From: Myxococcota bacterium
Lineage (GTDB): Bacteria; Myxococcota_A; UBA9160; UBA6930
Direction of reading: 5' to 3'
Assembly: GCA_965223705.1 (NCBI GenBank)
Contig: OZ245015.1
Location: 3,584,001 to 3,648,000, forward strand
DNA length: 64,000 nt
Numbering within the stretch: position 1 is the first letter of the stretch; the number at the start of each line of letters is the position of its first letter. Positions 1 to 64,000 of this stretch are shown here, one piece after another. A program made the position numbers and the translations under genes. The notes under the pieces were generated by a model. It was not told the origin of the DNA. It was given only the letters and a program-made list of their open reading frames with translations, and ran no database searches.

Positions 1-827
1 CAATCGTTTACTCCCATCTCGCCTTCCTGCGTGATGAACCAGTTCTTGAGATGAACGTCGTTGTGCGCCATGCCGCGCGGCATCGTCTCGTGCAGATCGA
101 CACATCGGAGCGTCGCGGGCCAGACCTCGGGTTCTCGTGAAAACAGCCGGGGCGGGATTACCGCTTCGGCTTGAGAAAAACCGCGAATGCAGGAGTCGTG
201 AAACCCCGCATCGAAAGCGGTGATACGGAAGAAGGTCTCCCACTTCGAAAAGACATCGAGCCGCTTCTCGAGAAGCGGGCTCTCGTAATAGCGGCCGTGC
301 AGCGTCGCCAGAAGCCGCATCTGACTCTGGCAGTGCTCGTAGGAGAGATCCGTCTCCATCGTGCAGAATTCGACCGTGTCACTCAGATCTTCGAGCACGA
401 TGATCGAGTTGAGCGTCTCGCGGTCATAACGCGCGAAGTGGGGCTGCGGCGCGACGACACCGAGATCGGGGTAGAGCAGGTTGTAGAAGTTCACCTCGGC
501 CTGTACGCCCTCGTTCATTCCGAGCATGTAACGGCTCTCGAGGCTCTGCGTTCCCTTGCAGAAGAGCTTCGCCGGCAGGCCGGCTGCCCTACCCGCTTCA
601 TTCCATTCGACACGGATCTTGCGCCGGTTCGAAGTCCCGTCGTCGCGAGGACCCAGCGCGAAGGAAGTGACGGCAGCACCCTGCGTGCCACCGCCGAGCA
701 CGTCGGTCAGCCACTCGGGAGTGATCGATTCGTAGCTCGTCGGAATGTGGTCCGAAGTCGTGGGAACGATCGCGTTGGCCTGTTCGGCTTCGAAACGGCG
801 CTTGATTTCGTCGAAAGAGATCGGCAC
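1..827 (-). CDS. Aminoglycoside-phosphotransferase/EcKinase-like protein, runs off the left edge
   Basis: Absent from the ORF track. Manual translation from GTG 827 (GGAGG RBS upstream) gives MPISFDEIKRRF...ITPEWLT...KLFCK...EVNFY...HNDVHLKNWF...VND, which includes the HxDxxxxN kinase motif. Confidence 0.8.
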   Translation of the reverse strand, partial: MPISFDEIKRRFEAEQANAIVPTTSDHIPTSYESITPEWLTDVLGGGTQGAAVTSFALGPRDDGTSNRRKIRVEWNEAGRAAGLPAKLFCKGTQSLESRYMLGMNEGVQAEVNFYNLLYPDLGVVAPQPHFARYDRETLNSIIVLEDLSDTVEFCTMETDLSYEHCQSQMRLLATLHGRYYESPLLEKRLDVFSKWETFFRITAFDAGFHDSCIRGFSQAEAVIPPRLFSREPEVWPATLRCVDLHETMPRGMAHNDVHLKNWFITQEGEMGVND

Positions 828-858
828 GGAAGGCCTCCGTAGTTCATGAGACTGGGCT

Positions 859-1665
859 TCAGCGGCCGTTCTTCGCGAAACGGGGCTCACGGCCTTCTCG
901 AAACGCAGCGAGCGCCTCGGCGAAATCGGTCGACCGGATGGCGAGCATCTGATTGCGATTCTCGACTTCCATCGCCGCTTCCAGGGAGGGGGCGTCGATG
1001 TTCGTCTGCAGCACCCGCTTTGTTAGGGCCACGCCGAAGGGACTGTTGCGACAGATCCGGTCGGCGAGTTCCAAGGTGGCCGTCTCGAGCTCGGCCCGCG
1101 GCACCACCCGGCTGACGAGACCAATCCGTTCGGCCTCGTCGGCGCGAACCATCCGGCCGGTCAGCAGGATCTCGCTGGCTCGCCCTCGCCCGACGGCCCG
1201 GGGAAGCAGCCAGGAGCTGCCGCAATCTCCACCGGTGAAGCCGACTCGCACGAACGCGGCGTTGAACGTCGCTTCGGGGGTCGCGAGACAGACGTCGGCG
1301 GCCATGGCCAAGCTGAAACCGGCGCCGGCCGCGGCCCCGCCGACGGCGGCAAGGACGGGCGTGCTGGTGCGGCACACCGCGAGGATCATCGCCGCAGCGC
1401 GTTGCTGGATCTCGAACATCGATTCGACGGGCAGTGCCGGGAGATCCGCCGCCAACGAGAGGTCGAAGCCGCTGCAGAATCCTTTTCCGGCGCCGGTCAG
1501 GATGATGACCCGCGTGCCCGGAGCGCGATCCGCGTCGGTCACGGCTTCTGCGAGCTCCACAAAGGAATCGAAAGAGAGCGAATTGCGAGTTTCGGGTCCG
1601 TCGAGGGTCAGGCTAACGATGCCATCCGCGGGGCGGTCGACGCGAAGTGCGGTAGTGGTTTTCAT
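859..1665 (-). CDS. Enoyl-CoA hydratase/isomerase family protein
   Basis: FCSGFDL, AAGAGFSLAMAAD and LLTGRMVRADEAERIGLV crotonase motifs. Confidence 0.9.
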   Translation of the reverse strand: MKTTTALRVDRPADGIVSLTLDGPETRNSLSFDSFVELAEAVTDADRAPGTRVIILTGAGKGFCSGFDLSLAADLPALPVESMFEIQQRAAAMILAVCRTSTPVLAAVGGAAAGAGFSLAMAADVCLATPEATFNAAFVRVGFTGGDCGSSWLLPRAVGRGRASEILLTGRMVRADEAERIGLVSRVVPRAELETATLELADRICRNSPFGVALTKRVLQTNIDAPSLEAAMEVENRNQMLAIRSTDFAEALAAFREGREPRFAKNGR

Positions 1666-1698
1666 AGGCGGAGCTTACACGTCAAAGCCCCGGGTTGA

Positions 1699-2214
1699 TC
1701 AAGCAGGGATCTGACCGCGTTTTTCCACGAGGGCGAGGATGAACGCGTAGGCGGCCATGAGCAGCAGCCACAAGAGATTGAGCAGGTAGACAAAGAAGAG
1801 CCACCCCGAGAAGAAGCCAACCGCCGTGAGAACCTGGGCCAGCACCAGAAAGGATCCGATGGCGTACACCGTCAACAGCGAACCCGAGCCGCCGATTTGC
1901 GATTCACCCCGAGCGCGCACCCGCCGCCTGCCGAAGAACGTCGCGACGATGATCGCCAGGTGAAACGAAGCCAAGAGTAGGCCCGAGACGCGCCATACCT
2001 CGCCGGGCGCGAGATGAGCAGCGCGCGCTAGATCGGGGACGAAGCCGAAAACGACGACGCCGAGGCTCGAGCCCAACAGCCCGACCAGGGTCGGAGCGTC
2101 GCCGGGCTTCTTCGTCCCATCGGTGCGCCCTCCGAGGACGACGACAACACCCGTGAACCCCGCGAAGGCCGTCGCGATCTCCGCGAGCGCATGAAGGATT
2201 TCTTGATGTTCCAG
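1699..2214 (-). CDS. Hypothetical membrane protein, probable CTG start
   Basis: The frame of ORF 1699..2076 stays open to CTG 2214, which has AGGAG 6 nt upstream. N-terminus LEHQEILHALAEIATAFAGFTGVVVVLG; several hydrophobic segments. Confidence 0.65.
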   Translation of the reverse strand: MEHQEILHALAEIATAFAGFTGVVVVLGGRTDGTKKPGDAPTLVGLLGSSLGVVVFGFVPDLARAAHLAPGEVWRVSGLLLASFHLAIIVATFFGRRRVRARGESQIGGSGSLLTVYAIGSFLVLAQVLTAVGFFSGWLFFVYLLNLLWLLLMAAYAFILALVEKRGQIPA

Positions 2215-2231
2215 CGTTCGCTCCTACCGCC

Positions 2232-4154
2232 TCAGCGCACGATGAGGTCGTCGAAGTCGGGCTCCCGGAGGAGGCTCCACATCTCGAGCGAGGTCAGCGG
2301 ATTCTGTGTCGCCGAGCGGCCGAACTTTGTCCAGTAGTAGTTGTCCGCGCGGGGGTCACTCCAGGCCATCGCCCGATTGCGTTCGTCGATCCATTCGTTG
2401 TAGCGACGATAGGCCTCATCCTTGACGTCGATCGAGCTTTTGTCTTCGAGGATGAGCCGTTCGATGCAGCGCAGCGCGAATAGCGTTTCCATCTCCTGGA
2501 ACGCGGGGATCAAGAGGCCCCCGTTCGTGTTGGGGCCGTAGAGCGTGAAGAGGTTCGGGAAGCCGGGGATCATCGCGCCCCGGTAGCCACCCGCACCCGT
2601 CTGCGACCACAACGCTTCGACGGTCTGTCCGCCTCGACCCGTGATCGACATCGGGAAGAGGTATTCCGTCGCCCGGAACCCCGTCGCGTAGACGATGGCG
2701 TCGACCTCGTGCACGGTGCCCTCTTCGCTCTCGACGCCCGTCTCGGTGATCTGGCGGATTCCGTCCACGACGAGTGTCACGTTGTCGCGCTGAATGGCGT
2801 CGAGATAGCTGTACGCCGGGTCCACGAGAACCGGCCGCGCCGAGAGCACCGGGTGCTCGGGCGTCATGATGTCGACGAGCTTCGGATCCGCGAGCTTTTG
2901 CTTGAGGAACGCGATGCATGCGTCGCGCGCGGCTCGGTTGACCGGACTGACCGCGTGCTCGTCCTCGAATGCAGGATCGATCTTGGCGAGCGCGTAGAAG
3001 CCCGCGACGAATCCGGCCGCGCTTCGGATGCGCATGAAGTTCGCGAAGTAGGGAAAATTCCGGTCCAGCCACGGGATCTGCTCGGGGAACGGCGAGCGGT
3101 AGCGCTGCGCCGGAAAGAGCCATTGCGGCGTGCGCTGGAACACCGTGACGTGCGCGGCTTCGAGCGCCAGTTCGGGTACCAGCTGGATTCCGGTCGCGCC
3201 CGTGCCGATGACTGCGACGCGCTTTCCCTCGAGGTCGAAATCCGCCGGCCATCGTGCGGTGTGCCACGAGGGTCCGCGGAATCGTTCGGCACCGGGGATC
3301 TCCGGGACACTGGGGCGATTGAGGAATCCCACGGCGGTGATCACGGCGTTCGACCGCAACGTGCGCCGACCGCCGGGCCCGTCGACTTCGATCTCCCACA
3401 TCGACGCCGCGTCGTCCCACACGAGCGAGCGCGCCTCGGTCTTGAAGGCGATGTCTTTGCGGACGTCGAAGGTGTCGGCCACCCAGTCGAAATACTTCTG
3501 GTTCTCGGTCCAGGGGCAGAACGCGTAGGGGTACCGAAAGTCGAGGCCGAAGAGGTGGGTGTAGAGCCGACTCGGTGTGTCGACGCGCGCCCCGGGGTAG
3601 CGGTTCTCATACCACGTGCCCCCGACGCCGTCGTTCTTCTCGATGATGGTGTAGGGAATCCCGGCGCGCTTCAGTTGGATCGCCGCGTTCAGACCCCCCA
3701 TCCCCGCACCGATGATGGTGACCGAGAAATCGTCGAGCCTCGCAGGTGAGGGCTCTCGCGACCATTCGAGGCCGCGCGCCCAGGGATCGAGGGCGAGTTC
3801 TTCGAGCCATAGTTCGAGCGACCCCGGCTCGAGTGGACTTCCGATCACCAGCTCCATGCTCTCCGGCAAACGGTCGCTGGGTCCGACGTCGAGGTCCCCC
3901 GCCCCGTCATCCCGGTAGGCCTTGAGAAACGCGGCCGCCTTCGCGCGGATCCAGGCGGCGTCTTCGCGCCCCAGCCCCTTGACGGGCAGCAGGCCGCGAC
4001 CCCCTCGGTCCACGACCTCCATGGCGGCGATCTCGTGATCGCCCGTCAGTTGATACAGCAAGCCCCGGAGCACCATCGGGTCGGCGACGGCCATCGCCTC
4101 TTCGATCGCTTCGTCGCTCGCCGCCAGCAGTTCCCGGCGATGCTTCATGTGCAC
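2232..4154 (-). CDS. Baeyer-Villiger monooxygenase with N-terminal extension (4-hydroxyacetophenone monooxygenase-like)
   Basis: GAGMGG, GGTWYENRYPG, FRGPSWHTARWP fingerprint, GTGATG, ATGF. Confidence 0.9.
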   Translation of the reverse strand: MHMKHRRELLAASDEAIEEAMAVADPMVLRGLLYQLTGDHEIAAMEVVDRGGRGLLPVKGLGREDAAWIRAKAAAFLKAYRDDGAGDLDVGPSDRLPESMELVIGSPLEPGSLELWLEELALDPWARGLEWSREPSPARLDDFSVTIIGAGMGGLNAAIQLKRAGIPYTIIEKNDGVGGTWYENRYPGARVDTPSRLYTHLFGLDFRYPYAFCPWTENQKYFDWVADTFDVRKDIAFKTEARSLVWDDAASMWEIEVDGPGGRRTLRSNAVITAVGFLNRPSVPEIPGAERFRGPSWHTARWPADFDLEGKRVAVIGTGATGIQLVPELALEAAHVTVFQRTPQWLFPAQRYRSPFPEQIPWLDRNFPYFANFMRIRSAAGFVAGFYALAKIDPAFEDEHAVSPVNRAARDACIAFLKQKLADPKLVDIMTPEHPVLSARPVLVDPAYSYLDAIQRDNVTLVVDGIRQITETGVESEEGTVHEVDAIVYATGFRATEYLFPMSITGRGGQTVEALWSQTGAGGYRGAMIPGFPNLFTLYGPNTNGGLLIPAFQEMETLFALRCIERLILEDKSSIDVKDEAYRRYNEWIDERNRAMAWSDPRADNYYWTKFGRSATQNPLTSLEMWSLLREPDFDDLIVR

Positions 4155-4158
4155 CGCC

Positions 4159-5196
4159 TCATCGACCCTTGAGCTTTGGCATCACTTCTCGTGCGAAGAG
4201 CTCGACGCTGCGCCGAGTCCCCGCAACCGGGGCCCCCGGTAGCACGCCCATCAGCACGAGGTGTGTGCAGGGAGAGCGTTCGAGCAGGCCCAGCAGGCCT
4301 TCTCGAACGAAGTCCGGAGTACCGATGAAGGCGGGCTCCCCGAAGAAATCCCCGGATTGGTCGCGGATCATCTCTTCGGCGGTCGGTACGGCTCGGGTCG
4401 CCTGATCGTCGTTGTTGTCGTCTCCCGCCTCGGCGGCCCAATCCCGGTAGAGCGAAAGCATGTGGTGGACCGGCTGTGCCGCTTCCTTCCAGGCCTGTTC
4501 ACGAGTCTCTGCCACGTAGACCAGCACCATCTGGCAGACCTTGAACTCATCGGGATCGTGACCGTGGCGGCCCAGGGCTTCCCGGTAGCGCAAGCGATGC
4601 TCCGCCGACACACCGGCTAAGTGACAGCCGAGCCGCGCGGCGCGATCCAGCGCTTTGTCACCGCGGGCGCCGACCCAGATGGGGAGCGGCTGTTGGTGGG
4701 CAGGCGGCATGATCCGCGTGCCTTTCAAGTTGTGGTAGCGCCCCTCGAAATCGACCGTTTCCCCGTCGAGCAGCCGGCGCAAGAGCGGCAGCTGCTCGGC
4801 GAAGCGACGGCCGCGCTCGCGCGGCGAGATGCCCATACCGTCAAACTCTCCGAGCCGGTAGCCGAGGCCGACCCCGAGATCGATGCGACCGCCGCTGATC
4901 GCATCGGCGGTCGCGACGTCCTCGGCGATGCGGACCGTGTTGTGCATCGGGAGTAGCAGCACGTAGGTGCCGATGCGGATTCGCTGCGTGCGGCTCGCGA
5001 TAGCCGTGGCGATGGGCATCAGCGCCGGCGAGTACCCATCGTCGACAAAGTGGTGCTCGGTCAGCCACACGTGGTCGTAGCCCAGCTCTTCGCAGGCGAC
5101 CGCGAGCTCGAGGTCGTCGCGATACAGCTCGGGCCAGGGGCGCCTCCGGAACTCCGGATTCCGGAACGGAAACAGAAAACCGCAATCGATGCTCAT
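4159..5196 (-). CDS. LLM-class flavin-dependent oxidoreductase
   Basis: MSIDCGFLF..., WLTEHHF, SGGRIDLGVGLGYR; start moved to ATG 5196. Confidence 0.9.
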   Translation of the reverse strand: MSIDCGFLFPFRNPEFRRRPWPELYRDDLELAVACEELGYDHVWLTEHHFVDDGYSPALMPIATAIASRTQRIRIGTYVLLLPMHNTVRIAEDVATADAISGGRIDLGVGLGYRLGEFDGMGISPRERGRRFAEQLPLLRRLLDGETVDFEGRYHNLKGTRIMPPAHQQPLPIWVGARGDKALDRAARLGCHLAGVSAEHRLRYREALGRHGHDPDEFKVCQMVLVYVAETREQAWKEAAQPVHHMLSLYRDWAAEAGDDNNDDQATRAVPTAEEMIRDQSGDFFGEPAFIGTPDFVREGLLGLLERSPCTHLVLMGVLPGAPVAGTRRSVELFAREVMPKLKGR

Positions 5197-5224
5197 TCGA
5201 AGCCTCCTGGGGCGCGCGCCGCCC

Positions 5225-5845
5225 CTAGTGAGTCGCCTCCCACGTCTCCCAGTACGTTCGCTCGCGCCCCGGGATGCGCTTACCGGGCTTGAAGTCTTCA
5301 CCCGTGAAGTAGGCGACCGGAAGCAGCGCTCCCTGAGTGATGTGGTCGGGGATGTTCAAGAGTTCCGCGATCTCTCTCTCGTGCGCGAGATGCAGGGTGG
5401 TCCACGCCGATCCCAGCCCCCTCGAGCGCAGTGCCAGCATCAGCGACCACGTGGCGGGCAGGATCGACCCGTAGCGCGTCGCTTGCAGAAAGGCGCCTTT
5501 GTCTTCGACGCGACCCTCCGTGCAGGGAATGATGTGCACGGGGACTTCGTGGAAGTGTTCGGCGAGATGGGTCGCGGAATCGTACATTCGCTTCCCGTAG
5601 ACCTTCTCTTGACCTTCGAGGTATGCGGCAAATGCGCGCCGGTAGCACTCCGCGATGACCGAGCGCTTCTCGGGATCCGTGACGACGAGAAAGTGGTAGA
5701 GCCCGAGGTTCCCGCCGTCCGGAGCTTGCGTGGCGAGATCGATGCATTCCTGCACGACCGCAGGGTCGACGGGGCGCTTCAGGTCGAGGCGCTTCCGAAC
5801 CGATCGCGTGGTGGTCAAAAGATGGTCGATCGAAGCGAGATCCAT
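5225..5845 (-). CDS. Nitroreductase family protein
   Basis: LTTTRSVRKR, QAPDGGN, LALRSRGLGSAWT. Confidence 0.9.
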   Translation of the reverse strand: MDLASIDHLLTTTRSVRKRLDLKRPVDPAVVQECIDLATQAPDGGNLGLYHFLVVTDPEKRSVIAECYRRAFAAYLEGQEKVYGKRMYDSATHLAEHFHEVPVHIIPCTEGRVEDKGAFLQATRYGSILPATWSLMLALRSRGLGSAWTTLHLAHEREIAELLNIPDHITQGALLPVAYFTGEDFKPGKRIPGRERTYWETWEATH

Positions 5846-5909
5846 GTGACTCCCCTGGCTGTCTCTCCCACCCTAGCGCGTTTAGACTCGGGGAAAGAGG
5901 AGTTCACCT

Positions 5910-7142
5910 ATGTCCGAAAAACCACTGTCAGGCATCGTCGTTTTTGACCTGACGCGCTATCTGGCGGGACCTTATTGCACGTTGCTGCTCGGTGGTTTGG
6001 GCGCCGAAGTGATCAAGGTCGAATCTCCGGGTCGGGGCGACTTGCACCGCCACAACCCACCTTACGGTGGCGCTGCCGGCGCCGCCTACGAACGCCAACA
6101 GGAACACGATATCGGGCTCACGCACCTCCACCGGGCGCGCAACAAGAAGAGTGTCACGTTGAATCTCCGGGATCCCGACGGCGTGGCCCTTTTCCACGAC
6201 CTGTGTCCCAAGGTCGATGTCGTCGTCGAAAACTTTTCCCCAGGCACGCTCGAACGGATGGGTCTTGGCTACCCGGCGTTGCGGGAGCGGAATCCGAGAA
6301 TTGTCTTGTGCTCGATTTCGGGGTTCGGCCAGACCGGGCCGCTAAAGAATCGTCGCGCCTATGATCCCGTGATCCAGTCGATGAGCGGGATCGCAAGCGT
6401 CACAGGATTCCCGGATCGCCCGCCCGTGCGCTGCGGCGCCGCGGTGAGCGACGTCGTCGGTCCGCTCTTTGGCGTCATCGGAATTCAGGCGGCGCTGCGG
6501 CGCCGCGATCTCACCGGGGAAGGCGACTGGGTCGACGTGGCGATGCTCGACACATCGGTCTTTCTGATGCCCGAGCTGCTCGAGTACTTGAACGGCGGAC
6601 TGGCTCCTGAACGGCGGGGCAACGACCATCCTGTGGGTACACCGCTCAACACCTATCCAACGCTCGACGGCTTTGTCACGGTGGCCGTCGTTTCCGACAA
6701 GGATTGGGCGTGCCTGCTCACCGCCCTCGACCGACGAGAGCTGCTTCACGACGCCCGGTTTTCCGATCGCCTCGCGCGCCGTCGCCACATCGAGGTGATC
6801 GACAAAACGGTCGCCGACTGGATGGCGACCCGCACTTCCGACGACGCTGTGACGACACTGCAAGAGGCGGAGGTTCCGTCGGGGCCGGTGCAGGACCTCT
6901 ACCAAGCCGCCGAGAGCCCGCAGCTGGCAGCTCGCGACATGTTCACCGAGCTCGAACACCCGACGCAGGGTCCCGTGCCGGGCGTGAAGGGATTTGGCTT
7001 CCCGATCCAGTTTACGAGTCATTCACTGCACTTCGATCAGCCGGCGCCGGAACTCGGCGCGCACAACGCCGAAATCTACCAACGGCTGTTGGCTCTCGAC
7101 GACCGCGCTCTCGCAGATCTCAGCGAGCGCGGCGTGATCTGA
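5910..7142 (+). CDS. CaiB/BaiF family III CoA transferase
   Basis: LAGPYC, GAEVIKVE, RNKKSVTLNL, VENFSPG, SISGFGQTGP, YD. Confidence 0.92.
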   Translation: MSEKPLSGIVVFDLTRYLAGPYCTLLLGGLGAEVIKVESPGRGDLHRHNPPYGGAAGAAYERQQEHDIGLTHLHRARNKKSVTLNLRDPDGVALFHDLCPKVDVVVENFSPGTLERMGLGYPALRERNPRIVLCSISGFGQTGPLKNRRAYDPVIQSMSGIASVTGFPDRPPVRCGAAVSDVVGPLFGVIGIQAALRRRDLTGEGDWVDVAMLDTSVFLMPELLEYLNGGLAPERRGNDHPVGTPLNTYPTLDGFVTVAVVSDKDWACLLTALDRRELLHDARFSDRLARRRHIEVIDKTVADWMATRTSDDAVTTLQEAEVPSGPVQDLYQAAESPQLAARDMFTELEHPTQGPVPGVKGFGFPIQFTSHSLHFDQPAPELGAHNAEIYQRLLALDDRALADLSERGVI

Positions 7143-7188
7143 ACTGCGGGGAGGTCCAGATATTGTCGTTGCCGCCGACCGGCTTCGG

Positions 7189-7213
7189 ATAGTACCGTAC
7201 CGTACAGTACTAT
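7189..7213. promoter_or_regulatory. 25-bp near-perfect palindrome, candidate TetR operator
   Basis: ATAGTACCGTACCGTACAGTACTAT lies 21 bp before the monooxygenase ATG; a TetR gene follows the monooxygenase. Confidence 0.65.
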
Positions 7214-7234
7214 TTCTCGAAAAGGAGTACCCGG

Positions 7235-8908
7235 ATGCGAGCCATCGTGATCGGTGCGGGCATGGGCGGCTTGTTCGCAGCACTCGCACTTCGGCAGTCG
7301 GGCCGCTTTACATCGATCGACATCTACGAGCAGACGCGCGAACCCAGCACCGCGGGTGCAGGGCTCAATATCCCGCCCAACGGAGCGCGACTCTGTCGCT
7401 GGCTGGGCGTCGACCTTGACGGAGGCGATCCCAAAGGCCCGCATGGTGCCGTCGACGGCGGCCGCGCAGCGATCCTCGACTCCACCCGCAACATCGGGGC
7501 GGATGGAGAGGTGTCCACCAAGCCCTTCGACCACGACACCTCCGCCAAGGACGGGGCGGGCTTTCATCACATGCATCGGCTCGACTTGCTGATGTGCCTC
7601 TACAAGCGTGCCTTCGATTTTGCGCCGGCCAAAGTCTCCGAGTGTCCGATCCAGGTCCACATGGACAAACGCCTCACGTCGCTCCATCAAACGGCGGAGG
7701 CTGTTACCGCGGGTTTTGAAGATGGTACGAACGCCGACGGCGACGTTCTGATTGGCGCAGATGGTCTGAACTCCGCGGTGCTGAAGCTCCAATGGCCGGA
7801 TACGCCGCCACGCCGTTGGACCGAAGTCACCGTCTACCGAGGTCTCATCCCGCGCGACAAGGTCGCACACCTCACGAAGCCCGACGGCAGCGCGATGGAC
7901 CACAATCCGATCGATTCCTTCAGCATGGACGTTCGGAAACACGAGACCGCTTGGGCCCTGACCTACTGGGTCCGGTCCGGCGAACTCCTCAACGTCTGGC
8001 TCGCTTACTACGAGCCCAATTCCGCCGAATTCGAAGAGGACTGGGGCGACTGGTTCCCCATCGATCACGCGGAAATGAAGGAGAAGATGGGGAAGGCCTT
8101 CACCGGTGACCCGCGCCATGACGATGTGATGGCCTTGGCCGGCGGAATGGAGAACCCGACAAAATGGGGGCTCTATGATCGCGACGCCTTCGAGTACTGG
8201 CAGGAGGGTCGCGTCTGTCTACTGGGCGACGCAGCACACCCGATGCTGCCGACCTTCGGTCAAGGGGCCGCTCAGGCCTTCGAAGACGGTGCCGCTTTGA
8301 GTCGCTGCTTCGAGCTCCACGGAGACGATGTGTACAGCGCGCTGCTTCACTACGAGCGGGTCCGCCACTACCGAGCCACCCGCTTCCAATTCGGGTCGAA
8401 GTTCCTCTTCAAGCACCTGGAGCCGGAGGATTCACCGGAGCGCCAACAGATCCTGAAAGCGCTCGACGAGCGCGACTATCCCGTATTCAATCACGACCAG
8501 CGTGCCGGCTCCGACGATTCGTGGATCTACGCGTTTGATGCGCGCGAGATCGGAGACAAGCTCCCACGCCGTAAGCTGGGTCCCTGGGACTTTCGGTCGC
8601 GCAAGGCCGCACTCGGCGCACGCCGCGACGTGATGCAGAACTTGTGGAAGCCGCCTGTTTCCCTGGCTGGCGACCGCGAAGTCACGCGGTCTGAGGTCGC
8701 ACAACACAACACCTTCGAAGATTGCTGGGTCATCATCCGCGGCAAGGTGTACGACATCAGCGAATGGAAGGACCACCATCCCGGTGGGCCTTTCGTAGCA
8801 CGCATGCATGCGGGGAAAGATGCCACGGCCGAATTCGGCGACTATCACAGCCGATCGGCCGAGCGACACATGGAGCACTTCTGCGTCGGCGAGCTTGTCG
8901 AGGAGTAA
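7235..8908 (+). CDS. FAD-dependent monooxygenase (salicylate-hydroxylase-like) with C-terminal cytochrome b5 domain
   Basis: GAGMGG, GADG, LLGDAAHPMLP..GQGA; C-terminal EVAQHN..DCWVIIRGKVYD..HPGG..GKDAT..HS. Confidence 0.9.
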   Translation: MRAIVIGAGMGGLFAALALRQSGRFTSIDIYEQTREPSTAGAGLNIPPNGARLCRWLGVDLDGGDPKGPHGAVDGGRAAILDSTRNIGADGEVSTKPFDHDTSAKDGAGFHHMHRLDLLMCLYKRAFDFAPAKVSECPIQVHMDKRLTSLHQTAEAVTAGFEDGTNADGDVLIGADGLNSAVLKLQWPDTPPRRWTEVTVYRGLIPRDKVAHLTKPDGSAMDHNPIDSFSMDVRKHETAWALTYWVRSGELLNVWLAYYEPNSAEFEEDWGDWFPIDHAEMKEKMGKAFTGDPRHDDVMALAGGMENPTKWGLYDRDAFEYWQEGRVCLLGDAAHPMLPTFGQGAAQAFEDGAALSRCFELHGDDVYSALLHYERVRHYRATRFQFGSKFLFKHLEPEDSPERQQILKALDERDYPVFNHDQRAGSDDSWIYAFDAREIGDKLPRRKLGPWDFRSRKAALGARRDVMQNLWKPPVSLAGDREVTRSEVAQHNTFEDCWVIIRGKVYDISEWKDHHPGGPFVARMHAGKDATAEFGDYHSRSAERHMEHFCVGELVEE

Positions 8909-8919
8909 TGTGACCATCG

Positions 8920-9510
8920 TTGTCGAGCGCTAAGCGTCAGAAAATTCTCGAAATCGCCACGGATCTATTCTTGGAGAAAGGTTACGGCGCCGCGAGCACA
9001 TCCGAGTTGATTCGCCGCGTCGGAGGTTCCAAGACTACGATCTACAGCCACTTCGGCGACAAAGCGGGTTTGTTCACGGCCATCGTCGACGAGTTGCTCA
9101 AGGACACGGTCGCGTTCTCAGACACGCTCGACCTTGGCGGGCTGTCCGTTCGCGAGGCTCTCCTCGTGGTTGCAAACCAACATCTGAAGGTCGTCCTATC
9201 GCCACGCTACATCCGTCTGATCCGGATCGTGGCTGCGGAGGTCAATCGCTTCCCGGAGCTTGGCAAAGCTTTCTACGAGCATGGGCCGGGACAGAGTTAC
9301 GCCAACTTTCAGAACTTTTTGGGGAGGCGTGTTGACTCAGGAGAGCTCGCGGTCGCGGATCCCTCACGAGCGACCGATCAGTTTTTCGGCGCGCTTCTCC
9401 ACCGTGAGGTGCTTGCGCGGATGTATGGCGTGAAGACGGCCCCGCTTCGCGGGCGAGCCGATATCGCGGCGACGATCGTCGACGAGTTTCTTGAGCGATA
9501 CGGCCGATGA
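8920..9510 (+). CDS. TetR/AcrR family regulator
   Basis: N-terminal HTH GGSKTTIYSHFGDK; C-terminal RFPELGKAFYEHGP. Confidence 0.9.
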   Translation: MSSAKRQKILEIATDLFLEKGYGAASTSELIRRVGGSKTTIYSHFGDKAGLFTAIVDELLKDTVAFSDTLDLGGLSVREALLVVANQHLKVVLSPRYIRLIRIVAAEVNRFPELGKAFYEHGPGQSYANFQNFLGRRVDSGELAVADPSRATDQFFGALLHREVLARMYGVKTAPLRGRADIAATIVDEFLERYGR

Positions 9511-9561
9511 CTCGTCGTTCGCGTCTGTCCAGGTCGCGTTCAAACGCCGGCTAGCGCGCGG

Positions 9562-10626
9562 CTAGCGAATTCCTGCGTCGCGCAACAACGGAATGACCTT
9601 GTGCGCAAAGTCTTCGGTGGATTCGAGATAGTCGAGGAAGCTCAGGAGCACGCCGTCGATGCCGGCTCGGTAGAGGTCGATGATGGCCTCCGCGATGGTC
9701 TCTCTCGTCCCAACGACGGGCAGCGACCCTCCACTGAGGCACAACATGTCCAACGTGTGGGCATCGAACGATTCGCTGTCCATCTGAACGCCGGCCATCC
9801 AGTTCTCGAGAGCTTCCGTGTCGGCGCCGTCCACAATTTTCTGCTTCGTGCCGTCCGCCTCGGCTTGCGTTTTGCCCAGGATCAAGAACAGGGCGGCCAC
9901 GCAGCGAACCTCTCGACCGGCTCTCGCCGCGCGGCGCTTGATATCGCCGATCATCTCACCGGCGAGATCGATCGATGGCGGGATCATGAAGGACCAATCG
10001 CAATGGTTGGCGACCAAGTTTCGTCCCGCATCGGAGGTGCCCGCGTTGATGATGGGCGGATGCGGCTGTGACTTCGGCATCGGCGAGATCCATCCGCGCC
10101 GGATCCGATACCACTCGGAGTCGAAATCGAACGTCCCGGGTTTTGCGGTCCACAACCCCTTGATCACCTTGATGAAATCCGTCGTTCGTTCGTAGCGTTT
10201 TTCGTGGCCCTCCATTTCCAGACCCATCATTTCGAACTCGGGCTGGTTCCAGCCGCTCACGACGTTCAACCCCCAACGCCCACCACTCATGTAGTCGAGG
10301 CCGGCGCCCACTTTTGCGACGAGGAACGGGTGGTAGACCGGGACGTGTACCGTTGAATACACGCCGATACGCTCCGTTCGTTGCAGCATGCTCGCCGCCC
10401 AGGTCAACGTCTCGATGTTGGTTCCCTGATAATTTGTTTTCCCGCCCACACCCCGCCAACGCGCCGATGGGAACAGAAAATCGAAGTTCTCAGCCTCGGC
10501 CAACTGTGCGATCCGAACGTTGTGCTCGAACTCCCACTCCTCGGGGTTGGGTTTGTACGTGCTGATGGACATGCTGTAGCGGCAATTCGGCATGAACAAG
10601 CCGATCTTGATGGGAGCTCGACGCAT
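9562..10626 (-). CDS. LLM-class flavin-dependent monooxygenase
   Basis: IGLFMPN, ARWRGVGG, SGGRWGLNVVSGW, NAGTSDAG; start moved to ATG 10626. Confidence 0.88.
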   Translation of the reverse strand: MRRAPIKIGLFMPNCRYSMSISTYKPNPEEWEFEHNVRIAQLAEAENFDFLFPSARWRGVGGKTNYQGTNIETLTWAASMLQRTERIGVYSTVHVPVYHPFLVAKVGAGLDYMSGGRWGLNVVSGWNQPEFEMMGLEMEGHEKRYERTTDFIKVIKGLWTAKPGTFDFDSEWYRIRRGWISPMPKSQPHPPIINAGTSDAGRNLVANHCDWSFMIPPSIDLAGEMIGDIKRRAARAGREVRCVAALFLILGKTQAEADGTKQKIVDGADTEALENWMAGVQMDSESFDAHTLDMLCLSGGSLPVVGTRETIAEAIIDLYRAGIDGVLLSFLDYLESTEDFAHKVIPLLRDAGIR

Positions 10627-10630
10627 CACG

Positions 10631-11995
10631 TCAGGATCGCGATCCGCGAAACGCGCCACGGTACGCCGCCGCGGGGTGGCTATCGGGGAGTCGGTCGTGC
10701 CCGAAGATCTTGCGCCGCAACGTGCCCGGGGTGTACGTCTCCTTGGCGAGGCCGCGTTTTCGAAGGACCGGCATGACGTGTTGTGCGAATTCCGTGTAGC
10801 TGCCGGGGATGGTCGCATTGATCACGTTGATTCCGTCGACTCCGGCCGCCTGCCACCGCGCGAGCTCATCGGCGATGCGCTCCGGCGTTCCGGTCACGCG
10901 GCTCGATTGACTGATCAGGATGGCGAGATCGCGAACCGTGGGCTCCCGGTCCCCGACGACGGCGCGAACGCCTGGCAAAACACTCTGGACACCCGCGGCG
11001 CTCCATTCGGTCAGTGGTTGATCGAGGGAGTGAGGCCCCGGGTCGACGCCCATCGCGCCTGTCAGATGAGCGATCAAGGCGCGGTAGTCGAGCGCTTCGT
11101 CGAGATCGCGCGCCCTTCTCGCGGCCTCCTCCTCGGTACTCCCGATGACAAAGGAAAGCCCCTGAAGAAACTTGAGGTCGTCGGGACGACGTCCGCATTG
11201 AACGACGAAACGCCGGGTTTTCTCGATCGACGAGGCCGCAAACTCAGGAGTCGGCGCGACGAGAAACTGCGCCTCCGCGTGCTCCGCCGCAAACCGCTTG
11301 CCCGCATCCGACGAGCCCGCTTGGAAGAGCAACGGCGTCCGCTGCGGAGAGGGCGCGACGAGATGCGGGCCTTCGACCGAATAGCGCTCGCCCTGGTGGT
11401 GGATCTTGTGGACTTTGTCGAAGTCGGCATGCACTCCGGTATCGCGGTCCTGCAGCATCGCGCCCTCGTCCCACGACCCTTCCCAGAGCTTGTAGGTGAC
11501 ATCGACGTACTCGCGCGCCCATTCATAGCGGGCGTCGTGCTCGGTCAGCTCTTGGCCGAAATTGCGCGCTCCGTTTCGTTGGAGGTTGGTGACGATGTTC
11601 CACGCGATCCGTCCCCGAGACGCGTGATCGAGCGTCGAGATCTTGCGCGCGAAGTTGAAGGGATGCTCTTGCAGGATGTTGCTCGTGAACGCCAGCCCCA
11701 AGTGCTCGGTGTTGTAGGCCAACGCGGACAGGATGACGGAAGGGTCGTTGCTCGGGATCTGAAGACCCGTCTCGACGTACACGCGATGAGACCCTTCAAA
11801 CTCTTCGTAGAGCCCGGCGACGTCGGCGAAGAAGATCATGTCGAACCGGTTTTCCTCGAGCGTAACCGCCAGATCGACCCAGAGATCGAGTGAGTTGAAT
11901 TCGACCTGGCGCGCGCCGGGCTGACGCCACAAGCCCTGCAAGATGTGGGATGCCGTGTCCATCACGAACGCGGAGAACATCAAAGGTCGGGTCAC
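10631..11995 (-). CDS. NtaA/DszA/SnaA family FMN-dependent monooxygenase
   Basis: FFADV, STLDHASRGRIAWNIVT, PSPQRTPLLFQAGSS, LRRKIFG. Confidence 0.9.
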   Translation of the reverse strand: MTRPLMFSAFVMDTASHILQGLWRQPGARQVEFNSLDLWVDLAVTLEENRFDMIFFADVAGLYEEFEGSHRVYVETGLQIPSNDPSVILSALAYNTEHLGLAFTSNILQEHPFNFARKISTLDHASRGRIAWNIVTNLQRNGARNFGQELTEHDARYEWAREYVDVTYKLWEGSWDEGAMLQDRDTGVHADFDKVHKIHHQGERYSVEGPHLVAPSPQRTPLLFQAGSSDAGKRFAAEHAEAQFLVAPTPEFAASSIEKTRRFVVQCGRRPDDLKFLQGLSFVIGSTEEEAARRARDLDEALDYRALIAHLTGAMGVDPGPHSLDQPLTEWSAAGVQSVLPGVRAVVGDREPTVRDLAILISQSSRVTGTPERIADELARWQAAGVDGINVINATIPGSYTEFAQHVMPVLRKRGLAKETYTPGTLRRKIFGHDRLPDSHPAAAYRGAFRGSRS

Positions 11996-12117
11996 GGGAA
12001 CCTCCGGTGGTCGCTCGGACGCCCGGTGAACCTAGCAGCGACACCACGCCAGGGGTGATGAAGCCCAGTGGACACCTGTCGTACACTTGACGGGTACGCA
12101 GAAACGGGGTTTTCCGC

Positions 12118-14193
12118 ATGGCCTGGCGCATCGGAGTCGACACCGGCGGTACGTTCACCGACGTGGTCGCCGTCAACGAATCAACCGGGCAGCGCTTCGT
12201 GTGGAAGACATCTTCGACACCGGACGACCCCTCGCGCGCGTTCAGCAACGGCATCGGCGAGCTGCTCAAGGAAGTGGGTGTGGATGGCGGTGAGGTCAGC
12301 TTCATCAGCCACGGCACAACGGTCGCCACGAACGCCATCCTGGAATCGAAGTACGCCCGCCTCGGCCTGCTGGTGACGCGCGGCTACCGTGAGATGCTCG
12401 AAGTCGGGCGCCAGACCGTGCCGGGCGACTTTGGTGACATCACCTGGTGGATCAAACCGCCCCGCGTCGTGCCGCTCGAATGGGTACGCGAGGTCGGCGG
12501 CCGCTTCGATTTCCGCGGTCACGAGCACACGCCGCTCGACGAGGATGGCGTGCGCGCGGCGGCGCGGGAGTTTCGCGCCATGGGCATCGATGCGGTGGCG
12601 GTGTCGTTCATTCATTCCTATCGCAACCCCGCGCACGAACGCCGCGCGCGCGAGCTGATCCAAGCGGAGCATCCCGACTGCTTCGTGTCGATCTCCTCGG
12701 ACGTGATCCGTGAGTACCGCGAGTACGAACGCACCCTGAGCACGTGCCTCAATACCGGTCTCATGCCACTGGTGACGACCTACATCGACAGTCTGAGCCA
12801 GCGCCTCGACGGCGTGGGCGTCGACGCGCGTCTGTTCGTCATGAAATCGAGCGGAGGCATCATCCGCGCCGCCGATATCGCGCCCCAGCCGATCGCGGCG
12901 GTGCTGTCGGGACCGGCGGCGGGAATCGTGACCGCCAGCTACTACGGCAAGGCGGCCGGCCACCCGGATCTGATCACCATCGATATCGGCGGCACCTCGA
13001 CCGATATCTGCCTCATCGACCAGGGCGTGCCGAACATGCTCACCGAGGGCCGCATCGACGTCTACAACATCAAGACGCCGATGATCGACATGCACACCGT
13101 GGGCGCCGGCGGCGGCTCGATCGCCTGGCTCGCGGCCGGGCGCAGTCTGCGCGTCGGCCCGCGGAGCGCCGGCGCGGAACCGGGCCCCGTGTGCTACGGG
13201 CGCGGCGGAACCGAGCCGACGCTGACCGATGCACACATCGCGTTGGGGCGCGTATCGCCCTACCTGCTCGGTGGCGCCATTCAGCTCGACGCCACCGCGG
13301 CGCGCCGCGCCATCGACGAACACATCGCCGGGCCGCTCGGGATGAGCGTGGAGGAAGCCGCACTCGGCATCCTCGATCTCGCGACAACCAACATCGCGCA
13401 AGGGATCAACGTCGTATCGGTGAAACGCGGGCGCGATCCGCGTCACTACGCGCTGATGGCCTTCGGCGGCGCCGGCGGCCTCAACGCCTGTCTCGTGGCC
13501 GACGCGCTGGGCATTCGCACCATCGTGCTGCCGCCTTCACCGGGCGTGACCTCGGCCGAGGGTCTGCTCGCGACCGACGTGCGCGCCGACCGAGTCGTCA
13601 CCGACGTGCAACGCGAGGACGAGCTCGACGTCGCGCGCCTGTCGGCCGAGTTCTCGAGCGTCTACCGCGAGGTGCGCGAGGACCTCGAGCGTGAGGATTT
13701 CGGCGCGGACGAAATCGCCATCAGCGCCTTCGCCGACATGCGGTACGTGGGCCAGGCTTACGAGGTACGCGTACCGGCGACCATCCTCGACGGGACGCTC
13801 AGCGAGACCGCCATCCGCCAGGCGATCAAGGCCTTCCACCGCGCCCACGACGATCGCTTCGGCTACGAGTACGAAGGCAAACACCCGGTGGAAATCGTCA
13901 ACATCGGCGCCACCGGGTTCGGCATGTTCCCCCGACTCCGACTGGCACCGGCCGCGGGCGACGACCGGAGCTGGGAAGCGGCGCGTCGTGAGGTCCGCCG
14001 CGGCGTGTTCCGCGGCCTCGGCGAGGTCGACCTCGCCGTCTATGATCGCGACCAGGCGCCGCTCGACACCCCGCTCGACGGCCCCGCCGTGATCGAGCAA
14101 TACGACGCGACGTTCGTGCTCGACCCGGGCTGGCGTGCGGTGCTCGACGACAACGGACAAATCATCGTTTCTCAGCAGGGAACGGAGGTCTAG
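12118..14193 (+). CDS. Hydantoinase/oxoprolinase A subunit
   Basis: GVDTGGTFTD, HGTTVATNA, SGPAAG, DIGGTSTD, GAGGGSI. Confidence 0.93.
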   Translation: MAWRIGVDTGGTFTDVVAVNESTGQRFVWKTSSTPDDPSRAFSNGIGELLKEVGVDGGEVSFISHGTTVATNAILESKYARLGLLVTRGYREMLEVGRQTVPGDFGDITWWIKPPRVVPLEWVREVGGRFDFRGHEHTPLDEDGVRAAAREFRAMGIDAVAVSFIHSYRNPAHERRARELIQAEHPDCFVSISSDVIREYREYERTLSTCLNTGLMPLVTTYIDSLSQRLDGVGVDARLFVMKSSGGIIRAADIAPQPIAAVLSGPAAGIVTASYYGKAAGHPDLITIDIGGTSTDICLIDQGVPNMLTEGRIDVYNIKTPMIDMHTVGAGGGSIAWLAAGRSLRVGPRSAGAEPGPVCYGRGGTEPTLTDAHIALGRVSPYLLGGAIQLDATAARRAIDEHIAGPLGMSVEEAALGILDLATTNIAQGINVVSVKRGRDPRHYALMAFGGAGGLNACLVADALGIRTIVLPPSPGVTSAEGLLATDVRADRVVTDVQREDELDVARLSAEFSSVYREVREDLEREDFGADEIAISAFADMRYVGQAYEVRVPATILDGTLSETAIRQAIKAFHRAHDDRFGYEYEGKHPVEIVNIGATGFGMFPRLRLAPAAGDDRSWEAARREVRRGVFRGLGEVDLAVYDRDQAPLDTPLDGPAVIEQYDATFVLDPGWRAVLDDNGQIIVSQQGTEV

Positions 14194-14196
14194 AAC

Positions 14197-16197
14197 ATGT
14201 CAGCCACCCTCGACTCCCGCGGCACCGCGCCGATCATCTTCGATGAAACGCCCTATCTCACCGATGCGTACGCGCCGCGACGCAAGGCCAGCTTCAGCCG
14301 CGAGGACGCTGACTGGCCGCGCATCGAAAAGCGGAAAGCCGACATTGACAGCGTCACCCTGGACGTCCTCGAATGGGCGCTCGAAGCGGCCATCGACGAG
14401 GGCGAGGCGGCGGTCGAGCGCACGGCGGTGTCGACCATCGTGCGCGAACAGCACGACTACCGCGCCTCGCTCAACACCGTGGACTGCAACAGCGTCACGC
14501 GTGTCTCGTGGGCGGCGACTGCCGATCCGATCCGCAACTACTACACGCTCGACGAGATCCACGATGGCGACGTGTTTCTCTACAACGATATCCACGAGTC
14601 GAGTGGCACCATCGGCCACCTACCGGATTTCTGCGTGGTCGTACCCATCTTCTCCGACGGTCGACTGATCGGCTTCGCGCAGCTCTTCGGCCACTGCAAC
14701 GACGTCGGCGGCAAGGTCGCAGGCTCCTGGCCGCTGACCGCGACCACGGTCTTCGAGGAAGGCATCCAGGTGCCGCCGATCAAATTCTATTCGCGCGGCG
14801 AACGGAACGACGAGGCCTGGAAGATCATCCTGCGCAACAGCCGCTACCCCGACGATCTGCGCGGCGACATCGACGCCTTCGTCGGCGCTACGCGCATCAT
14901 CGAGCGGCGGGTCAAGGAGCTGTGCGCGCGCTACGGCACCGACACCGTCGAGGCCGGTTTCTACCGCATCATCGATCGCTGCACCGAGATCGTGCGCGAC
15001 GAAGCGCTGCCGCACATACCCAACGGCGAGTACGTGGGCGAGGACTTCCTCGAAACCGACGGCATCGACCTCGAGCAACCGGTGAAGATCAAGCTCACCG
15101 TACGCAAGGATCCCGAAAAACTCGTCGTCGATTTCGCCGGTACGGATGCGCAGACCGCCGGGCCGGTCAACTGGGTCATGGATGGCCGCCACTACTCCAA
15201 ATGGCTGGGCGGCTTCGTCAAGGCACAGGTGCCGGGGATGATCGTGAATGAGGGCCTGACCGAGGTCTTCAAGACCTACCTGCCACCGCGCACCGTGTTG
15301 TCTGCGGACTACCCGGCGGCGGGTGCCGATCGCATGGACTGCATGCTGCGCATGATCGGGGCCTACATGGCGGCCATGGCCAAAGCCACCAACGGCCAGA
15401 TGGTGGGCGACTCGCAGTGCATTCAACTCTACGGCTTCTACGGCCAGGATCTGGACGGCAAGGACTTTCTCTATCGTGAGATCTTCGGTGCCGGCTCGGG
15501 CGCGCGCCCGTTCGCCGACGGCACCGACACCGTCGACCTCGTTCCCGAATCAAAGAACCTACCGAGCGAGTTCATCGAGCAGCGTTTCCCCGTCATCGTG
15601 CACCGGGTCGGAATGTTCCAGGACTCCGGCGGCCCCGGCGCCTACCGCGGCGGCCTGGGTTACCTGAAAGACGTCGAGATCCTAGTCGACGGCCATTTTC
15701 TCACGGTCTCCTACCGCACCATCTTTTCCTGTTTCGGCGTCAACGGCGGTCAGGCCGGACGCTCGGGCGGTGCCATCATCAATCCCGACACGCCGCACGA
15801 AGAGCACGTGTTGTTCAAGCGCGAAGCGGTGCCGGTCAAGGCCGGCGACATCGTGCGCATCCTCACGCCAGGTGGCGGCGGCTGGGGCGACCCCTTGGCG
15901 CGTGTCCCCGAATGGGTGCGCATGGACGTGGTCCGCGGCATCGTGTCGGTCGATGGCGCGCGGGAAGACTATGGCGTCGTGATGAACGCGAACGGCGATC
16001 CGCGGCGGGTGTGGGACATCGACGCCGACGCCACCGAAGCGCTGCGCGCCGAACGCCGTGCAGCCCGCGGACCACTCAAGATGATCAACCGCGGCGACCA
16101 CGCCGAAAAGCTCATCCGCGAAGGGCGAATCGAGGTCAGTGACTTCGACTACCCGGCGGCCTTCGACGAGGCGGCTTACCTGGCGGCGGCAGGCTAA
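14197..16197 (+). CDS. Hydantoinase B/oxoprolinase family subunit
   Basis: GHLPD, EEGIQVPP, DSGGPGAYRGG, TPGGGGWGDP. Confidence 0.92.
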   Translation: MSATLDSRGTAPIIFDETPYLTDAYAPRRKASFSREDADWPRIEKRKADIDSVTLDVLEWALEAAIDEGEAAVERTAVSTIVREQHDYRASLNTVDCNSVTRVSWAATADPIRNYYTLDEIHDGDVFLYNDIHESSGTIGHLPDFCVVVPIFSDGRLIGFAQLFGHCNDVGGKVAGSWPLTATTVFEEGIQVPPIKFYSRGERNDEAWKIILRNSRYPDDLRGDIDAFVGATRIIERRVKELCARYGTDTVEAGFYRIIDRCTEIVRDEALPHIPNGEYVGEDFLETDGIDLEQPVKIKLTVRKDPEKLVVDFAGTDAQTAGPVNWVMDGRHYSKWLGGFVKAQVPGMIVNEGLTEVFKTYLPPRTVLSADYPAAGADRMDCMLRMIGAYMAAMAKATNGQMVGDSQCIQLYGFYGQDLDGKDFLYREIFGAGSGARPFADGTDTVDLVPESKNLPSEFIEQRFPVIVHRVGMFQDSGGPGAYRGGLGYLKDVEILVDGHFLTVSYRTIFSCFGVNGGQAGRSGGAIINPDTPHEEHVLFKREAVPVKAGDIVRILTPGGGGWGDPLARVPEWVRMDVVRGIVSVDGAREDYGVVMNANGDPRRVWDIDADATEALRAERRAARGPLKMINRGDHAEKLIREGRIEVSDFDYPAAFDEAAYLAAAG

Positions 16198-16470
16198 GCA
16201 GTCGCCGCGACCGACCACGAAAGGTGGCCTGCGCCTCTCGATTGCCGACATAAGCGAGACGATCGAGATCGGCGAGATCATAGACGCCGAGTCACAAGTA
16301 GATGGGCAACGTGTGCGCGCGGGCGAGCACGTTGACCCAGTCAATTTGCAGAACACCGACTTGATCGACGAGCCGACGCACTTCGGTGCGAGCGCTCCTG
16401 CTGCGCTCTGCGCCATGATGCACGCACTGCGCTTTGATGGCAATGCGTCGCGCTTCACGAAGGGATAGTG
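16195..16470 (-). pseudogene. YcaQ/AlkZ-like winged-helix DNA glycosylase remnant
   Basis: TLSLREARRIAIKAQ...VLQIDWVNVLARAHTLPIYL*LGVYDLADLDR has the QxD motif, an in-frame TGA at 16292-16294, and is truncated. Confidence 0.7.
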
Positions 16471-16576
16471 TGTCGGTCGAGCACCTGGAGCCCGTCAATG
16501 CCGCTTTGTAGCGCGGATCGTCAGGCGATGATGATGAAATATCCGCGGATCGGTCGAGCGAGCGCGGGCACTTAGC

Positions 16577-17302
16577 GTGCCGCGCTGCAACCGAGTCGAC
16601 CCGTGGGGAGATCTGCACGCGGCATCTGGACGTGGCCTATTCACCGGCAACCGCGGTTGCGTCGTCGACGACCGCGAACGAGTGGTGCGACACCACGGCT
16701 CGTCGCTTTGGATCACCTGCAAGACCGAGTTTCGCGGCTGGCGCTGGCCCCTGGCGAGACCAAAGCGCTGGACGCCGATCTTCTTTTTGGATGAGGCGGT
16801 CGCACTAGCCGCCGGGCACCGGCCCTGCGCGTCTTGTCGACGTGACGAATACAACACCTACCGGGACGCAATCGCCCGAACGCTGGGCGTGTCGGAGCGC
16901 CTCCTCGCAACCCACTTGAACGCCCGTCTATCTGCTGAGCGGTTGCGGCGGGGCCGCGGGTTCCACCGGGCAAGCGATCGCTTTCTGTGGCAGACCCCAT
17001 TCGCCGATCTCCCCGACGGAGCCGTCGTCGTAGACCACCTCGGCGCCGCGCGATTGAAGAAGGAACAGCGACTGCTTCGCTTCTCTTTCGATGGTTGGAA
17101 CGACCCCGTACCGTTCGTCAACAAGAGCGTCGCGACCGTTCTCACCCCGCCCACGTCGGTTGCGGCGCTACAAGGCGGGTACGTCCCCACACTGCACTCG
17201 ACTGCTCTAGGTGACGGGCCGGCAGCTCGCGGTCCCTACGCGGAGCGCGGTCTCGCGTCAGCTACCCTCCCGTCTACTCAGTCACGAGGATCCACGCGAT
17301 GA
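16577..17302 (+). CDS. Conserved hypothetical protein with Ada-like Cys motif
   Basis: NRVDPWG, GNRG, WITC, FFLDEAVALAAGHRPCASCRR. Confidence 0.75.
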   Translation: MPRCNRVDPWGDLHAASGRGLFTGNRGCVVDDRERVVRHHGSSLWITCKTEFRGWRWPLARPKRWTPIFFLDEAVALAAGHRPCASCRRDEYNTYRDAIARTLGVSERLLATHLNARLSAERLRRGRGFHRASDRFLWQTPFADLPDGAVVVDHLGAARLKKEQRLLRFSFDGWNDPVPFVNKSVATVLTPPTSVAALQGGYVPTLHSTALGDGPAARGPYAERGLASATLPSTQSRGSTR

Positions 17303-18825
17303 CCCGACCGCACTCCGAACAGGACGCAGCGACCTCCAGCACGCGAGCCCCCGAGCGCTGCGCCGTCTGCATCGTCGGCGGTGGCGTCGCGGGGCTGAAC
17401 GCGCTGTTCTCGGCGAGCGTCCATCTCAGCAAGAGCGACCGTGTGGTGTTGATCGAGGGCAATCCGCGGGTCGGGGGCATGTGGACCGAGACCTACGACT
17501 ATGTGAGGCTCCACCAGCCCCACCCGATGTTCACCGCGGGCAACATCCCTTGGACCCTCGGCCGCGAGCCGGCCCACCTGGCGAGCAAAGCCGAGGTGTT
17601 GGGGCACCTGCAGCACTGCCTTGACGTACTCCGCGAGCGTGTGGATCTCGTCGAGCTGTACGGTCACCACTACGTCGATCACGACGAAAGTGCGGGCGCT
17701 TCCGGGACCCTCGTCCGTGTACGCTGCACCGACGCCGCCGGTGCCACCCTCGACGTCCACGCCGATCGGCTGATCAAGGCGATCGGCTATGACATCGAGC
17801 AAAACGACCCCCTGCCGGTCTCGAGTGAGCGGGTGCACTCGCTGGCGCCCCACGACCCCGCCCTGTTCGGACCGGAGCTGGCCGAAAGCGATGCGCCGAT
17901 TGTCGTCGTGGGCGGTGGAAAAACCGGAATGGATACGGTCTACGACCTTGTCCAACGTCTGCCCGGGCGCGCGGTGCACCTGCTGGCCGGAGGGGGAACG
18001 GTCTTCTCCGATCGCGACCGAAACTTCCCGGCTGGAGCGCGGCGCTATCTGGGCGGCCACACGGGGTTCCGGATCTTTCGCGATTTGGCGCTGCATTTCG
18101 ACGGCGACAACGAGCTGGAGGCCACCGACTGGTTCCGCCGAACCCACGGCCTCTCTCTGAACGATCAATGCAAGCAGTTCATGTTCGGTGTGCTCTCGCA
18201 GCACGAGAACGACATCATCAAGAAGGGCCTCGCCGGGCTCCACATGGAGTACTTCGCCGACGCAATCGACGAAGGCCCCGATGTGCGCCTCCAGTTCCGC
18301 AGCGGCGAGTCGCTCGTCATTCCGTCCGGTAGCTGGATCGTGAACACCAGCGGCCACCTCGCGCAGCAGCCGCGGCCCTACGAGCCGTACTTGTCCGATG
18401 ACGGTGCGGTTCTCTCGATCCAACCCACGTCCGCCGTGCACTTCCTGACGACCATGGCGTCCTACTTCCTGACACACCACTTCATGCTCGGATCGCTCGA
18501 GACGCTCCCCCTCTACGAACTCAACCAGCAGGACCTCGCGTTCAAGAACAAACGCGCCTGGGCTCCGACCTGCGCAACCCAAGCGTTCTACAACACCATT
18601 CTCATCGCACTGAACAGCCCGCCCGAAGTGCTCCGAGATTTCGGACTCAACTTCGACCTCTGGTTCCCGGCGTACCGGCGCTTGTACGACTTCGCCGTAC
18701 TCAAGCGCAATGCCGCCCGCTACAGCGCCCACTGTCGCGCCACCCTCGACCGGGTCGGTGAGCGATACGGCATCGAGAGCGGCGTCCTGCGCCGCCCGGG
18801 CCGCGACCGCGCCTCGGCCGCCTAG
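17299..18825 (+). CDS. FAD/NAD(P)-binding oxidoreductase
   Basis: GGGVAG, GGMWTETYDYVRLHQP, GGGKTGMD; ATGA overlap with the upstream gene. Confidence 0.8.
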   Translation: MTRPHSEQDAATSSTRAPERCAVCIVGGGVAGLNALFSASVHLSKSDRVVLIEGNPRVGGMWTETYDYVRLHQPHPMFTAGNIPWTLGREPAHLASKAEVLGHLQHCLDVLRERVDLVELYGHHYVDHDESAGASGTLVRVRCTDAAGATLDVHADRLIKAIGYDIEQNDPLPVSSERVHSLAPHDPALFGPELAESDAPIVVVGGGKTGMDTVYDLVQRLPGRAVHLLAGGGTVFSDRDRNFPAGARRYLGGHTGFRIFRDLALHFDGDNELEATDWFRRTHGLSLNDQCKQFMFGVLSQHENDIIKKGLAGLHMEYFADAIDEGPDVRLQFRSGESLVIPSGSWIVNTSGHLAQQPRPYEPYLSDDGAVLSIQPTSAVHFLTTMASYFLTHHFMLGSLETLPLYELNQQDLAFKNKRAWAPTCATQAFYNTILIALNSPPEVLRDFGLNFDLWFPAYRRLYDFAVLKRNAARYSAHCRATLDRVGERYGIESGVLRRPGRDRASAA

Positions 18826-18890
18826 GCGCCCGGGCTTCTGGGATCCGTTAGCATCGAAGCGTCTTCAGCCTCGCCGGGAGGTCAACGTCG

Positions 18891-19931
18891 ATGCGCGCGG
18901 CCGTTTTTCACAGTCCGGGAGCCCCACTCACGATCGAGCAGGTCCCCGATCCCAAGGTTTCGACAGGCGACCTCGTCATCGCGGTGCGTCGCTGCGGCGT
19001 CTGTGGATCGGACTTGCACATGGCCGACATGCAAGGCCCGGATACCGGCATGGCGCCACTCCCGCCCGGAACGGTGATGGGCCATGAGTTTTCCGGTGAG
19101 GTGGTCGAGGTCGGCCGCGAGGCCGGTGACTTCAAAGTCGGTGATCGCGTCACCGCGATGCCCTACATCGCCTGCGGTCGGTGTGAGCCGTGCCTGTCGG
19201 GTTACGGTTATCGCTGTGCCAAGGCGTGCTACACCGCGCTCGGCGCGGAACCCGGTGCCTATGCCGAGTACATGCGCGTGGGTGCGGCCGAGACCTTGCG
19301 CCTGCCGGACGGTGTGGACGATGCCCTCGGCGCTTTCGTCGAGCCGCTCGCGGTGGGGCTGCACGGAGTCAGCGCGGCAGGACTTGCCCCAGGTGAGAGC
19401 GTCCTCATTATGGGCGCCGGACCCGTAGGACTCGCTTGCGTCGCCTGGGCGCGCCACTTCGGTGCGCGCGAGGTCATCGTCGCCGAGTTTTCCGCCGAGC
19501 GCCGCGCCGTGGCGGAGCAGCTCGGTGCTACGGCAACGGTCGATCCCCGTAGCGAACACGTACCCCGCGCCTGCAAGCGCCACGCCGGACGAAGGCCAGA
19601 GGTCGTCATCGAGTGCGTCGGTGTCCCCGGCACCCAGCAGCTCGCCATGGACTATGCGCCCATGGACGGACGCATCGTCGTACTCGGCGTATGCATGGCG
19701 CCGGATCGGATCCAGCCCGTCAAGGCCGTGACCAAGGAACTTCGCGTCAACTACGCCTACATGTATACCCGTCAGGAGTTCGAGCTGACGGTCGACGCCT
19801 TGAACCGCGAACACATCAATCCCGCCCCGATGTTGACGCGGACGGTCGGGTTCGAGTCGTTCGCCGACGCCTTCCAAGGCCTCAAGACCGACAAGACGGC
19901 CTGCAAGGTCATGCTGGATCCCGCTGCCTAA
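18891..19931 (+). CDS. Zn-dependent alcohol dehydrogenase (MDR family)
   Basis: CGSDLH, GHEFSG, CxxCxxCx7C, GAGPVG. Confidence 0.92.
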   Translation: MRAAVFHSPGAPLTIEQVPDPKVSTGDLVIAVRRCGVCGSDLHMADMQGPDTGMAPLPPGTVMGHEFSGEVVEVGREAGDFKVGDRVTAMPYIACGRCEPCLSGYGYRCAKACYTALGAEPGAYAEYMRVGAAETLRLPDGVDDALGAFVEPLAVGLHGVSAAGLAPGESVLIMGAGPVGLACVAWARHFGAREVIVAEFSAERRAVAEQLGATATVDPRSEHVPRACKRHAGRRPEVVIECVGVPGTQQLAMDYAPMDGRIVVLGVCMAPDRIQPVKAVTKELRVNYAYMYTRQEFELTVDALNREHINPAPMLTRTVGFESFADAFQGLKTDKTACKVMLDPAA

Positions 19932-22255
19932 GCACCCGTCGGTGACGGCTGCCGGCTCCGTCGGTCGATCCGCATCAGCAGCACCGGCAGCAGCAGGAAA
20001 TCTGCGAGTAGGGCCGCACCGATGGTGATGGCGACCAGGAGCCCGAAATGCGCATTCAGTTTGAAAGATGACAGGGCCAGCACGCTGAAGCCCACGATCA
20101 GGATCATGAACGTGATCCACAGCGCACCTCCCACCGTCGACAGTGCGTAGCGAACAGCGTCCTCCGGGGTGGAGTTCTGCTCGCGGCGAGCGCGGAGGTA
20201 CTTGCTCAAGAAATGAACCGTCGCGTCGACGATGATCCCGAGACTCGCCGCGACCACGGTCGCGACGTTCATCCCGACCTCGCGCACGATGACGGCCCAG
20301 ACGCCGAAGGCGATCAGCGTCGGAACGATGTTCGGGACGAGACTGAGAAGCCCTAGGCGGAGACTTCGGAGCGACAGGATCAGAATGAGGGCGATCAGAA
20401 GAAACGCCATGAGCGTTCCGCCGGTCATGCTCTTGATGTTCTGAAGAGAGAGCTTCGAGAACATCAACACAGGCCCGGCGGCTTCGGTGTGCATGACGCC
20501 GGGGAGCTCGTTGCGGAGCCAGGTCTCGGATCGCTCCTCGATCGCGCGCAGGTCCCTCGAGCCCACTCTCTTGATCGTCGCGGTGACCTTGGTGGCGGAT
20601 TTCGGCACATCGACCTGGTTGTTGATGTCGAGTCCGTAGGGGAGAGACATCTCATAGAGGAGGAGGTACTGCCCGGCGAGGTCGCGGTGCTCCGGGAGCC
20701 GATAGAAGCTCGCGTCGTCATCGTGGAGGTTCTTGTTGAGACGCTTCATCGTGTCCGAGAGCGTGCTGACGTGATCGACTTCGGGCTGCTCGCGTAGCCA
20801 GGCGGTGAATCGGTCGAGCCGGGCCAGGTAGGCCGGATCGTTGATCCCCTGCTCTTCTCCGGCGCGGAGGGAGAAGTGCATCTGATAGATGCCAGTAAGG
20901 CGATCGCTGGTGAAATCCGTGTCCTGTCGGAACTTCATGGAGCGATCGAAGTAGCCGACGAAGAGGTCGTTGAGCTCGATTCTCGGGATCAGGGCGCAGC
21001 AAACGAGCAGCACGGCCACGCTCGTCCACAGAACGCTCACCCGTCGCGCGATGAGCCACTCGACGAAGCGCTCCATGGAAAACCCGCCGATGACGCGGGC
21101 TGGGCGGACCCGGTAGGGGACGATCGCGACAAAGGCCGGCAGCGCCGTCACGGAAAAGAACCAGGCGGCGGCAACGCCGAGTGCAGTGATGTTTCCGAGA
21201 TCGTTCAGCGATCGGACACTGCTCGAGTTCAAGCTGAGAAACCCGACGATCGTCGTAAGGCTCGTCAGGAACACCGGCTGCCAGTTGACGCGCAGGCTCT
21301 CCACCAGTGCCTCGTGCTTCCCCCGCCCGCCCCGCATTTGCTGGGTCAGCGTGACCAGGATGTGCACACCGTCCGCGACCGCGATGGTCATGATGATCGT
21401 CGGCGCTGCGGAGGAGAGTGCCGTGATCGGGATCCCGGCCCACGCGGCCAGGCCGAGACCAGCGGCGGTTGCGAGAAGGATGACGAGGATCGTGCCCAAG
21501 GTGCCCCACACCGAGCGGAGAAACAGCAGCATGGCAATGACGAGTGCGAGGAACATCAAGGGAACGAGGGTCGCAAGGTCTTCGGCAGCCGAGACTTCGA
21601 AGGCGTCCGACAACATGACCAACCCGGTCAACGCCACGCGCAGATCGGGGTGACGCTCGCGGACCGCACTTGCGATTTCCCTGGCCCGGGCGCCGACGAA
21701 GACCTCGCCCCCTTCATCCGGCAGCTGGATGGTGACGTTGACGGCCGTGGCCCGCGCATCTCTCGCGACGAGGCTCCCGACGAGAAGCGGCTCCGACAAC
21801 GCGATGTCGCGCACCCGCCCGAGGTCTTCGGCTCCGAGCGCCGCCGCGTCCTCCACCAGGTCCTCGACGATCAGCTCATCGCCTTCGGACCAGGTGTGCT
21901 GGAAGTTCGTCAGGGAGTCGACCCGAATCGAGTAAGGCAACTGCCAACTCTCTTCGGTGAGCCATGCGACCGCTTGCAAGACCTCTTTCTGAAACACGTC
22001 GCCGCGGTCCGGCGCGAGCACGAAGAGGACGTTGTCCGTCTTCGTGTAGGTGTTCTCGATGTCGATCATCGCCTCGAGCTGCGCGTCGCCGGGGCTGAAG
22101 TGGTACTTGTAGGACGCGATCATCGTCAGGTGACGCGCGCCTGCGATCGCAACCGCGGCCAGGATCAGTGAGGCGAGCAGTACCAGCCAACGCCATCGGA
22201 CGAGAGCCCGGGCATACGCGACGACGACTCGGTCGCTTCGCGACGGTTCAGCCAT
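19928..22255 (-). CDS. MMPL/RND family transporter
   Basis: Two repeats with IAVADGVH and GIIVDATVH; many TM segments. Confidence 0.9.
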   Translation of the reverse strand: MAEPSRSDRVVVAYARALVRWRWLVLLASLILAAVAIAGARHLTMIASYKYHFSPGDAQLEAMIDIENTYTKTDNVLFVLAPDRGDVFQKEVLQAVAWLTEESWQLPYSIRVDSLTNFQHTWSEGDELIVEDLVEDAAALGAEDLGRVRDIALSEPLLVGSLVARDARATAVNVTIQLPDEGGEVFVGARAREIASAVRERHPDLRVALTGLVMLSDAFEVSAAEDLATLVPLMFLALVIAMLLFLRSVWGTLGTILVILLATAAGLGLAAWAGIPITALSSAAPTIIMTIAVADGVHILVTLTQQMRGGRGKHEALVESLRVNWQPVFLTSLTTIVGFLSLNSSSVRSLNDLGNITALGVAAAWFFSVTALPAFVAIVPYRVRPARVIGGFSMERFVEWLIARRVSVLWTSVAVLLVCCALIPRIELNDLFVGYFDRSMKFRQDTDFTSDRLTGIYQMHFSLRAGEEQGINDPAYLARLDRFTAWLREQPEVDHVSTLSDTMKRLNKNLHDDDASFYRLPEHRDLAGQYLLLYEMSLPYGLDINNQVDVPKSATKVTATIKRVGSRDLRAIEERSETWLRNELPGVMHTEAAGPVLMFSKLSLQNIKSMTGGTLMAFLLIALILILSLRSLRLGLLSLVPNIVPTLIAFGVWAVIVREVGMNVATVVAASLGIIVDATVHFLSKYLRARREQNSTPEDAVRYALSTVGGALWITFMILIVGFSVLALSSFKLNAHFGLLVAITIGAALLADFLLLPVLLMRIDRRSRQPSPTGA

Positions 22256-22258
22256 GAA

Positions 22259-23347
22259 TCACTCGCAGGCCGGCGCACCGTCGGACGCGCGCCGCGGATG
22301 AAGCCTGCCGTCGAGTCCAGCGGCGAGTTCGCGCGCCGTCCAGCCGAGCTTGCCGTGCTTGAGAATTCCGTGACGAACAATGGCCTCATCCTCGAACTCG
22401 CGAACACCTTCCATGTTGAACCAGATGCGAAGGAGCAGCCGCGTCTCCTCCTCACTTCGGGCGGGGGTGTGTGGAGCGCGACCGTGAAGCACCGTGTAGT
22501 TGTTGGCAAACTGGATATCCCCGGGACCGAAGTCGAACTCGACACAGGTCTCGTGGTTGATCGCGTCGACTTCGTCGAGCAGCACGCGATCGGCGTCGCG
22601 GAGACACTCGCCGCGACGTTCCAGGGCCTTGACCATCCAGTTCCGGTTGTACCGACACGACACCTGACCGTTCTTCTCGCTGAACATTGGCACCCGGTAG
22701 TCGGTGGTCGGGGACTCGGCCGGATCGTGTTCGTTCTGTCGGTCCCAAACAAACCCCTCATAGAGACGGGCGAGGCCCGCGGGGTTGCGTTCGGCCAATC
22801 GGTTGTGAAGGGTCGCCGCACTCGACAAGCGACTGCGCGGCGAATCGGCCGCTTGTCGCACGCAGAGGAGAGAGACGACGTCAGCGAGATCGACGTGCAG
22901 CGAGACGAGCCCCGGGTCGCCCACTCCGCGCGTACCCTGGTTCGGACGCAGTCTTCCCTCGGTCACGTAGTGGATCAGGGTGGCGTCGCTGTTTTGCGTC
23001 ACGCCCGTACCCAGATGGGAGCAGAAGCCCCAATAGAGCTTCTCGAGTTCCTCTCGGCTGAGGCCCTCGATCGGGAAACCCCGCAGGAGAACAAAACCGC
23101 GACCGGTACGCAGAGCTCTCGCGATCTCAGCGAACAGCGGCTGGCAGTTCGGCAGCGGAAACACGTCGCGCTCGATCTCGAGCAGTGACAGTCCGCTCTC
23201 ACACGCGCACTCGAGCGTGCGCCGAAGTTCGTTGCGCTGTGCATCTTCGAGTGTGATAGCCCAAGACGGATCGTCGCGTAGGCTCTCCCCGGTCCACGCA
23301 CTCGGGCCTTCGATGGGAGCGAATCGTTCTCTGGTTTTGGGCGACAC
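22259..23347 (-). CDS. TauD/TfdA family Fe(II)/2-oxoglutarate dioxygenase
   Basis: GRGFVLLRG, HVD, NNYTVLHGR, RLLLRIW. Confidence 0.88.
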   Translation of the reverse strand: MSPKTRERFAPIEGPSAWTGESLRDDPSWAITLEDAQRNELRRTLECACESGLSLLEIERDVFPLPNCQPLFAEIARALRTGRGFVLLRGFPIEGLSREELEKLYWGFCSHLGTGVTQNSDATLIHYVTEGRLRPNQGTRGVGDPGLVSLHVDLADVVSLLCVRQAADSPRSRLSSAATLHNRLAERNPAGLARLYEGFVWDRQNEHDPAESPTTDYRVPMFSEKNGQVSCRYNRNWMVKALERRGECLRDADRVLLDEVDAINHETCVEFDFGPGDIQFANNYTVLHGRAPHTPARSEEETRLLLRIWFNMEGVREFEDEAIVRHGILKHGKLGWTARELAAGLDGRLHPRRASDGAPACE

Positions 23348-23422
23348 GGTTTGGCCTCCGGCCTGGGCTAAGGTACCGAGTGGAAATCAAGCTCACACTT
23401 CTGTTGGAGGAGAATCCAAACG

Positions 23423-23803
23423 ATGGGCAACACCGACACGGTTCGCGAGTTTATCCGCAGGTGGGAAGCCCGCGACGTCGACGGCATCCTGGCGATGTTC
23501 AGCGACGCGCCCTTCTACCACAACATCCCGATGGAACCGCTCACGAGCCAAGAGAGCATCCGAAAGTTCATCGAGCCTTTCCTCGGCCCGGTGACGGCGG
23601 TGGAGTGGGAAGTCAAATTCATCGCTGAAGACGCTGACGGCGTCGTCCTGACCGAGCGGGTCGATACCTTTGCCTTCGGCGACAAGAAGATCTCGCTGCC
23701 GGTGATGGGCACCTTCGAACTCGCCGACGGAAAGATCGCTAGATGGCGCGACTACTTCGATCTCGCGGAGTTCGAGCGACAGATGGCGGCTATTCAAAGC
23801 TGA
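23423..23803 (+). CDS. Limonene-1,2-epoxide hydrolase family protein
   Basis: YHNIPM, TERVD and WRDYFD catalytic residues. Confidence 0.9.
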   Translation: MGNTDTVREFIRRWEARDVDGILAMFSDAPFYHNIPMEPLTSQESIRKFIEPFLGPVTAVEWEVKFIAEDADGVVLTERVDTFAFGDKKISLPVMGTFELADGKIARWRDYFDLAEFERQMAAIQS

Positions 23804-23812
23804 CGGGCGCGC

Positions 23813-25636
23813 CTACTCGATGGTGAGCCCCTCGAAACGCCCCTTCTCGCGCCAGTCGGCGAGCATCTCGTAGAAAGCGATCACGCCGTCGGGGTAGGAG
23901 GTTTCGAGGAACCCGTTGCCGTCGCTCTTGCCCTCGGCGTTGTAGTACCCGGGCGTGCACTTGGCTTGGTAGTCGCGCATGAAGCTCGGTCCGGTGACGA
24001 GCTTCACCCAGGCTTCTTCGGCCTCGGGGGTGGGCTCGGCCGTCTTCGCACCCTGTCCGTTCATCTGATCGATGATGTGCGCGATGTGCTGGGCTTGACC
24101 GTCCAACATGAAGGTGAAGTTCGGCGCGAGCCCCGTCTGCGTGAGCCCCATGTGGAAGAGGTTCGGAAAACCGACGCTCAAGAAGCCGTGGAACGTACGC
24201 ATCCCGTCGTCGGCCCAGGCTTCTGTCAGTGAGCGACCTTCGCGACCGAAGACCTCGAACTCAGCGCGGCGGGTGTAGGCCGTACCGACCTCGAAACCGG
24301 TGGCGAAGATCAAGCAATCCACCTCGTACTCGGTTCCGTCGACGACCACCCCGGTCTTGGTGACACGCTCGACACCCTGGCCCTGGGTATCCACCAACGT
24401 CACGTTGGGCCGATTGAAGGTCGGTAGGTACTCGTCGTTGAAGGTCGGGCGCTTGCACCACTGGCCGTACCAGGCCTTCAGGTTCTCGGCGGTCTGCGAA
24501 TCGCTTACGGTATTGGATACGCGGTCGCGTACCTCATTCATCTTCTGGAAGTCCGCGATCTCCGAAAGCGCCGCTACCTCCTCATCGGAAAGATCCGAGT
24601 CGTCGGCGCTCGACATGAGCTTCGACAGGTTCTTGAAGAGACCGGTCCAGCGATCGTTCACGAGGTCTTCCTCGACGGGCACGCCGGCCAGGATCGAGCA
24701 GAAGTTGACGCTGCGTCGGTGCTGCCAACCGGGCTCGAGGCTTTCGGCCCATTCGGGGTCTGTCGGCATGTTGCCCCGCTCGTCCACGGACGAAGGCGTG
24801 CGCTGAAATACGAAGAGCTGCTTCGCATGGGCACCGAGATGCGACACGGCTTGAATTGCCGTGGCCCCGGTTCCGATGATGCCCACGCGCTTGTCGGCGA
24901 GCTTTGTGAGCCCCCCCGTCGAATCCCCGCCCGTGTACGCGTAGTCCCAGCGGCTGGTGTGAAACGTGTGCCCTTCGAAGTTCTCGATCCCCGGAATCGC
25001 CGGCAGCTTCGGCTTGTTGAGCGGGCCACTCGCCATCAAGACGAAGCGCGCTCTGAACGTATCGCCACGATCGGTGGTGATGACCCAGCGTGAGGTGGCC
25101 TCGTTCCAACGGGCTTCTTTCACCTGGGTCTGGAAGCACGCCTTCTCGTAGAGGTTGAAGTGCCGTCCGATGCGCTGCGCGTGCGCGAGGATCTCCGGAC
25201 CGAAGGAATACTTCTCCTTGGGGATGTATCCGGTTTCCTCGAGAAGCGGCAGGTACACATAGGACTCGATATCGCACTGGGCGCCGGGGTAGCGGTTCCA
25301 GTACCACGTGCCCCCGAAATCGCCGGCCTTCTCGAGAATGCGCAAATTGTCGATCCCCACGCGCTGGAGCCGCGCCGCGGCCAAAAGCCCGCCGAAACCG
25401 CCGCCGATCACCAACGCATCGAGTTCCTCGTCGATGGCCTGACGGGTGAAGCCCGGTTCGACATACGGATCTTCGTTGTAGTGCGCGTTCTCCCCGACCA
25501 TTTCCCGGTATTGATCGTTTCCGTCGACGCGGATGCGCCGGTCGCGCTCCATCGCGTAGCGCTGACGGAGCTCCTGCGGATCGAATCCCAGTTCTTCGGG
25601 GGTGGGGATCGGGCTGTTGTGGAGTTGCGCTGTCAT
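23813..25636 (-). CDS. Baeyer-Villiger monooxygenase (CPDMO/PtlE-like)
   Basis: GGGFGG, GGTWYWNRYPG, FEGHTFHTSRWD, CKRP, CTPGYYN. Confidence 0.92.
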   Translation of the reverse strand: MTAQLHNSPIPTPEELGFDPQELRQRYAMERDRRIRVDGNDQYREMVGENAHYNEDPYVEPGFTRQAIDEELDALVIGGGFGGLLAAARLQRVGIDNLRILEKAGDFGGTWYWNRYPGAQCDIESYVYLPLLEETGYIPKEKYSFGPEILAHAQRIGRHFNLYEKACFQTQVKEARWNEATSRWVITTDRGDTFRARFVLMASGPLNKPKLPAIPGIENFEGHTFHTSRWDYAYTGGDSTGGLTKLADKRVGIIGTGATAIQAVSHLGAHAKQLFVFQRTPSSVDERGNMPTDPEWAESLEPGWQHRRSVNFCSILAGVPVEEDLVNDRWTGLFKNLSKLMSSADDSDLSDEEVAALSEIADFQKMNEVRDRVSNTVSDSQTAENLKAWYGQWCKRPTFNDEYLPTFNRPNVTLVDTQGQGVERVTKTGVVVDGTEYEVDCLIFATGFEVGTAYTRRAEFEVFGREGRSLTEAWADDGMRTFHGFLSVGFPNLFHMGLTQTGLAPNFTFMLDGQAQHIAHIIDQMNGQGAKTAEPTPEAEEAWVKLVTGPSFMRDYQAKCTPGYYNAEGKSDGNGFLETSYPDGVIAFYEMLADWREKGRFEGLTIE

Positions 25637-25750
25637 GGGGGTACTTCCTGATGATCGGCTCGGGTGGCCTCGGGCGTAGAATTATACACGAGCGTGAGCG
25701 GAGAATTTTGGTGGCATCGCGGGGTGTATATTGTGGCAGAAGGAGACGCC

Positions 25751-26920
25751 ATGCCGCTTCAGCAGTCCGACCCCAAGGATCTGGGCCTCGATGCCAGTCG
25801 GCTCGCCCAGGTCGAAAACGCCATCGCTCGAGACATTGAAAGCGAACGCTACGACGGAGCCGCCCTCGCCGTTGGACGCCATGGTTCGCTGGCTCTCTAT
25901 TCAGTGCAGGGCTTTGCCGAACGTGCATCGGGGCGCATGCTGAAGGAAGACGACGTTTTCGTCACCTTCTCCTCCGGCAAGCAGTTCACCACCTGTGCCG
26001 TCTTGCGCTTCGTCGAGCGCGGTCTCCTGCAGCTTCACCAACCCGTGGCCGACGTCATCCCCGAGTTCGCCGTCTGTGGCAAGGGCACGATCTCACTCCA
26101 CCAACTGCTCACGCACACGAGCGGCATTCCGCCCTATCCGCCTCCCCTCCCGCCCGAGGACTCGATGCGCCTCGACAAGGTCGTCGCCGCCGTGTGCGGC
26201 ATGGCACCCGAGACACTCCCCGGGAAGGCGGTGAAGTATTCCGTGCTGACGGCACACGCCGTGATGGCGGAGATGATGCGCCGGGTCGACGGAGGGTCGC
26301 GAAGCTTCGGCGAGATCGTCGCGGCCGAGATCTTCGAACCGCTCGGCATGAGCGAAACCTCGCTCGGCGTGCCGAACACGCTTGCCGAGCGACGCTGCCC
26401 GGTCGTGGTGCGCGACCGATCTCCGGGCCTACTCCCTCCGGAGCTCGTCGAGAGCCTCGGCAACGCGTTGGATGCGTCGAGCGAGATCCCCGCCGGCGGC
26501 TACGTCACGACCCTGCGCGACTTTGCGCGTTTCGCCGAGGCACTCCGGGCCGGCGGTGAGATCGACGGCGTGCGTTGGCTCTCCCCGGTGACCCTCGACC
26601 TCGCGACGCGCAACTACACGGGGCGGATGCCCAACGACCTGTGGAACTACGCCGTCGAAGCCCGTGGCTGGCCCGTCTTCCCGGCCTATCTCGGGCTGGG
26701 CTTCTTCCTGCGCGGCAAAGGCACGCACCCCACCCCCTTCGGTTCCCTGGCAACGCCGCGCACCTTCGGCGGGGTCGGCGCGGGATCGACAACCTTCTTC
26801 GTCGATCCAGAGCGCGACCTCTTCTACGCCTTCCTGTCGACGGGGCTCCTCGAGGAGAGCCGATCGACAGAACGGCACCAGCAACTGGCCGACATGGTGC
26901 TCTCGTCGATCGTGGCCTAG
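25751..26920 (+). CDS. Serine hydrolase (beta-lactamase class C/esterase family)
   Basis: SSGK (SxxK), LLTHTSG, KYS; AGGAG RBS before ATG 25751. Confidence 0.88.
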   Translation: MPLQQSDPKDLGLDASRLAQVENAIARDIESERYDGAALAVGRHGSLALYSVQGFAERASGRMLKEDDVFVTFSSGKQFTTCAVLRFVERGLLQLHQPVADVIPEFAVCGKGTISLHQLLTHTSGIPPYPPPLPPEDSMRLDKVVAAVCGMAPETLPGKAVKYSVLTAHAVMAEMMRRVDGGSRSFGEIVAAEIFEPLGMSETSLGVPNTLAERRCPVVVRDRSPGLLPPELVESLGNALDASSEIPAGGYVTTLRDFARFAEALRAGGEIDGVRWLSPVTLDLATRNYTGRMPNDLWNYAVEARGWPVFPAYLGLGFFLRGKGTHPTPFGSLATPRTFGGVGAGSTTFFVDPERDLFYAFLSTGLLEESRSTERHQQLADMVLSSIVA

Positions 26921-26965
26921 GACGACTCGCAACGGCAACGCGACAAAGCGCGGCTTGATTCGCGC

Positions 26966-28579
26966 CTAGCTAAACCTGAAACCTCGGTACCCATCGGCGG
27001 CGATGGCGTTCATCTCTTCCATATATCCAGCCATCCCGCCCATGTAGAACATCGAACTGCGGGGCTTGCCCGGGACATTGGTCCCGTTGATCCAGCTATC
27101 CGTCACCGCGAAGAGCGTCCCTGCCATTTGTTCCTGGCACTTCTCGACCCACGCGCGCTCGGCAGCCTCGTCCGTGTCCACGACGGCTCCCCGCCTTTCC
27201 GCTTCCATGATGAGCTCGGTGAACCAGTCGATCTGCCACTCATGCACCAGGGGCTGGCTCGTGAACGGGCCGAAAGGACCGAAGATCATGAAGAGGTTCG
27301 GAAACTGTGCGATCGACATTCCGCAGTATGCGTGCGGTCCGTCCTTCCATTTGGCTTGCAGCGTGTGCCCTTCCCGGCCAGCGGTCTGGATCTTCAGATA
27401 GTTTCCGGTTACCGCGTCAAAACCGGTCGCCAGGATCACCGCGTCGAGTTCGATTTCCCGATCCGCAGTCACGAGCCCGTTGCGGCTAAAGCCCTCGATC
27501 GGCGCCGACGCGACGTCGACCAGGGTGACATTCTCTCGGTTGAAGGTTTCGTAGTAGCCATCTGCAGCGAGCGGCCGCTTGGCGTAGTAGTCCTTGGGCG
27601 TCAGGAGCTCTGCGGTCGCGGGATCTCGCACGATGCTTTGGATCTTCTTGCGGATGAAGTCCGTCGCCGTGTCGTTTGCCTCGGGAGAGACGACGATGTC
27701 GGAAAAGGTCTCGAGCATGAAGGCGAAACCGTTGCCCTTCTGCCAGGCCTTTTCATAGACGCGCTCGAGCTCTTCGGCCGAGACGCTGAGAGCTGACACC
27801 GTGCTCTCCTTGAACCCGAACACCGCTCCGCTATCTAGGGCCCAATCTCGGAATGCGACGGGATCCTTCCGAATGCGTTGGCGTGTGTCGTCCGGAAATG
27901 GGCCCAGACCCAACGGGACACACCATTGCGGCGTGCGTTGGAAGACATAGAGGTGATCGACGCGATCCGCGAGCGCTGTGACGAGCTGAATACCGGTCGA
28001 TCCGGTGCCGACGATTCCGACACGCTTTCCGGAAAGATCCGGCTCTTCGTCTGGCCACTTCGAAGCGAGTAGGACCTTGCCTTCGAACTTCTCCTGGCCC
28101 GCGAAGCGTGGCGCGTAGGAAGACGAAAGAAGACCGACTCCTTCGATGACGTACCGGGCCGCGATGGTTTCGCCTGCCTCGGTCGTCAAGAGCCACCGGC
28201 CGTTATTTTCGCTCCACTTTGCGCTGGCAATCCGCGTGCTGAGATGGATCGACCGCTTGAGGTCGTGCTTGTCAGCGACAGCGTTCAGATACTTGAGCAC
28301 CTCAGGCTGGCGCGCGTATCGTTCCGTCCACTCCCACGTCGCGAGTAGCTCCCTGTCAAAAGAGTACGCGTACACCGAGGATTCCGTGTCCACGCGGCAT
28401 CCGGGGTAGCGGTTCCAGAACCAGGTTCCACCGACGCCCGGAGCGTCGTCAAAGCTTGCGGCGTTCATGCCGAGCTGATCTCGTACGCGCTGGAGCGCGT
28501 AGAGCCCGCCGACACCCGCCCCGATGATGGCGACGTCGAGCTTCATACCATCGACTGATTTTTTTTGTCCGACTGCCAT
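26966..28579 (-). CDS. Baeyer-Villiger monooxygenase (cyclohexanone monooxygenase-like)
   Basis: GAGVGG, GGTWFWNRYPG, GTGSTG, AKRP, SWINGTNVPGK; start moved to ATG 28579. Confidence 0.9.
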   Translation of the reverse strand: MAVGQKKSVDGMKLDVAIIGAGVGGLYALQRVRDQLGMNAASFDDAPGVGGTWFWNRYPGCRVDTESSVYAYSFDRELLATWEWTERYARQPEVLKYLNAVADKHDLKRSIHLSTRIASAKWSENNGRWLLTTEAGETIAARYVIEGVGLLSSSYAPRFAGQEKFEGKVLLASKWPDEEPDLSGKRVGIVGTGSTGIQLVTALADRVDHLYVFQRTPQWCVPLGLGPFPDDTRQRIRKDPVAFRDWALDSGAVFGFKESTVSALSVSAEELERVYEKAWQKGNGFAFMLETFSDIVVSPEANDTATDFIRKKIQSIVRDPATAELLTPKDYYAKRPLAADGYYETFNRENVTLVDVASAPIEGFSRNGLVTADREIELDAVILATGFDAVTGNYLKIQTAGREGHTLQAKWKDGPHAYCGMSIAQFPNLFMIFGPFGPFTSQPLVHEWQIDWFTELIMEAERRGAVVDTDEAAERAWVEKCQEQMAGTLFAVTDSWINGTNVPGKPRSSMFYMGGMAGYMEEMNAIAADGYRGFRFS

Positions 28580-28794
28580 GAGAAGCTCCCTGCGTCGTAC
28601 GCGTTTCGGTTGGCTCTTGTTACCTGTGCGCCGCGGAGGACGCGACCTCTCGCCCGCGCCGAGCGGGCAAGCCTCCTTGAGCAAGAAGCCGCGGATCGGC
28701 GAGCGCACCCCCTCTGGAGGATCTGGCCGTCCTCGTCACAGTTCTCTAGCGCGCAACGCGCCTGGCCTGTCCCGACCCGCACGTTGCTTGATCC

Positions 28795-29080
28795 GTCCGA
28801 CGCGGTGGCGGGTTCCTCAGCGCACGAGCGTCTCACCTGCGTACCGGAAGCGCGGGTACTTTCTGGTGCCCGGTCGAAGGTCTGCCAAAGGGTCGAGCCT
28901 CACCGCTGCGTTTTTGATGTCAGGCTCTCCTGTATAGGGGGACCTCGCAATCGGCGAAGCAGAGATTCGCCGCACTCCGCGCCCGCGACCGCTAGATCGT
29001 CTGAAAGCAGCAGCAAAACCCTGCTCTTCGCCTAAACCATCCGGCGCGTCGGCGGCTTACCCAGCGAAGGTGCGCCTTAG
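28795..29080 (+). repeat. Dispersed structured repeat family, left block (one full and one partial unit)
   Basis: GTCCGACG..GCGGGTTCCTC..CACGAGCGTCTCACCTGCGTACCGGAAGCGCGGGTACTTTC is nearly identical to 61710-61778; later segments match 62222-62557. Confidence 0.85.
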
Positions 29081-29326
29081 TTGCGCACCAGAAACGCCTG
29101 CACTTATTGGGCCCGGGTCGAGTCGACGGAGAAGTCGTGCTGCATAGCGACCACGATGACGGCGCTTCGCCTCGGATCGAAGCGATCGATGACCATGGGC
29201 CTGAAACCTCCTACTCGGTTTGGCTCGGAAACCACTCCTTGCGAAGACGAATGTCCTCCGACTCGCCCCGGCTGTTGTACCCTGTGCTCCTCGAGTGATT
29301 CTAGCCCGGAGGGATAAGGACCGGAC

Positions 29327-30109
29327 ATGCTGCCCTTACACACGGCACTGCTGCTTCTGTCGTTCGCTCTCTTCGCGTTTGCCAGCACCTCAGCCAGCGC
29401 CCTCGGGATCCGCATCAACAGCGCAACGATTGGTCACGACCACGGAGGCGTCGGAACGGTCTTCGCCGTCATCGACAGAAACTCGTTCTCCGACTTCGAC
29501 CTCGACTGTGCTTCCGCGTCGCGGTGCACGATCAAAGACTTTTGGTTCGGTGACAGCGCGACAAACTCGCACATCGGAACTGCCCCGATCCTCAGCACAA
29601 CGCGCGAGTGGCGGATGCAAGACTCAAGTGGCGCTCTAATCGATCCGAGCTTTCCCTACAGCAACGGAACCTCGGACATCGAGCTGACACTCGGCCCGGA
29701 CGGGCTTGTGACGAGCAATACGCAATACGTCGAATCGTACGCCCGAAATATCTTCGGTGCCGAAGCCATCGGTGAAGATTTCAGCTTCGCGCTCTCGACC
29801 GACGGAAGCTCGTTCCCCCGCGGCGGCCCGTCGAACAACATCGGCTGTGCGAACGCGGACCTCGGGGGCTTCTTCGACATGTCCGCCAGCGGTGCGACGA
29901 TCCCGACCGGCTCCGCGTTTACGAATGGCTTCAATTCGGGAAGCACGGGCACGCTGGTTGCCGTCGGCTGTTACTTCCGCGAAGAGGACACCTATGAGGT
30001 TCCCTTGGTCGTGACCTTGGACGTCGAGGTCATTCCCGAGCCGTCGGCAGCGCTGCTCTTCGTGGCCGGTCTCGGCGGAGTCGTTTGGTTTGGAAACCGC
30101 CGCCGCTAG
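29327..30109 (+). CDS. PEP-CTERM sorting domain protein
   Basis: Signal peptide and C-terminal IPEPSAALLFVAGLGGVVWFGNRRR. Confidence 0.9.
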   Translation: MLPLHTALLLLSFALFAFASTSASALGIRINSATIGHDHGGVGTVFAVIDRNSFSDFDLDCASASRCTIKDFWFGDSATNSHIGTAPILSTTREWRMQDSSGALIDPSFPYSNGTSDIELTLGPDGLVTSNTQYVESYARNIFGAEAIGEDFSFALSTDGSSFPRGGPSNNIGCANADLGGFFDMSASGATIPTGSAFTNGFNSGSTGTLVAVGCYFREEDTYEVPLVVTLDVEVIPEPSAALLFVAGLGGVVWFGNRRR

Positions 30110-30279
30110 TCGACCCCACGTCTTCACCGAGACCGACGATCCTCGGGGCGCTTCAGGCCGAACCGACAACCGGAGTCGATCCGCTCGATTTCTCGCGCGA
30201 CTAGGCCGTTCTCACGCGTCCCTGACGCGCGGGATCGCCTCAAGTTGGGCGTTCGAAATCTCTTGAAGTGCGCAGTCTT

Positions 30280-30546
30280 CTATGCGCCGGGTCGGAGGCG
30301 GCGCGCTCGGCTCCCGTGGGCCTTGGCGACCTGCCTGGTTTCACCGAGCCCCTCGATGCCGCCCCCGGCTTTCAGGAACTGGGGCGGTTTCATGCCGAGT
30401 CCGACGCCAGCCGGAGTGCCCGTCGAGATCACGTCTCCCGGTAGCAGTGTCATGAACTGGCTGACGTAGCTGATCAAGGTCGGCACGTTGAAGATGAGAT
30501 CCGCGGTCGTGCCGTCTTGCTTCATCTCCCCATTCACCTTCACCAC
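30280..30546 (-). pseudogene. Fumarylacetoacetate hydrolase family C-terminal fragment
   Basis: [33 protein letters not shown], with no N-terminal part. Confidence 0.8.
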
Positions 30547-30711
30547 ATTCGCAACGCATGGATGTCACCGAGCTGTGGCGAGGAAGGGACCGAGAGGGGC
30601 AAAGGTGTCGGCGCTAATGATAAATCTTTAGGCCCTGTTGTCGGACGTGAACCAATCATCGCCGCGGAAACTAGTTCTGGCCCTAAAAAACCAAATAGAT
30701 CCGATAGTTAC

Positions 30712-30740
30712 TGGTGGACGCGGCGGGGATCGAACCCGCG
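30712..30740 (-). repeat. tmRNA-like 3'-end fragment (att site 1, diverged)
   Basis: Reverse complement CGCGGGTTCGATCCCCGCCGCGTCCACCA (T-arm, acceptor strand, CCA). Confidence 0.75.
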
Positions 30741-30873
30741 TGCGATTCAATCAACTCAGGGACTTACGCCCGAAATAGGCTCCTGCGGGCCTCCTGGACA
30801 GACAACCCAAATTTGAGGTTATACGACCCAATAATTGGGTTATCCTACAGGTTCCCCGATACGGTCGGTCAAC

Positions 30874-31206
30874 ATGCTGGAAGGCATCTTCGGAAACGCC
30901 AGCGCCGAGAAGATCCTGCTCTATCTCGAGCAGTATGAGGAAGGCTACGCGACAGCGATCGCCCGAACCTTCGATGACCTCTCGCTCAACATGGCGCAGC
31001 GGCAGCTCGAGCGTTTCGAGCGCGCCGGAGCCTTGGTGAGCTCGCTCCAGGGACGCACCCGCCTCTACACCTGGAATCCCCGTTATCCGTTTCGGCGCGA
31101 GCTACGCGCTCTCCTGCGTAAGGCGCTCGACCAGCTACCGGCCTCCGAGCGCAAGCGTTATTTCACTGAGCGCAGACGGCCGCGCAGAACGGGCAAGCCT
31201 CTTTGA
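30874..31206 (+). CDS. Winged-HTH protein, putative antitoxin
   Basis: MLEGIFGN..KILLYL..YATAIAR..QRQLERFE..GRTRLY; overlaps the next gene. Confidence 0.75.
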   Translation: MLEGIFGNASAEKILLYLEQYEEGYATAIARTFDDLSLNMAQRQLERFERAGALVSSLQGRTRLYTWNPRYPFRRELRALLRKALDQLPASERKRYFTERRRPRRTGKPL

Positions 31207-31760
31207 GCAAGAAGCCTCGGATCAGTGCGCGCACCTCTCTCGAGGATCTGGCCGCCCTCGTCTGCTCGACGCTCGAAGCGCACGGCATCTCGGTCGTCCT
31301 CTCCGGCGGCGCGGTCGTCTCGATCTACTCCGACACGGAGTACGTCTCGTATGACCTCGACTTCGTTCCGATCGGGCTCGCCCGCAAGGTCGACGCCGCC
31401 ATGCAGGGCCTCGGCTTCGAGAAGACGCAGCGCCACTGGACGCATCCGAAGAGCCGCTACTGGGTCGAGTTCCCGCCCGGTCCCGTCGCGATCGGAGAGG
31501 AGACCATCCGCGACTTTGCGGAGCGCGAGACACGGATGGGGACGCTGCGACTCCTGGCCCCCACGGAGTGTGTCATGGACCGGCTCGCCTGGTACTTCCA
31601 CGACGCGGACACGCAGTGTCTCGAACAAGCGGTGGAGGTTGCGACGCGACATCGCGTGGATCTGAAGCGCATCGCGCGGTGGGCGCGCAACCAGCGGCCA
31701 CATGGCGAGGCGCGGTTTCGAGAGTTCGAGGGGCGACTGCGGGAGGCTTCCGGCCGGTAG
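31203..31760 (+). CDS. Pol-beta-type nucleotidyltransferase (AbiEii/DUF6036-like), putative toxin
   Basis: VLSGGAVV..YVSYDLDF (GG..DxD). Confidence 0.7.
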   Translation: MSKKPRISARTSLEDLAALVCSTLEAHGISVVLSGGAVVSIYSDTEYVSYDLDFVPIGLARKVDAAMQGLGFEKTQRHWTHPKSRYWVEFPPGPVAIGEETIRDFAERETRMGTLRLLAPTECVMDRLAWYFHDADTQCLEQAVEVATRHRVDLKRIARWARNQRPHGEARFREFEGRLREASGR

Positions 31761-31855
31761 GCCTATCTGAGCCACGGGGAAGAGGGCGAAGGGGCCCCCG
31801 CGATTGCCCCCACCGGAGTCCCCGAGCTTCGGTAGGATGGCCGCCAGGAGGACCC

Positions 31856-32713
31856 ATGCAGAACATCACATGGACCATCGGAGACGTCCGGATCACCCGC
31901 ATCGTGGAGGTGGAGGCCCAGCTTCCCTTCGAGGAGTTCCTGCCCCAGGCGAGCCCCGAGGCGCTCGCGCCCTACGAGGAGTGGTTGCGGCCGCACTTCC
32001 TCAACGACGACGGCACCCTCACGCTCTCGGTCCACGCGCTGCTGGTCGAATCCGCCGGGCGGAAGATCATCGTCGACACCTGCGTGGGCGAGAAACCGAT
32101 CGAGGGCTTCGAGATCCTGAACCCCGCGTCCTACGACTTCCTCGATCGCCTCGCCGCGGCGGGCTTCCCCCGCGAGAGCATCGACACCGTGCTTTGCACC
32201 CACCTGCACTTCGACCACGTCGGGTGGAACACGATGCGCGAGGGCGACGGCTGGGTGCCCACCTTCCCGAACGCCCGCTACCTCTTCGCTCGCGCCGAGT
32301 GGGACCACTGGCACAGCGAAGAGGACGCCCCGTTCACCTCGACCCTTGCCGAAACGGTGACCTGTGTGATCGACGCCGGGCTCGCCGACCTCGTCGAGAC
32401 CGACCACAAGCTCACCGACGAGGTGCGGCTCGAGGCGACTCCGGGCCACACCCCGGGCCACGTCTCGGTGCACATTGAGTCGGGCGGCGAGCACGCTGTG
32501 ATCACCGGCGACATGACGCACCACCCGGTGCAGTGGGCCGAGCCCACCTGGGGCATCTCCGCCGACGTCGACCCGGCGCGCGCCGCCGACACACGACGCC
32601 GTCTCGCCCGCGAGCACGCCGACTCTGGCACGCTCGTGATCGGCACCCACTACCCGACGCCGACGGCGGGCCACCTTCGCACGCGGAACGGGGGTTGTCG
32701 CTTCGAGGTTTAA
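31856..32713 (+). CDS. MBL-fold metallo-hydrolase
   Basis: THLHFDHVGWN, TPGHTPGH, GD, GTH; AGGAGG RBS. Confidence 0.9.
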   Translation: MQNITWTIGDVRITRIVEVEAQLPFEEFLPQASPEALAPYEEWLRPHFLNDDGTLTLSVHALLVESAGRKIIVDTCVGEKPIEGFEILNPASYDFLDRLAAAGFPRESIDTVLCTHLHFDHVGWNTMREGDGWVPTFPNARYLFARAEWDHWHSEEDAPFTSTLAETVTCVIDAGLADLVETDHKLTDEVRLEATPGHTPGHVSVHIESGGEHAVITGDMTHHPVQWAEPTWGISADVDPARAADTRRRLAREHADSGTLVIGTHYPTPTAGHLRTRNGGCRFEV

Positions 32714-32720
32714 GCGTTAG

Positions 32721-32745
32721 CGGTGGAGGCGGCGAGAATCGAACC
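32721..32745 (-). repeat. tmRNA-like 3'-end fragment (att site 2)
   Basis: CGGTGGAGGCGGCGAGAATCGAACC, 2 mismatches to the consensus. Confidence 0.8.
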
Positions 32746-32941
32746 TGGCACCCACCGCCGAGAAGCCCTGTGTTTCTGGCGCGTAGCCGTTTCCAAGTGT
32801 GACCTCGGGCGCTCCGGACGAAGAGGGAAGAGCCAGGTGTCCGACTTTTGGACGTGTCGCGCGGTTGTCAGGCGAAGGCGCGCCTCACTTGCGCACCTGA
32901 AACGCCCACACTTATTGGGCGCCGGCCAGGGATTGGCTGAT

Positions 32942-36058
<3,117 letters not shown>

Positions 36059-36982
36059 CTAGTGGTCATGAGAGGCGCCGGCTTTCTCGATGTCGGCCTT
36101 CACGACAAAGCTGTTCTTCGTCACGTACCGGGTCCCGGGCTCGAGACCTCCAAGCACTTCGACCCACTCCGCGGAACGCCGCCCGAGATCGAGCATGCGA
36201 ACCTCGTATTCCTCCCCCACTTGGGCGTATACGACCGTGAACTCGCGAAACTTCTGAAGGCCTTCCCGCCGCACGGCGAGCGGAACCTCGTGTTCGGCTA
36301 TGGTGATTCGGGCCGTGGCGAAAACCCCCGGAACGAGGACACCGTTCGGGTTATCCAGCACCGCGCGAGCAATGACGGATTGGTCTGGCTGGGCGACGAC
36401 GTCAATAGCCGAGATCGTTCCCGCTGCTCCCTGCCCACCTCCGGTCAGCGTGACCACGACGGGATTTCCGACGTGTACGCGCGCCCGATCTTTCGGGAAC
36501 AGAAAGAGCTCTGCCCACACCGAAGACGTATTCGTCAACGTCATCAGCAAACGATCGCTCGTATGCTCCCCGGGGTTAGCGTCTCGCTGTGTCACGACGC
36601 CGGCTATGGGAGCGACCACGTTGTATCGATTGAGGCTTCGGTCGCTCTCGATCGTCAGGAGTGTGTCGCCCTTCGACACGCGGTCCCCGATCTCAGCGTG
36701 CACAGCCCGAACGACACCCCCGAAGCGCGCGCGCAGTTCCCTGACCTGCTCGCGGTTGGGCACGATTTTCCCGTAGACCTCGACCGCGTCCGGAATGACC
36801 GCTCCACCCGCGATCTCCGTTTCGATACCGAGCGCCTCGGCGACGTCTCGAGCGATTCGCGTTCGGCCTTCGAAGTCTTCGTGCTGACCATGGGCGTGAT
36901 CGTGATCGGCGTGCTCCCCGATCTCTCCGGTTTCACCGCAGGCCATCGCGAGTGCGGCGACGAAACTGATGAACCACCTCAT
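36059..36982 (-). CDS. czcB: CzcB-like RND periplasmic adaptor
   Basis: Lipoprotein-like N-terminus, His-rich, APIAGVV, KADIEKAGASHDH. Confidence 0.88.
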   Translation of the reverse strand: MRWFISFVAALAMACGETGEIGEHADHDHAHGQHEDFEGRTRIARDVAEALGIETEIAGGAVIPDAVEVYGKIVPNREQVRELRARFGGVVRAVHAEIGDRVSKGDTLLTIESDRSLNRYNVVAPIAGVVTQRDANPGEHTSDRLLMTLTNTSSVWAELFLFPKDRARVHVGNPVVVTLTGGGQGAAGTISAIDVVAQPDQSVIARAVLDNPNGVLVPGVFATARITIAEHEVPLAVRREGLQKFREFTVVYAQVGEEYEVRMLDLGRRSAEWVEVLGGLEPGTRYVTKNSFVVKADIEKAGASHDH

Positions 36983-38217
36983 GACGCGGCGACCCCTTGC
37001 CCGGTAAGGCGTTCTAGGGTGATCACGAGTCGATGTGCCGCCGCGCTCGCTGCGATGAGTTCTGTTTCGGCTTCGAGAAGATCGACCCGGACGGCCCGCC
37101 AGTCCGAGTAGCTGTAGCGACCCTGCTCGTAGCCACGGAGGGTTTCGTCCAGTGCGCGAGCGAGCCGCGGAATGACTTCCTCTCGCAGTGTTTCTGCGCG
37201 ATGAATGTGATGCTCGAGCTCTTCGTAGGCTTGAAACAGTGTTGTGCTCGTCTTGACACGCGCGGCTTCTGCTTCAGCCTGGGTTCGTGCGATGGCCGAG
37301 CGCGACGCCGCGATTTCACCCTGGTTCCGATTGAAAACCGGCAATGGAACGCTGACTTCGGCGACGAACGCCACGTCATCGGTGGCCTCGCTACGGCGAA
37401 TCCCGAGCCGCGGCTTGAACTTTGGCCAGCGCTGCGCGTGGGCGAGTTGCAGATTCGCCTTGGCTACGCGCTCTGCTGAGAGCAGGCGCACCACCTGCGG
37501 ACCCCGATCGACCCGCGCCAGAAATGCGTCGAAGGGCTGAGGCGTGGGAACGCGAAGGATGCTCCCATCAGCCCGATCGAACGCGGGCTTCACCTTCCCC
37601 CATTGGGCGGCGAGACGACGACGCGCGATCTCGAGTTCGTGTACGACATCATCTCGAGCCAACTGAACCTTGGCGAGCTCCGCCTCCGCGCGTGCGAGTT
37701 CCGCCCTGGGTGTTCTTCCCGCTCGCACGCGTCGGCGCACCGCGGCGACAGCTTCTTCGGAATAGGTGACTGCTTCCGAAGCCTTTTCGAGATGCTCTTG
37801 CTCCTCGAGATTCGTGATGAACCGCTCTGCCGTTTCCCCGGCCACCTCGAGCCGGAGAATCGTCGCCTCGGAAACGAGGAGCGATGAGCGCGCTTCGGCC
37901 GCTGCGACCCGCTTTCGACGAATCGAGCGCTCGAGTACCCATCCGAGACTGATTGTGGTTTGCGCGCGGTCGAAACCCGAGAACGAGTCGGTCCCGGCGA
38001 AATCTTCGACTTCGAGATTGAGTTCTGGATTGGGAAGCAGCCCGGACTGTGCGACCCGAGCAGACTGTTCTCTCAGGCGATGTTCGAACGCTGCGAGTTC
38101 CGGGTTGTGAGAAACTGCTCGCTCGAGGGCTTCATCCAGTGCAAGGGCGTGTCCTGTCTCAGGGAAAAGCGCTAAGGCGATCGCAACCCAACGGATCGAC
38201 GAAACTTTGGAAAGCAT
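36979..38217 (-). CDS. czcC: CzcC-like TolC outer-membrane factor
   Basis: NPEL, LLPNPEL, VPLPVFNRNQG. Confidence 0.88.
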   Translation of the reverse strand: MLSKVSSIRWVAIALALFPETGHALALDEALERAVSHNPELAAFEHRLREQSARVAQSGLLPNPELNLEVEDFAGTDSFSGFDRAQTTISLGWVLERSIRRKRVAAAEARSSLLVSEATILRLEVAGETAERFITNLEEQEHLEKASEAVTYSEEAVAAVRRRVRAGRTPRAELARAEAELAKVQLARDDVVHELEIARRRLAAQWGKVKPAFDRADGSILRVPTPQPFDAFLARVDRGPQVVRLLSAERVAKANLQLAHAQRWPKFKPRLGIRRSEATDDVAFVAEVSVPLPVFNRNQGEIAASRSAIARTQAEAEAARVKTSTTLFQAYEELEHHIHRAETLREEVIPRLARALDETLRGYEQGRYSYSDWRAVRVDLLEAETELIAASAAAHRLVITLERLTGQGVAAS

Positions 38218-38316
38218 GGTTCATTCCTGGAAGATGCTCGCTGCTGCGAGCGAAAACTCGTAGCTGCGTCTTTACGCGGTGCCGCGCGAAGCACGCGACA
38301 CGCCAGCTCACATCAA

Positions 38317-38742
38317 CTAGGAATTCGGCGGGGCCCTTGGGCCGGAGACCGCACCGCGGTCGGTACTACGGAGAGACGGCCCCACGGCGGGGATCCATGA
38401 CGGGGATGTCTTTGAGAGACTGGGCTCGACGGAGACCGAATACGCCGGAGCGAAGTCAGTTATCGGGCTCTTTGCAATCGCGAGCGTGAGCGGAGAGTCC
38501 GGGTGCATATGGTCGTGACCATGCTTCGCGGCACATCGCTCTCGATCGTGTAGCTCTAGCTCGTGAAAACTCTCGTGTGCGTGGTGTAGATGGTGGAGCG
38601 CGTGACTGACATCCCAGAAGCCGGACATCATCCATGCGACAACCAGAAGGAAAGCCGAGCCCCGCCGCCGAGGTTCACGCTCCAACCCTCGTCGGTGTCG
38701 CGTCACTTCCATTGCTTCACTTACTCTAGTCGGCCTCCGCAA
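38317..38742 (-). CDS. His-rich small protein upstream of czcC (CzcI/DUF2946-like)
   Basis: TM segment, HALHHLHHAH..HGHDHMH, C-terminal RAPP. Confidence 0.6.
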   Translation of the reverse strand: MRRPTRVSEAMEVTRHRRGLEREPRRRGSAFLLVVAWMMSGFWDVSHALHHLHHAHESFHELELHDRERCAAKHGHDHMHPDSPLTLAIAKSPITDFAPAYSVSVEPSLSKTSPSWIPAVGPSLRSTDRGAVSGPRAPPNS

Positions 38743-39247
38743 CTCCTACCAATGAGCCGCCGCGCGAGGATCTCGTCAGGCTATCGACCCGAGGAGCAGT
38801 CCGCTTGAGGCCGTTCCAAGGAGTCCTTGTGCTGGTGTGGACTGTCATCGCATGGACTGGATGGCCGAGCGGTGGTTACCGCCCGGAGCAAACACCCCCG
38901 ACGGAGTTTTCCCTTTCGCATCCACTCGAGTTGGCCAGACACTTACCGAGGCAGAATGGAATGTGTTCATTTCCGTTCCGTCTCTGAGGTCGCGCATCCT
39001 GCTGCCTCCACCGGGATCAACCGGCCTGCGCATCCGCAGCCATCCTTTCGCTCCAGGAAAAATAGAGGGAAGTCACCTGTGTACCGGACTTCATCTGGAG
39101 CCTTCTGCCGCATCAGGCAGCTTCGTCGGGGCTCTGAACCCGCTGATGGGACTATTGCGTCGATCAGGGTGTCGAGCGAAGAGGAAACACATTTGTGAGT
39201 CCCGGCGCTCTTCGAGTTCGGAAGCCTCAAAAACTCCGGACAGTTAG

Positions 39248-39272
39248 TGGTGGAGGCGGCGGGAATCGAACC
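39248..39272 (-). repeat. tmRNA-like 3'-end fragment (att site 3)
   Basis: TGGTGGAGGCGGCGGGAATCGAACC. Confidence 0.88.
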
Positions 39273-39398
39273 TGTCGCAAGGCGGGCAAGAAGCCAACGA
39301 AATCGGGCACTTCCAAGTCCGGATCGGCGCTCGGATTGGGCGCTGGAGAGGACGACGAAGTGCCACCCGGGCGATGCCAGCGTACCCGGTCTTCTGTA

Positions 39399-39420
39399 GT
39401 ATTACTTCCCGAGGTAATAC
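39399..39420. promoter_or_regulatory. Inverted-repeat operator of vapBC
   Basis: GTATTACTTC-CC-GAGGTAATAC immediately before the antitoxin ATG. Confidence 0.7.
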
Positions 39421-39421
39421 C

Positions 39422-39652
39422 ATGAAGATCACCACCAAGGGACAGGTGACCATCCCCGTCGAGATCCGCGAGAAGCTCGGACTGCTGCCCAACACCGAGG
39501 TCGAGTTCGAGATCGTCGGCAAGGCCGTCCGGATGCGGAAGGTCCGGCGTGCGGGGCGCCGCGGGAAATCCATCGTCGAGCGACTGCGTGGCCGCGGATC
39601 CGTTCGCATGAGCACGGACGAGATCCTGGCGCTGACCCGGGGCGATCGCTGA
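39422..39652 (+). CDS. vapB: AbrB/MazE-type antitoxin
   Basis: MKITTKGQVTIPVEIREKLGL. Confidence 0.9.
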   Translation: MKITTKGQVTIPVEIREKLGLLPNTEVEFEIVGKAVRMRKVRRAGRRGKSIVERLRGRGSVRMSTDEILALTRGDR

Positions 39653-40050
39653 CCGTCCTCGTCGACAGCAACGTCCTGCTCGACATCATGACCGAGGATC
39701 CGGAATGGTCCTCCTGGTCCGGGGAGACCCTCGCCGAGTGCGCGGAGAGCTCGTCGCTCGCGATCAATCCGCTCATCTATGCCGAGGTGTCGATCCGGTT
39801 CGAGCGGATCGAGGAGCTCCAGGACGCCCTTTCCGAGGACGACTTCCTCCGACTCCCCCTGCCCTGGGAGGCCGCCTTCCTGGCCGGGAAGTGCTTCGTA
39901 CGATATCGGCGTCGACGCGGCCCGCGGAGATCTCCCCTGCCCGACTTCTACATCGGCGCCCACGCGGCCGTCGCAGGACTGACCCTGGTTACCCGGGATG
40001 CGACGCGTTACCGCACGTACTTCCCCGGACTCGAGATCATCGCTCCTTAG
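39649..40050 (+). CDS. vapC: PIN-domain toxin, CTG start overlapping the antitoxin stop
   Basis: LTVLVDSNVLLD..YAEVS..LPDFYIGAHA..LVTRD. Confidence 0.9.
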   Translation: MTVLVDSNVLLDIMTEDPEWSSWSGETLAECAESSSLAINPLIYAEVSIRFERIEELQDALSEDDFLRLPLPWEAAFLAGKCFVRYRRRRGPRRSPLPDFYIGAHAAVAGLTLVTRDATRYRTYFPGLEIIAP

Positions 40051-40395
40051 GGAGCTGAGGCCGAATGCCTCCTGAACTGGCGAAGACGAAGTCCGCATAC
40101 AATGCGGGGGCCTCCCGGCGCGGTGTGAGCGGCAGCCGGGTTATGCGCGAGGCCCTGGAGAACTTGGAGCCAAAGCGGAGGGCGGCTTGGAAGAAGCCCT
40201 AAGCAGTACGACCAATGCGAATCGAGCAGGAGTTTCCTGCTTTCCGCAGAAACCTTCGAAACAACGTCGGGTTAGGGGCCAAGGAGCGCTTGCGTTGCGC
40301 ACCTGGAAGGCCTGCACTTCCACGCCGCGGGTTCGATTAGCACAGAGTACAGACCCTTTTCGGGTCCAAAGACCCCATTTATTCCAGATAGTTAG

Positions 40396-40422
40396 TGGTG
40401 GAGGCGGCGGGAATCGAACCCG
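40396..40422 (-). repeat. tmRNA-like 3'-end fragment (att site 4)
   Basis: TGGTGGAGGCGGCGGGAATCGAACCCG. Confidence 0.88.
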
Positions 40423-40579
40423 GCTCCGGGCCGCCTAACGCCTCGAAAGACAACGAGACCGACGAGTGAACGCTTGTCGCCAGGTTGTCGCCGAAGCGTG
40501 CCTGGCCGCGTCCCTGGGGGCCAAAAAGAGAGCAGGCATTCGACCGAGCGCATCCACGGGGTGAGCCAAGGGGACCTGC

Positions 40580-40846
40580 TCAACGGTCGTTGGGCGGATT
40601 TCCACCGGACAGGCGCGTACGCGCGAGCTCCACCTGAACCTCGAGGAGCTCCTCGGTGGGAATCACTGCATGGACGATGTTCTGGAGCTGCACACGAGCA
40701 TATGAAGCTTCGCGAGTATCGGCGTGTGAAGCGACGAGCTCCGCGTAGAGCCGGAGCGCCAGTGCCAGGTCACGTTCCCGATAGTGCGATGCATACGCCG
40801 TGGCGTACTGGCGAGCCGCTTCCGCAGGGCGCAGGTCGTCACTCAT
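40580..40846 (-). CDS. Small TPR-like hypothetical protein
   Basis: QYATAYASHY..ALRLYAELVASHADTREASYA. Confidence 0.55.
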   Translation of the reverse strand: MSDDLRPAEAARQYATAYASHYRERDLALALRLYAELVASHADTREASYARVQLQNIVHAVIPTEELLEVQVELARTRLSGGNPPNDR

Positions 40847-40903
40847 CCCGGTTGCGCTTCGCTGTGTGGCCGGACGGAGTCGAGCGACCGGCGTCGCGGT
40901 TTC

Positions 40904-41305
40904 TCACGACGGGGCACGGGAGCGAAGGAACGCCAGGTACTTGAGGAGTTCTTCCTCCTCCTCCGCGGTCAGATCGTCGATCGCGAACACCGCGAGCCGC
41001 CGGCGGCGGCGGCCTCCCCCCTCTTGGGGCGGCAGCAGGTAGCCAGCCTTCTCCATCAGCGTCTCGTAGGACACGGCGTAGACCCCGGACAGGCTGTGGA
41101 GGACGTGGGGTGAGGGCTTCTGGATCTTCCCGTTCTCGAGCTGGCTCAGGTAGGCGTTCGAGACCGCCTTGTCCGTGGCTTCCTCGACGTCGCGGAGCGA
41201 GAGCCCCTTGGCCCTGCGCAGATCCGCCAAGAGCACTCCGAGCTCGCTCGGTTGCCCAACGAACTCGGAACGTCTGCGCCGCGAACGCTTTCTGCCCTCT
41301 GTCAC
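40904..41305 (-). CDS. XRE family HTH regulator
   Basis: LRRAKGLSLRDVE..VSNAYLSQLENG..PSP; start position is approximate. Confidence 0.88.
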   Translation of the reverse strand: MTEGRKRSRRRRSEFVGQPSELGVLLADLRRAKGLSLRDVEEATDKAVSNAYLSQLENGKIQKPSPHVLHSLSGVYAVSYETLMEKAGYLLPPQEGGGRRRRRLAVFAIDDLTAEEEEELLKYLAFLRSRAPS

Positions 41306-41358
41306 GAGTCCCAAGATCGCCTCACCTGCTTGGTCAGGCAAGCAGTTTGCTCGACCGC

Positions 41359-41386
41359 TTGACATGTTTAGCGAATTCAGTACAAT
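41359..41386 (+). promoter_or_regulatory. Sigma70-type promoter
   Basis: TTGACA-16 bp-TACAAT, divergent from the XRE gene. Confidence 0.65.
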
Positions 41387-41434
41387 TAGCAAGCCATACA
41401 ACCTACTCTGGCGATGAAGCCATCAGGGGGGACC

Positions 41435-41998
41435 ATGCAAGGAACCGAAGAGCGGAACGGGTCGGACGAGGCCACGGGGCTCGTCAGCTGCTTCTGGTGC
41501 GAGCAACTGCACCAGGGGGAACATCCGCTTTCCGTCTGCTCTACGTGCCGGACCAGGCTCGCGACGCTGGGATCGCTCGGCATGAGCGGATCGTACCCCC
41601 TGAACGACGAGGCGATCGACGCGGCCCTGACCCAGAAGTCCCCGGGCAACTACGCCCTCGGGTACCTGGATGACGATGCGTTCGTGGTGTTCTACGTCGG
41701 GCGCTCGGCATCGGACGTGAGACGGCGCCTCCACGAATGGGTCGGAATGCCGAGCCGGTTCGAGAGATACGCTCCCCAGGCGAAAACGTCGTGGGACGTA
41801 CGCCGCCGCGGGAGCGCTCCCATCACCACCCCGGCGCTCGGGACCGTGACGAACGCCGACACCGGCTACACGCGTTTCGCCTTCAGCTACGCGGCTTCCG
41901 CCGAGGCCGCGTTCGAGAGGGAGTGTCGCAACTACGACGATTTCGGCGGCAGCCGGGCGCTCGACAACGAGGCGCCTCCGACTCCTGCTCACCTCTAG
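41435..41998 (+). CDS. GIY-YIG-like protein with N-terminal Cys pairs
   Basis: CFWC..CSTC; PGNYALG..FYVGRS..VRRRL..AFERE..LDN. Confidence 0.6.
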   Translation: MQGTEERNGSDEATGLVSCFWCEQLHQGEHPLSVCSTCRTRLATLGSLGMSGSYPLNDEAIDAALTQKSPGNYALGYLDDDAFVVFYVGRSASDVRRRLHEWVGMPSRFERYAPQAKTSWDVRRRGSAPITTPALGTVTNADTGYTRFAFSYAASAEAAFERECRNYDDFGGSRALDNEAPPTPAHL

Positions 41999-42063
41999 AG
42001 AAGCCAGCTGCCCACCATCACGCAATCCACTGGAGCCCGAAGGCGGCGCTGCCGAAGGCCCGC

Positions 42064-42657
42064 ATGAGCTCGTACCTGTCCCTGTCCGGCTTGGACTCCG
42101 CGTTCCTTTCGTTGGAGACGCGGACTACGCCGATGAACATCCTGGGGACGTTTGTGCTCGATGCCTCCTGCACGAGCGGGTACTCGTACGAGCGATTGCT
42201 GGAGCGCGTCGAGACCCGTCCGCCCACGCTGGCCCCCCTCCGACGCCGGATGATTCGCATGCCGCTCCGTCTCGACCATTCGATCCGGATCGACGATCCC
42301 GAGTTCGACGTTCGACGCCACGTCCAGAGACTGCGTGCCCCCGCTCCGGGCTCGGACCGCGTCCTCGCTGATCTGGTGGCCCGGGTCGCCTCGCAGCGCC
42401 TCGATCGAGCTCGTCCCCTCTGGCAGCTGTGGGAGATCGGAGGTTTGACCGAGGCTCGGGGCGCCCTCGTCTTCAAGCTTCACCACGCGGTGGGGCAGCA
42501 GCACGCTCGCCTGGGCGTCGCGGCTCTCGGAGAGTGGGCCGAGTTCACGTCCAGCGGGTTCCTCGGAAGCGCCGCGCGCTTATCGCCACGCAGGACTTCC
42601 CGGCCCTGCGATAGCCGCGCTCGATTGGGAATGCAACCGCGGGTTCGTGAAGCGTGA
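42064..42657 (+). pseudogene. WS/DGAT acyltransferase with internal deletion
   Basis: LSGLDSAFL..LDRARPLW..KLHHAV then jumps to a C-terminal-like WAEF segment; HHxxxDG is incomplete. Confidence 0.7.
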
Positions 42658-42868
42658 CGCCGGGTGCGTTGCCGTCGACGTACCCGCGAACGGCTACCTC
42701 GCGTCTTCGGGACGCGGCTGGGAATGCGATCGTGGCTTCAAGAAGACGGACGATGCGTGCATGGCCCTCGAGCCGCCGGCCAATGCGCATATCACCCATT
42801 CGGGAAACGGGTGGCCCGGCTACCGGCAGGAGGGAGACGTGTGCAACAAGAACGCCCGACGGAGGTAG
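42622..42868 (+). pseudogene. Fragment of a Cys-rich repeat protein
   Basis: Repeats WECNRGF..C..VPANGY..GRGWECDRGF..C..PANAH..GNGW. Confidence 0.55.
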
Positions 42869-42873
42869 CTGCG

Positions 42874-43347
42874 ATGTCGGATTTCTCCTTTCTGGCCCCG
42901 GCACCGGGCAAGGTCCGGATCTTCGTGAGCTACGACTGCGAGCACGACGAGGACCTGATGGATCGACTCGTCGAAGAGGTATCGGAGTCGACCTCCGGAC
43001 TCGAGATCTCGGGCCGATCGACGATGCCGCATCGAACCGCGCACCTCACGGATCTCTGGGATGAAGGGCTGCGACGCTCGATCCGGAAGGTGGACCAGGT
43101 CGTCGTCCTCTGCGGCGAGCACACCGAGCTCTCGAGCTGCGTGGCGGCCGAGCTTCGCATCGCCCAGGAGGAGGAGCGGCCCTACGTGCTCCTCTGGGGC
43201 CGGCGCGAGCCCATGTGCACGAGGCCCTCGACCGCGAAGCCCGGGGACGGCATGTACAGCTGGACCCCCGAGATCCTCCAGAGCCAGATCCTCATGCACC
43301 GCCGCGCCGCCGCGGGGCCGAAGAAGCGCGACGGCAAGAACGCGTGA
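42874..43347 (+). CDS. TIR domain protein (MTH538/DUF1863, ThsB-like)
   Basis: RIFVSYD..D, IRKVDQVVVLCGEHT..SCVAAEL (catalytic Glu), YSWT; GGAGG RBS. Confidence 0.82.
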   Translation: MSDFSFLAPAPGKVRIFVSYDCEHDEDLMDRLVEEVSESTSGLEISGRSTMPHRTAHLTDLWDEGLRRSIRKVDQVVVLCGEHTELSSCVAAELRIAQEEERPYVLLWGRREPMCTRPSTAKPGDGMYSWTPEILQSQILMHRRAAAGPKKRDGKNA

Positions 43348-44078
43348 TGATCGAGTCCATTCTCCTCAGCACGGTGCCGATCGCGACGTACACCGGCCGC
43401 CAGCCTCTGACCAACGCCACCGGCTTCTTCTTCGAGCGCGACACAAGGACGTTCCTGGTCACGAGCCGCCACGTCGTCGTGGATGCAGCGAGCAGCCACT
43501 ACCCGGACCGGCTGGAGATCGAGATTCACACCGACCTCGAGAACGTCGCCAAGACGACGGGCTTCTCCATCCCCCTCTACCGCGACCGCCGGAGCCTCTG
43601 GCGTCAGGCCCGGGATGGGGCGGGCGGAGTCGACGTGGCAACGATCGAGATCGATCGATCCGCGCTGCCCGAGACGGCCGCGTTCCGGTCCTTCACGCCG
43701 GACCACCTGCTCCCGGGGGACGAGCGCGTCGAGATCGGGACTCCGGTCCTGATCCTGGGCTTTCCACTCGGCTTCCACGACGCCCTCCACCGCATCCCGG
43801 TGGCGCGCCAGGCGATCGTTGCGTCGTCGTTCGGCCTGCGCTTCCAGGGCGAGGGGTACTTCCTGACCGATGCGCGGACCCATCGCGGCAGCAGTGGCTC
43901 GCCGGTGGTGATGCGTACGGCGCAGCCCCAAGTGGACGACCCCGCCCTTCCCTGGAGGCTCCTCGGCGTGCATTCCGCGCGGCTCGATGTGGGCGGACGG
44001 GAATTGAACGAGGACGAGGCGCTTGGGTTGAACTGTGCGTGGTACGCGGACATCCTGTTGACCCTGACCGAAGATTGA
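43347..44078 (+). CDS. Trypsin-like serine protease without signal peptide
   Basis: ATGFF, VTSRHV (His), VDVA (Asp), GSSGSPV (Ser); TGATG coupling to the TIR gene. Confidence 0.85.
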   Translation: MIESILLSTVPIATYTGRQPLTNATGFFFERDTRTFLVTSRHVVVDAASSHYPDRLEIEIHTDLENVAKTTGFSIPLYRDRRSLWRQARDGAGGVDVATIEIDRSALPETAAFRSFTPDHLLPGDERVEIGTPVLILGFPLGFHDALHRIPVARQAIVASSFGLRFQGEGYFLTDARTHRGSSGSPVVMRTAQPQVDDPALPWRLLGVHSARLDVGGRELNEDEALGLNCAWYADILLTLTED

Positions 44079-44128
44079 GCCCTGAAGCCCGTGAGGATCG
44101 GCCGGGCGGGTCCCCTACTCTTCCGACC

Positions 44129-46405
44129 ATGCCGAAGAAGCGCGCGTGGGAGCGCCGCGATCCGGAGGCGCGGGCCGAGGCCCGCAACCACGCCCATCCG
44201 GTGCCGAGCCGGACGTACCTTCGGCGGTACCTGAACGAACGAGGCGCTCCCGTTCCGCTCGCCGCCCTCGTGGAGGCGTTCGCGCTGGATCGCCGGGAGG
44301 AGCGGGCCCTCAACGCCCGACTGAAGGCCATGGTTCGCGACGGCGAGATCCTCCCGAACCGCCGGAACGAGTACTGCCTGGTCGATCGCCTCGATCTTGT
44401 CACCGGCGCTGTGAGCGCGCATCGCGACGGCTTCGGCTTCGTCGTCCCCGACGAGGAGGGAGCCGACGACGTCTACCTCTCCCCGCGCGCCATGCGAGAG
44501 CTGATCCACGGAGACCGGGTGGCCGTCCGGATCCGGGGCCACGATCGACGAGGGCGTCCCGAAGGCTCACTCGTCGAGGTGCTCGAGCGCAACACCCGCT
44601 CGGTGGTCGGGAAGTACCGCCGGGAGCAGGGGGTCGGCTTCGTCGCCCCCGAGAACCCACGCATCCCGCATCGGATCGTGGTGCCCGCCGACGCGGCGGG
44701 CGGCGGGAGGCCGGGGCAGGTGGTGCTCGTCGAGCTCACGGCGCAGCCCACCCGCGAGACCCAGCCCATCGGGCGCATCGTCAAGGTTCTGGGCAAGCCG
44801 AGCGCGCCGGGCATCGAGATCGAGATCGCCATCCATTCCCATGGGCTGCCCACCGACTGGCCGGCAGCCGCCGAGAAGCAGGCCCGGCGGCTGGGGGCGG
44901 AGGTGCCGGCGGCGGCGAAGCGCGGGCGCGAGGATCTGCGACAGCTCCCATTGCTGACCATCGATGGCGCCGATGCCCGCGACTTCGACGACGCGGTCTT
45001 CTGCGAGCCGGCGGGGAAGGGCTGGCGGCTCTACGTGGCCATCGCCGACGTCGCGCACTACGTGGAGCGCGGGTCGCCGCTCGACGAGGAGGCCCGGAAC
45101 CGCGGGACATCGGTCTACTTCACGCGCCGAGTCCTCCCGATGCTGCCGGAGGCGCTCTCCAACGGGCTCTGCTCGCTCAACCCCCAGGTCGATCGCCTCT
45201 GCATGGTCTGCGAGATGCGGGTGGGACGCGACGGTCGGATCTCGCGGGCACGCTTCTTCGAAGCCGTCATGCGCTCCCAGGCGCGGCTCACGTATCAGGA
45301 GGTCGCCCGCATGCTCTTCGACGGCGACATCGAGCTCCGCCGGAGGTATGCCCGGCTGCTCCCCCACCTCGAAGACCTGAACGACGTGTTTCGCGCGCTC
45401 CTCGAACGGCGCCGCCGGCGCGGCGCCATCGACTTCGACATCCCCGAGGCGTACGTCGAGCTGGGCGAAGATCGCCGGATCGAGTCGATCAGCACCTACG
45501 AGCGCAACGATGCGCATCGCATGATCGAGGAGTGCATGATCGCAGCCAACGTCTCCGCGGCGCGCTTCCTCCACCGCCACGAGATCCCCGCGCTGTACCG
45601 CGTCCATGACGGGCCCGCATCGGACCGGCTCGAGGAGCTCAAACGCTTTCTCGCGACCTTCGGGGTCCCGTTTCCGAAAGCCAAGGATCTCCGCCCTCGG
45701 CATTTCGCCCGGGTGCTCGAACGCGTCAAGGACCGGCCCCACCGCACGTTGGTCGAGACGCTGCTGCTCCGCTCGATGGCGCGCGCCGCCTACCAGCCGG
45801 ACGACCTCGGGCACTTCGGACTCGCCCTCTCCCACTACGTCCACTTCACCTCCCCCATTCGGCGCTATCCCGATCTCCTCGTCCACCGCGCCATCAAGCA
45901 CGTGCTGTCGGGCGAGCCTCCGGGACGCTTCCCCTACTCACCCAAGGACATGGACGGGCTCGGCAAGCACTGCTCGATGACCGAGCGGCGGGCCGACGAC
46001 GCCACCCGGGACGCGATCGCATGGCTCAAGTGCGAATTCATGCGCGACAAGGTCGGCGAAGTGTTCGAGGGCGTGATCACGGGCGTGACGAGCTTCGGCG
46101 TCTTCGTCCAGCTCGAGGCCGTCTTCATCGAGGGATTGGTGCACGTGACGTCCCTCGAGAACGACTACTACGAGCTCGACGCTCCCAGGCACCGACTCGT
46201 CGGCGCCCGCACTCGCAAGACCTACCAGCTCGCTGCGCCGCTCCGCGTGCGGGTGGCGGCCGTGGATATGGAGCAGCGCCGGATCGACTTCGAACCGGTG
46301 CAGCCGAAGCCCCGATCGCGGCGGAGGCGGCGCCGAGCGAAGCCTGCGGACGCGAGCACTCCCGAGCGCCGCCGAACGCAGGCAGACGGAAAATCCCGGA
46401 TATAG
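44129..46405 (+). CDS. rnr: Ribonuclease R
   Basis: HRDGFGF, TIDGADARDFDDA, HFTSPIRRYPDL, S1 domain, basic tail; true start is ATG 44129. Confidence 0.93.
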   Translation: MPKKRAWERRDPEARAEARNHAHPVPSRTYLRRYLNERGAPVPLAALVEAFALDRREERALNARLKAMVRDGEILPNRRNEYCLVDRLDLVTGAVSAHRDGFGFVVPDEEGADDVYLSPRAMRELIHGDRVAVRIRGHDRRGRPEGSLVEVLERNTRSVVGKYRREQGVGFVAPENPRIPHRIVVPADAAGGGRPGQVVLVELTAQPTRETQPIGRIVKVLGKPSAPGIEIEIAIHSHGLPTDWPAAAEKQARRLGAEVPAAAKRGREDLRQLPLLTIDGADARDFDDAVFCEPAGKGWRLYVAIADVAHYVERGSPLDEEARNRGTSVYFTRRVLPMLPEALSNGLCSLNPQVDRLCMVCEMRVGRDGRISRARFFEAVMRSQARLTYQEVARMLFDGDIELRRRYARLLPHLEDLNDVFRALLERRRRRGAIDFDIPEAYVELGEDRRIESISTYERNDAHRMIEECMIAANVSAARFLHRHEIPALYRVHDGPASDRLEELKRFLATFGVPFPKAKDLRPRHFARVLERVKDRPHRTLVETLLLRSMARAAYQPDDLGHFGLALSHYVHFTSPIRRYPDLLVHRAIKHVLSGEPPGRFPYSPKDMDGLGKHCSMTERRADDATRDAIAWLKCEFMRDKVGEVFEGVITGVTSFGVFVQLEAVFIEGLVHVTSLENDYYELDAPRHRLVGARTRKTYQLAAPLRVRVAAVDMEQRRIDFEPVQPKPRSRRRRRRAKPADASTPERRRTQADGKSRI

Positions 46406-46652
46406 CGGCATCGCCGCACCTCAAGGATGAGGCCCTGGCTCCCTGAGGACCAATGGGCGACCGTCTTCACGGGCGAGAGAGTCCCTGCAAGCACCGAAAC
46501 GCCATCAGACCGCGGAGGGCAACTTCGTCTGTGGACTCTGCGGCGATCGCTGGCCGCGGGTCTGGCGCCATCAGCTACGCGGGGAGGTCCAGGAAACCCG
46601 GCGCCCGGGCGGCCTGCCGCCGGGCACAACTTCAACGTTTTCAGATAGTTAG

Positions 46653-46675
46653 TGGTGGAGGCGGCGGGAATCGAA
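46653..46675 (-). repeat. tmRNA-like 3'-end fragment (att site 5)
   Basis: TGGTGGAGGCGGCGGGAATCGAA. Confidence 0.85.
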
Positions 46676-46846
46676 ACAGCCGCTTCGAAGGGCGCCGCGG
46701 AAGAAGCCCTAGGCAATTGCTCCAACGCGAGCCGAGCAGGAGGAACCGATGTTGGCCCGATTAGTACGGCAATTGCCCCTCGGGCCACTGTCACCTGTCC
46801 CGAGTAAGCACTACCGTGTCGCCTCTTCAGTCTTGGTGTTGTCCGC

Positions 46847-47617
46847 ATGAATCTTCGCCAGATCCGAAACGCCACCCTGTTGCTTGAATACGCCGGCACG
46901 CGCTTCCTGGTTGATCCGTGGTTCGCTGGGAAGGGAAGCCAACCGGGCTTCCAAGGCACACTCAATAGTCATTTGAGGAACCCGACTGCCGAACTGGTAG
47001 TACCCGTCGCCGAACTCGTTGATATCGACGCCGTGGTTCTCACCCATGTCCACCCGGACCACTGGGATGAGGTCGCCGCGGATGCGCTGCGCAAAGACAT
47101 CCCCTTCTTCGTCCAGCACTTCGGCGACAGAGCGACCATTGAGGCTGCTGGGTTCACCAACGTTCATGCGCTAGTCGGCAACCCGACCTTCAACGGGGTC
47201 AAGCTCACACGAACACCCGGACAGCACGGATCCGACGGCTGCCTGCAGGCCGCCTACGACATCCTGGGCGAAGTCTGTGGTGTCCTGTTCCGTCACCCTG
47301 AGGAAAAGTCTCTCTACCTGGCCGGCGACACGGTTTACAACGACTATGTCGCCGCCAACCTCGCCGTTTATGTTCCGGATATCGTGGTGATGAATTGCTG
47401 CGACGCCCAGGTGATTGGGCTCGGTTCAATCATCATGAACACTGGTGACGTGAAATCCGTCTACGAAGCGGCGCCACAAGCCACACTGATCGCCAGCCAC
47501 ATGGAAGCGGTCAATCATGCGGCGCTCACTCGCGCCGAATTGCGGACGTTTGTTCAGGAAAATCACATGGAAGATCGCATCATCATTCCGGCCGATGGAG
47601 AGACTCTCAGACTCTGA
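46847..47617 (+). CDS. MBL-fold metallo-hydrolase
   Basis: QIRNAT, LVDP, THVHPDHWD, YLAGDT, HMEAVNH. Confidence 0.9.
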   Translation: MNLRQIRNATLLLEYAGTRFLVDPWFAGKGSQPGFQGTLNSHLRNPTAELVVPVAELVDIDAVVLTHVHPDHWDEVAADALRKDIPFFVQHFGDRATIEAAGFTNVHALVGNPTFNGVKLTRTPGQHGSDGCLQAAYDILGEVCGVLFRHPEEKSLYLAGDTVYNDYVAANLAVYVPDIVVMNCCDAQVIGLGSIIMNTGDVKSVYEAAPQATLIASHMEAVNHAALTRAELRTFVQENHMEDRIIIPADGETLRL

Positions 47618-47659
47618 TCCCGGAAGCGGTTTTCACACTTTCAACAAGGTCGGCCCGCC

Positions 47660-48070
47660 ATGACGACACCGGTGGAAAACAAGGTACTCGTGAAGCGCTT
47701 CTACGAGGCTATTGAGCAGAAAAACTTCGATGCGCTGGATGAAATGTGCCATGACGACTTCGTTTTCTACAACCAGATCGACACGCCGCATCCGGGGGTC
47801 GAAGGCCTGATTGCCGCGGAGAAGAGGAACTTCGATGCTTTTGAAAGCTTCCGCTTTCCCATCGAAACCCTGATTGCGGAGGGCGACAAGGTTGCGGCCT
47901 ACATGATCTTCGAGGGTCGCAATCAGATCGGTCCGTGCGTCGGCGCCAGCCCGAAGGGCAGCGACTGTCGCTTCTCGCTGCTCATGCTGCTGACCATCAA
48001 AGACGGAAAGATCGTCGAGAAGCGTGCCCACTTCGATACCGGCGACATCTATCGGCAGCTAACTGCCTAG
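47660..48070 (+). CDS. SnoaL-like/ester cyclase (NTF2 fold)
   Basis: ENKVLVKRFY, IAEGDKV, KDGKIVE. Confidence 0.85.
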   Translation: MTTPVENKVLVKRFYEAIEQKNFDALDEMCHDDFVFYNQIDTPHPGVEGLIAAEKRNFDAFESFRFPIETLIAEGDKVAAYMIFEGRNQIGPCVGASPKGSDCRFSLLMLLTIKDGKIVEKRAHFDTGDIYRQLTA

Positions 48071-48146
48071 GGCTCCGGCCGCGTAGAGAGAGCGCAGTGC
48101 GCTGCCCGCACAAGCTTTGCCATCTCGCGAACGTAAGGAGCTGCTC

Positions 48147-49787
48147 TTGAGCCAGCGGCGGGAATTAGCCCTCATCAATGCGGTCGTCCGCACCGTCGAT
48201 ACCGGGGACTCTGTCGCTCGGGCCGTGCTGATTCGCGACGGGCGTATCGCCGCGGTCGGCCCCGGACCTGTAGTCAGACGTACCGCCAGTCCCGATGCCG
48301 AAATCATCGACTTGGGCGGGGCGACGGTGGTTCCCGGCTTTATCGATGCACACAATCATTTAAGCATCGCCGCCTTTGCGCCAGAGTGCGTCGACTGTTC
48401 GACACCACCGAAATCCACGCTGGCAGAGGTCCTCGAAGCCATCGAACATCACTGCAAGAGCGCGCCCCCGGGTCAATGGGTCCGCGCGATGGGTTTCAAC
48501 CTGACGCATGTCCGGGAAATGCGAAATCCCACCCGCTTCGAGTTGGACGAGGTCGCTCCCGACAACCCCGTCTTTCTCATCGACGCGAGCTGCCACGCCG
48601 GGTTCGTCAACAGCACGGCGCTGGCCCGTGTGGGCATCGACGAGCACACGCCGGACCCGGCGGGTGGCGAAATCGAACGGGACAAAACGGGCGTCCCGAC
48701 CGGTTCCCTGTACGAGAACGCAGCGAATCCGCTGCACTCACACTCGTGGAACGAGTACGCGGAGCGTGACTGGGATCGTTCGGTCGAACTACTCCACTCG
48801 AAAATGCGGGAGTACCTGGCGGTTGGCATCACCTTCGTCGGCGACGCGATGGTGACGTCGAGATCCGCACAGCTCTACCGCCTGGCGGATCGTCAGGGCA
48901 AGCTGCCGTTCGGTGTCCAGATGCTGCACGCCGCGGACCATTTTTTCGATACCCACGATCTGCGCCGGTCGGACATCATCGACCGTATCAAGGAACCCGC
49001 CAGCGAGCGCCTGATTGGCGGGACGATGAAGATCTTCGTCGACCGGGCTTACCCATCGCCGGCCATCGACAAGATGCATCATGGCTGCTGTGCGCATACC
49101 GGCGCAGCTTTCTATCCGAAAGCGGAGGTTGGGCGCCTCGCGCAACGCGCAGTCGAACTCGACATCGCCACAGCGATCCACGGCATGGGCAATTGTGCGG
49201 TGAACACCGTCATGGATGCTTATAAGACAAGCCGGCGCGGGCGAAGCACCGATGCGGTCCTGAGACTGGAACACGCGTTCGTGGCCGAACCAGCGCAAGC
49301 GCTGCGGATGGCGGATCTCGGTATTGACCTCGTGGTCAACCCGGGGCTTGCCTGGCTATGGGGTGAAGTGTTCGACATGTGGCGGGGCGAGAATCAACAT
49401 CATCTGAAACTCTTTCCTACCAGGAGCATGATCGATGCCGGTGTGCGCGTCAGCCTCGGTTCCGATCATCCTTGCGGAAGTTTTTCGCCCGCTGAAATCA
49501 TATCGACGGCGGTGAACAGGGTTTCCTCTAAGGGCATGCACGTCGACCCCGAAGAAGCCATCACTGCAGCCGAAGCGCTGCGCGCGTATACGATCAACGC
49601 CGCCCACGCCTCGAACCGGGCAGACAAAGAAGGCAGTATCGAAGTTGGCAAGCGAGCCAACCTCGTCGTACTGGACCGCGACATCGTGACCTGTCCGACC
49701 GACGAGATCGGTGATACGCAGGTCACCATGACCTACGTCGACGGCGAATGTGCCTACGAATCAGCGGGGAGTGCGGGCGCCAGCTAG
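48147..49787 (+). CDS. Amidohydrolase (YtcJ-like)
   Basis: PGFIDAHNH, RLEHA, GSD, YTINAA, GSIEVGKRAN; TTG start after AAGGAG. Confidence 0.9.
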   Translation: MSQRRELALINAVVRTVDTGDSVARAVLIRDGRIAAVGPGPVVRRTASPDAEIIDLGGATVVPGFIDAHNHLSIAAFAPECVDCSTPPKSTLAEVLEAIEHHCKSAPPGQWVRAMGFNLTHVREMRNPTRFELDEVAPDNPVFLIDASCHAGFVNSTALARVGIDEHTPDPAGGEIERDKTGVPTGSLYENAANPLHSHSWNEYAERDWDRSVELLHSKMREYLAVGITFVGDAMVTSRSAQLYRLADRQGKLPFGVQMLHAADHFFDTHDLRRSDIIDRIKEPASERLIGGTMKIFVDRAYPSPAIDKMHHGCCAHTGAAFYPKAEVGRLAQRAVELDIATAIHGMGNCAVNTVMDAYKTSRRGRSTDAVLRLEHAFVAEPAQALRMADLGIDLVVNPGLAWLWGEVFDMWRGENQHHLKLFPTRSMIDAGVRVSLGSDHPCGSFSPAEIISTAVNRVSSKGMHVDPEEAITAAEALRAYTINAAHASNRADKEGSIEVGKRANLVVLDRDIVTCPTDEIGDTQVTMTYVDGECAYESAGSAGAS

Positions 49788-49817
49788 TTTCCTGTACATC
49801 GGTTCTCACATTGGCGA

Positions 49818-50804
49818 CTACGAAAGCGGAATCTTGATTGCAGCGAAGCCCTGCCGCCACGCGTTGGGCGACAGCCCCACGGAGCGACGGAAATGCTGCC
49901 GCATGGAGGCAGCGGAGCCGAATCCTGTTGCCTCGGCGATCTGCTCCACTGACAATTTGGAGCCCTCGAGGAGTTGTTGGGCCTGTGCGAGTCTTTCCGC
50001 GAGAAGCCAGCTCTGAACGGTGGTCCCGGTCAGCGCTTTGAAGTGCCGGGTGAAACTGCGGCGGCTCATACATGCCTCATCGGCCAGGGTATCGAGGCTG
50101 TGCGACTCGCCAACACGACCGCGCACCGACTCTATCAACCGAGCGATACGGTGGTCCTGATCTGCTTTCGGTAGTGGGTGCTCGATGAACTGGGCCTGTC
50201 CTCCTTCCCGGTGCGGAGCAATGACGAGACGCCGTGCTACACGGTTCGCGGTGGTCGCACCCAGACGTTGGCGTAAAACATGGAGGCAAGCGTCGAGACT
50301 CGCCGCTGTGCCGGCCGATGTCAGGATGTTGCCGTCTTCGAGATACAGTACGTTGGCATCGAACTCCACGTCCGGAAAACATGCAGCCATGTCCGAGACG
50401 TACTCCCAATGGGTCGTTGCTCTGCGACCATCGAGCAAGCCGGCTTCTGCAAGCACATGGGTTCCTAGGCACAGGCCGACGATCTGCGCTCCCGCTGCGT
50501 GTGCGTCGCGGAGCGCTTTGAGCAAGCGTGGAGGCGGTCGGTCTAGTGTGTGCCGCCACCCTGGGATGACAATTGCGTCGGCTGTTCTGACCACCGAGAG
50601 CGGAGCAAGATCAGTGAGCCCGAATCCAGCCGTCGTCTTGAGTGCCCCCGACTCGCCGGCGCAAACGACGACCTCAAAAGGGCTCTGCTCAAAGAACGCG
50701 TCGCCAAAAACGAGGCTCGGGACCGAGAGATGGAACGCGATAACGCGGTCGAATGCGACGACTGCGATTCGGATGCGCTGATCCTCCCATCGCACTTTAA
50801 GCAC
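49818..50804 (-). CDS. GlxA/FtrA family AraC regulator (DJ-1 domain plus HTH)
   Basis: LCLG, GRRATTHW, TSAG, REGGQAQF, HTH. Confidence 0.92.
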   Translation of the reverse strand: MLKVRWEDQRIRIAVVAFDRVIAFHLSVPSLVFGDAFFEQSPFEVVVCAGESGALKTTAGFGLTDLAPLSVVRTADAIVIPGWRHTLDRPPPRLLKALRDAHAAGAQIVGLCLGTHVLAEAGLLDGRRATTHWEYVSDMAACFPDVEFDANVLYLEDGNILTSAGTAASLDACLHVLRQRLGATTANRVARRLVIAPHREGGQAQFIEHPLPKADQDHRIARLIESVRGRVGESHSLDTLADEACMSRRSFTRHFKALTGTTVQSWLLAERLAQAQQLLEGSKLSVEQIAEATGFGSAASMRQHFRRSVGLSPNAWRQGFAAIKIPLS

Positions 50805-51225
50805 CTCTCTACGACTGGCCCGATGTTATCGGTAGTACCAATTCTGGCCAACATTACGACTGCCTTGGCACGTGCCCTACAGAGGTAGGGCGCTGCGACA
50901 CGCCCGCTTCCGAGTTCGATAAACCCAAAAAACCAGGGTACTAAGCGGTGGAGGGCAGGAACCGGACAACGATCCGCCCGCGACCGCAACGAGTCGAGGA
51001 GACTCGGAACCGTGATAACCCCGATCATCTCGTTCGCAGGAGGAGGACGCGCCACTGGCACACGATCTCCCAGTGGGACGGTGCTTCCTGAACTCGATCG
51101 CAGGCGTAGGAGTACCTGCACTTCTAGGCGCTCTTCTGCCCGCGGGGCCTGAGTGCTTCAGATCCCGGCCGATGGAGGACCGCTACGTACACGGGCCGAG
51201 AATCCCCGACCGAATTCACCCAGCT

Positions 51226-51386
51226 GTGAGTCCCGTGTGAGTCCCGGCCTTTTCCGAGCTTGAAAAACCCTATGAAACCGGAAAGAGATTGGTGGAGGCG
51301 GCGGGAATCGAACCCGTCGCTCAGAGACAAAAACCTAGTCTTTACGGACACTTACAGAGTCCGAGGCGTGAGTCCCGTGTGAGTCC
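51226..51386. mobile_element. attP-like site: tmRNA-like core (51290-51316) flanked by two 19-bp arm-type direct repeats
   Basis: GTGAGTCCCGTGTGAGTCC at 51226-51244 and 51368-51386 around TGGTGGAGGCGGCGGGAATCGAACCCG. Confidence 0.75.
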
Positions 51387-51540
51387 GTTCTGCGAGGCTC
51401 TTCTCATTGAGCCGCTAACGATGTTTGTTTGATGAAGCTCGCCGGAGGCAGTCGCTCGCCAGATTCGGGAAGCCACATCCATAAGACGCATGACATGCCA
51501 TTACGTGTGTGATTCAAATCCGAGGGCAGTCGGATCCACA

Positions 51541-51569
51541 TTGACAGACTCTCCGGGCCGATCGATCTT
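51541..51569 (+). promoter_or_regulatory. Candidate promoter for the repeat RNA and RT
   Basis: TTGACA-17 bp-GATCTT would place the start site at about 51576, at the edge of repeat 1. Confidence 0.55.
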
Positions 51570-51577
51570 CGGAGGGT

Positions 51578-51708
51578 ATCCTGGCTTTCGCGCTGTGCGG
51601 GTGCGGTCTCGGATCGCTCGCCGACACGGGTTGCGGAGGACACGGGGCGAAGAAGTCGCCCCACGGCTGGACCGGGCCCCACAAACAAAGGGGTACTCCC
51701 AGGGGATG
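51578..51708 (+). repeat. 131-bp direct repeat, copy 1
   Basis: 129/131 identical to 51928-52058. Confidence 0.95.
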
Positions 51709-51927
51709 CCATCCGGGCCTCGCTGTAGAAGCGACTGCAACCTGGGATCTGAAAGCCGACAACGGCTTCACCCCCCGCCGGGCGGTCGCGAGATTTCGTT
51801 TCCGGGTCCGGGTGGGGTGGCAAAGTGTCGGGCTGCAAGCGGTCTTGGAGGCCCCAGTGTCGCGACGAGCCACATGCAAAAACGTGCCAAGCCGACGTCC
51901 CAACTGGGCCGCCTGGCTTTGGCAACC

Positions 51928-52058
51928 ATCCTGGCTTTCGCGCTGTGCGGGTGCGGTCTAGCATCGCTCGCCGACACGGGTTGCGGAGGACACGGGGCGA
52001 AGAAGTCGCCCCACGGCTGGACCGGGCCCCACAAACAAAGGGGTACTCCCAGGGGATG
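51928..52058 (+). repeat. 131-bp direct repeat, copy 2
   Basis: 129/131 identical to copy 1; ends 26 bp before the RT start. Confidence 0.95.
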
Positions 52059-52084
52059 AGTCGAACCTGCGAGCGCGGACCCGG

Positions 52085-54604
52085 GTGAGCCGGCGGGGTC
52101 CCAATAGGCAGAACGCGGGCGCAACCGAGCGCCCACCGATCTACAACAGAGTAAGATCGAGAAACTCACTCCTGCGTGCCTGGCGGCACGTGCGAGAGAA
52201 CGGCCTGAGATCGAAGTCTCGATCCAACCGCCTGGCCGTCGAACGATTCGATCAAGACGCGCACAGGCATGTCGACAGAATCTACCGCCAGCTTCTGGAA
52301 CGTCGCTTTCGATTTGCACCAGCCAAGGCCATTCGGAAAAAACGGAAAGGCAAGGCTCCTCGGCCTATCGTCGTAGCCCCCCTTGAGAGCAGAATCGTTC
52401 AAAGAAGCATTCTCAACGCACTGGTTGAAGAACCAGCGATGCGGGACCACTTCTCCGTACCGTCGAGTTACGGGACAAAGGGGGCACCAGCGGCAATCGA
52501 GGAGGCTTACCGGCTCATCATTTCAGGCGAGTTCAGCTTCTTCATTCGGTCAGACATAGTCGGCTTCTTTACTCGGATACCTCGTGCACGTCCGTTGGGT
52601 ACGATTGCCGAGTCGATCTCTGACCAGGCGTTCCTATCGTTGCTCCGTGAGGCAACCAACTCGGAGTTGGAAAACCTCGAGGCTATTGGAGAAGACGCCG
52701 ACCTGTTCCCGGACGAGGAATACGGCGTTGCCCAGGGTTGCGCTCTATCATCGCTTCTTGGCGACATCCTGCTTGCCAAATTCGATCACGAGATGAACGC
52801 GCGCGGGGTCCGCTGTCTCCGCTACGTCGACGACTTCCTCATCCTTGGTCCAAACGAGAAGTACACGAAGAAAGCATTTGCGAACGCTCAAGTACTTCTG
52901 AATGAGTTTGGGCTGCGCGCATATGATCCTTTCACTGATTCCGAGAAGGCAGATTTCGGTCGAGCTCAACATGGCTTCGAGTTTCTGGGCTGCGAGATCC
53001 GTCCAGGAATCGTTAGGCCGACAAAGAAGAAGAAGCAGCGGCTCCTCGAAGACCTCGAAGAGCTGTTCGACGACAGTTACGCCGCTATGGCGAACCCGCC
53101 CGCGCTTCCTCGATTCGGAGGGGCTCTGGTCCCTACGTTGGCAATCGTCAATCGAAAGCTCCAGGCGTGGGGGAACCAGTATCAGTTTTGCGCGGATCGC
53201 GGAGGCTTTGAAGTCCTCGACGAAAAAGTCGACGCAATGCTATCGAAGTACCTTGGGAGGTATTCCGAACGTCGTAAATTGTAGTAGTCGCGATCTAATC
53301 TGACAGTCGCCCTGGTTGTGGACCGTCTGTTAGATCCGATCTAAGCGGCGGCTTCGCCGATCTCCTTCTGCTCCCAGATCTTCATGCCGTCGTCGAACGT
53401 TTCCATTGGCGTCCGGCCGCAGCACATCTTGCCCTGGTGTGTGCGCTCTTCGTTATAGCGCACGAGCCAGTCGTCGAGATCCCGTTGGAGCTCTTCGAGG
53501 TCGCTGTAGAGCTTCTTCCGAAACGTCACCTGATAGAACTCCTGAAGGATCGTCTTGTGGAAGCGCTCACAGATCCCGTTCGTCTGCGGGCTCTTCACCT
53601 TCGTCTTCGTGTGATCCACGTCGTTGATCGCGAGGAAGAGCTGATAGGGGTGCTCGTCGAGACGGCCACAGTACTCCGTACCCCGGTCCGTTAAGAGACG
53701 AAGCAGTCTCCCACCGCGTTCCTCGAAGAAGGGCAGCACGCGATCGTTCAGGAGGTCCGCCGCCGTGATGGCCGTCTTCGCCGTGTAGAGCTTCGCAAAG
53801 GCCACCTTCGAGTAGGTGTCGACGAAGGTCTGCTGGTAGATCCGCCCCACGCCCTTGATCGTTCCCACGTAGAACGTGTCCTGGGAGCCCAGGTAGCCGG
53901 GATGTTCCGTCTCGATCTCGCCCGCCGACTCGTCGTCGTGGCGTTTGCGCTCGAGCGCCTGAACCTGGCTGTCGGTCAGCACGAGCCCCTCCTCGGCGAC
54001 CTTCTTCTCGAGCGCCGCCAAGCGGTGCTTGAAGGTCTGCAGGTCGTGGCGAAGCCACACACCCCGGCCGGAGAGATCGGCATCCCGCGCTTGCGCAGCT
54101 CGTTCGCCACGCGGACCTGGCCGAAGGCGGGCTCCTCGACCGCCAGGGCCACGATGGCCTGCTCGATCTCGGGAGCCGTACGGTTGCGGAGGTTCGGCTT
54201 GCGCCGCGACTTCTCGATCAGCGCCTCCACGCCGCCTTCTTCCACCGCCTGCTTGTAGCGGTAGAACGTGTCGCGCGAGTAGCCCATCACCTTGCAAGCG
54301 CGCGACACGTTGCCGAGCTCCTCTGCCAGGTTCAGGAGGCCGACCTTGTTCTTGATAATCTTCTGTTGTGTACTCATCGGGGGGTGCCCTTTCAGGAGAC
54401 CGTGGTCTCCGGTTGTGTTGGTCCACAACCAGGGTAACCCCACCTTCTTCGCTCGAAGATGTGTCAGATCAAGTCGGAACTACTGCACGTAAATCCCAAG
54501 GGGGCGACAGTGCCGCCGCCGACCGCCGTCGACTCCTGGGCGTACAGCTCTTGTCAGACTGCAACAGCGACCCGATACCCAAGCGACTTGCACGCGGCGC
54601 CTAA
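52085..54604 (+). CDS. Group II intron-like (G2L4-type) reverse transcriptase, interrupted near the C-terminus by an IS
   Basis: LLRAWRHV (RT0), RPIVV..RIVQR, SDIVGFF, GVAQGCALS, RYVDDF, FEFLG. Removing the IS and one TSD copy restores ...YSERRK-SQGGDSAAADRRRLLGV...GA* (about 434 aa). Confidence 0.88.
53280..54487 (-). mobile_element. IS481-family insertion sequence, 1208 bp
   Basis: 26-bp imperfect IRs (20/26; 53280-53305 and 54462-54487), 7-bp TSD CGTAAAT (53273-53279, 54488-54494), and a perfect 14-bp subterminal IR (53310-53323, 54421-54434). Confidence 0.93.
53341..54377 (-). pseudogene. IS481-family transposase, frameshifted
   Basis: MSTQQKIIKNKVGLLNLAEELGNVSRAC in one frame; QDTFY..TDRG..NGICERF (DDE) in another; shift near 54055-54065. 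Confidence 0.88.
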
Positions 54605-54897
54605 CTCAATTGAGGTGGGTTCGGCCTTCTTGACGTCCTCGTCTTTGGCCAGTGCGTACTTTTCTTCCTTCTTCTCGGGTTTCTTGTCCGGCGGATTCGG
54701 GGGAGGGAGTCGTGGACTCCAACCCCGTTCTTCCTTCTTTCGCCCGTTCGGGTGGAAGTCTTCCTTGCCCGAAAGGGGCTGCGGGTTCCACGGGATACAA
54801 GCGTCGAACTTACGCACGTGCGTGCGCCTGCGCTTTCAGGTTGCGCGGGCCCGGGCTCTCCTCTTGTTCAGCGAACCCGAGAAACTGCAGTAAGAAC

Positions 54898-54980
54898 TGA
54901 ACTGTCCGACGTGGCGGCGGGGTCTTCGACTTGGGAACGTCTGACTTGCGCACTGGGAGCACCTGCACTTTCTGGTGCGC
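54898..54980 (+). repeat. Dispersed structured repeat, diverged unit
   Basis: TGAACTGTCCGACGTGGCGGCGGG...CTTTCTGGTGCGC. Confidence 0.8.
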
Positions 54981-55029
54981 GGCGCAGGCGGAGGAGGATC
55001 GCTCATCAACCGTTCGTATCTTGAACGAG

Positions 55030-56381
55030 TGATCGGCACGACTAACATCTCCCCCAACTGTTTCCACGCCGAGGTACCCATCGTGTCCGCCAACACCACC
55101 CAAGTTCGATGGGACGAAACAGGGCAGCCCGTCTGCGACTGGCAGTACGAGTTGTCGCACGGCCTTGCGGAGCTTGATTGGCGCGCGTTGGGTGACCGGT
55201 TCGTCTCAGAAATACTTCGGAGTGTCGCTGCAAGCACCGGAGCTACCGGTAACAGCAAGAGCGAGCGACGCTTTGACCCTGACAGACGGGGACGTAGGGA
55301 TCGCCAGATCGCCCTGACACTTTCAGAGTGTTCGCTGACTTCAAGTCTCTACCTGGTAGTTCTGAAGGACAAGCATTTCGCTGCGATGGTGATCGGCGCT
55401 GGAACCGAACAAAATGATCAGATCACACCCTGGGCCAAGGCTCTTGCGGAGGCCCTAGACGATCTGACCAAAGACGAAGCCGAACACGACTGGTGGGCGA
55501 TTCTCGACCGTCAGCAGTACAGAACTCCACGATTCATCTCGCGACCCATGTCAGTTGGCAGCCTCACCCTTCGCTCTTGCCCCTACCTGGTAGAAGAACC
55601 GGTCCCCGGAAGCCGAGAAATGATCCTGGCCACAATCAGACGCTGGAACCCGGTGCGGGTAGAGGGGAGTTCCAGGGGATTTACAACTGCTGTGGGAATG
55701 ACATCGGCAACCAGGGACCTATGCCGGCTGTGCGCACTTTTAACCGTGGCTGACGTGGACGACACTGCTTGGACGCTCCGGCAAAGTCCACGCCCGGCAG
55801 GCTGGGAACCACGAGAGTTGGACCGCTCTTCGCTTCGGATCGCCCAAGAGGAATCAGCTTCGCGGGACGAGCTCGCTTTTCCTGACTGGATGTCAGAAGC
55901 GTGGGTAGATCTTTCCAAGGACGCCGGACTCGACAGGCTGGTGGATGGCTACTACGAGGGTTGTCTCCTCGAGCGAACACACCCCTCCTACTCACTTGTC
56001 GCATTCACTTCTGTCTCAGAGAAGATCGGTGAGCGCTTGTTTGAAACACCCCGGGTAGAGAACTGTGCCAATTGCGAGAAACCGCTGGCGAACTCCCGCG
56101 TCCAGTTGCTGGAGAAGGCGTTCGCTCGTGTTATGAGTCGAAAGGAAGCACGTAGACTCAAAGAAGACGTCTACCGGCCTCGCTCGATCACAGCTCATTC
56201 GGGGCGAACACTTGGGCTGGAGTCCTATTTTGGCTCAATCAACACCCTCCAAACCGCATCGCCCGTATACGATCTCCATTCCTTTGGCTTCACAGTCTTC
56301 CGTGCGAAGGAGGCAGCAAGGAAGCTGCTTACTGGCCTATTGGACCGTACTCTCGAACCACTAGCCGAAAGCCCCACTTAG
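55030..56381 (+). CDS. Hypothetical protein with C-terminal HEPN-like domain
   Basis: YSLVAFTSVSE..CANC..VYRPRSITAHSG (Rx4H); start uncertain. Confidence 0.6.
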
Positions 56382-56626
56382 CTCTGTGTCAATGCCAAAC
56401 CCTCCGTCCGCACAACCTCCTCGGTAGCTTTGGCAGTCCCCTACTTTGCCTTTCGCCGGCCGAGGTAGGCATCGCGGCGGACATCGGTAAGTTTCCGGGT
56501 TCCCGGAGCGCCGCTTCGGGGGCCCCACGGAACGCGTGCACTTGCAGGTTTCGCGGGGCGGGTGGGGATCCTACTGATTCATGCTTGAGCTCTGGGTTTG
56601 AGCACGCGTCGACATCGAAACTCTGC

Positions 56627-57064
56627 CTACCGCTTTGCGATGCCAACGATGTTGTTCCGAACGATGAACTTGTCCGTCTTCTTGACCATCCCGCCGAAAC
56701 TATTCTTCGCGCCCCATTCGCAGACGACCTCCCAGTGCGATTTGGTGTCCCGGGCCTGACCGCAGCGATAGACGCGGACCGAGTCGGGGTCCGTTACGAG
56801 GCGCCTCAGTCCTCGCTTGATGATCGACGGGCCGGGTTGGTACCCGATCTTCTCGATCAACGCGGCACGGCGCTGTTCCTGGGCGGCACGCTCAGCTTCC
56901 TCCGCTGCTCGACTAGCCGCTTGTTCTCTCATCTTCTGTTGATAGGCCCCGAAGTCGAAGACTTTCTCCTCGTCGTCCTGGGCAGATGCTCCATAGGGCA
57001 GACATGCTAGTCCCAGGGCAAGTACCAGCCCCCTGAATTGGCGCTTCGTCTTGGTTGCGTTCAT
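56627..57064 (-). CDS. Hypothetical exported protein
   Basis: Signal peptide; LVTDPDSV..AKNSFGG motif; AAGGA RBS. Confidence 0.7.
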   Translation of the reverse strand: MNATKTKRQFRGLVLALGLACLPYGASAQDDEEKVFDFGAYQQKMREQAASRAAEEAERAAQEQRRAALIEKIGYQPGPSIIKRGLRRLVTDPDSVRVYRCGQARDTKSHWEVVCEWGAKNSFGGMVKKTDKFIVRNNIVGIAKR

Positions 57065-57287
57065 GTTTCCGTTTCCTTCTTTAATTTTGAATATAACCCC
57101 CTCTAATCAACGTGACTTACGGCTTCTCCCGGTGAGGACTTGAGGCATTAGAGCTGAGAAATGAAGCCCTCCCCCGGGTTCGAGTTGATTTCCGGGCTTC
57201 TCTGCGTATGATTTGCACAGTGAAATTCAAAAACAGTCGGTGCTACAAGCAGCGTGAATTTTCCGCGGTGGTAATTAGAATCCCCGA

Positions 57288-57500
57288 ATGCCGCGGGGTG
57301 GGAGACGTGTGGGAGCCGGAAGGCCGCCGAAGGGGGACGAACCCCTCGAGCCCGTAGATGTATGGGTCAGCCCCAAGACGAAGGCCGCCTACGATGCGGA
57401 GGCCTCACGACGGGGTGTGAGCCGGAGCCAGGTCATGCGCGAGGCACTCGAGAAGCTAGAACCCAAGCGAAGGGCAACCCGCAAGAAGCCCGCGCGCTAG
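57288..57500 (+). CDS. Ribbon-helix-helix (CopG-like) DNA-binding protein
   Basis: RGGRRVGAGRP, then GVSRSQVMREAL. Confidence 0.75.
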   Translation: MPRGGRRVGAGRPPKGDEPLEPVDVWVSPKTKAAYDAEASRRGVSRSQVMREALEKLEPKRRATRKKPAR

Positions 57501-57515
57501 GCGCGACCCTGCAGA

Positions 57516-58769
57516 TTATTGTTTCTTGTCCTTGGGAACCTGAAGTCGGTGAAGTGCTGCACGAACCGCTCCGTCTTGAAGACGAGCGTACTTCTCGATC
57601 GATCGAGGATCGCGGTGTCCCGCGAGGTGAGCCAATAGCCGGTCATCCGCACCGCGAGCCTTTAGGTGGGTGGCATAGGAGTGCTTCGTGCCTTCGTAGA
57701 GGCTCACGTTGGGTACGCCGGCGCGTTTCGCGGCCGCTTTCCACGTCCGCCGAAGTGCCGTCTCGCTCCACCACCCTTGCTTGCGCCCGTCAGGGTTGAC
57801 GAACAGCGGCCCATCGGGGTCCTCGAGCGTTCGCTCGAGCGGAAGATACTCACCGAACCAGAGATCGAGCGTCAGATCGACCGGGACGACCTTCGCGTTC
57901 CTTGATTTGAGGCCCCGCACAACGCCACCGGTCTTCCGATCTTTCGCCGCTCGCGACACACGGATCGAATCCCCCGCAAGATCCCGCACCCGAAGCACAC
58001 GGGCCTCACTCGGCCGGACCAACCCGTAGGCCATGCACAGGAAGATCCCTCGCTTCGCATCCGGGATTTCGTTCAGGATCTTCTCTTGGATCTCGCTCGA
58101 GACGATGGTCGGCTGGTGCTCGTCCGGTTCGGGCCACGGGAAAGTCGGCACCTTGTAGTCGACGCGCACGTCGCGCGCGATCCAATGAAGGAAGGAGGAG
58201 AACCCCGCCATCACGTTCTTCACTGTCTTCTGTGAAATCCCGTGCTCGGCGAGCCAGAAGCTCCACTCTTCGAGAGAGGCCGTCGTGATCTCGAAGATCG
58301 AGACGTCGCGCCAGTAGGTGAAGTAGGCGCCCTGCTCTCCTTCGAGGCCGGCCCAGCGGCGATACTCGCGGAGGGTGCGCGGTTGGCGCTTCCCGACCTC
58401 GACGCGCTTCTCGAACACCTCAATCCACCGGTGGACCAACGGCTCGATCGCCGACGCCCCTCCCGCTTCGGGTGCTAGTTCAGAGAGCACGTCGTCGAGG
58501 AGTCGTCCCTGCGCGACCGACACTTCGACGTGAGCCAGGAGGGCCTCCGCCATGTCCCGGCTCTCAAACTTGATGCCGCGGAATGAATGGAGAAAGCGAG
58601 GCCCCCACTTCCGCCCGAAGTCGATCCGCCAGGAGCCCTTACGGCTTCCCGGCCTTTCGCGGACTCGGCCCAGCTTTGCCCGCTTTGCGGCCATGTCGGC
58701 CCACGTCTTACCGTGCAGTTGGGAGGCCAGCCAAGCGGAATCTGCAGGATCGGGGCGCCTTTTCCCCAT
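57516..58769 (-). CDS. Tyrosine recombinase/integrase
   Basis: VRPSEARVL, LKS, LYEGTKHSYAT, AGH, IEKYA; start uncertain. Confidence 0.88.
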   Translation of the reverse strand: MGKRRPDPADSAWLASQLHGKTWADMAAKRAKLGRVRERPGSRKGSWRIDFGRKWGPRFLHSFRGIKFESRDMAEALLAHVEVSVAQGRLLDDVLSELAPEAGGASAIEPLVHRWIEVFEKRVEVGKRQPRTLREYRRWAGLEGEQGAYFTYWRDVSIFEITTASLEEWSFWLAEHGISQKTVKNVMAGFSSFLHWIARDVRVDYKVPTFPWPEPDEHQPTIVSSEIQEKILNEIPDAKRGIFLCMAYGLVRPSEARVLRVRDLAGDSIRVSRAAKDRKTGGVVRGLKSRNAKVVPVDLTLDLWFGEYLPLERTLEDPDGPLFVNPDGRKQGWWSETALRRTWKAAAKRAGVPNVSLYEGTKHSYATHLKARGADDRLLAHLAGHRDPRSIEKYARLQDGAVRAALHRLQVPKDKKQ

Positions 58770-59203
58770 TCTTCCCACATCGGACGGACGCGGGTTCGGG
58801 TGAACGCGCAAATTCAACGCAACTCGGGGGCAAGAATGTTGCGTCGCGAGAAAGTCCAAAGAAAGGACTTGCTGTGCCCCCGAATGCGAGCGAACAGTGT
58901 GTCGCCTTCCGCATAGCCTCGGGCCGCTCGGCTATGTCTTGCGACCACTCGACACCGAGCGGCCCACTTCGTTGCCTTCGCTGACACCAATCGATGCGGA
59001 CGGGCACTTACTCGGTTGAGCGCTGTGTGCGCGATAGTCCTGCTAGGGCCCATAGGTGGTAACGCAGTCGCCACCGGGCTGTTCGAACCAATCTACGAAG
59101 ATCGTTGGGACAAAACTGCGGTAACCGGGACCAAACGGGTTCACGGAGCCGCGGGGTGTTCCCGTTCGCTCCATGAATCCGAAACGCAAAAAAGGATTCA
59201 ACC

Positions 59204-61207
59204 ATGAGCTATGCGAATTTCGAATCGGGCCCCAAGAGAGCTGCCGTCGTAGGCCCGAGCGGCGTCGAGGATCCTCTCCCGCCTTTCAGTACAGCGTTGC
59301 AGCGCCATCTAGACTGCGGTCACGACCTGATCACTCTTTACCCATGGAACTCGGCTGATGCACACGGACGGGCATTGGGAAAGGTTCCGCGCGGGCGATG
59401 GCGGCAAGTCGACTACACCGATCGCGACATTTTGAAGAACGTCGCCGAGGGTGGAAACACTGGAGTCCGAATCAAAGACGGCTGGGTCGTATTAGACTAT
59501 GACCCTCGAAATGACCCCGACGGGCTTACACCGGACATGCTCGAGCTCGAATATGGATCGTTCCTCGAATCGCTTCCGGGCGTTCGAACCGGCGGCGGGG
59601 GCTGGCATCGATACGCTCGGGTCCCTGAGGGCAGTCGCCTCAGGAGAGAGCATCCCGACTTTCCGGGCCTTGAGATCAAACAAGAAGGCGGCCAAGTCGT
59701 AGCCGCCGGGTCACGTCATCCAAACGGGAGGATGTACCAATGGATCGAAGCATCACCCCGTCTCGCTGGCGATCTTAATACCAGGATGCTTCTTGCGTGG
59801 CGCCGTCCCAAGAGGAACCAAATAGGGCATGAGGGTCCAATCAGCACGACTCGGGCGAAGGCGTGTCTCGATCAGCTCGACGTCCTTGAGTATCGACTTC
59901 ACGACGAATGGTTCGAGCTGATGACTGCATTTCATTCTGCGACCGGTGGATGCCTAGAGGGGCGCGGGATCTTCGAATCGTGGAGCACTGCCGATCCTTT
60001 GTATTCGAGCCATACCGAGCTGATTCGAGAACGTTGGGATTCGCTCGAAGCGAACAAGGCTGGCGGAATAACAGTCGGCACCCTCTTCCATCATGTCCGC
60101 GAGAGAGGCGGCTCAATCCCCGCCCCGGATCCCGAGGAGGTGTTTGATCGAGTTCCGATTGAGAGTCATCAGCCAGAACATGGCAGCGGCGGAATCGTGT
60201 GGGCGAAGGGTATCGCGGAACAACGGATTTCTTGGCTGTGGCGTCCTTGGCTGGCTCGCGGAAAAGCAGCGATCCTCGAAGGCAACCCAGGCCTCGGGAA
60301 GACGACCATAGCCTTGGACTTGTTCGCGCGGCTGTCTACCGGACGAGCCTTTCCCGGGGAGGAAGAGGCTTCCCACCGACCAACCAAAGTTCTCATCGTA
60401 GCCCCGGAAGATACGGTTGAAGATGTCCTCAGGCCCCGCCTTCGCCTCGCCGATGCTGACCTCGGAAGCGTCGGGTTCTACGAATACACGAAGCCGAATG
60501 GGATCGAGGTCCCGGTCACCCTCAGCGTGCTAGGCAGAGTGCTAAACGATGCTCGGAAAGCCGGCGTTGGGTTCGTGTACTTCGACTCGATTATGTCCTT
60601 CATCGGTGGCAACGCTAACACGCACAACGACGCCGGTGTCCGAGAAGTGCTGCATGAGATTGATTGCGGGGTTCGTAGTATTGGTGCCCAGTTCTTGGCG
60701 ACGCGGCACCTCCACAAAGGAGAGAAGTCAATCGCGGCCTTCGCGGGCGGCGGTTCCATCGCGTTCACTGCCTTTGCGCGGTCGGTTCTCCTCTGTGCGA
60801 AGGATCCGAAGCATTGGGACGATCGCAACCGAGGAGTTCTCGCACATACGAAAGGTAATTTGGGTCCGAGCGCTACAAGCCTTCGCTACAGGATCATCGA
60901 GCCCGAACCAAACGTGACCAAGATCGAGTGGCTCGCGACTTGCGACTTGACCGCCGACGAGTTGGTGGCGTACACGCCGGACTCCGAAAAGCGCGGAGAG
61001 GCAAGACGCGCCTGCGGTCAATGGCTGGGGAGGTACTTCTCGGATGGCAAGCGCGAGGTTGCGAGTAACGTGAAGGCTGCAGCGAGGGCTGCCGGACACG
61101 AATGGACAAACTCGACATGGGATCGCGCGCGTAAGGATCGTTTTATTGGCTCGGCGGGGCGGGGACAGACCGCGGTGTGGTTCCTCGAAGAACCCCGCCT
61201 GGGTTAG
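59204..61207 (+). CDS. Prim-Pol primase, PriCT-2 and AAA_25/RepA helicase fusion
   Basis: LDYDPRN, TGGGGWHRY; DEWFEL..ESWS..ERWDS..ITVGTL; Walker A GNPGLGKT. Confidence 0.85.
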   Translation: MSYANFESGPKRAAVVGPSGVEDPLPPFSTALQRHLDCGHDLITLYPWNSADAHGRALGKVPRGRWRQVDYTDRDILKNVAEGGNTGVRIKDGWVVLDYDPRNDPDGLTPDMLELEYGSFLESLPGVRTGGGGWHRYARVPEGSRLRREHPDFPGLEIKQEGGQVVAAGSRHPNGRMYQWIEASPRLAGDLNTRMLLAWRRPKRNQIGHEGPISTTRAKACLDQLDVLEYRLHDEWFELMTAFHSATGGCLEGRGIFESWSTADPLYSSHTELIRERWDSLEANKAGGITVGTLFHHVRERGGSIPAPDPEEVFDRVPIESHQPEHGSGGIVWAKGIAEQRISWLWRPWLARGKAAILEGNPGLGKTTIALDLFARLSTGRAFPGEEEASHRPTKVLIVAPEDTVEDVLRPRLRLADADLGSVGFYEYTKPNGIEVPVTLSVLGRVLNDARKAGVGFVYFDSIMSFIGGNANTHNDAGVREVLHEIDCGVRSIGAQFLATRHLHKGEKSIAAFAGGGSIAFTAFARSVLLCAKDPKHWDDRNRGVLAHTKGNLGPSATSLRYRIIEPEPNVTKIEWLATCDLTADELVAYTPDSEKRGEARRACGQWLGRYFSDGKREVASNVKAAARAAGHEWTNSTWDRARKDRFIGSAGRGQTAVWFLEEPRLG

Positions 61208-61629
61208 CTCCCCCAACTCAGGTCAGCTGCTGCTAGGGAAACGGGGCCTCCGGCCGCATTGGCGTCTCCCGGCTGGCGACCCGCGCTGGTGCTACTAGGG
61301 GACCATTCCTTCGACACTTGGGGGAGTTAAAGCAACTCACTTCCCATGAGTTGGGGAATGGCCCGAGCATCACGTTCGGTTTGGCGGCGCCCGGCAAGGG
61401 TTGGCTGGAGAGGCAGCGAAGGGCGCCAACACTGCCCGTGTCCGCGCCGACGTCGGCCCGTGTGGGGAAGTTATAGCCGGAGGCGACCGCGCCCTACCGC
61501 CAAGGCCGTTCCAGCCTTGCCGCGAAGCAGCAGAAATCTGCTCTTTTACGAAAAATGGATTGAGTTTCTGACGCCCTGGGGTCTGGCCTCGCCGCCCCGT
61601 CATTGATCTAGAACTCTGAATGACAGCGG

Positions 61630-62558
61630 GTCCCTATATACGGAGGACCATCTCGGCCCGCCCGCCTCCCCTCCGAAAAGCAGAGAAAACCTGCTCTTTT
61701 GTGTGAACTGTCCGACGTGGCGGCGGGTTCCTCGGCACACGAGCGTCTCACCTGCGTACCGGAAGCGCGGGTACTTTCCGTTCTGAAGAGCGCCTTCCGC
61801 CTGACGTCGCCCCTGTCCAGCGGGTGGCAGACAACGCGCAACAGTGCTGGAAATCTTGCTGACACATTTTTACGCCTACGACCACGCAAAACGGTCGAAA
61901 GCTCATAAGTCCTCTCGGGGGAAACGGCAACGATTATCTTGGCCCCCGCGGAGGACGCGTGGGGCCGGGCCGGTACCCGAGGTACGCAGCTCGAGAGCTC
62001 TTCTTTGATCTTGGGCCCATCCCCATAACATAGGGGCGCGCGCTAGCGGCCGGCGCCAGCAGGGATCTGCTGCGCGCCCGAGAACCTGTTCTTGTCCTGA
62101 ATGCTCCGACGTGGCAGCAGGTTCCTCGCCTCACAAGCGTCAGACCTGCGCACCGGAAGCGCCCGATATTTTCCGGTGCGCCCGAGGGATGAGGAGCGAA
62201 AGGGAGCGCGCCCTTCGCCTAGCGTTTTTGATGTCGGGCGTTCTGAGAGCGGGGGCTCCTGTTCCCTACATTATAGGGAGCGGCTGGTTCAGCCCACCCG
62301 CCTCCCCTCAGAAGAAGCGGTGAAAACCTGCTCTTTCTGTGAACTGTCCGACGTGGCGGCGGGTTCCTCGCCACACGAGCGTGGCTTACGCGCCGGAGAC
62401 ACCGGTACTTTCCGGTGCGCCCCAGACCGAGGGTCAGACGGCGAAGCAGAGATTCGCTGCTTTTCCGAAACCGGCCCGGCGGTGTCGCGGAAACAAGCAG
62501 CAGAACCCTGCTCCCCGCCTGAATGCTCCGACGTGTCGGCGGCTTACCCGGCGAAGGT
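61630..62558 (+). repeat. Cluster of four units of the dispersed structured repeat
   Basis: Cores at about 61686-61780, 62082-62181, 62323-62420 and a partial one at 62504-62558, sharing AACCTGCT..TGAA..TCCGACGTG.CGGCGG. Confidence 0.85.
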
Positions 62559-62826
62559 CATAGCGCGCGCTACGCGCGCCAAAGACGACGTGGTGCGGTG
62601 ACTTTGCGGCGCACGTTGTAAATTCTACAACTCGAAAAAGGCGGTTCGTACGTTTCCGAGTGGTTTCTCGCGGATGCCACGCGCTGGGCGACACACGGCA
62701 TCGGGCTAACTGATGCGGCACAGTTTTTGCTCCGAGCCACGACCGGTGTGCGAGGTGTCGCTCTGCGAGGGATGTGCTCGCAGTAAACACAGCACCCGCT
62801 CTGATCGATCGCAGAAAGGAAAGTGG

Positions 62827-64000
62827 ATGGCTGAGAAACACGTCGAGGGGTTCATGAGGGGTCTGCGCAAGCGCAACCCGCACGAAGGCGAGTTTCATCA
62901 AGCGGTCGAGGAAGTCGCTCGATCGGTAATGTCGACGTATTTGGATCGAGAGGACTACCACAAGGCGCAGATTCTGGAGCGTCTGACCGAACCTGACCGC
63001 ATCGTGTCGTTCCGCGTGTCCTGGCAGACAGACGGGGGCGAGATCCGGGCCAACCGCGCATGGCGCGTTCAATTCAATCACGCGTTGGGGCCCTACAAAG
63101 GTGGCCTGCGCTTCCACCCGAGTGTAGATCAGAGCGTCCTCAAGTTTTTGGGTTTCGAGCAGATCTTCAAGAACAGCCTGACAGGTCTTCCCATGGGTGG
63201 TGCCAAGGGAGGATCGAACTTCAACCCGAAGGGCAAGAGCCGAAACGAAGTGATGCGCTTCTGCCAGTCGCTGATGACCGAGCTCCACCGGCATATCGGG
63301 GAGGATACCGATGTACCGGCGGGCGACATCGGTGTCGGGTCGCGCGAGATCAGCTTCCTTTTTGGTCAATATATGCGGCTCGAGAATCGTTGGACGGGCG
63401 TTCTCACCGGAAAAGGCTGTGCCTTCGGCGGGAGCGCCGTGCGAAAAGAAGCGACCGGGTACGGTTGTGTCTATTTCCTAGAGGACATGCTGGAAGAGGT
63501 GGGCGAGGGGATCGAGGGAAAGCGGATCGCCATCAGCGGAAGTGGCAACGTGGCGCTCTACGCCGCGCAAAAGGCGATGGAGAAGGGGGCTCGTGTCGTG
63601 TCGCTGAGTGATTCGAGCGGCTTCGTGCATATCGCTGACGGCCTTAACGAGGAACACTTCGAAGGCGTGCAGCAGCTCAAAGAAGAACGGCAGGGGCGAA
63701 TTTCAGAAATGGCCGACGCATTCGAGGGCGTGGAGTACGTGGAGGGATGCAAGCCGTGGCGGGTGCCCTGCGATATCGCCATGCCCTGCGCCACGCAGAA
63801 CGAGCTGGATGCCGAGGACGCCAAAGCCCTCATCGAAGCGGGCGTCGCGGCGATCTGCGAGGGGGCCAACATGCCGACGACGATCGAAGCCACCGAACTC
63901 TTCGCCAAGGCGGGCGTGCTCCACGCGCCAGGCAAGGCCTCGAATGCGGGTGGCGTCGCGGTGAGCGGGCTCGAGCTCAGCCAGAACGCGATGCGCCTCA
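62827..64000 (+). CDS. gdhA: NADP-specific glutamate dehydrogenase, runs off the right edge
   Basis: Manual translation: MAEKH..NPHEGEFHQAVEEV..GPYKGGLRFHP..LPMGGAKGGS..DVPAGDIGVG..PCATQNE..EGANMP. Confidence 0.95.
   Translation, partial: MAEKHVEGFMRGLRKRNPHEGEFHQAVEEVARSVMSTYLDREDYHKAQILERLTEPDRIVSFRVSWQTDGGEIRANRAWRVQFNHALGPYKGGLRFHPSVDQSVLKFLGFEQIFKNSLTGLPMGGAKGGSNFNPKGKSRNEVMRFCQSLMTELHRHIGEDTDVPAGDIGVGSREISFLFGQYMRLENRWTGVLTGKGCAFGGSAVRKEATGYGCVYFLEDMLEEVGEGIEGKRIAISGSGNVALYAAQKAMEKGARVVSLSDSSGFVHIADGLNEEHFEGVQQLKEERQGRISEMADAFEGVEYVEGCKPWRVPCDIAMPCATQNELDAEDAKALIEAGVAAICEGANMPTTIEATELFAKAGVLHAPGKASNAGGVAVSGLELSQNAMRL

Follow-up and report, generated by a model that had tools for sequence, protein, structure and literature searches.

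The ssrA islands of Dehalococcoides, as outlined by McMurdie et al. (2011, PMC3146451), are arranged in tandem within 100 kb behind ssrA, with direct repeats of about 20 bp and insertion into the T-loop. In the same account, an integration module is missing from 15 of the 31 islands, which are interpreted as fixed remains or possible CIMEs (PMC3146451). The accretion model summarized for CIMEs runs from integration, through decay with loss of the integration genes, to a new arrival that integrates at the end of the gene, the att sites being kept (Guedon et al. 2017, PMC5704250). In the tRNA and tmRNA islands of Prochlorococcus, the setting of the tycheposons, newer elements are described as displacing older ones inward, and partial tRNAs and fragmented integrases mark the older events (Hackl et al., bioRxiv 10.1101/2020.12.28.424599). 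The Pseudomonas IntY islands are presented as carrying a tyrosine integrase and a direct repeat at the tmRNA 3' end and as having no transfer genes, and their excision requires IntY (PMC12595487). Islander excludes candidates that lack an integrase, and its list has only 4 tandems with three or more members (PMC4383910).

We analyzed a window of 64,000 nucleotides that holds part of an array of eight intervals, lettered A to H outward from ssrA. Intervals D to H and their cores are, in our judgment, likely to be the old, far end of an array of tandem ssrA islands that grew by accretion and then decayed. Their five modules would mostly be trimmed remains of the oldest islands, which is a known pattern.

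Displaced ssrA 3' ends behind the intact gene

Six co-oriented copies of one repeat lie in the window (Table 1), with 2, 2, 0, 0, 0 and 0 mismatches in order of position, and the same search gave no match in 100 shuffles. A preliminary description of this DNA had placed the copies at these positions, with intervals of about 2.0, 6.5, 1.1, 6.3 and 4.6 kb, in agreement with core-to-core spacings of 2009, 6527, 1148, 6257 and 4637 nt. The extension beyond the core that it ascribed to five copies is real, one of the five having it weakly (8, 6, 8, 9, 9 and 5 of 9 positions matched, in core order).

Table 1. Features of the window, numbered from its first nucleotide.
Feature	Position	Strand	Content
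Remains of ninth island, left of last core	28651..30711		wHTH/NTase junction fragment 28651-28737, two R copies, PEP-CTERM gene, FAA-hydrolase C-terminal fragment
Displaced ssrA 3' end, 8th and most distal copy	30712..30734	-	T-loop to CCA; 2 mismatches
Interval H, 2.0 kb	30735..32720		wHTH and putative NTase, MBL-fold hydrolase
Displaced ssrA 3' end, 7th copy	32721..32743	-	CCA altered
Interval G, 6.5 kb	32744..39247		R repeat 32802-32929, czcCBA-type RND system
Displaced ssrA 3' end, 6th copy	39248..39270	-	exact
Interval F, 1.1 kb	39271..40395		vapBC, 5'-truncated RHH gene 40083-40203, R repeat 40203-40344
Displaced ssrA 3' end, 5th copy	40396..40418	-	exact
Interval E, 6.2 kb	40419..46652		XRE, GIY-YIG-like ORF, WS/DGAT fragment, TIR, trypsin-like protease, rnr
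Displaced ssrA 3' end, 4th copy	46653..46675	-	exact; P side joined to RHH 3' tail (46686-46712)
Interval D, 4.6 kb	46676..51289		MBL, SnoaL, amidohydrolase, AraC/DJ-1
Displaced ssrA 3' end, 3rd copy	51290..51312	-	exact; full P-core-P' junction
Arm-like 11-bp tandem repeat beside integrase	57298..57317		no adjoining core
Small ribbon-helix-helix (RHH) gene	57345..57500	+	convergent with integrase; PF01402, E 4.5e-5
Intact tyrosine integrase	57516..58694	-	inside 52-kb interval C; PF00589 match at 57.6-58.1 kb
Primase-helicase, Prim-Pol/PriCT/AAA_25	59204..61207	+	divergent from integrase
Cluster of four R repeats	61660..62587	+	downstream of primase

No intact ssrA is present in the window, as had been noted; the gene lies 62 kb past it (C1 c[3709970,3710336], window-equivalent 125,970) and is oriented like the cores. 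With two further displaced 3' ends beyond the window, at window-equivalents 103,286 and 111,686, there are eight in the 95 kb behind ssrA, all in one orientation and none elsewhere in the genome, and the six in the window are the distal portion of this array. The copies become identical at or just before the T-loop heptamer and differ in the 10 nt upstream, which agrees with the earlier reading of the repeats as integration scars of the tmRNA 3' end: they are att scars with the crossover in the T-loop. An intact tDNA followed by displaced 3' fragments in the same orientation (ssrA plus eight) and a crossover at a defined tDNA subsite are both found, and an integrase of its own, which Islander strictly expects of each member, is found in one of the eight intervals. 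Mismatches occur only in the two most distal cores. In two genomes of the same genus, distant relatives with 85% identity in ssrA, different DNA lies behind the gene.

The preliminary description had named both ssrA and tRNA-Ala as genes to be located with ARAGORN for a comparison of their 3' ends; the fragments match ssrA exactly, and tRNA-Ala was ruled out as the target. An ARAGORN call of tRNA-Pro at 30712-30807 is most likely a false one on the distal core, since it spans 96 nt with weak stems and a normal tRNA-Pro(CGG) is present at C1:4062152. Among tDNA fragments with up to 2 mismatches, the array holds no other except a tRNA-Gln-like 20-mer with 2 mismatches, judged to be chance.

It is highly improbable that the array is partly an assembly artifact at repeats. 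Short-read contigs of run X2 break at 4 of the 5 cores that they cover and do not confirm the order, but core 32721 is bridged by one X2 contig, and long X2 contigs tile the span at a depth of 10.8-12.9 (X2 may be the source sample). Against an artifact also stand the assembly of the genome in 2 contigs, the uniqueness of every interval, and the presence in another organism, L026, of an E/F-like junction that joins these two arm types, at 76% across the core.

Attachment arms and trimmed island ends

Beside the cores lie P and P' arms with tandem 11-bp arm-type repeats, whose sequence differs by integrase type. Of eight periodic 11-bp repeats in 101 kb, seven are at the arm position next to cores and the eighth is next to the integrase; its first unit is 8/11 like the array arm when compared by eye. 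Only intervals A and C, of the eight, have a matched intact arm pair. The preliminary description suggested that the five modules may be minimal cassettes rather than decayed islands, and D to H speak against this: the cores are retained, but a matched intact pair is found in none of the five, their ends represent at least four arm types, and gene fragments are present among them.

Interval D keeps an intact P' arm (51225-51244) and has lost its P arm; core 51290 has two arm repeats per side, at 51225-51244 and 51367-51386. E has an intact GGCGACAA-type P arm (40474-40492) and a P' arm cut after about 25 nt; an assignment of this P arm to tRNA-Glu was dropped, since ssrA integrases with the same arm exist. 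F pairs a GCGCCCC-type P arm with a degenerate GGGACTCAC-type P' arm; it is a chimera with ends from two islands. G is without a P arm, its P' arm keeping one arm site (39194-39203), and H has a degenerate TGAGGCA-like P arm and no P' arm, the MBL stop lying 7 nt from the core. At the distal core, 30686-30738 aligns at 81-84% with P' arms, and this degenerate P'-type start suggests that a ninth, older island begins leftward. Identity of P' to the ssrA-proximal arm is 0.82, 1.00 and 0.74 in the three nearest copies and 0.58, 0.61, 0.71, 0.50 and 0.58 in the distal five, against shuffle maxima of 0.61-0.67. Together with the core mismatches, these values point to an age gradient along the array.

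Most of the cargo named in the preliminary description was recovered by Pfam (HTH, MBL, AcrB/HlyD/OEP, AbrB+PIN, XRE, TIR, Trypsin_2, RNB, MBL, SnoaL, amidohydrolase, AraC/DJ-1). The exceptions are the NTase and GIY-YIG labels, which rest on motifs spotted by eye and have no match in Pfam, NCBIfam or PADLOC. The rnr in E is the only one in the genome; it was rejected as a native neighbor of ssrA, as this type occurs in 4 of 40 relatives and, in G012, in a tRNA-Asp array.

Our survey of relatives took in 35 intervals from 27 genomes, 30 of them without an intact integrase, and in 136 ORFs of these 30 no site-specific recombinase was detected by Pfam. The genomes are fragmented and the survey is skewed to intervals below 20 kb that lie on a single contig, which inflates the integrase-free class. 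All five intervals with an intact integrase lie directly behind ssrA. Matched arms track the integrase: they are present in 5/5 intervals with an intact one, in 2/5 with stubs and in 0/25 with neither, which argues for decay. The vapBC end of F (39235-40068) shares 91% identity with the right end of a G014 island that carries an integrase, and 30712-31745 in H shares 85% identity with an interval of G009 that measures 1.06 kb from core to core. The expectation that module boundaries in relatives would match the cores therefore holds on the attR (core) side for these two modules, vapBC and wHTH-NTase. In G012, rnr (82% nt) and wHTH-NTase stand in the tRNA-Asp array with two integrase stubs, and G222 has one intact and one stub copy of the subfamily of the resident integrase, behind similar arms. 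The end shared with G014, the G012 and G222 arrangements, the age gradient, the confinement of all fragments to the 95 kb behind ssrA and the same picture in published work on Dehalococcoides, CIMEs and tycheposons all support accretion followed by decay, and the G014 end and the G012 arrangement speak further against the cassette claim.

In such a history, the elements would arrive as circles, and a lambda-type tyrosine integrase would recombine each one with ssrA at the 7-nt T-loop; each insertion would restore ssrA and displace earlier islands outward. Islands of several integrase types would have arrived, and neighbors would have become fused through later deletions that took away integrases, arms and in some cases entire cores. 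D to H would be the resulting remains and chimeras.

The integrase of interval C, island A and the R repeat

The absence of a recombinase from the five intervals, as first described, extends to A and B: the integrase in C is the sole PF00589 match of the whole array, which also has no serine recombinase. It sits 6.2 kb from the nearest core and belongs to an ssrA-targeting subfamily whose members have similar arm repeats. Both its closest class relative and P0044 abut ssrA cores or read through them. The integrase tree groups it with ssrA integrases at 93/97, but on a long branch, and so lends this assignment weak support. In a structural model its N-terminus has three strands and a helix, like arm-binding integrases. 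The integrase is plausibly cognate to the array arms, and with the primase it forms a PICI/tycheposon-like core. A word search found no close relatives in genome contigs or viral contigs; homologues at 55-66% (P0002-P0033) exist. A second genome integrase of the same clade was set aside as a helper, belonging to a 23-kb tRNA-Asp island.

Trans mobilization by this integrase, proposed earlier for the five modules, stays plausible for island A alone, an element beyond the window and the coordinates first considered. This younger, 14.3-kb island adjoins ssrA and has both arms intact (9/9 repeats at both ends, units matching at 10/11) and no integrase. A, B and D to H all lack integration genes of their own; A retains attL and attR, D to H do not, and by its sequence A fits the definition of a CIME. 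CIMEs and site-specific accretion were reportedly the subject of work by Pavlovic in 2004. A, C, B+C and A+B+C are the stretches that run from an intact P' arm to an intact P arm of the matching type, and the integrase in C could therefore excise any of them. D to H also lack the integrase that an IME or mobilizable island has, and excision of these intervals as units is probably no longer possible. No circle (core-to-core) joint was found among 15 of 44 joints listed, from contigs that cover D to G and not A.

Some observations count against plain decay. In the four intact P' arms and in an arm of two metagenome contigs, likeness ends almost at once, a few bases after the last arm repeat, and the arms look more trimmed than random decay predicts. 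No integrase stub was found beside P' arms in the genome itself (G000), where 0/4 intact GGGACTCACAC-type P' arms adjoin an integrase or stub. The RHH tail and R, a repeat of 110-140 nt, recur in several integrase-free intervals, RHH remnants being present in F and D. It is possible, if unlikely, that the GGGACTCACAC-arm islands are a purpose-built integrase-free satellite family at ssrA, with varied cargo, one resident integrase-primase acting in trans and arms trimmed to the last repeat plus R, in which A is live and D, F and G are older, ssrA being an arm-coded cassette platform. A dedicated family of the order P arm-RHH-R-cargo-P' arm, moved by the integrase-primase of C with R as origin or transfer site and with A, B, D, G and part of F as members of different ages, seems to us decidedly unlikely. 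It would draw on the abrupt end of homology after the arm repeat, on the retention of both arms by A, on the RHH-R junction that D and F share without the integrase-primase block, and on the ssrA type of the resident integrase, whose closest class relative lies behind similar arms; nor is an integrase or stub found beside the arm in the two metagenome contigs or a related arm in G204. Such a family accounts at most for A, partly B, D and G, since E, F and H end in arms of other types; both arms are present in A alone; B, E and H are without R; G222 has this integrase subfamily in cis, some 360 nt away from P', as well as in the form of a stub; and the 15 joints listed contain no core-to-core joint.

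The restriction of R to the array and its flank also favors a satellite family: all 11 strong copies lie inside the array or no more than 2 kb from its distal core. No copy was found in 224 class genomes (3 candidates scored per genome), in 70 relative loci, or in viral contigs or plasmids. R has no match in Rfam; a coding-remnant test gave variabilities of 0.19/0.21/0.24 by codon position, and a structured-RNA test gave a consensus fold of -5.35 kcal/mol with 8 pairs. R is a candidate cis-site (oriT or packaging). The exact arm repeat occurs in 2 of 224 class genomes, in neither beside a core, gave one unrelated match in the genome-contig collection, and was absent from viral contigs.

Integrons are arrays of accessory modules between short co-oriented sites, with the integrase IntI and with attI (and Pc) by the integrase, at the head of the array; their cassettes hold one or two genes in the same orientation, and their attC sites form bottom-strand hairpins. 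The present array is like them in its accessory modules between short co-oriented sites, and 30 of 35 intervals in relatives without an intact integrase would suit a platform on which one integrase shuffles single cassettes between identical simple sites. The preliminary term integron-like nevertheless fails on both the integrase and the form of the cassettes, and such a platform is scarcely credible: the integrase scores 36.9 bits against a cut-off of 265 with the integron-integrase model TIGR02249, lies about 6 kb inside C rather than heading the array, and has no attI beside it; the repeat is a tDNA end with phage-type arms; and the intervals, of 1-52 kb, are multi-gene with genes on both strands.

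Comparison with described island arrays

We regard the locus as a clear and unusually long example of ssrA island accretion and decay, in an uncultured class. The 11-bp arm repeats type the island ends and part potentially excisable members from dead chimeras, a distinction that tools based on cores only, or requiring an integrase, cannot make. The locus also offers an integrase/att pair ready for testing. If the satellite family were real, genes would be flowing by a live route through integrase-free tDNA intervals, which integrase-based island finders discard.

Among described systems, the Dehalococcoides islands, as outlined in their published account, resemble the present array in their tandem order behind ssrA, direct repeats, T-loop insertion and many integrase-free members. 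Their integrase, however, is the serine recombinase DsiB in a six-gene module, whereas the present array has a tyrosine integrase, kept in only one of eight intervals, and several types of lambda-like arm. The IntY islands and the Islander tandems, as presented in their sources, carry their own integrase; D to H do not. Tycheposons share integrase-primase cores with the element in C, but belong to another phylum and another integrase family, and the part of that account drawn on here does not describe arm typing. With CIMEs, as their model is summarized, the array shares the three steps of accretion; full attL and attR are found here only in A, and the cores of D to H remain without matched arms.

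An island array at ssrA

The island array at ssrA is real and long. Its core, which on the minus strand is the T-loop-to-CCA end of tmRNA, was confirmed at six positions in the window (2, 2, 0, 0, 0 and 0 mismatches; none in 100 shuffles), and the spacings and cargo agree with the preliminary description, in which the NTase and GIY-YIG labels are motifs judged by eye that gave no matches in family searches. The window (C1:3584001-3648000) belongs to a genome of two contigs and 4.56 Mb, for which a homologue labelled 'Myxococcales bacterium' is the sole taxonomic clue. An intact ssrA in the same orientation as the cores and two further core copies lie beyond it, so that the array comprises ssrA plus eight fragments spanning 95 kb; no other copy with fewer than four mismatches was found in the genome. 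The modules first described cover only D-H of its eight core-to-core intervals, lettered from ssrA outward. Because the most distal core is followed by a P'-type start (P and P' being the arms upstream and downstream of a core), and cargo resembling that of island A (79-85% identity) is found immediately left of the window, the array was formerly longer.

Coordinates of the array and associated features, as window or window-equivalent positions unless a contig is named
Feature	Position	Length (kb)	Remark
Intact ssrA	125,970		
Interval A	core 111,686 to ssrA	14.3	
Interval B	cores 103,286 to 111,686	8.4	
Interval C	cores 51290 to 103,286	52.0	
Interval D	cores 46653 to 51290	4.6	
Interval E	cores 40396 to 46653	6.2	
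Interval F	cores 39248 to 40396	1.1	
Interval G	cores 32721 to 39248	6.5	
Interval H	cores 30712 to 32721	2.0	
GGGACTCACAC-type P' repeats	ssrA; 111686; 103286; 51290		downstream
GGGACTCACAC-type P repeats	111686; 51290		upstream
R repeat copies	28775-29131; 32802-32929; 40203-40344; 54866-54997; 61660-62587		more beyond the window
wHTH-NTase, P arm and core	30712-31745		
vapBC, P arm and core	39235-40068		
Inverted half-core	40322-40340		T-stem and T-loop
TIR-domain gene, then protease	42874-44078		
rnr	44129-46405		
131-nt direct repeats	51578-51708; 51928-52058		98% identical
Reverse transcriptase	52085-53284 (+)		
IS481-family transposase	53341-54400		split across two reading frames
Integrase	57.5-58.7 kb		
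Stress cluster (L001-L002)	~65-102 kb		
tRNA-Asp island	C1:1667988-1691120	23	far end in locus L054

Arm types and probable decay of the intervals

Identity between copies sets in at the T-loop heptamer or immediately ahead of it, and the preceding 10 nt are unlike ssrA, which would place the crossover within the T-loop. A scan of 101 kb found eight tandem 11-bp repeats (background elsewhere 3.6 per 100 kb), of which seven occupy the arm position next to a core and one adjoins the integrase; six are GGGACTCACAC-type. In relatives, the 3' end of integrase genes of the same clade adjoins ssrA or tRNA-Met, -Glu, -Asp, -Val or -Leu, and ~40-50 nt beyond the CCA there is usually an 11-bp tandem repeat; the repeat sequence varies with the integrase, and an intact island carries the identical type at both ends. 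The repeats may therefore be arm-type binding sites, a reading helped by the integrase model (pLDDT 88.6), which has an N-terminal three-strand-plus-helix domain and whose fold matches include a full-length alignment to lambda integrase.

Matched intact arm pairs occur in A and C only. B and D have a P' arm and no P. E has a shortened P' and a P arm that is intact and of the GGCGACAA type, as used by the ssrA integrases of three relatives (G205, G086, G076); in F a GCGCCCC-type P arm is paired with a degenerate GGGACTCAC-type P'; G retains a single P' site; and H has no P' and a degenerate P arm resembling those of G009 and G017. Against the ssrA-proximal arm, the three nearest copies have P' identities of 0.82, 1.00 and 0.74, and the distal five 0.58, 0.61, 0.71, 0.50 and 0.58 (shuffle maxima 0.61-0.67). 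Arm typing thus leaves none of D-H (0/5) with usable-looking ends, and their ends derive from at least four arm types. Gene fragments likewise suggest decay: a truncated WS/DGAT gene in E, pieces of a ribbon-helix-helix (RHH) gene in D and F, and FAA-hydrolase and wHTH/NTase pieces left of the last core. Given these ends, mixed arms and fragments, the proposal that D-H are minimal cassettes rather than decayed islands is not upheld, and we consider them quite probably decayed, chimeric members of the array.

Within E, rnr is the genome's only RNase R gene, carried as island cargo; the same type occurs in 3/40 relatives at 78-81% protein identity and in one more at 66%. The trypsin-like protease directly after the TIR-domain gene (PADLOC PDC-S45, E 8e-24) has paralogues at the P' end of C and at another locus.

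The integrase and possible mobilisation in trans

The integrase is the sole PF00589 match in the array, where no serine recombinase was found, and its catalytic-type residues are invariant among 35 aligned homologues. It scores 36.9 bits against the integron-integrase model, whose cut-off is 265; by its integrase and by the form of its intervals the array does not qualify as integron-like. The closest class relative of the enzyme (G222, 60%) is found ~360 nt behind an ssrA core that has GATTCACA-type repeats, and another homologue (49%) reads through an ssrA end; by these sequence relationships it is an ssrA-type enzyme that is plausibly cognate to the GGGACTCACAC arms. The gene lies 6 kb within C and is oriented away from the usual side; upstream of it is a primase-helicase gene.

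Interval C also holds, just inside its P end, a stand-alone reverse transcriptase, which in PADLOC matches generic RT and UG17/UG4 (DRT class) best and stays under the NCBIfam cut-offs; the 131-nt repeats upstream could be part of an associated RNA. The IS481-family transposase is in C as well, as is a large general-stress cluster (encapsulin with encapsulated ferritin, catalase, SOD, BON, CsbD, DUF1328, dodecin), parts of which have 75-83% identical paralogues at two other genome loci. Elsewhere in the genome, a tRNA-Asp island carries a second integrase of the clade near its far end, with an RHH homologue just outside.

It is possible, if unlikely, that an integrase-free satellite family is mobilised in trans, with island A as a live member; this mainly concerns A. 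In this genome the four intact P' arms all lack a neighbouring integrase or stub, as does a 91%-identical arm on two metagenome contigs, and P' similarity stops no more than a few bases from the last repeat. The 110-140-nt repeat R points the same way: all 11 strong copies lie within the array or at most 2 kb from the distal core, four directly downstream of the primase, and an RHH-R junction is common to D and F. However, this integrase subfamily is present in G222 both in cis and as a stub, and both arms are present only in A. R, which has a weak fold and no clear codon pattern, is possibly an origin or other cis site; it was not found in 224 class genomes (three candidates scored each), 70 relative loci, viral contigs or plasmids. 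The inverted half-core at the end of F's R copy is possibly a trace of aberrant recombination.

Long contigs of sequencing run X2, perhaps from the source sample, tile 31.5-51.3 kb at a depth of 10.8-12.9, bridging core 32721 and breaking at the other four. They are compatible with excision or its absence, and for this stretch, which lies outside island A, the 15 of 44 joints listed include no core-to-core joint.

Related arrays and known systems

The core was found in 184 of 225 class genomes, and by hand count 98 of the 224 others have at least two copies. From 35 loci picked for two nearby cores, 31 yielded 35 core-to-core intervals in 27 genomes; the remaining four had second cores with more than three mismatches (two) or intervals above 20 kb (two). 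Intact integrases occurred in 5/35 intervals, all directly behind ssrA and with matched arms; five held stubs (one weak), two of them with matched arms, and matched arms were absent from all 25 that held neither. The search HMM drew in part on three of the intact five; Pfam on 136 ORFs of the 30 other intervals gave IS transposases only and no site-specific recombinases. The share of those intervals (30/35) is not a rate, since short intervals from fragmented genomes are over-represented and related genomes cannot be counted as independent. What matters is that integrase, position and matched arms go together.

Over the vapBC module, its P arm and its core, identity is 91% with the right end of a 6.9-kb G014 island carrying an intact integrase beside ssrA. 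The wHTH-NTase module, again taken with P arm and core, matches a 1.06-kb interval of G009 at 85% identity; that interval is integrase-free and its P' is likewise cut short, and this is the strongest point favouring the preliminary description. A tRNA-Asp array in G012 holds rnr (82% nt), wHTH-NTase and two integrase stubs, with homology confined to the genes. Module boundaries therefore match those of relatives on the attR side twice (G014, G009) and on the attL side never.

In ssrA intervals of different genomes or contigs (L060, L061, L058, L069, L072), the same small modules recur: XRE with a 170-aa ORF, a Fic pair and a 749-aa TPR protein. In one array of G035 (L043, ~8380-8520), ~130 nt separate an ssrA-like core from a tRNA-Met core, which suggests mixing of target sites.

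Arm typing of ssrA island arrays was not found in the literature searched. Islander rejects integrase-free candidates (PMC4383910). McMurdie et al. (2011, PMC3146451) describe tandem ssrA islands within 100 kb, 15/31 of which lack an integration module and are interpreted there as possible CIMEs. An integration-decay-accretion model is set out by Guedon et al. (2017, PMC5704250), and in Hackl et al. (bioRxiv 2020.12.28.424599) newcomers push older elements inward, leaving partial tRNAs.

Follow-up and report, generated by a model that had tools for sequence, protein, structure and literature searches.

A candidate permuted gene in the long direct repeats of a G2L4 reverse transcriptase locus

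About 70% of the genes for G2L4 reverse transcriptases (RTs) are preceded by two ~140-bp repeats, the long direct repeats (LDRs), with a ~240-bp spacer (Park et al., bioRxiv 10.1101/2022.03.14.484287). The accessible text of that preprint demonstrates a DNA-repair role for G2L4 in vivo and in vitro, reports that the survival effect of the RT is modulated by the LDRs, with higher survival when it is expressed without them, and finds bottom-strand RNA coverage in P. aeruginosa to be 20-fold higher across the LDRs; we read the bottom strand as the sense strand of the RT because the legend names the top strand antisense. The same text gives the LDRs no coding role or mechanism, and term look-ups for ‘LDR’ and ‘direct repeat’ in the available text of a 2025 G2L4 structure preprint and a 2026 AFM paper found neither. 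A coding or permuted role for these repeats was likewise not found in the open literature searched; a small ORF may be noted in the journal version or supplements of Park et al. (Figure S2, Supplemental File).

Other described systems offer partial parallels. In DRT2/Neo, tandem copying of a structured RNA beside the RT yields a gene that the chromosome itself does not contain (Tang et al., PMC11100668; Wilkinson et al., PMC12039810). The model proposed below would share with it the pairing of an RT with a structured RNA, the building of a gene by tandem copying, and some endless frames. It differs from DRT2 in that the RT belongs to another clade (26 bits against the Drt2 model NF041746, cut-off 390), the unit is ~350 nt with 130-nt terminal repeats, and the ORF, a sense-strand frame preceded by an SD and start codon of its own, ends at a stop in most loci, encodes a transmembrane segment and includes a −1 shift site. 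Retrozymes and LTR retroelements (PMC5680766, PMC9695139) are similar in their repeat-spacer-repeat layout, transcript from the repeat edge and near-identical repeats; unlike these, the present unit has no Rfam ribozyme, has its RT outside the repeats, shows no dispersed copies in this genome and is very probably protein-coding. With group II intron RTs/maturases it shares RT fold and ancestry, but the score against the maturase model TIGR04416 is low (117 bits, cut-off 300), and both an intron RNA and a C-terminal DNA-binding or endonuclease domain are lacking.

Here, we consider a G2L4 locus in a window of 64,000 nt from a Myxococcota bacterium, together with its relatives. The RT family and its repeats are already known; what is new is a permuted gene architecture, unreported in the literature searched. 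The function of the G2L4 LDRs has been open since 2022, and a permuted gene offers them a concrete job with exact junctions.

The RT and its direct repeats

The RT gene (52085..53284, + strand) lies 26 nt past the second repeat and encodes 399 aa as it stands, with an uncertain start codon; its reading frame ends at a stop codon inside the end of an IS481 element. Its best solved relative is the G2L4 structure PDB 9d5x (E 1e-56; a further G2L4 structure is 9d4s), with GsI-IIC reaching only 1.6e-14. The homology to the P. aeruginosa G2L4 spans residues 19–383, and RVT_1 is its only Pfam match. These results bear out the G2L4 kinship raised by the first-pass annotation, and the sub-threshold maturase score with no intron RNA match agrees with its placement of the RT outside true group II intron proteins. 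A group II intron was rejected on the same grounds, the search for flanking intron RNA having covered domains V–VI. The annotation had further taken the YVDD active site as a mark separating this RT from G2L4, which does not hold: among 38 aligned homologs, 15 have YVDD, 23 have YIDD and none has YADD, and the YVDD rows are nested among the YIDD rows in the RT tree. We accordingly read YVDD as a family variant of the G2L4 YIDD.

The two repeats, LDR1 (51578..51708) and LDR2 (51928..52058), both on the + strand and 131 nt long, were correctly delimited at the outset, as was the stand-alone YVDD RT behind them. They are 98% identical, with two mismatches (C/A and G/C), a period of 350 and a spacer of 219 nt. 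Since the RT is a G2L4 and the repeats are the published LDRs, the locus belongs to the known family. It resembles the P. aeruginosa AZPAE12409 G2L4 in its repeat pair and in being placed on a horizontally acquired island near an integrase, and differs from it in having YVDD instead of YIDD, an IS481 in the RT tail and no P2 element (see below). A diversity-generating retroelement was also considered and rejected, given the nature of the two mismatches and the lack of a conserved neighbour.

Upstream of LDR1 is a predicted promoter, P1 (51541..51569, + strand), with hexamers TTGACA (51541–46) and GATCTT (51564–69) separated by 17 nt and is predicted to start transcription at the left edge of the repeat. 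The site is not listed by a stock promoter scan; comparison nevertheless favours the initial claim of an upstream promoter, as a P1-like arrangement before repeat 1 scores at least 15 in 50 of 78 relatives against 11 of 78 control stretches. In relatives, the −10 hexamer mostly ends 4–18 nt ahead of LDR1; hence, the repeat appears to begin at the predicted transcript start. A second promoter-like element in the spacer, P2, is found as a strict pattern in 64/80 loci and is missing at this locus, though seen in most relatives.

For the comparisons, 166 loci were fetched, with an RT match in 165 plus this locus, and the RTs are mostly just 32–50% identical to the query. An LDR pair is present in 86 of the 122 loci having at least 700 nt upstream; it is absent in 36, at least 17 of them with a single LDR, which we count against the model developed below. 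Over 85 distinct units, the repeat has a median length of 127 nt and the period a median of 352, and identity between LDR1 and LDR2 within a locus has a median of 99.2%, the two being fully identical in 37. The period modulo 3 leaves remainders 1, 0 and 2 in 50, 22 and 13 units, respectively, a skew that suggests coding. We analysed 80 of these units, having dropped two without the spacer motif described below, two with a doubtful call of it and one with an assembly gap. The RT was not found in 60 relatives at E 1e-30; it was found in 1 of 400 genomes of the phylum, in no annotated phage or E. coli genome and in one plasmid record.

A probable permuted reading frame

The spacer presents a fixed order of P2, then an SD with a start codon, and then an AAAAAC motif in a strongly conserved context. 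At this locus, sequence and comparison place the SD (GGAGG, 51847–51), a GTG start (51857), a seven-codon leader and AAAAAC (51878–83) within 51847..51883 on the + strand. A start with an SD lies 3–9 codons upstream of AAAAAC in one frame in 78 of the 80 loci, the other two frames having such a start in 1 and 4; since the motif served to choose the site, its own invariance is a matter of construction. The leader frame ends soon, and the frame that encodes a hydrophobic segment is −1 relative to the start. Four loci have a stop in the −1 frame just ahead of AAAAAC, implying that a −1 shift is needed there, while in four distinct loci without AAAAAC (L156/157, L164, L116 and L289) the start already shares the frame of the hydrophobic segment. 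A hairpin begins 0–1 nt past the A run in 57/80 folds, its stability being modest. The shift could be either ribosomal or due to an extra A added by the RT; RT slippage at AAAAAC-like motifs is known (PMC5737552).

Past the shift site runs what we term the N-half of the permuted ORF (51880..52059, + strand, −1 frame), comprising a basic stretch, a hydrophobic helix and a linker, with a TGA straddling the end of LDR2. A hydrophobic window of at least 1.6 is present in the N-half of 69/80 loci, and its stop falls within 6 nt of the LDR2 end in 32/80 and within −6 to +30 nt in 53/80. A lipobox-like pattern occurs in only 9/80 loci, and a lipoprotein as a family trait was rejected.

The reading frame with which the N-half traverses LDR2 is also the one kept open in and beyond LDR1, which is where we place the C-half (51709..51846, + strand), the 5′ part of the spacer that also carries the 5′ strands of the RNA helices discussed below. 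In the first 120 nt past LDR1, with the frame fixed from LDR2, there are two stops in 3,200 codons across the 80 loci; the other frames have 183 and 114, and near-stop codons are equal in number across all three. Within LDR1, the coding frame has 4 stops against 111 and 120. Stops are unbiased by frame elsewhere, at 106/98/86 after LDR2 and 88/86/62 before LDR1. The open frame past LDR1 extends for at least 35 codons in 79/80 loci, and among loci with RT identity below 55% it is open in 46/47, where 500 shuffles gave a mean of 11.8 and a maximum of 21. The LDR1 frame rarely begins on its own: an in-frame ATG with an SD is found in 3/80 loci, rarer than in the other frames, on which count we rejected separate translation of LDR1 plus spacer. 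A reverse-strand ORF was similarly set aside, there being no family-wide open minus frame in LDR1 or the 5′ part of the spacer.

We conclude, with considerable confidence from these sequence comparisons, that the locus stores a gene with its C-half first and its N-half second, the LDR serving as the overlap and LDR1 supplying the middle part of the ORF without a start of its own. As the halves are in reverse order, a full product requires an LDR2-to-LDR1 junction, and such genes are for the same reason invisible to annotation. The first-pass annotation had missed this protein-coding unit with its internal start and frameshift site. The nominal full product has 109 residues in the −1 frame (the median of the 52 loci stopping before the next start site); in a concatemer, the frame would meet a stop ahead of the following start site in 52/80 loci and run on in 28/80, being endless in subsets only. 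About 8/80 loci have an ORF broken by a stop or a frameshift, which we count against the reading. P. aeruginosa (L167) has the same design, with identical 132-nt LDRs and a TGA at the LDR2 end, and its N-half is annotated as a 64-aa hypothetical protein.

Over 18 close pairs, changes at codon positions 1, 2 and 3 number 123/110/115 in the C-half, 87/79/94 in LDR2 and 1428/1015/3670 in the RT, and single changes are synonymous or non-synonymous in the ratios 47/48 in the N-half, 60/108 in LDR2 and 40/115 in the C-half. By these counts, amino-acid selection is clear in the N-half and weak in LDR2, while the C-half is nearly neutral; in the C-half, every codon position is also under constraint from RNA pairing. 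Pfam searches with 63 LDR1-plus-spacer translations returned no family and four single weak matches, and the Atlas gave no match to the product above 0.77. Two AlphaFold models of the product are of low confidence (pLDDT 54 and 55); the second, as a low-confidence fold, has a helix and two long strands, one derived from the LDR and the other from the spacer.

Structure of the repeat RNA

The repeat region folds better than its shuffles (z −2.65). Covariation supports the initial view of the repeats as a structured RNA, one found family-wide: 22 of 24 predicted pairs of the internal LDR stems covary over 17 sequences, and the consensus has covarying stems that correspond to the two hairpins then named in each repeat. 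Other parts of that view have fared less well. A closing stem joining the ends of each repeat appears in the single-sequence fold here but is absent from the family consensus, and its pairing score is 16.9 with its own partner against 16.7 with the partners of other loci; the suggested processing of the repeats into two identical units found no support; and the spacer hairpin AAGCCG-acaa-CGGCTT does occur here, though within an insertion seen only at this locus and L007 among 29 aligned loci.

A further set of pairings, which the first-pass annotation missed, joins the 3′ flank of LDR2 (52059..52098, + strand) to the spacer. The 45 nt past LDR2 pair with the 5′ part of the spacer through two helices, helix 1 (~51710–51740 with ~52059–52087) and helix 2 (51773–51781 with 52090–52098), tying the ends of the RNA together. 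Pairing with own as against other-locus partners scores 27.0 vs 19.5 and 25.8 vs 19.0, with controls flat. Compensatory changes occur in 16 of 19 pairs, 91.7% are paired, and the score is reached by 0/500 shuffles, figures that are not probabilities, the helix columns having been chosen on the same alignments in which they were counted and the shuffles ignoring kinship. In a second subfamily, 9/15 long-range pairs show compensatory changes and RNAalifold recovers helix 1 unaided.

Possible routes to a full product and the genomic setting

We lean towards a mechanism, similar in principle to DRT2, in which strand transfer by the RT between the repeats assembles the gene. P1 would start an RNA at the LDR1 edge, comprising LDR1, the spacer, LDR2 and the 3′ flank and folded by the two long-range helices. 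The RT would copy this RNA to its 5′ end in LDR1, whereupon the cDNA could anneal to the identical LDR2, where we propose that the jump lands, and synthesis resume. The product would be a tandem (LDR+spacer)n DNA with P2, the start, the N-half, the LDR and the C-half in order, from which a membrane-anchored protein of ~110 residues would be expressed, or an endless polyprotein at some loci, with the frameshift lowering effector output further. Speculatively, a snap-back primer could be provided by the 3′ flank through its pairing with the spacer; in the accessible text on G2L4, such priming has been demonstrated on DNA. We place strand transfer first because the transcript appears to start at the repeat edge, the unit is in fixed linkage with an RT whose lineage switches templates, the RNA fold reaches the RT start, the repeats are near identical and P2 could drive the rebuilt gene; the same copying, as proposed, would homogenise the LDRs and so account for their near identity within a locus. 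Counted against the model are the published DNA-repair role, the survival gain without LDRs, the weak amino-acid selection and the failure to find a known family or a confident model for the product. Moreover, at this locus the C-half enters the leader frame without a stop, and since P2 is absent in this run-on class, a DNA copy would there lack an evident promoter. No joined LDR2-to-LDR1 molecules were found among the assembled contigs of four DNA runs from one study, and the spacer depth in these runs, which says nothing on expression or cDNA, is about that of the flanks.

The run-on loci bear most directly on an RNA-level alternative, which we consider unlikely overall, wherein cleavage of the transcript at an identical position in each of the two identically folded LDRs would release a 350-nt monomer, to be ligated into a translated circle as in retrozymes, with the RT acting as a chaperone or copying the circle. 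P2 is absent in all 7 loci with a run-on C-half against 5 of 73 others (the seven representing three or four lineages rather than seven events), and L296, found later, also combines a run-on C-half with a lack of P2. These loci, among them the present one, might permit translation around a circle with a −1 shift at each turn, for which no internal promoter would be needed, and the covarying LDR structure also suits an RNA-level role. Against this, searches of three loci gave no Rfam ribozyme or other family match (a ribozyme of an undescribed type being conceivable), no ligase occurs among 150 neighbour ORFs, and P2 is kept in most loci, though it could serve RT expression. A quite improbable reading holds that no full product exists: the LDR RNA would serve as a scaffold in regulation and the N-half as a leader peptide, both tuning a DNA-repair RT, with the open frame past LDR1 as a by-product. 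The repair function reported by Park et al. and the weak amino-acid selection on the C-half speak for it, but it leaves unexplained a 60- to 90-fold depletion of stops that is confined to one frame, shares the register of the N-half and holds in divergent loci, an open frame past LDR1 without its own start, and unit lengths that vary mostly by threes.

Very unlikely, in our estimate, is recombination between the LDRs at the DNA level, whether through RecA, phage annealing proteins or end-joining by G2L4; this would loop out a 350-bp circle as a one-way switch and leave one LDR behind. Loci that have one LDR and exactly the layout expected of such a deletion are indeed scattered across the RT tree, one isolate assembly combines a single LDR with a separate 355-nt contig corresponding to a circular unit, and 7 of 140 profile matches are in full order, six on contigs of 504–1116 nt and one without a contig on record. 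However, short-read assemblers collapse such repeats likewise, and assembly collapse accounts for the single LDRs, the 355-nt contig and the full-order proteins alike; P0178, P0203, P0218, P0225, P0231, P0242 and P0248, as well as contig L289, were not taken as evidence of real circles, being indistinguishable from assembler loops. Further, single LDRs have not decayed (0 stops in 15/15), all 10 loci with MFD titles, which we take to be long-read assemblies, have pairs, and a loop-out leaves P1 at the repeat edge and the covarying RNA helices unexplained. In related searches, the spacer was found in 1 of 10 genomes without a clear pair (positive controls worked where included, not all searches having them), a motif search of five genomes gave matches at chance level, and none of the loci retrieved by scanning viral contigs for the motif matched the C-half.

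Returning to gene assembly, the broader proposition, that G2L4 is a gene-unscrambling enzyme yielding, by LTR-like strand transfer or RNA circularisation, a membrane effector with finite and endless variants for anti-phage or stress-triggered growth arrest, seems to us evenly balanced. The effector would most likely act in growth arrest under phage or DNA stress, a defence role that we infer from analogy and the mobile context. If true, RT-driven de novo gene assembly arose twice, here in a group II intron-like clade via strand transfer between long repeats, and one would have to reconsider what a ‘repair’ RT of solved structure acts on physiologically.

A survey of 150 of the 159 neighbour ORFs at 41 loci gives this role no constant partner: no partner gene is conserved, and neighbours are varied, with integrases, methyltransferases and toxin-antitoxin genes scattered and defence neighbours sporadic, which we count against the model. 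The link of the RT to a HEPN gene drawn in the first-pass annotation is not supported by the same survey, in which a single ORF has a HEPN-family match, and a conserved HEPN partner was rejected. The ORF so labelled (54975–56381) has no Pfam, PADLOC or NCBIfam match; its nearest named Atlas clusters, at a score of 0.90, carry MauJ (49% of members) and HEPN_Apea (11%), making the HEPN label only a lead.

In this genome, the module is probably impaired, because P2 is absent and the IS481-family element (53280..54487, − strand) removes the dimer-interface tail of the RT; according to the accessible text of the structure paper, the C-terminal extension of G2L4 places arginines at that interface. 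The insertion separates the last 36 residues, and the displaced 3′ end (54495..54604, + strand, 36 codons) still carries the RRLLGV tail conserved across homologs. The element has terminal inverted repeats and a 7-nt target duplication (53273–79 / 54488–94), is single-copy in the genome, and has a transposase frame split near 54060. On the other side, the mobile element carrying the module is bounded by a copy of the tmRNA 3′ end (51287..51320, − strand; a weak tmRNA match), an island attachment site that is one of 9 matches to this stretch in the genome, the tmRNA gene itself among them. The island so delimited, at whose edge the module lies, belongs to a tandem array of such islands.

Variants of the permuted ORF and relatives without the repeats

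At five of the related loci (L054, L062, L053, L075 and L123), the unit of long direct repeat (LDR) plus spacer has a period that is a multiple of three, and one frame runs stop-free around the entire proposed circle, yielding endless ORFs that need no frameshift. At L020 (4043-4942), the spacer of the repeat pair carries an insertion of ~420 nt, despite which both ORF halves remain readable. At many loci, the full ORF, with its N- and C-halves joined, often terminates, 17 nt upstream of AAAAAC, at a TGA that overlaps the start of the next unit, an arrangement that, on a tandem copy, resembles translational coupling.

A clade of RTs with the active-site motif YVDD (L012, L013, L018, L114 and L119; Polyangiaceae where named) adjoins the window's RT in the tree with modest support, and no trace of an LDR was found at these five loci.

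Islands and neighboring genes

Copies of the tmRNA 3' end mark the boundaries between islands arrayed in tandem, both in the window (32722, 39248, 40396, 46653 and 51287) and elsewhere in the genome (C1, 3687286 and 3695684), where the tmRNA gene itself lies at C1 3709970-3710336 (-). The RT's island also encodes a ribbon-helix-helix protein (57288-57500, +), a tyrosine integrase (57516-58859, -) and a PrimPol-PriCT-AAA protein (59204-61207, +), which together constitute a satellite-like replication module. A 468-aa ORF (54975-56381, +) belongs to a family without a name (Atlas 0.96 to hypothetical clusters); its MauJ/HEPN_Apea-like character is only a lead.

Diverged repeats and the IS481 frame

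Diverged repeats of 75 nt and 41 nt, each beginning TGAACTGTCCGACGTGGCGGCGGG, occur at 54777-54972 and 61704-61778, 6.8 kb apart; a further stretch resembling them lies near 62100, and the set is possibly a dispersed element. In the IS481 element interrupting the RT gene, one contig of the X3 sequencing run has 7 extra bases at 54059, where the transposase frame is split in the window.
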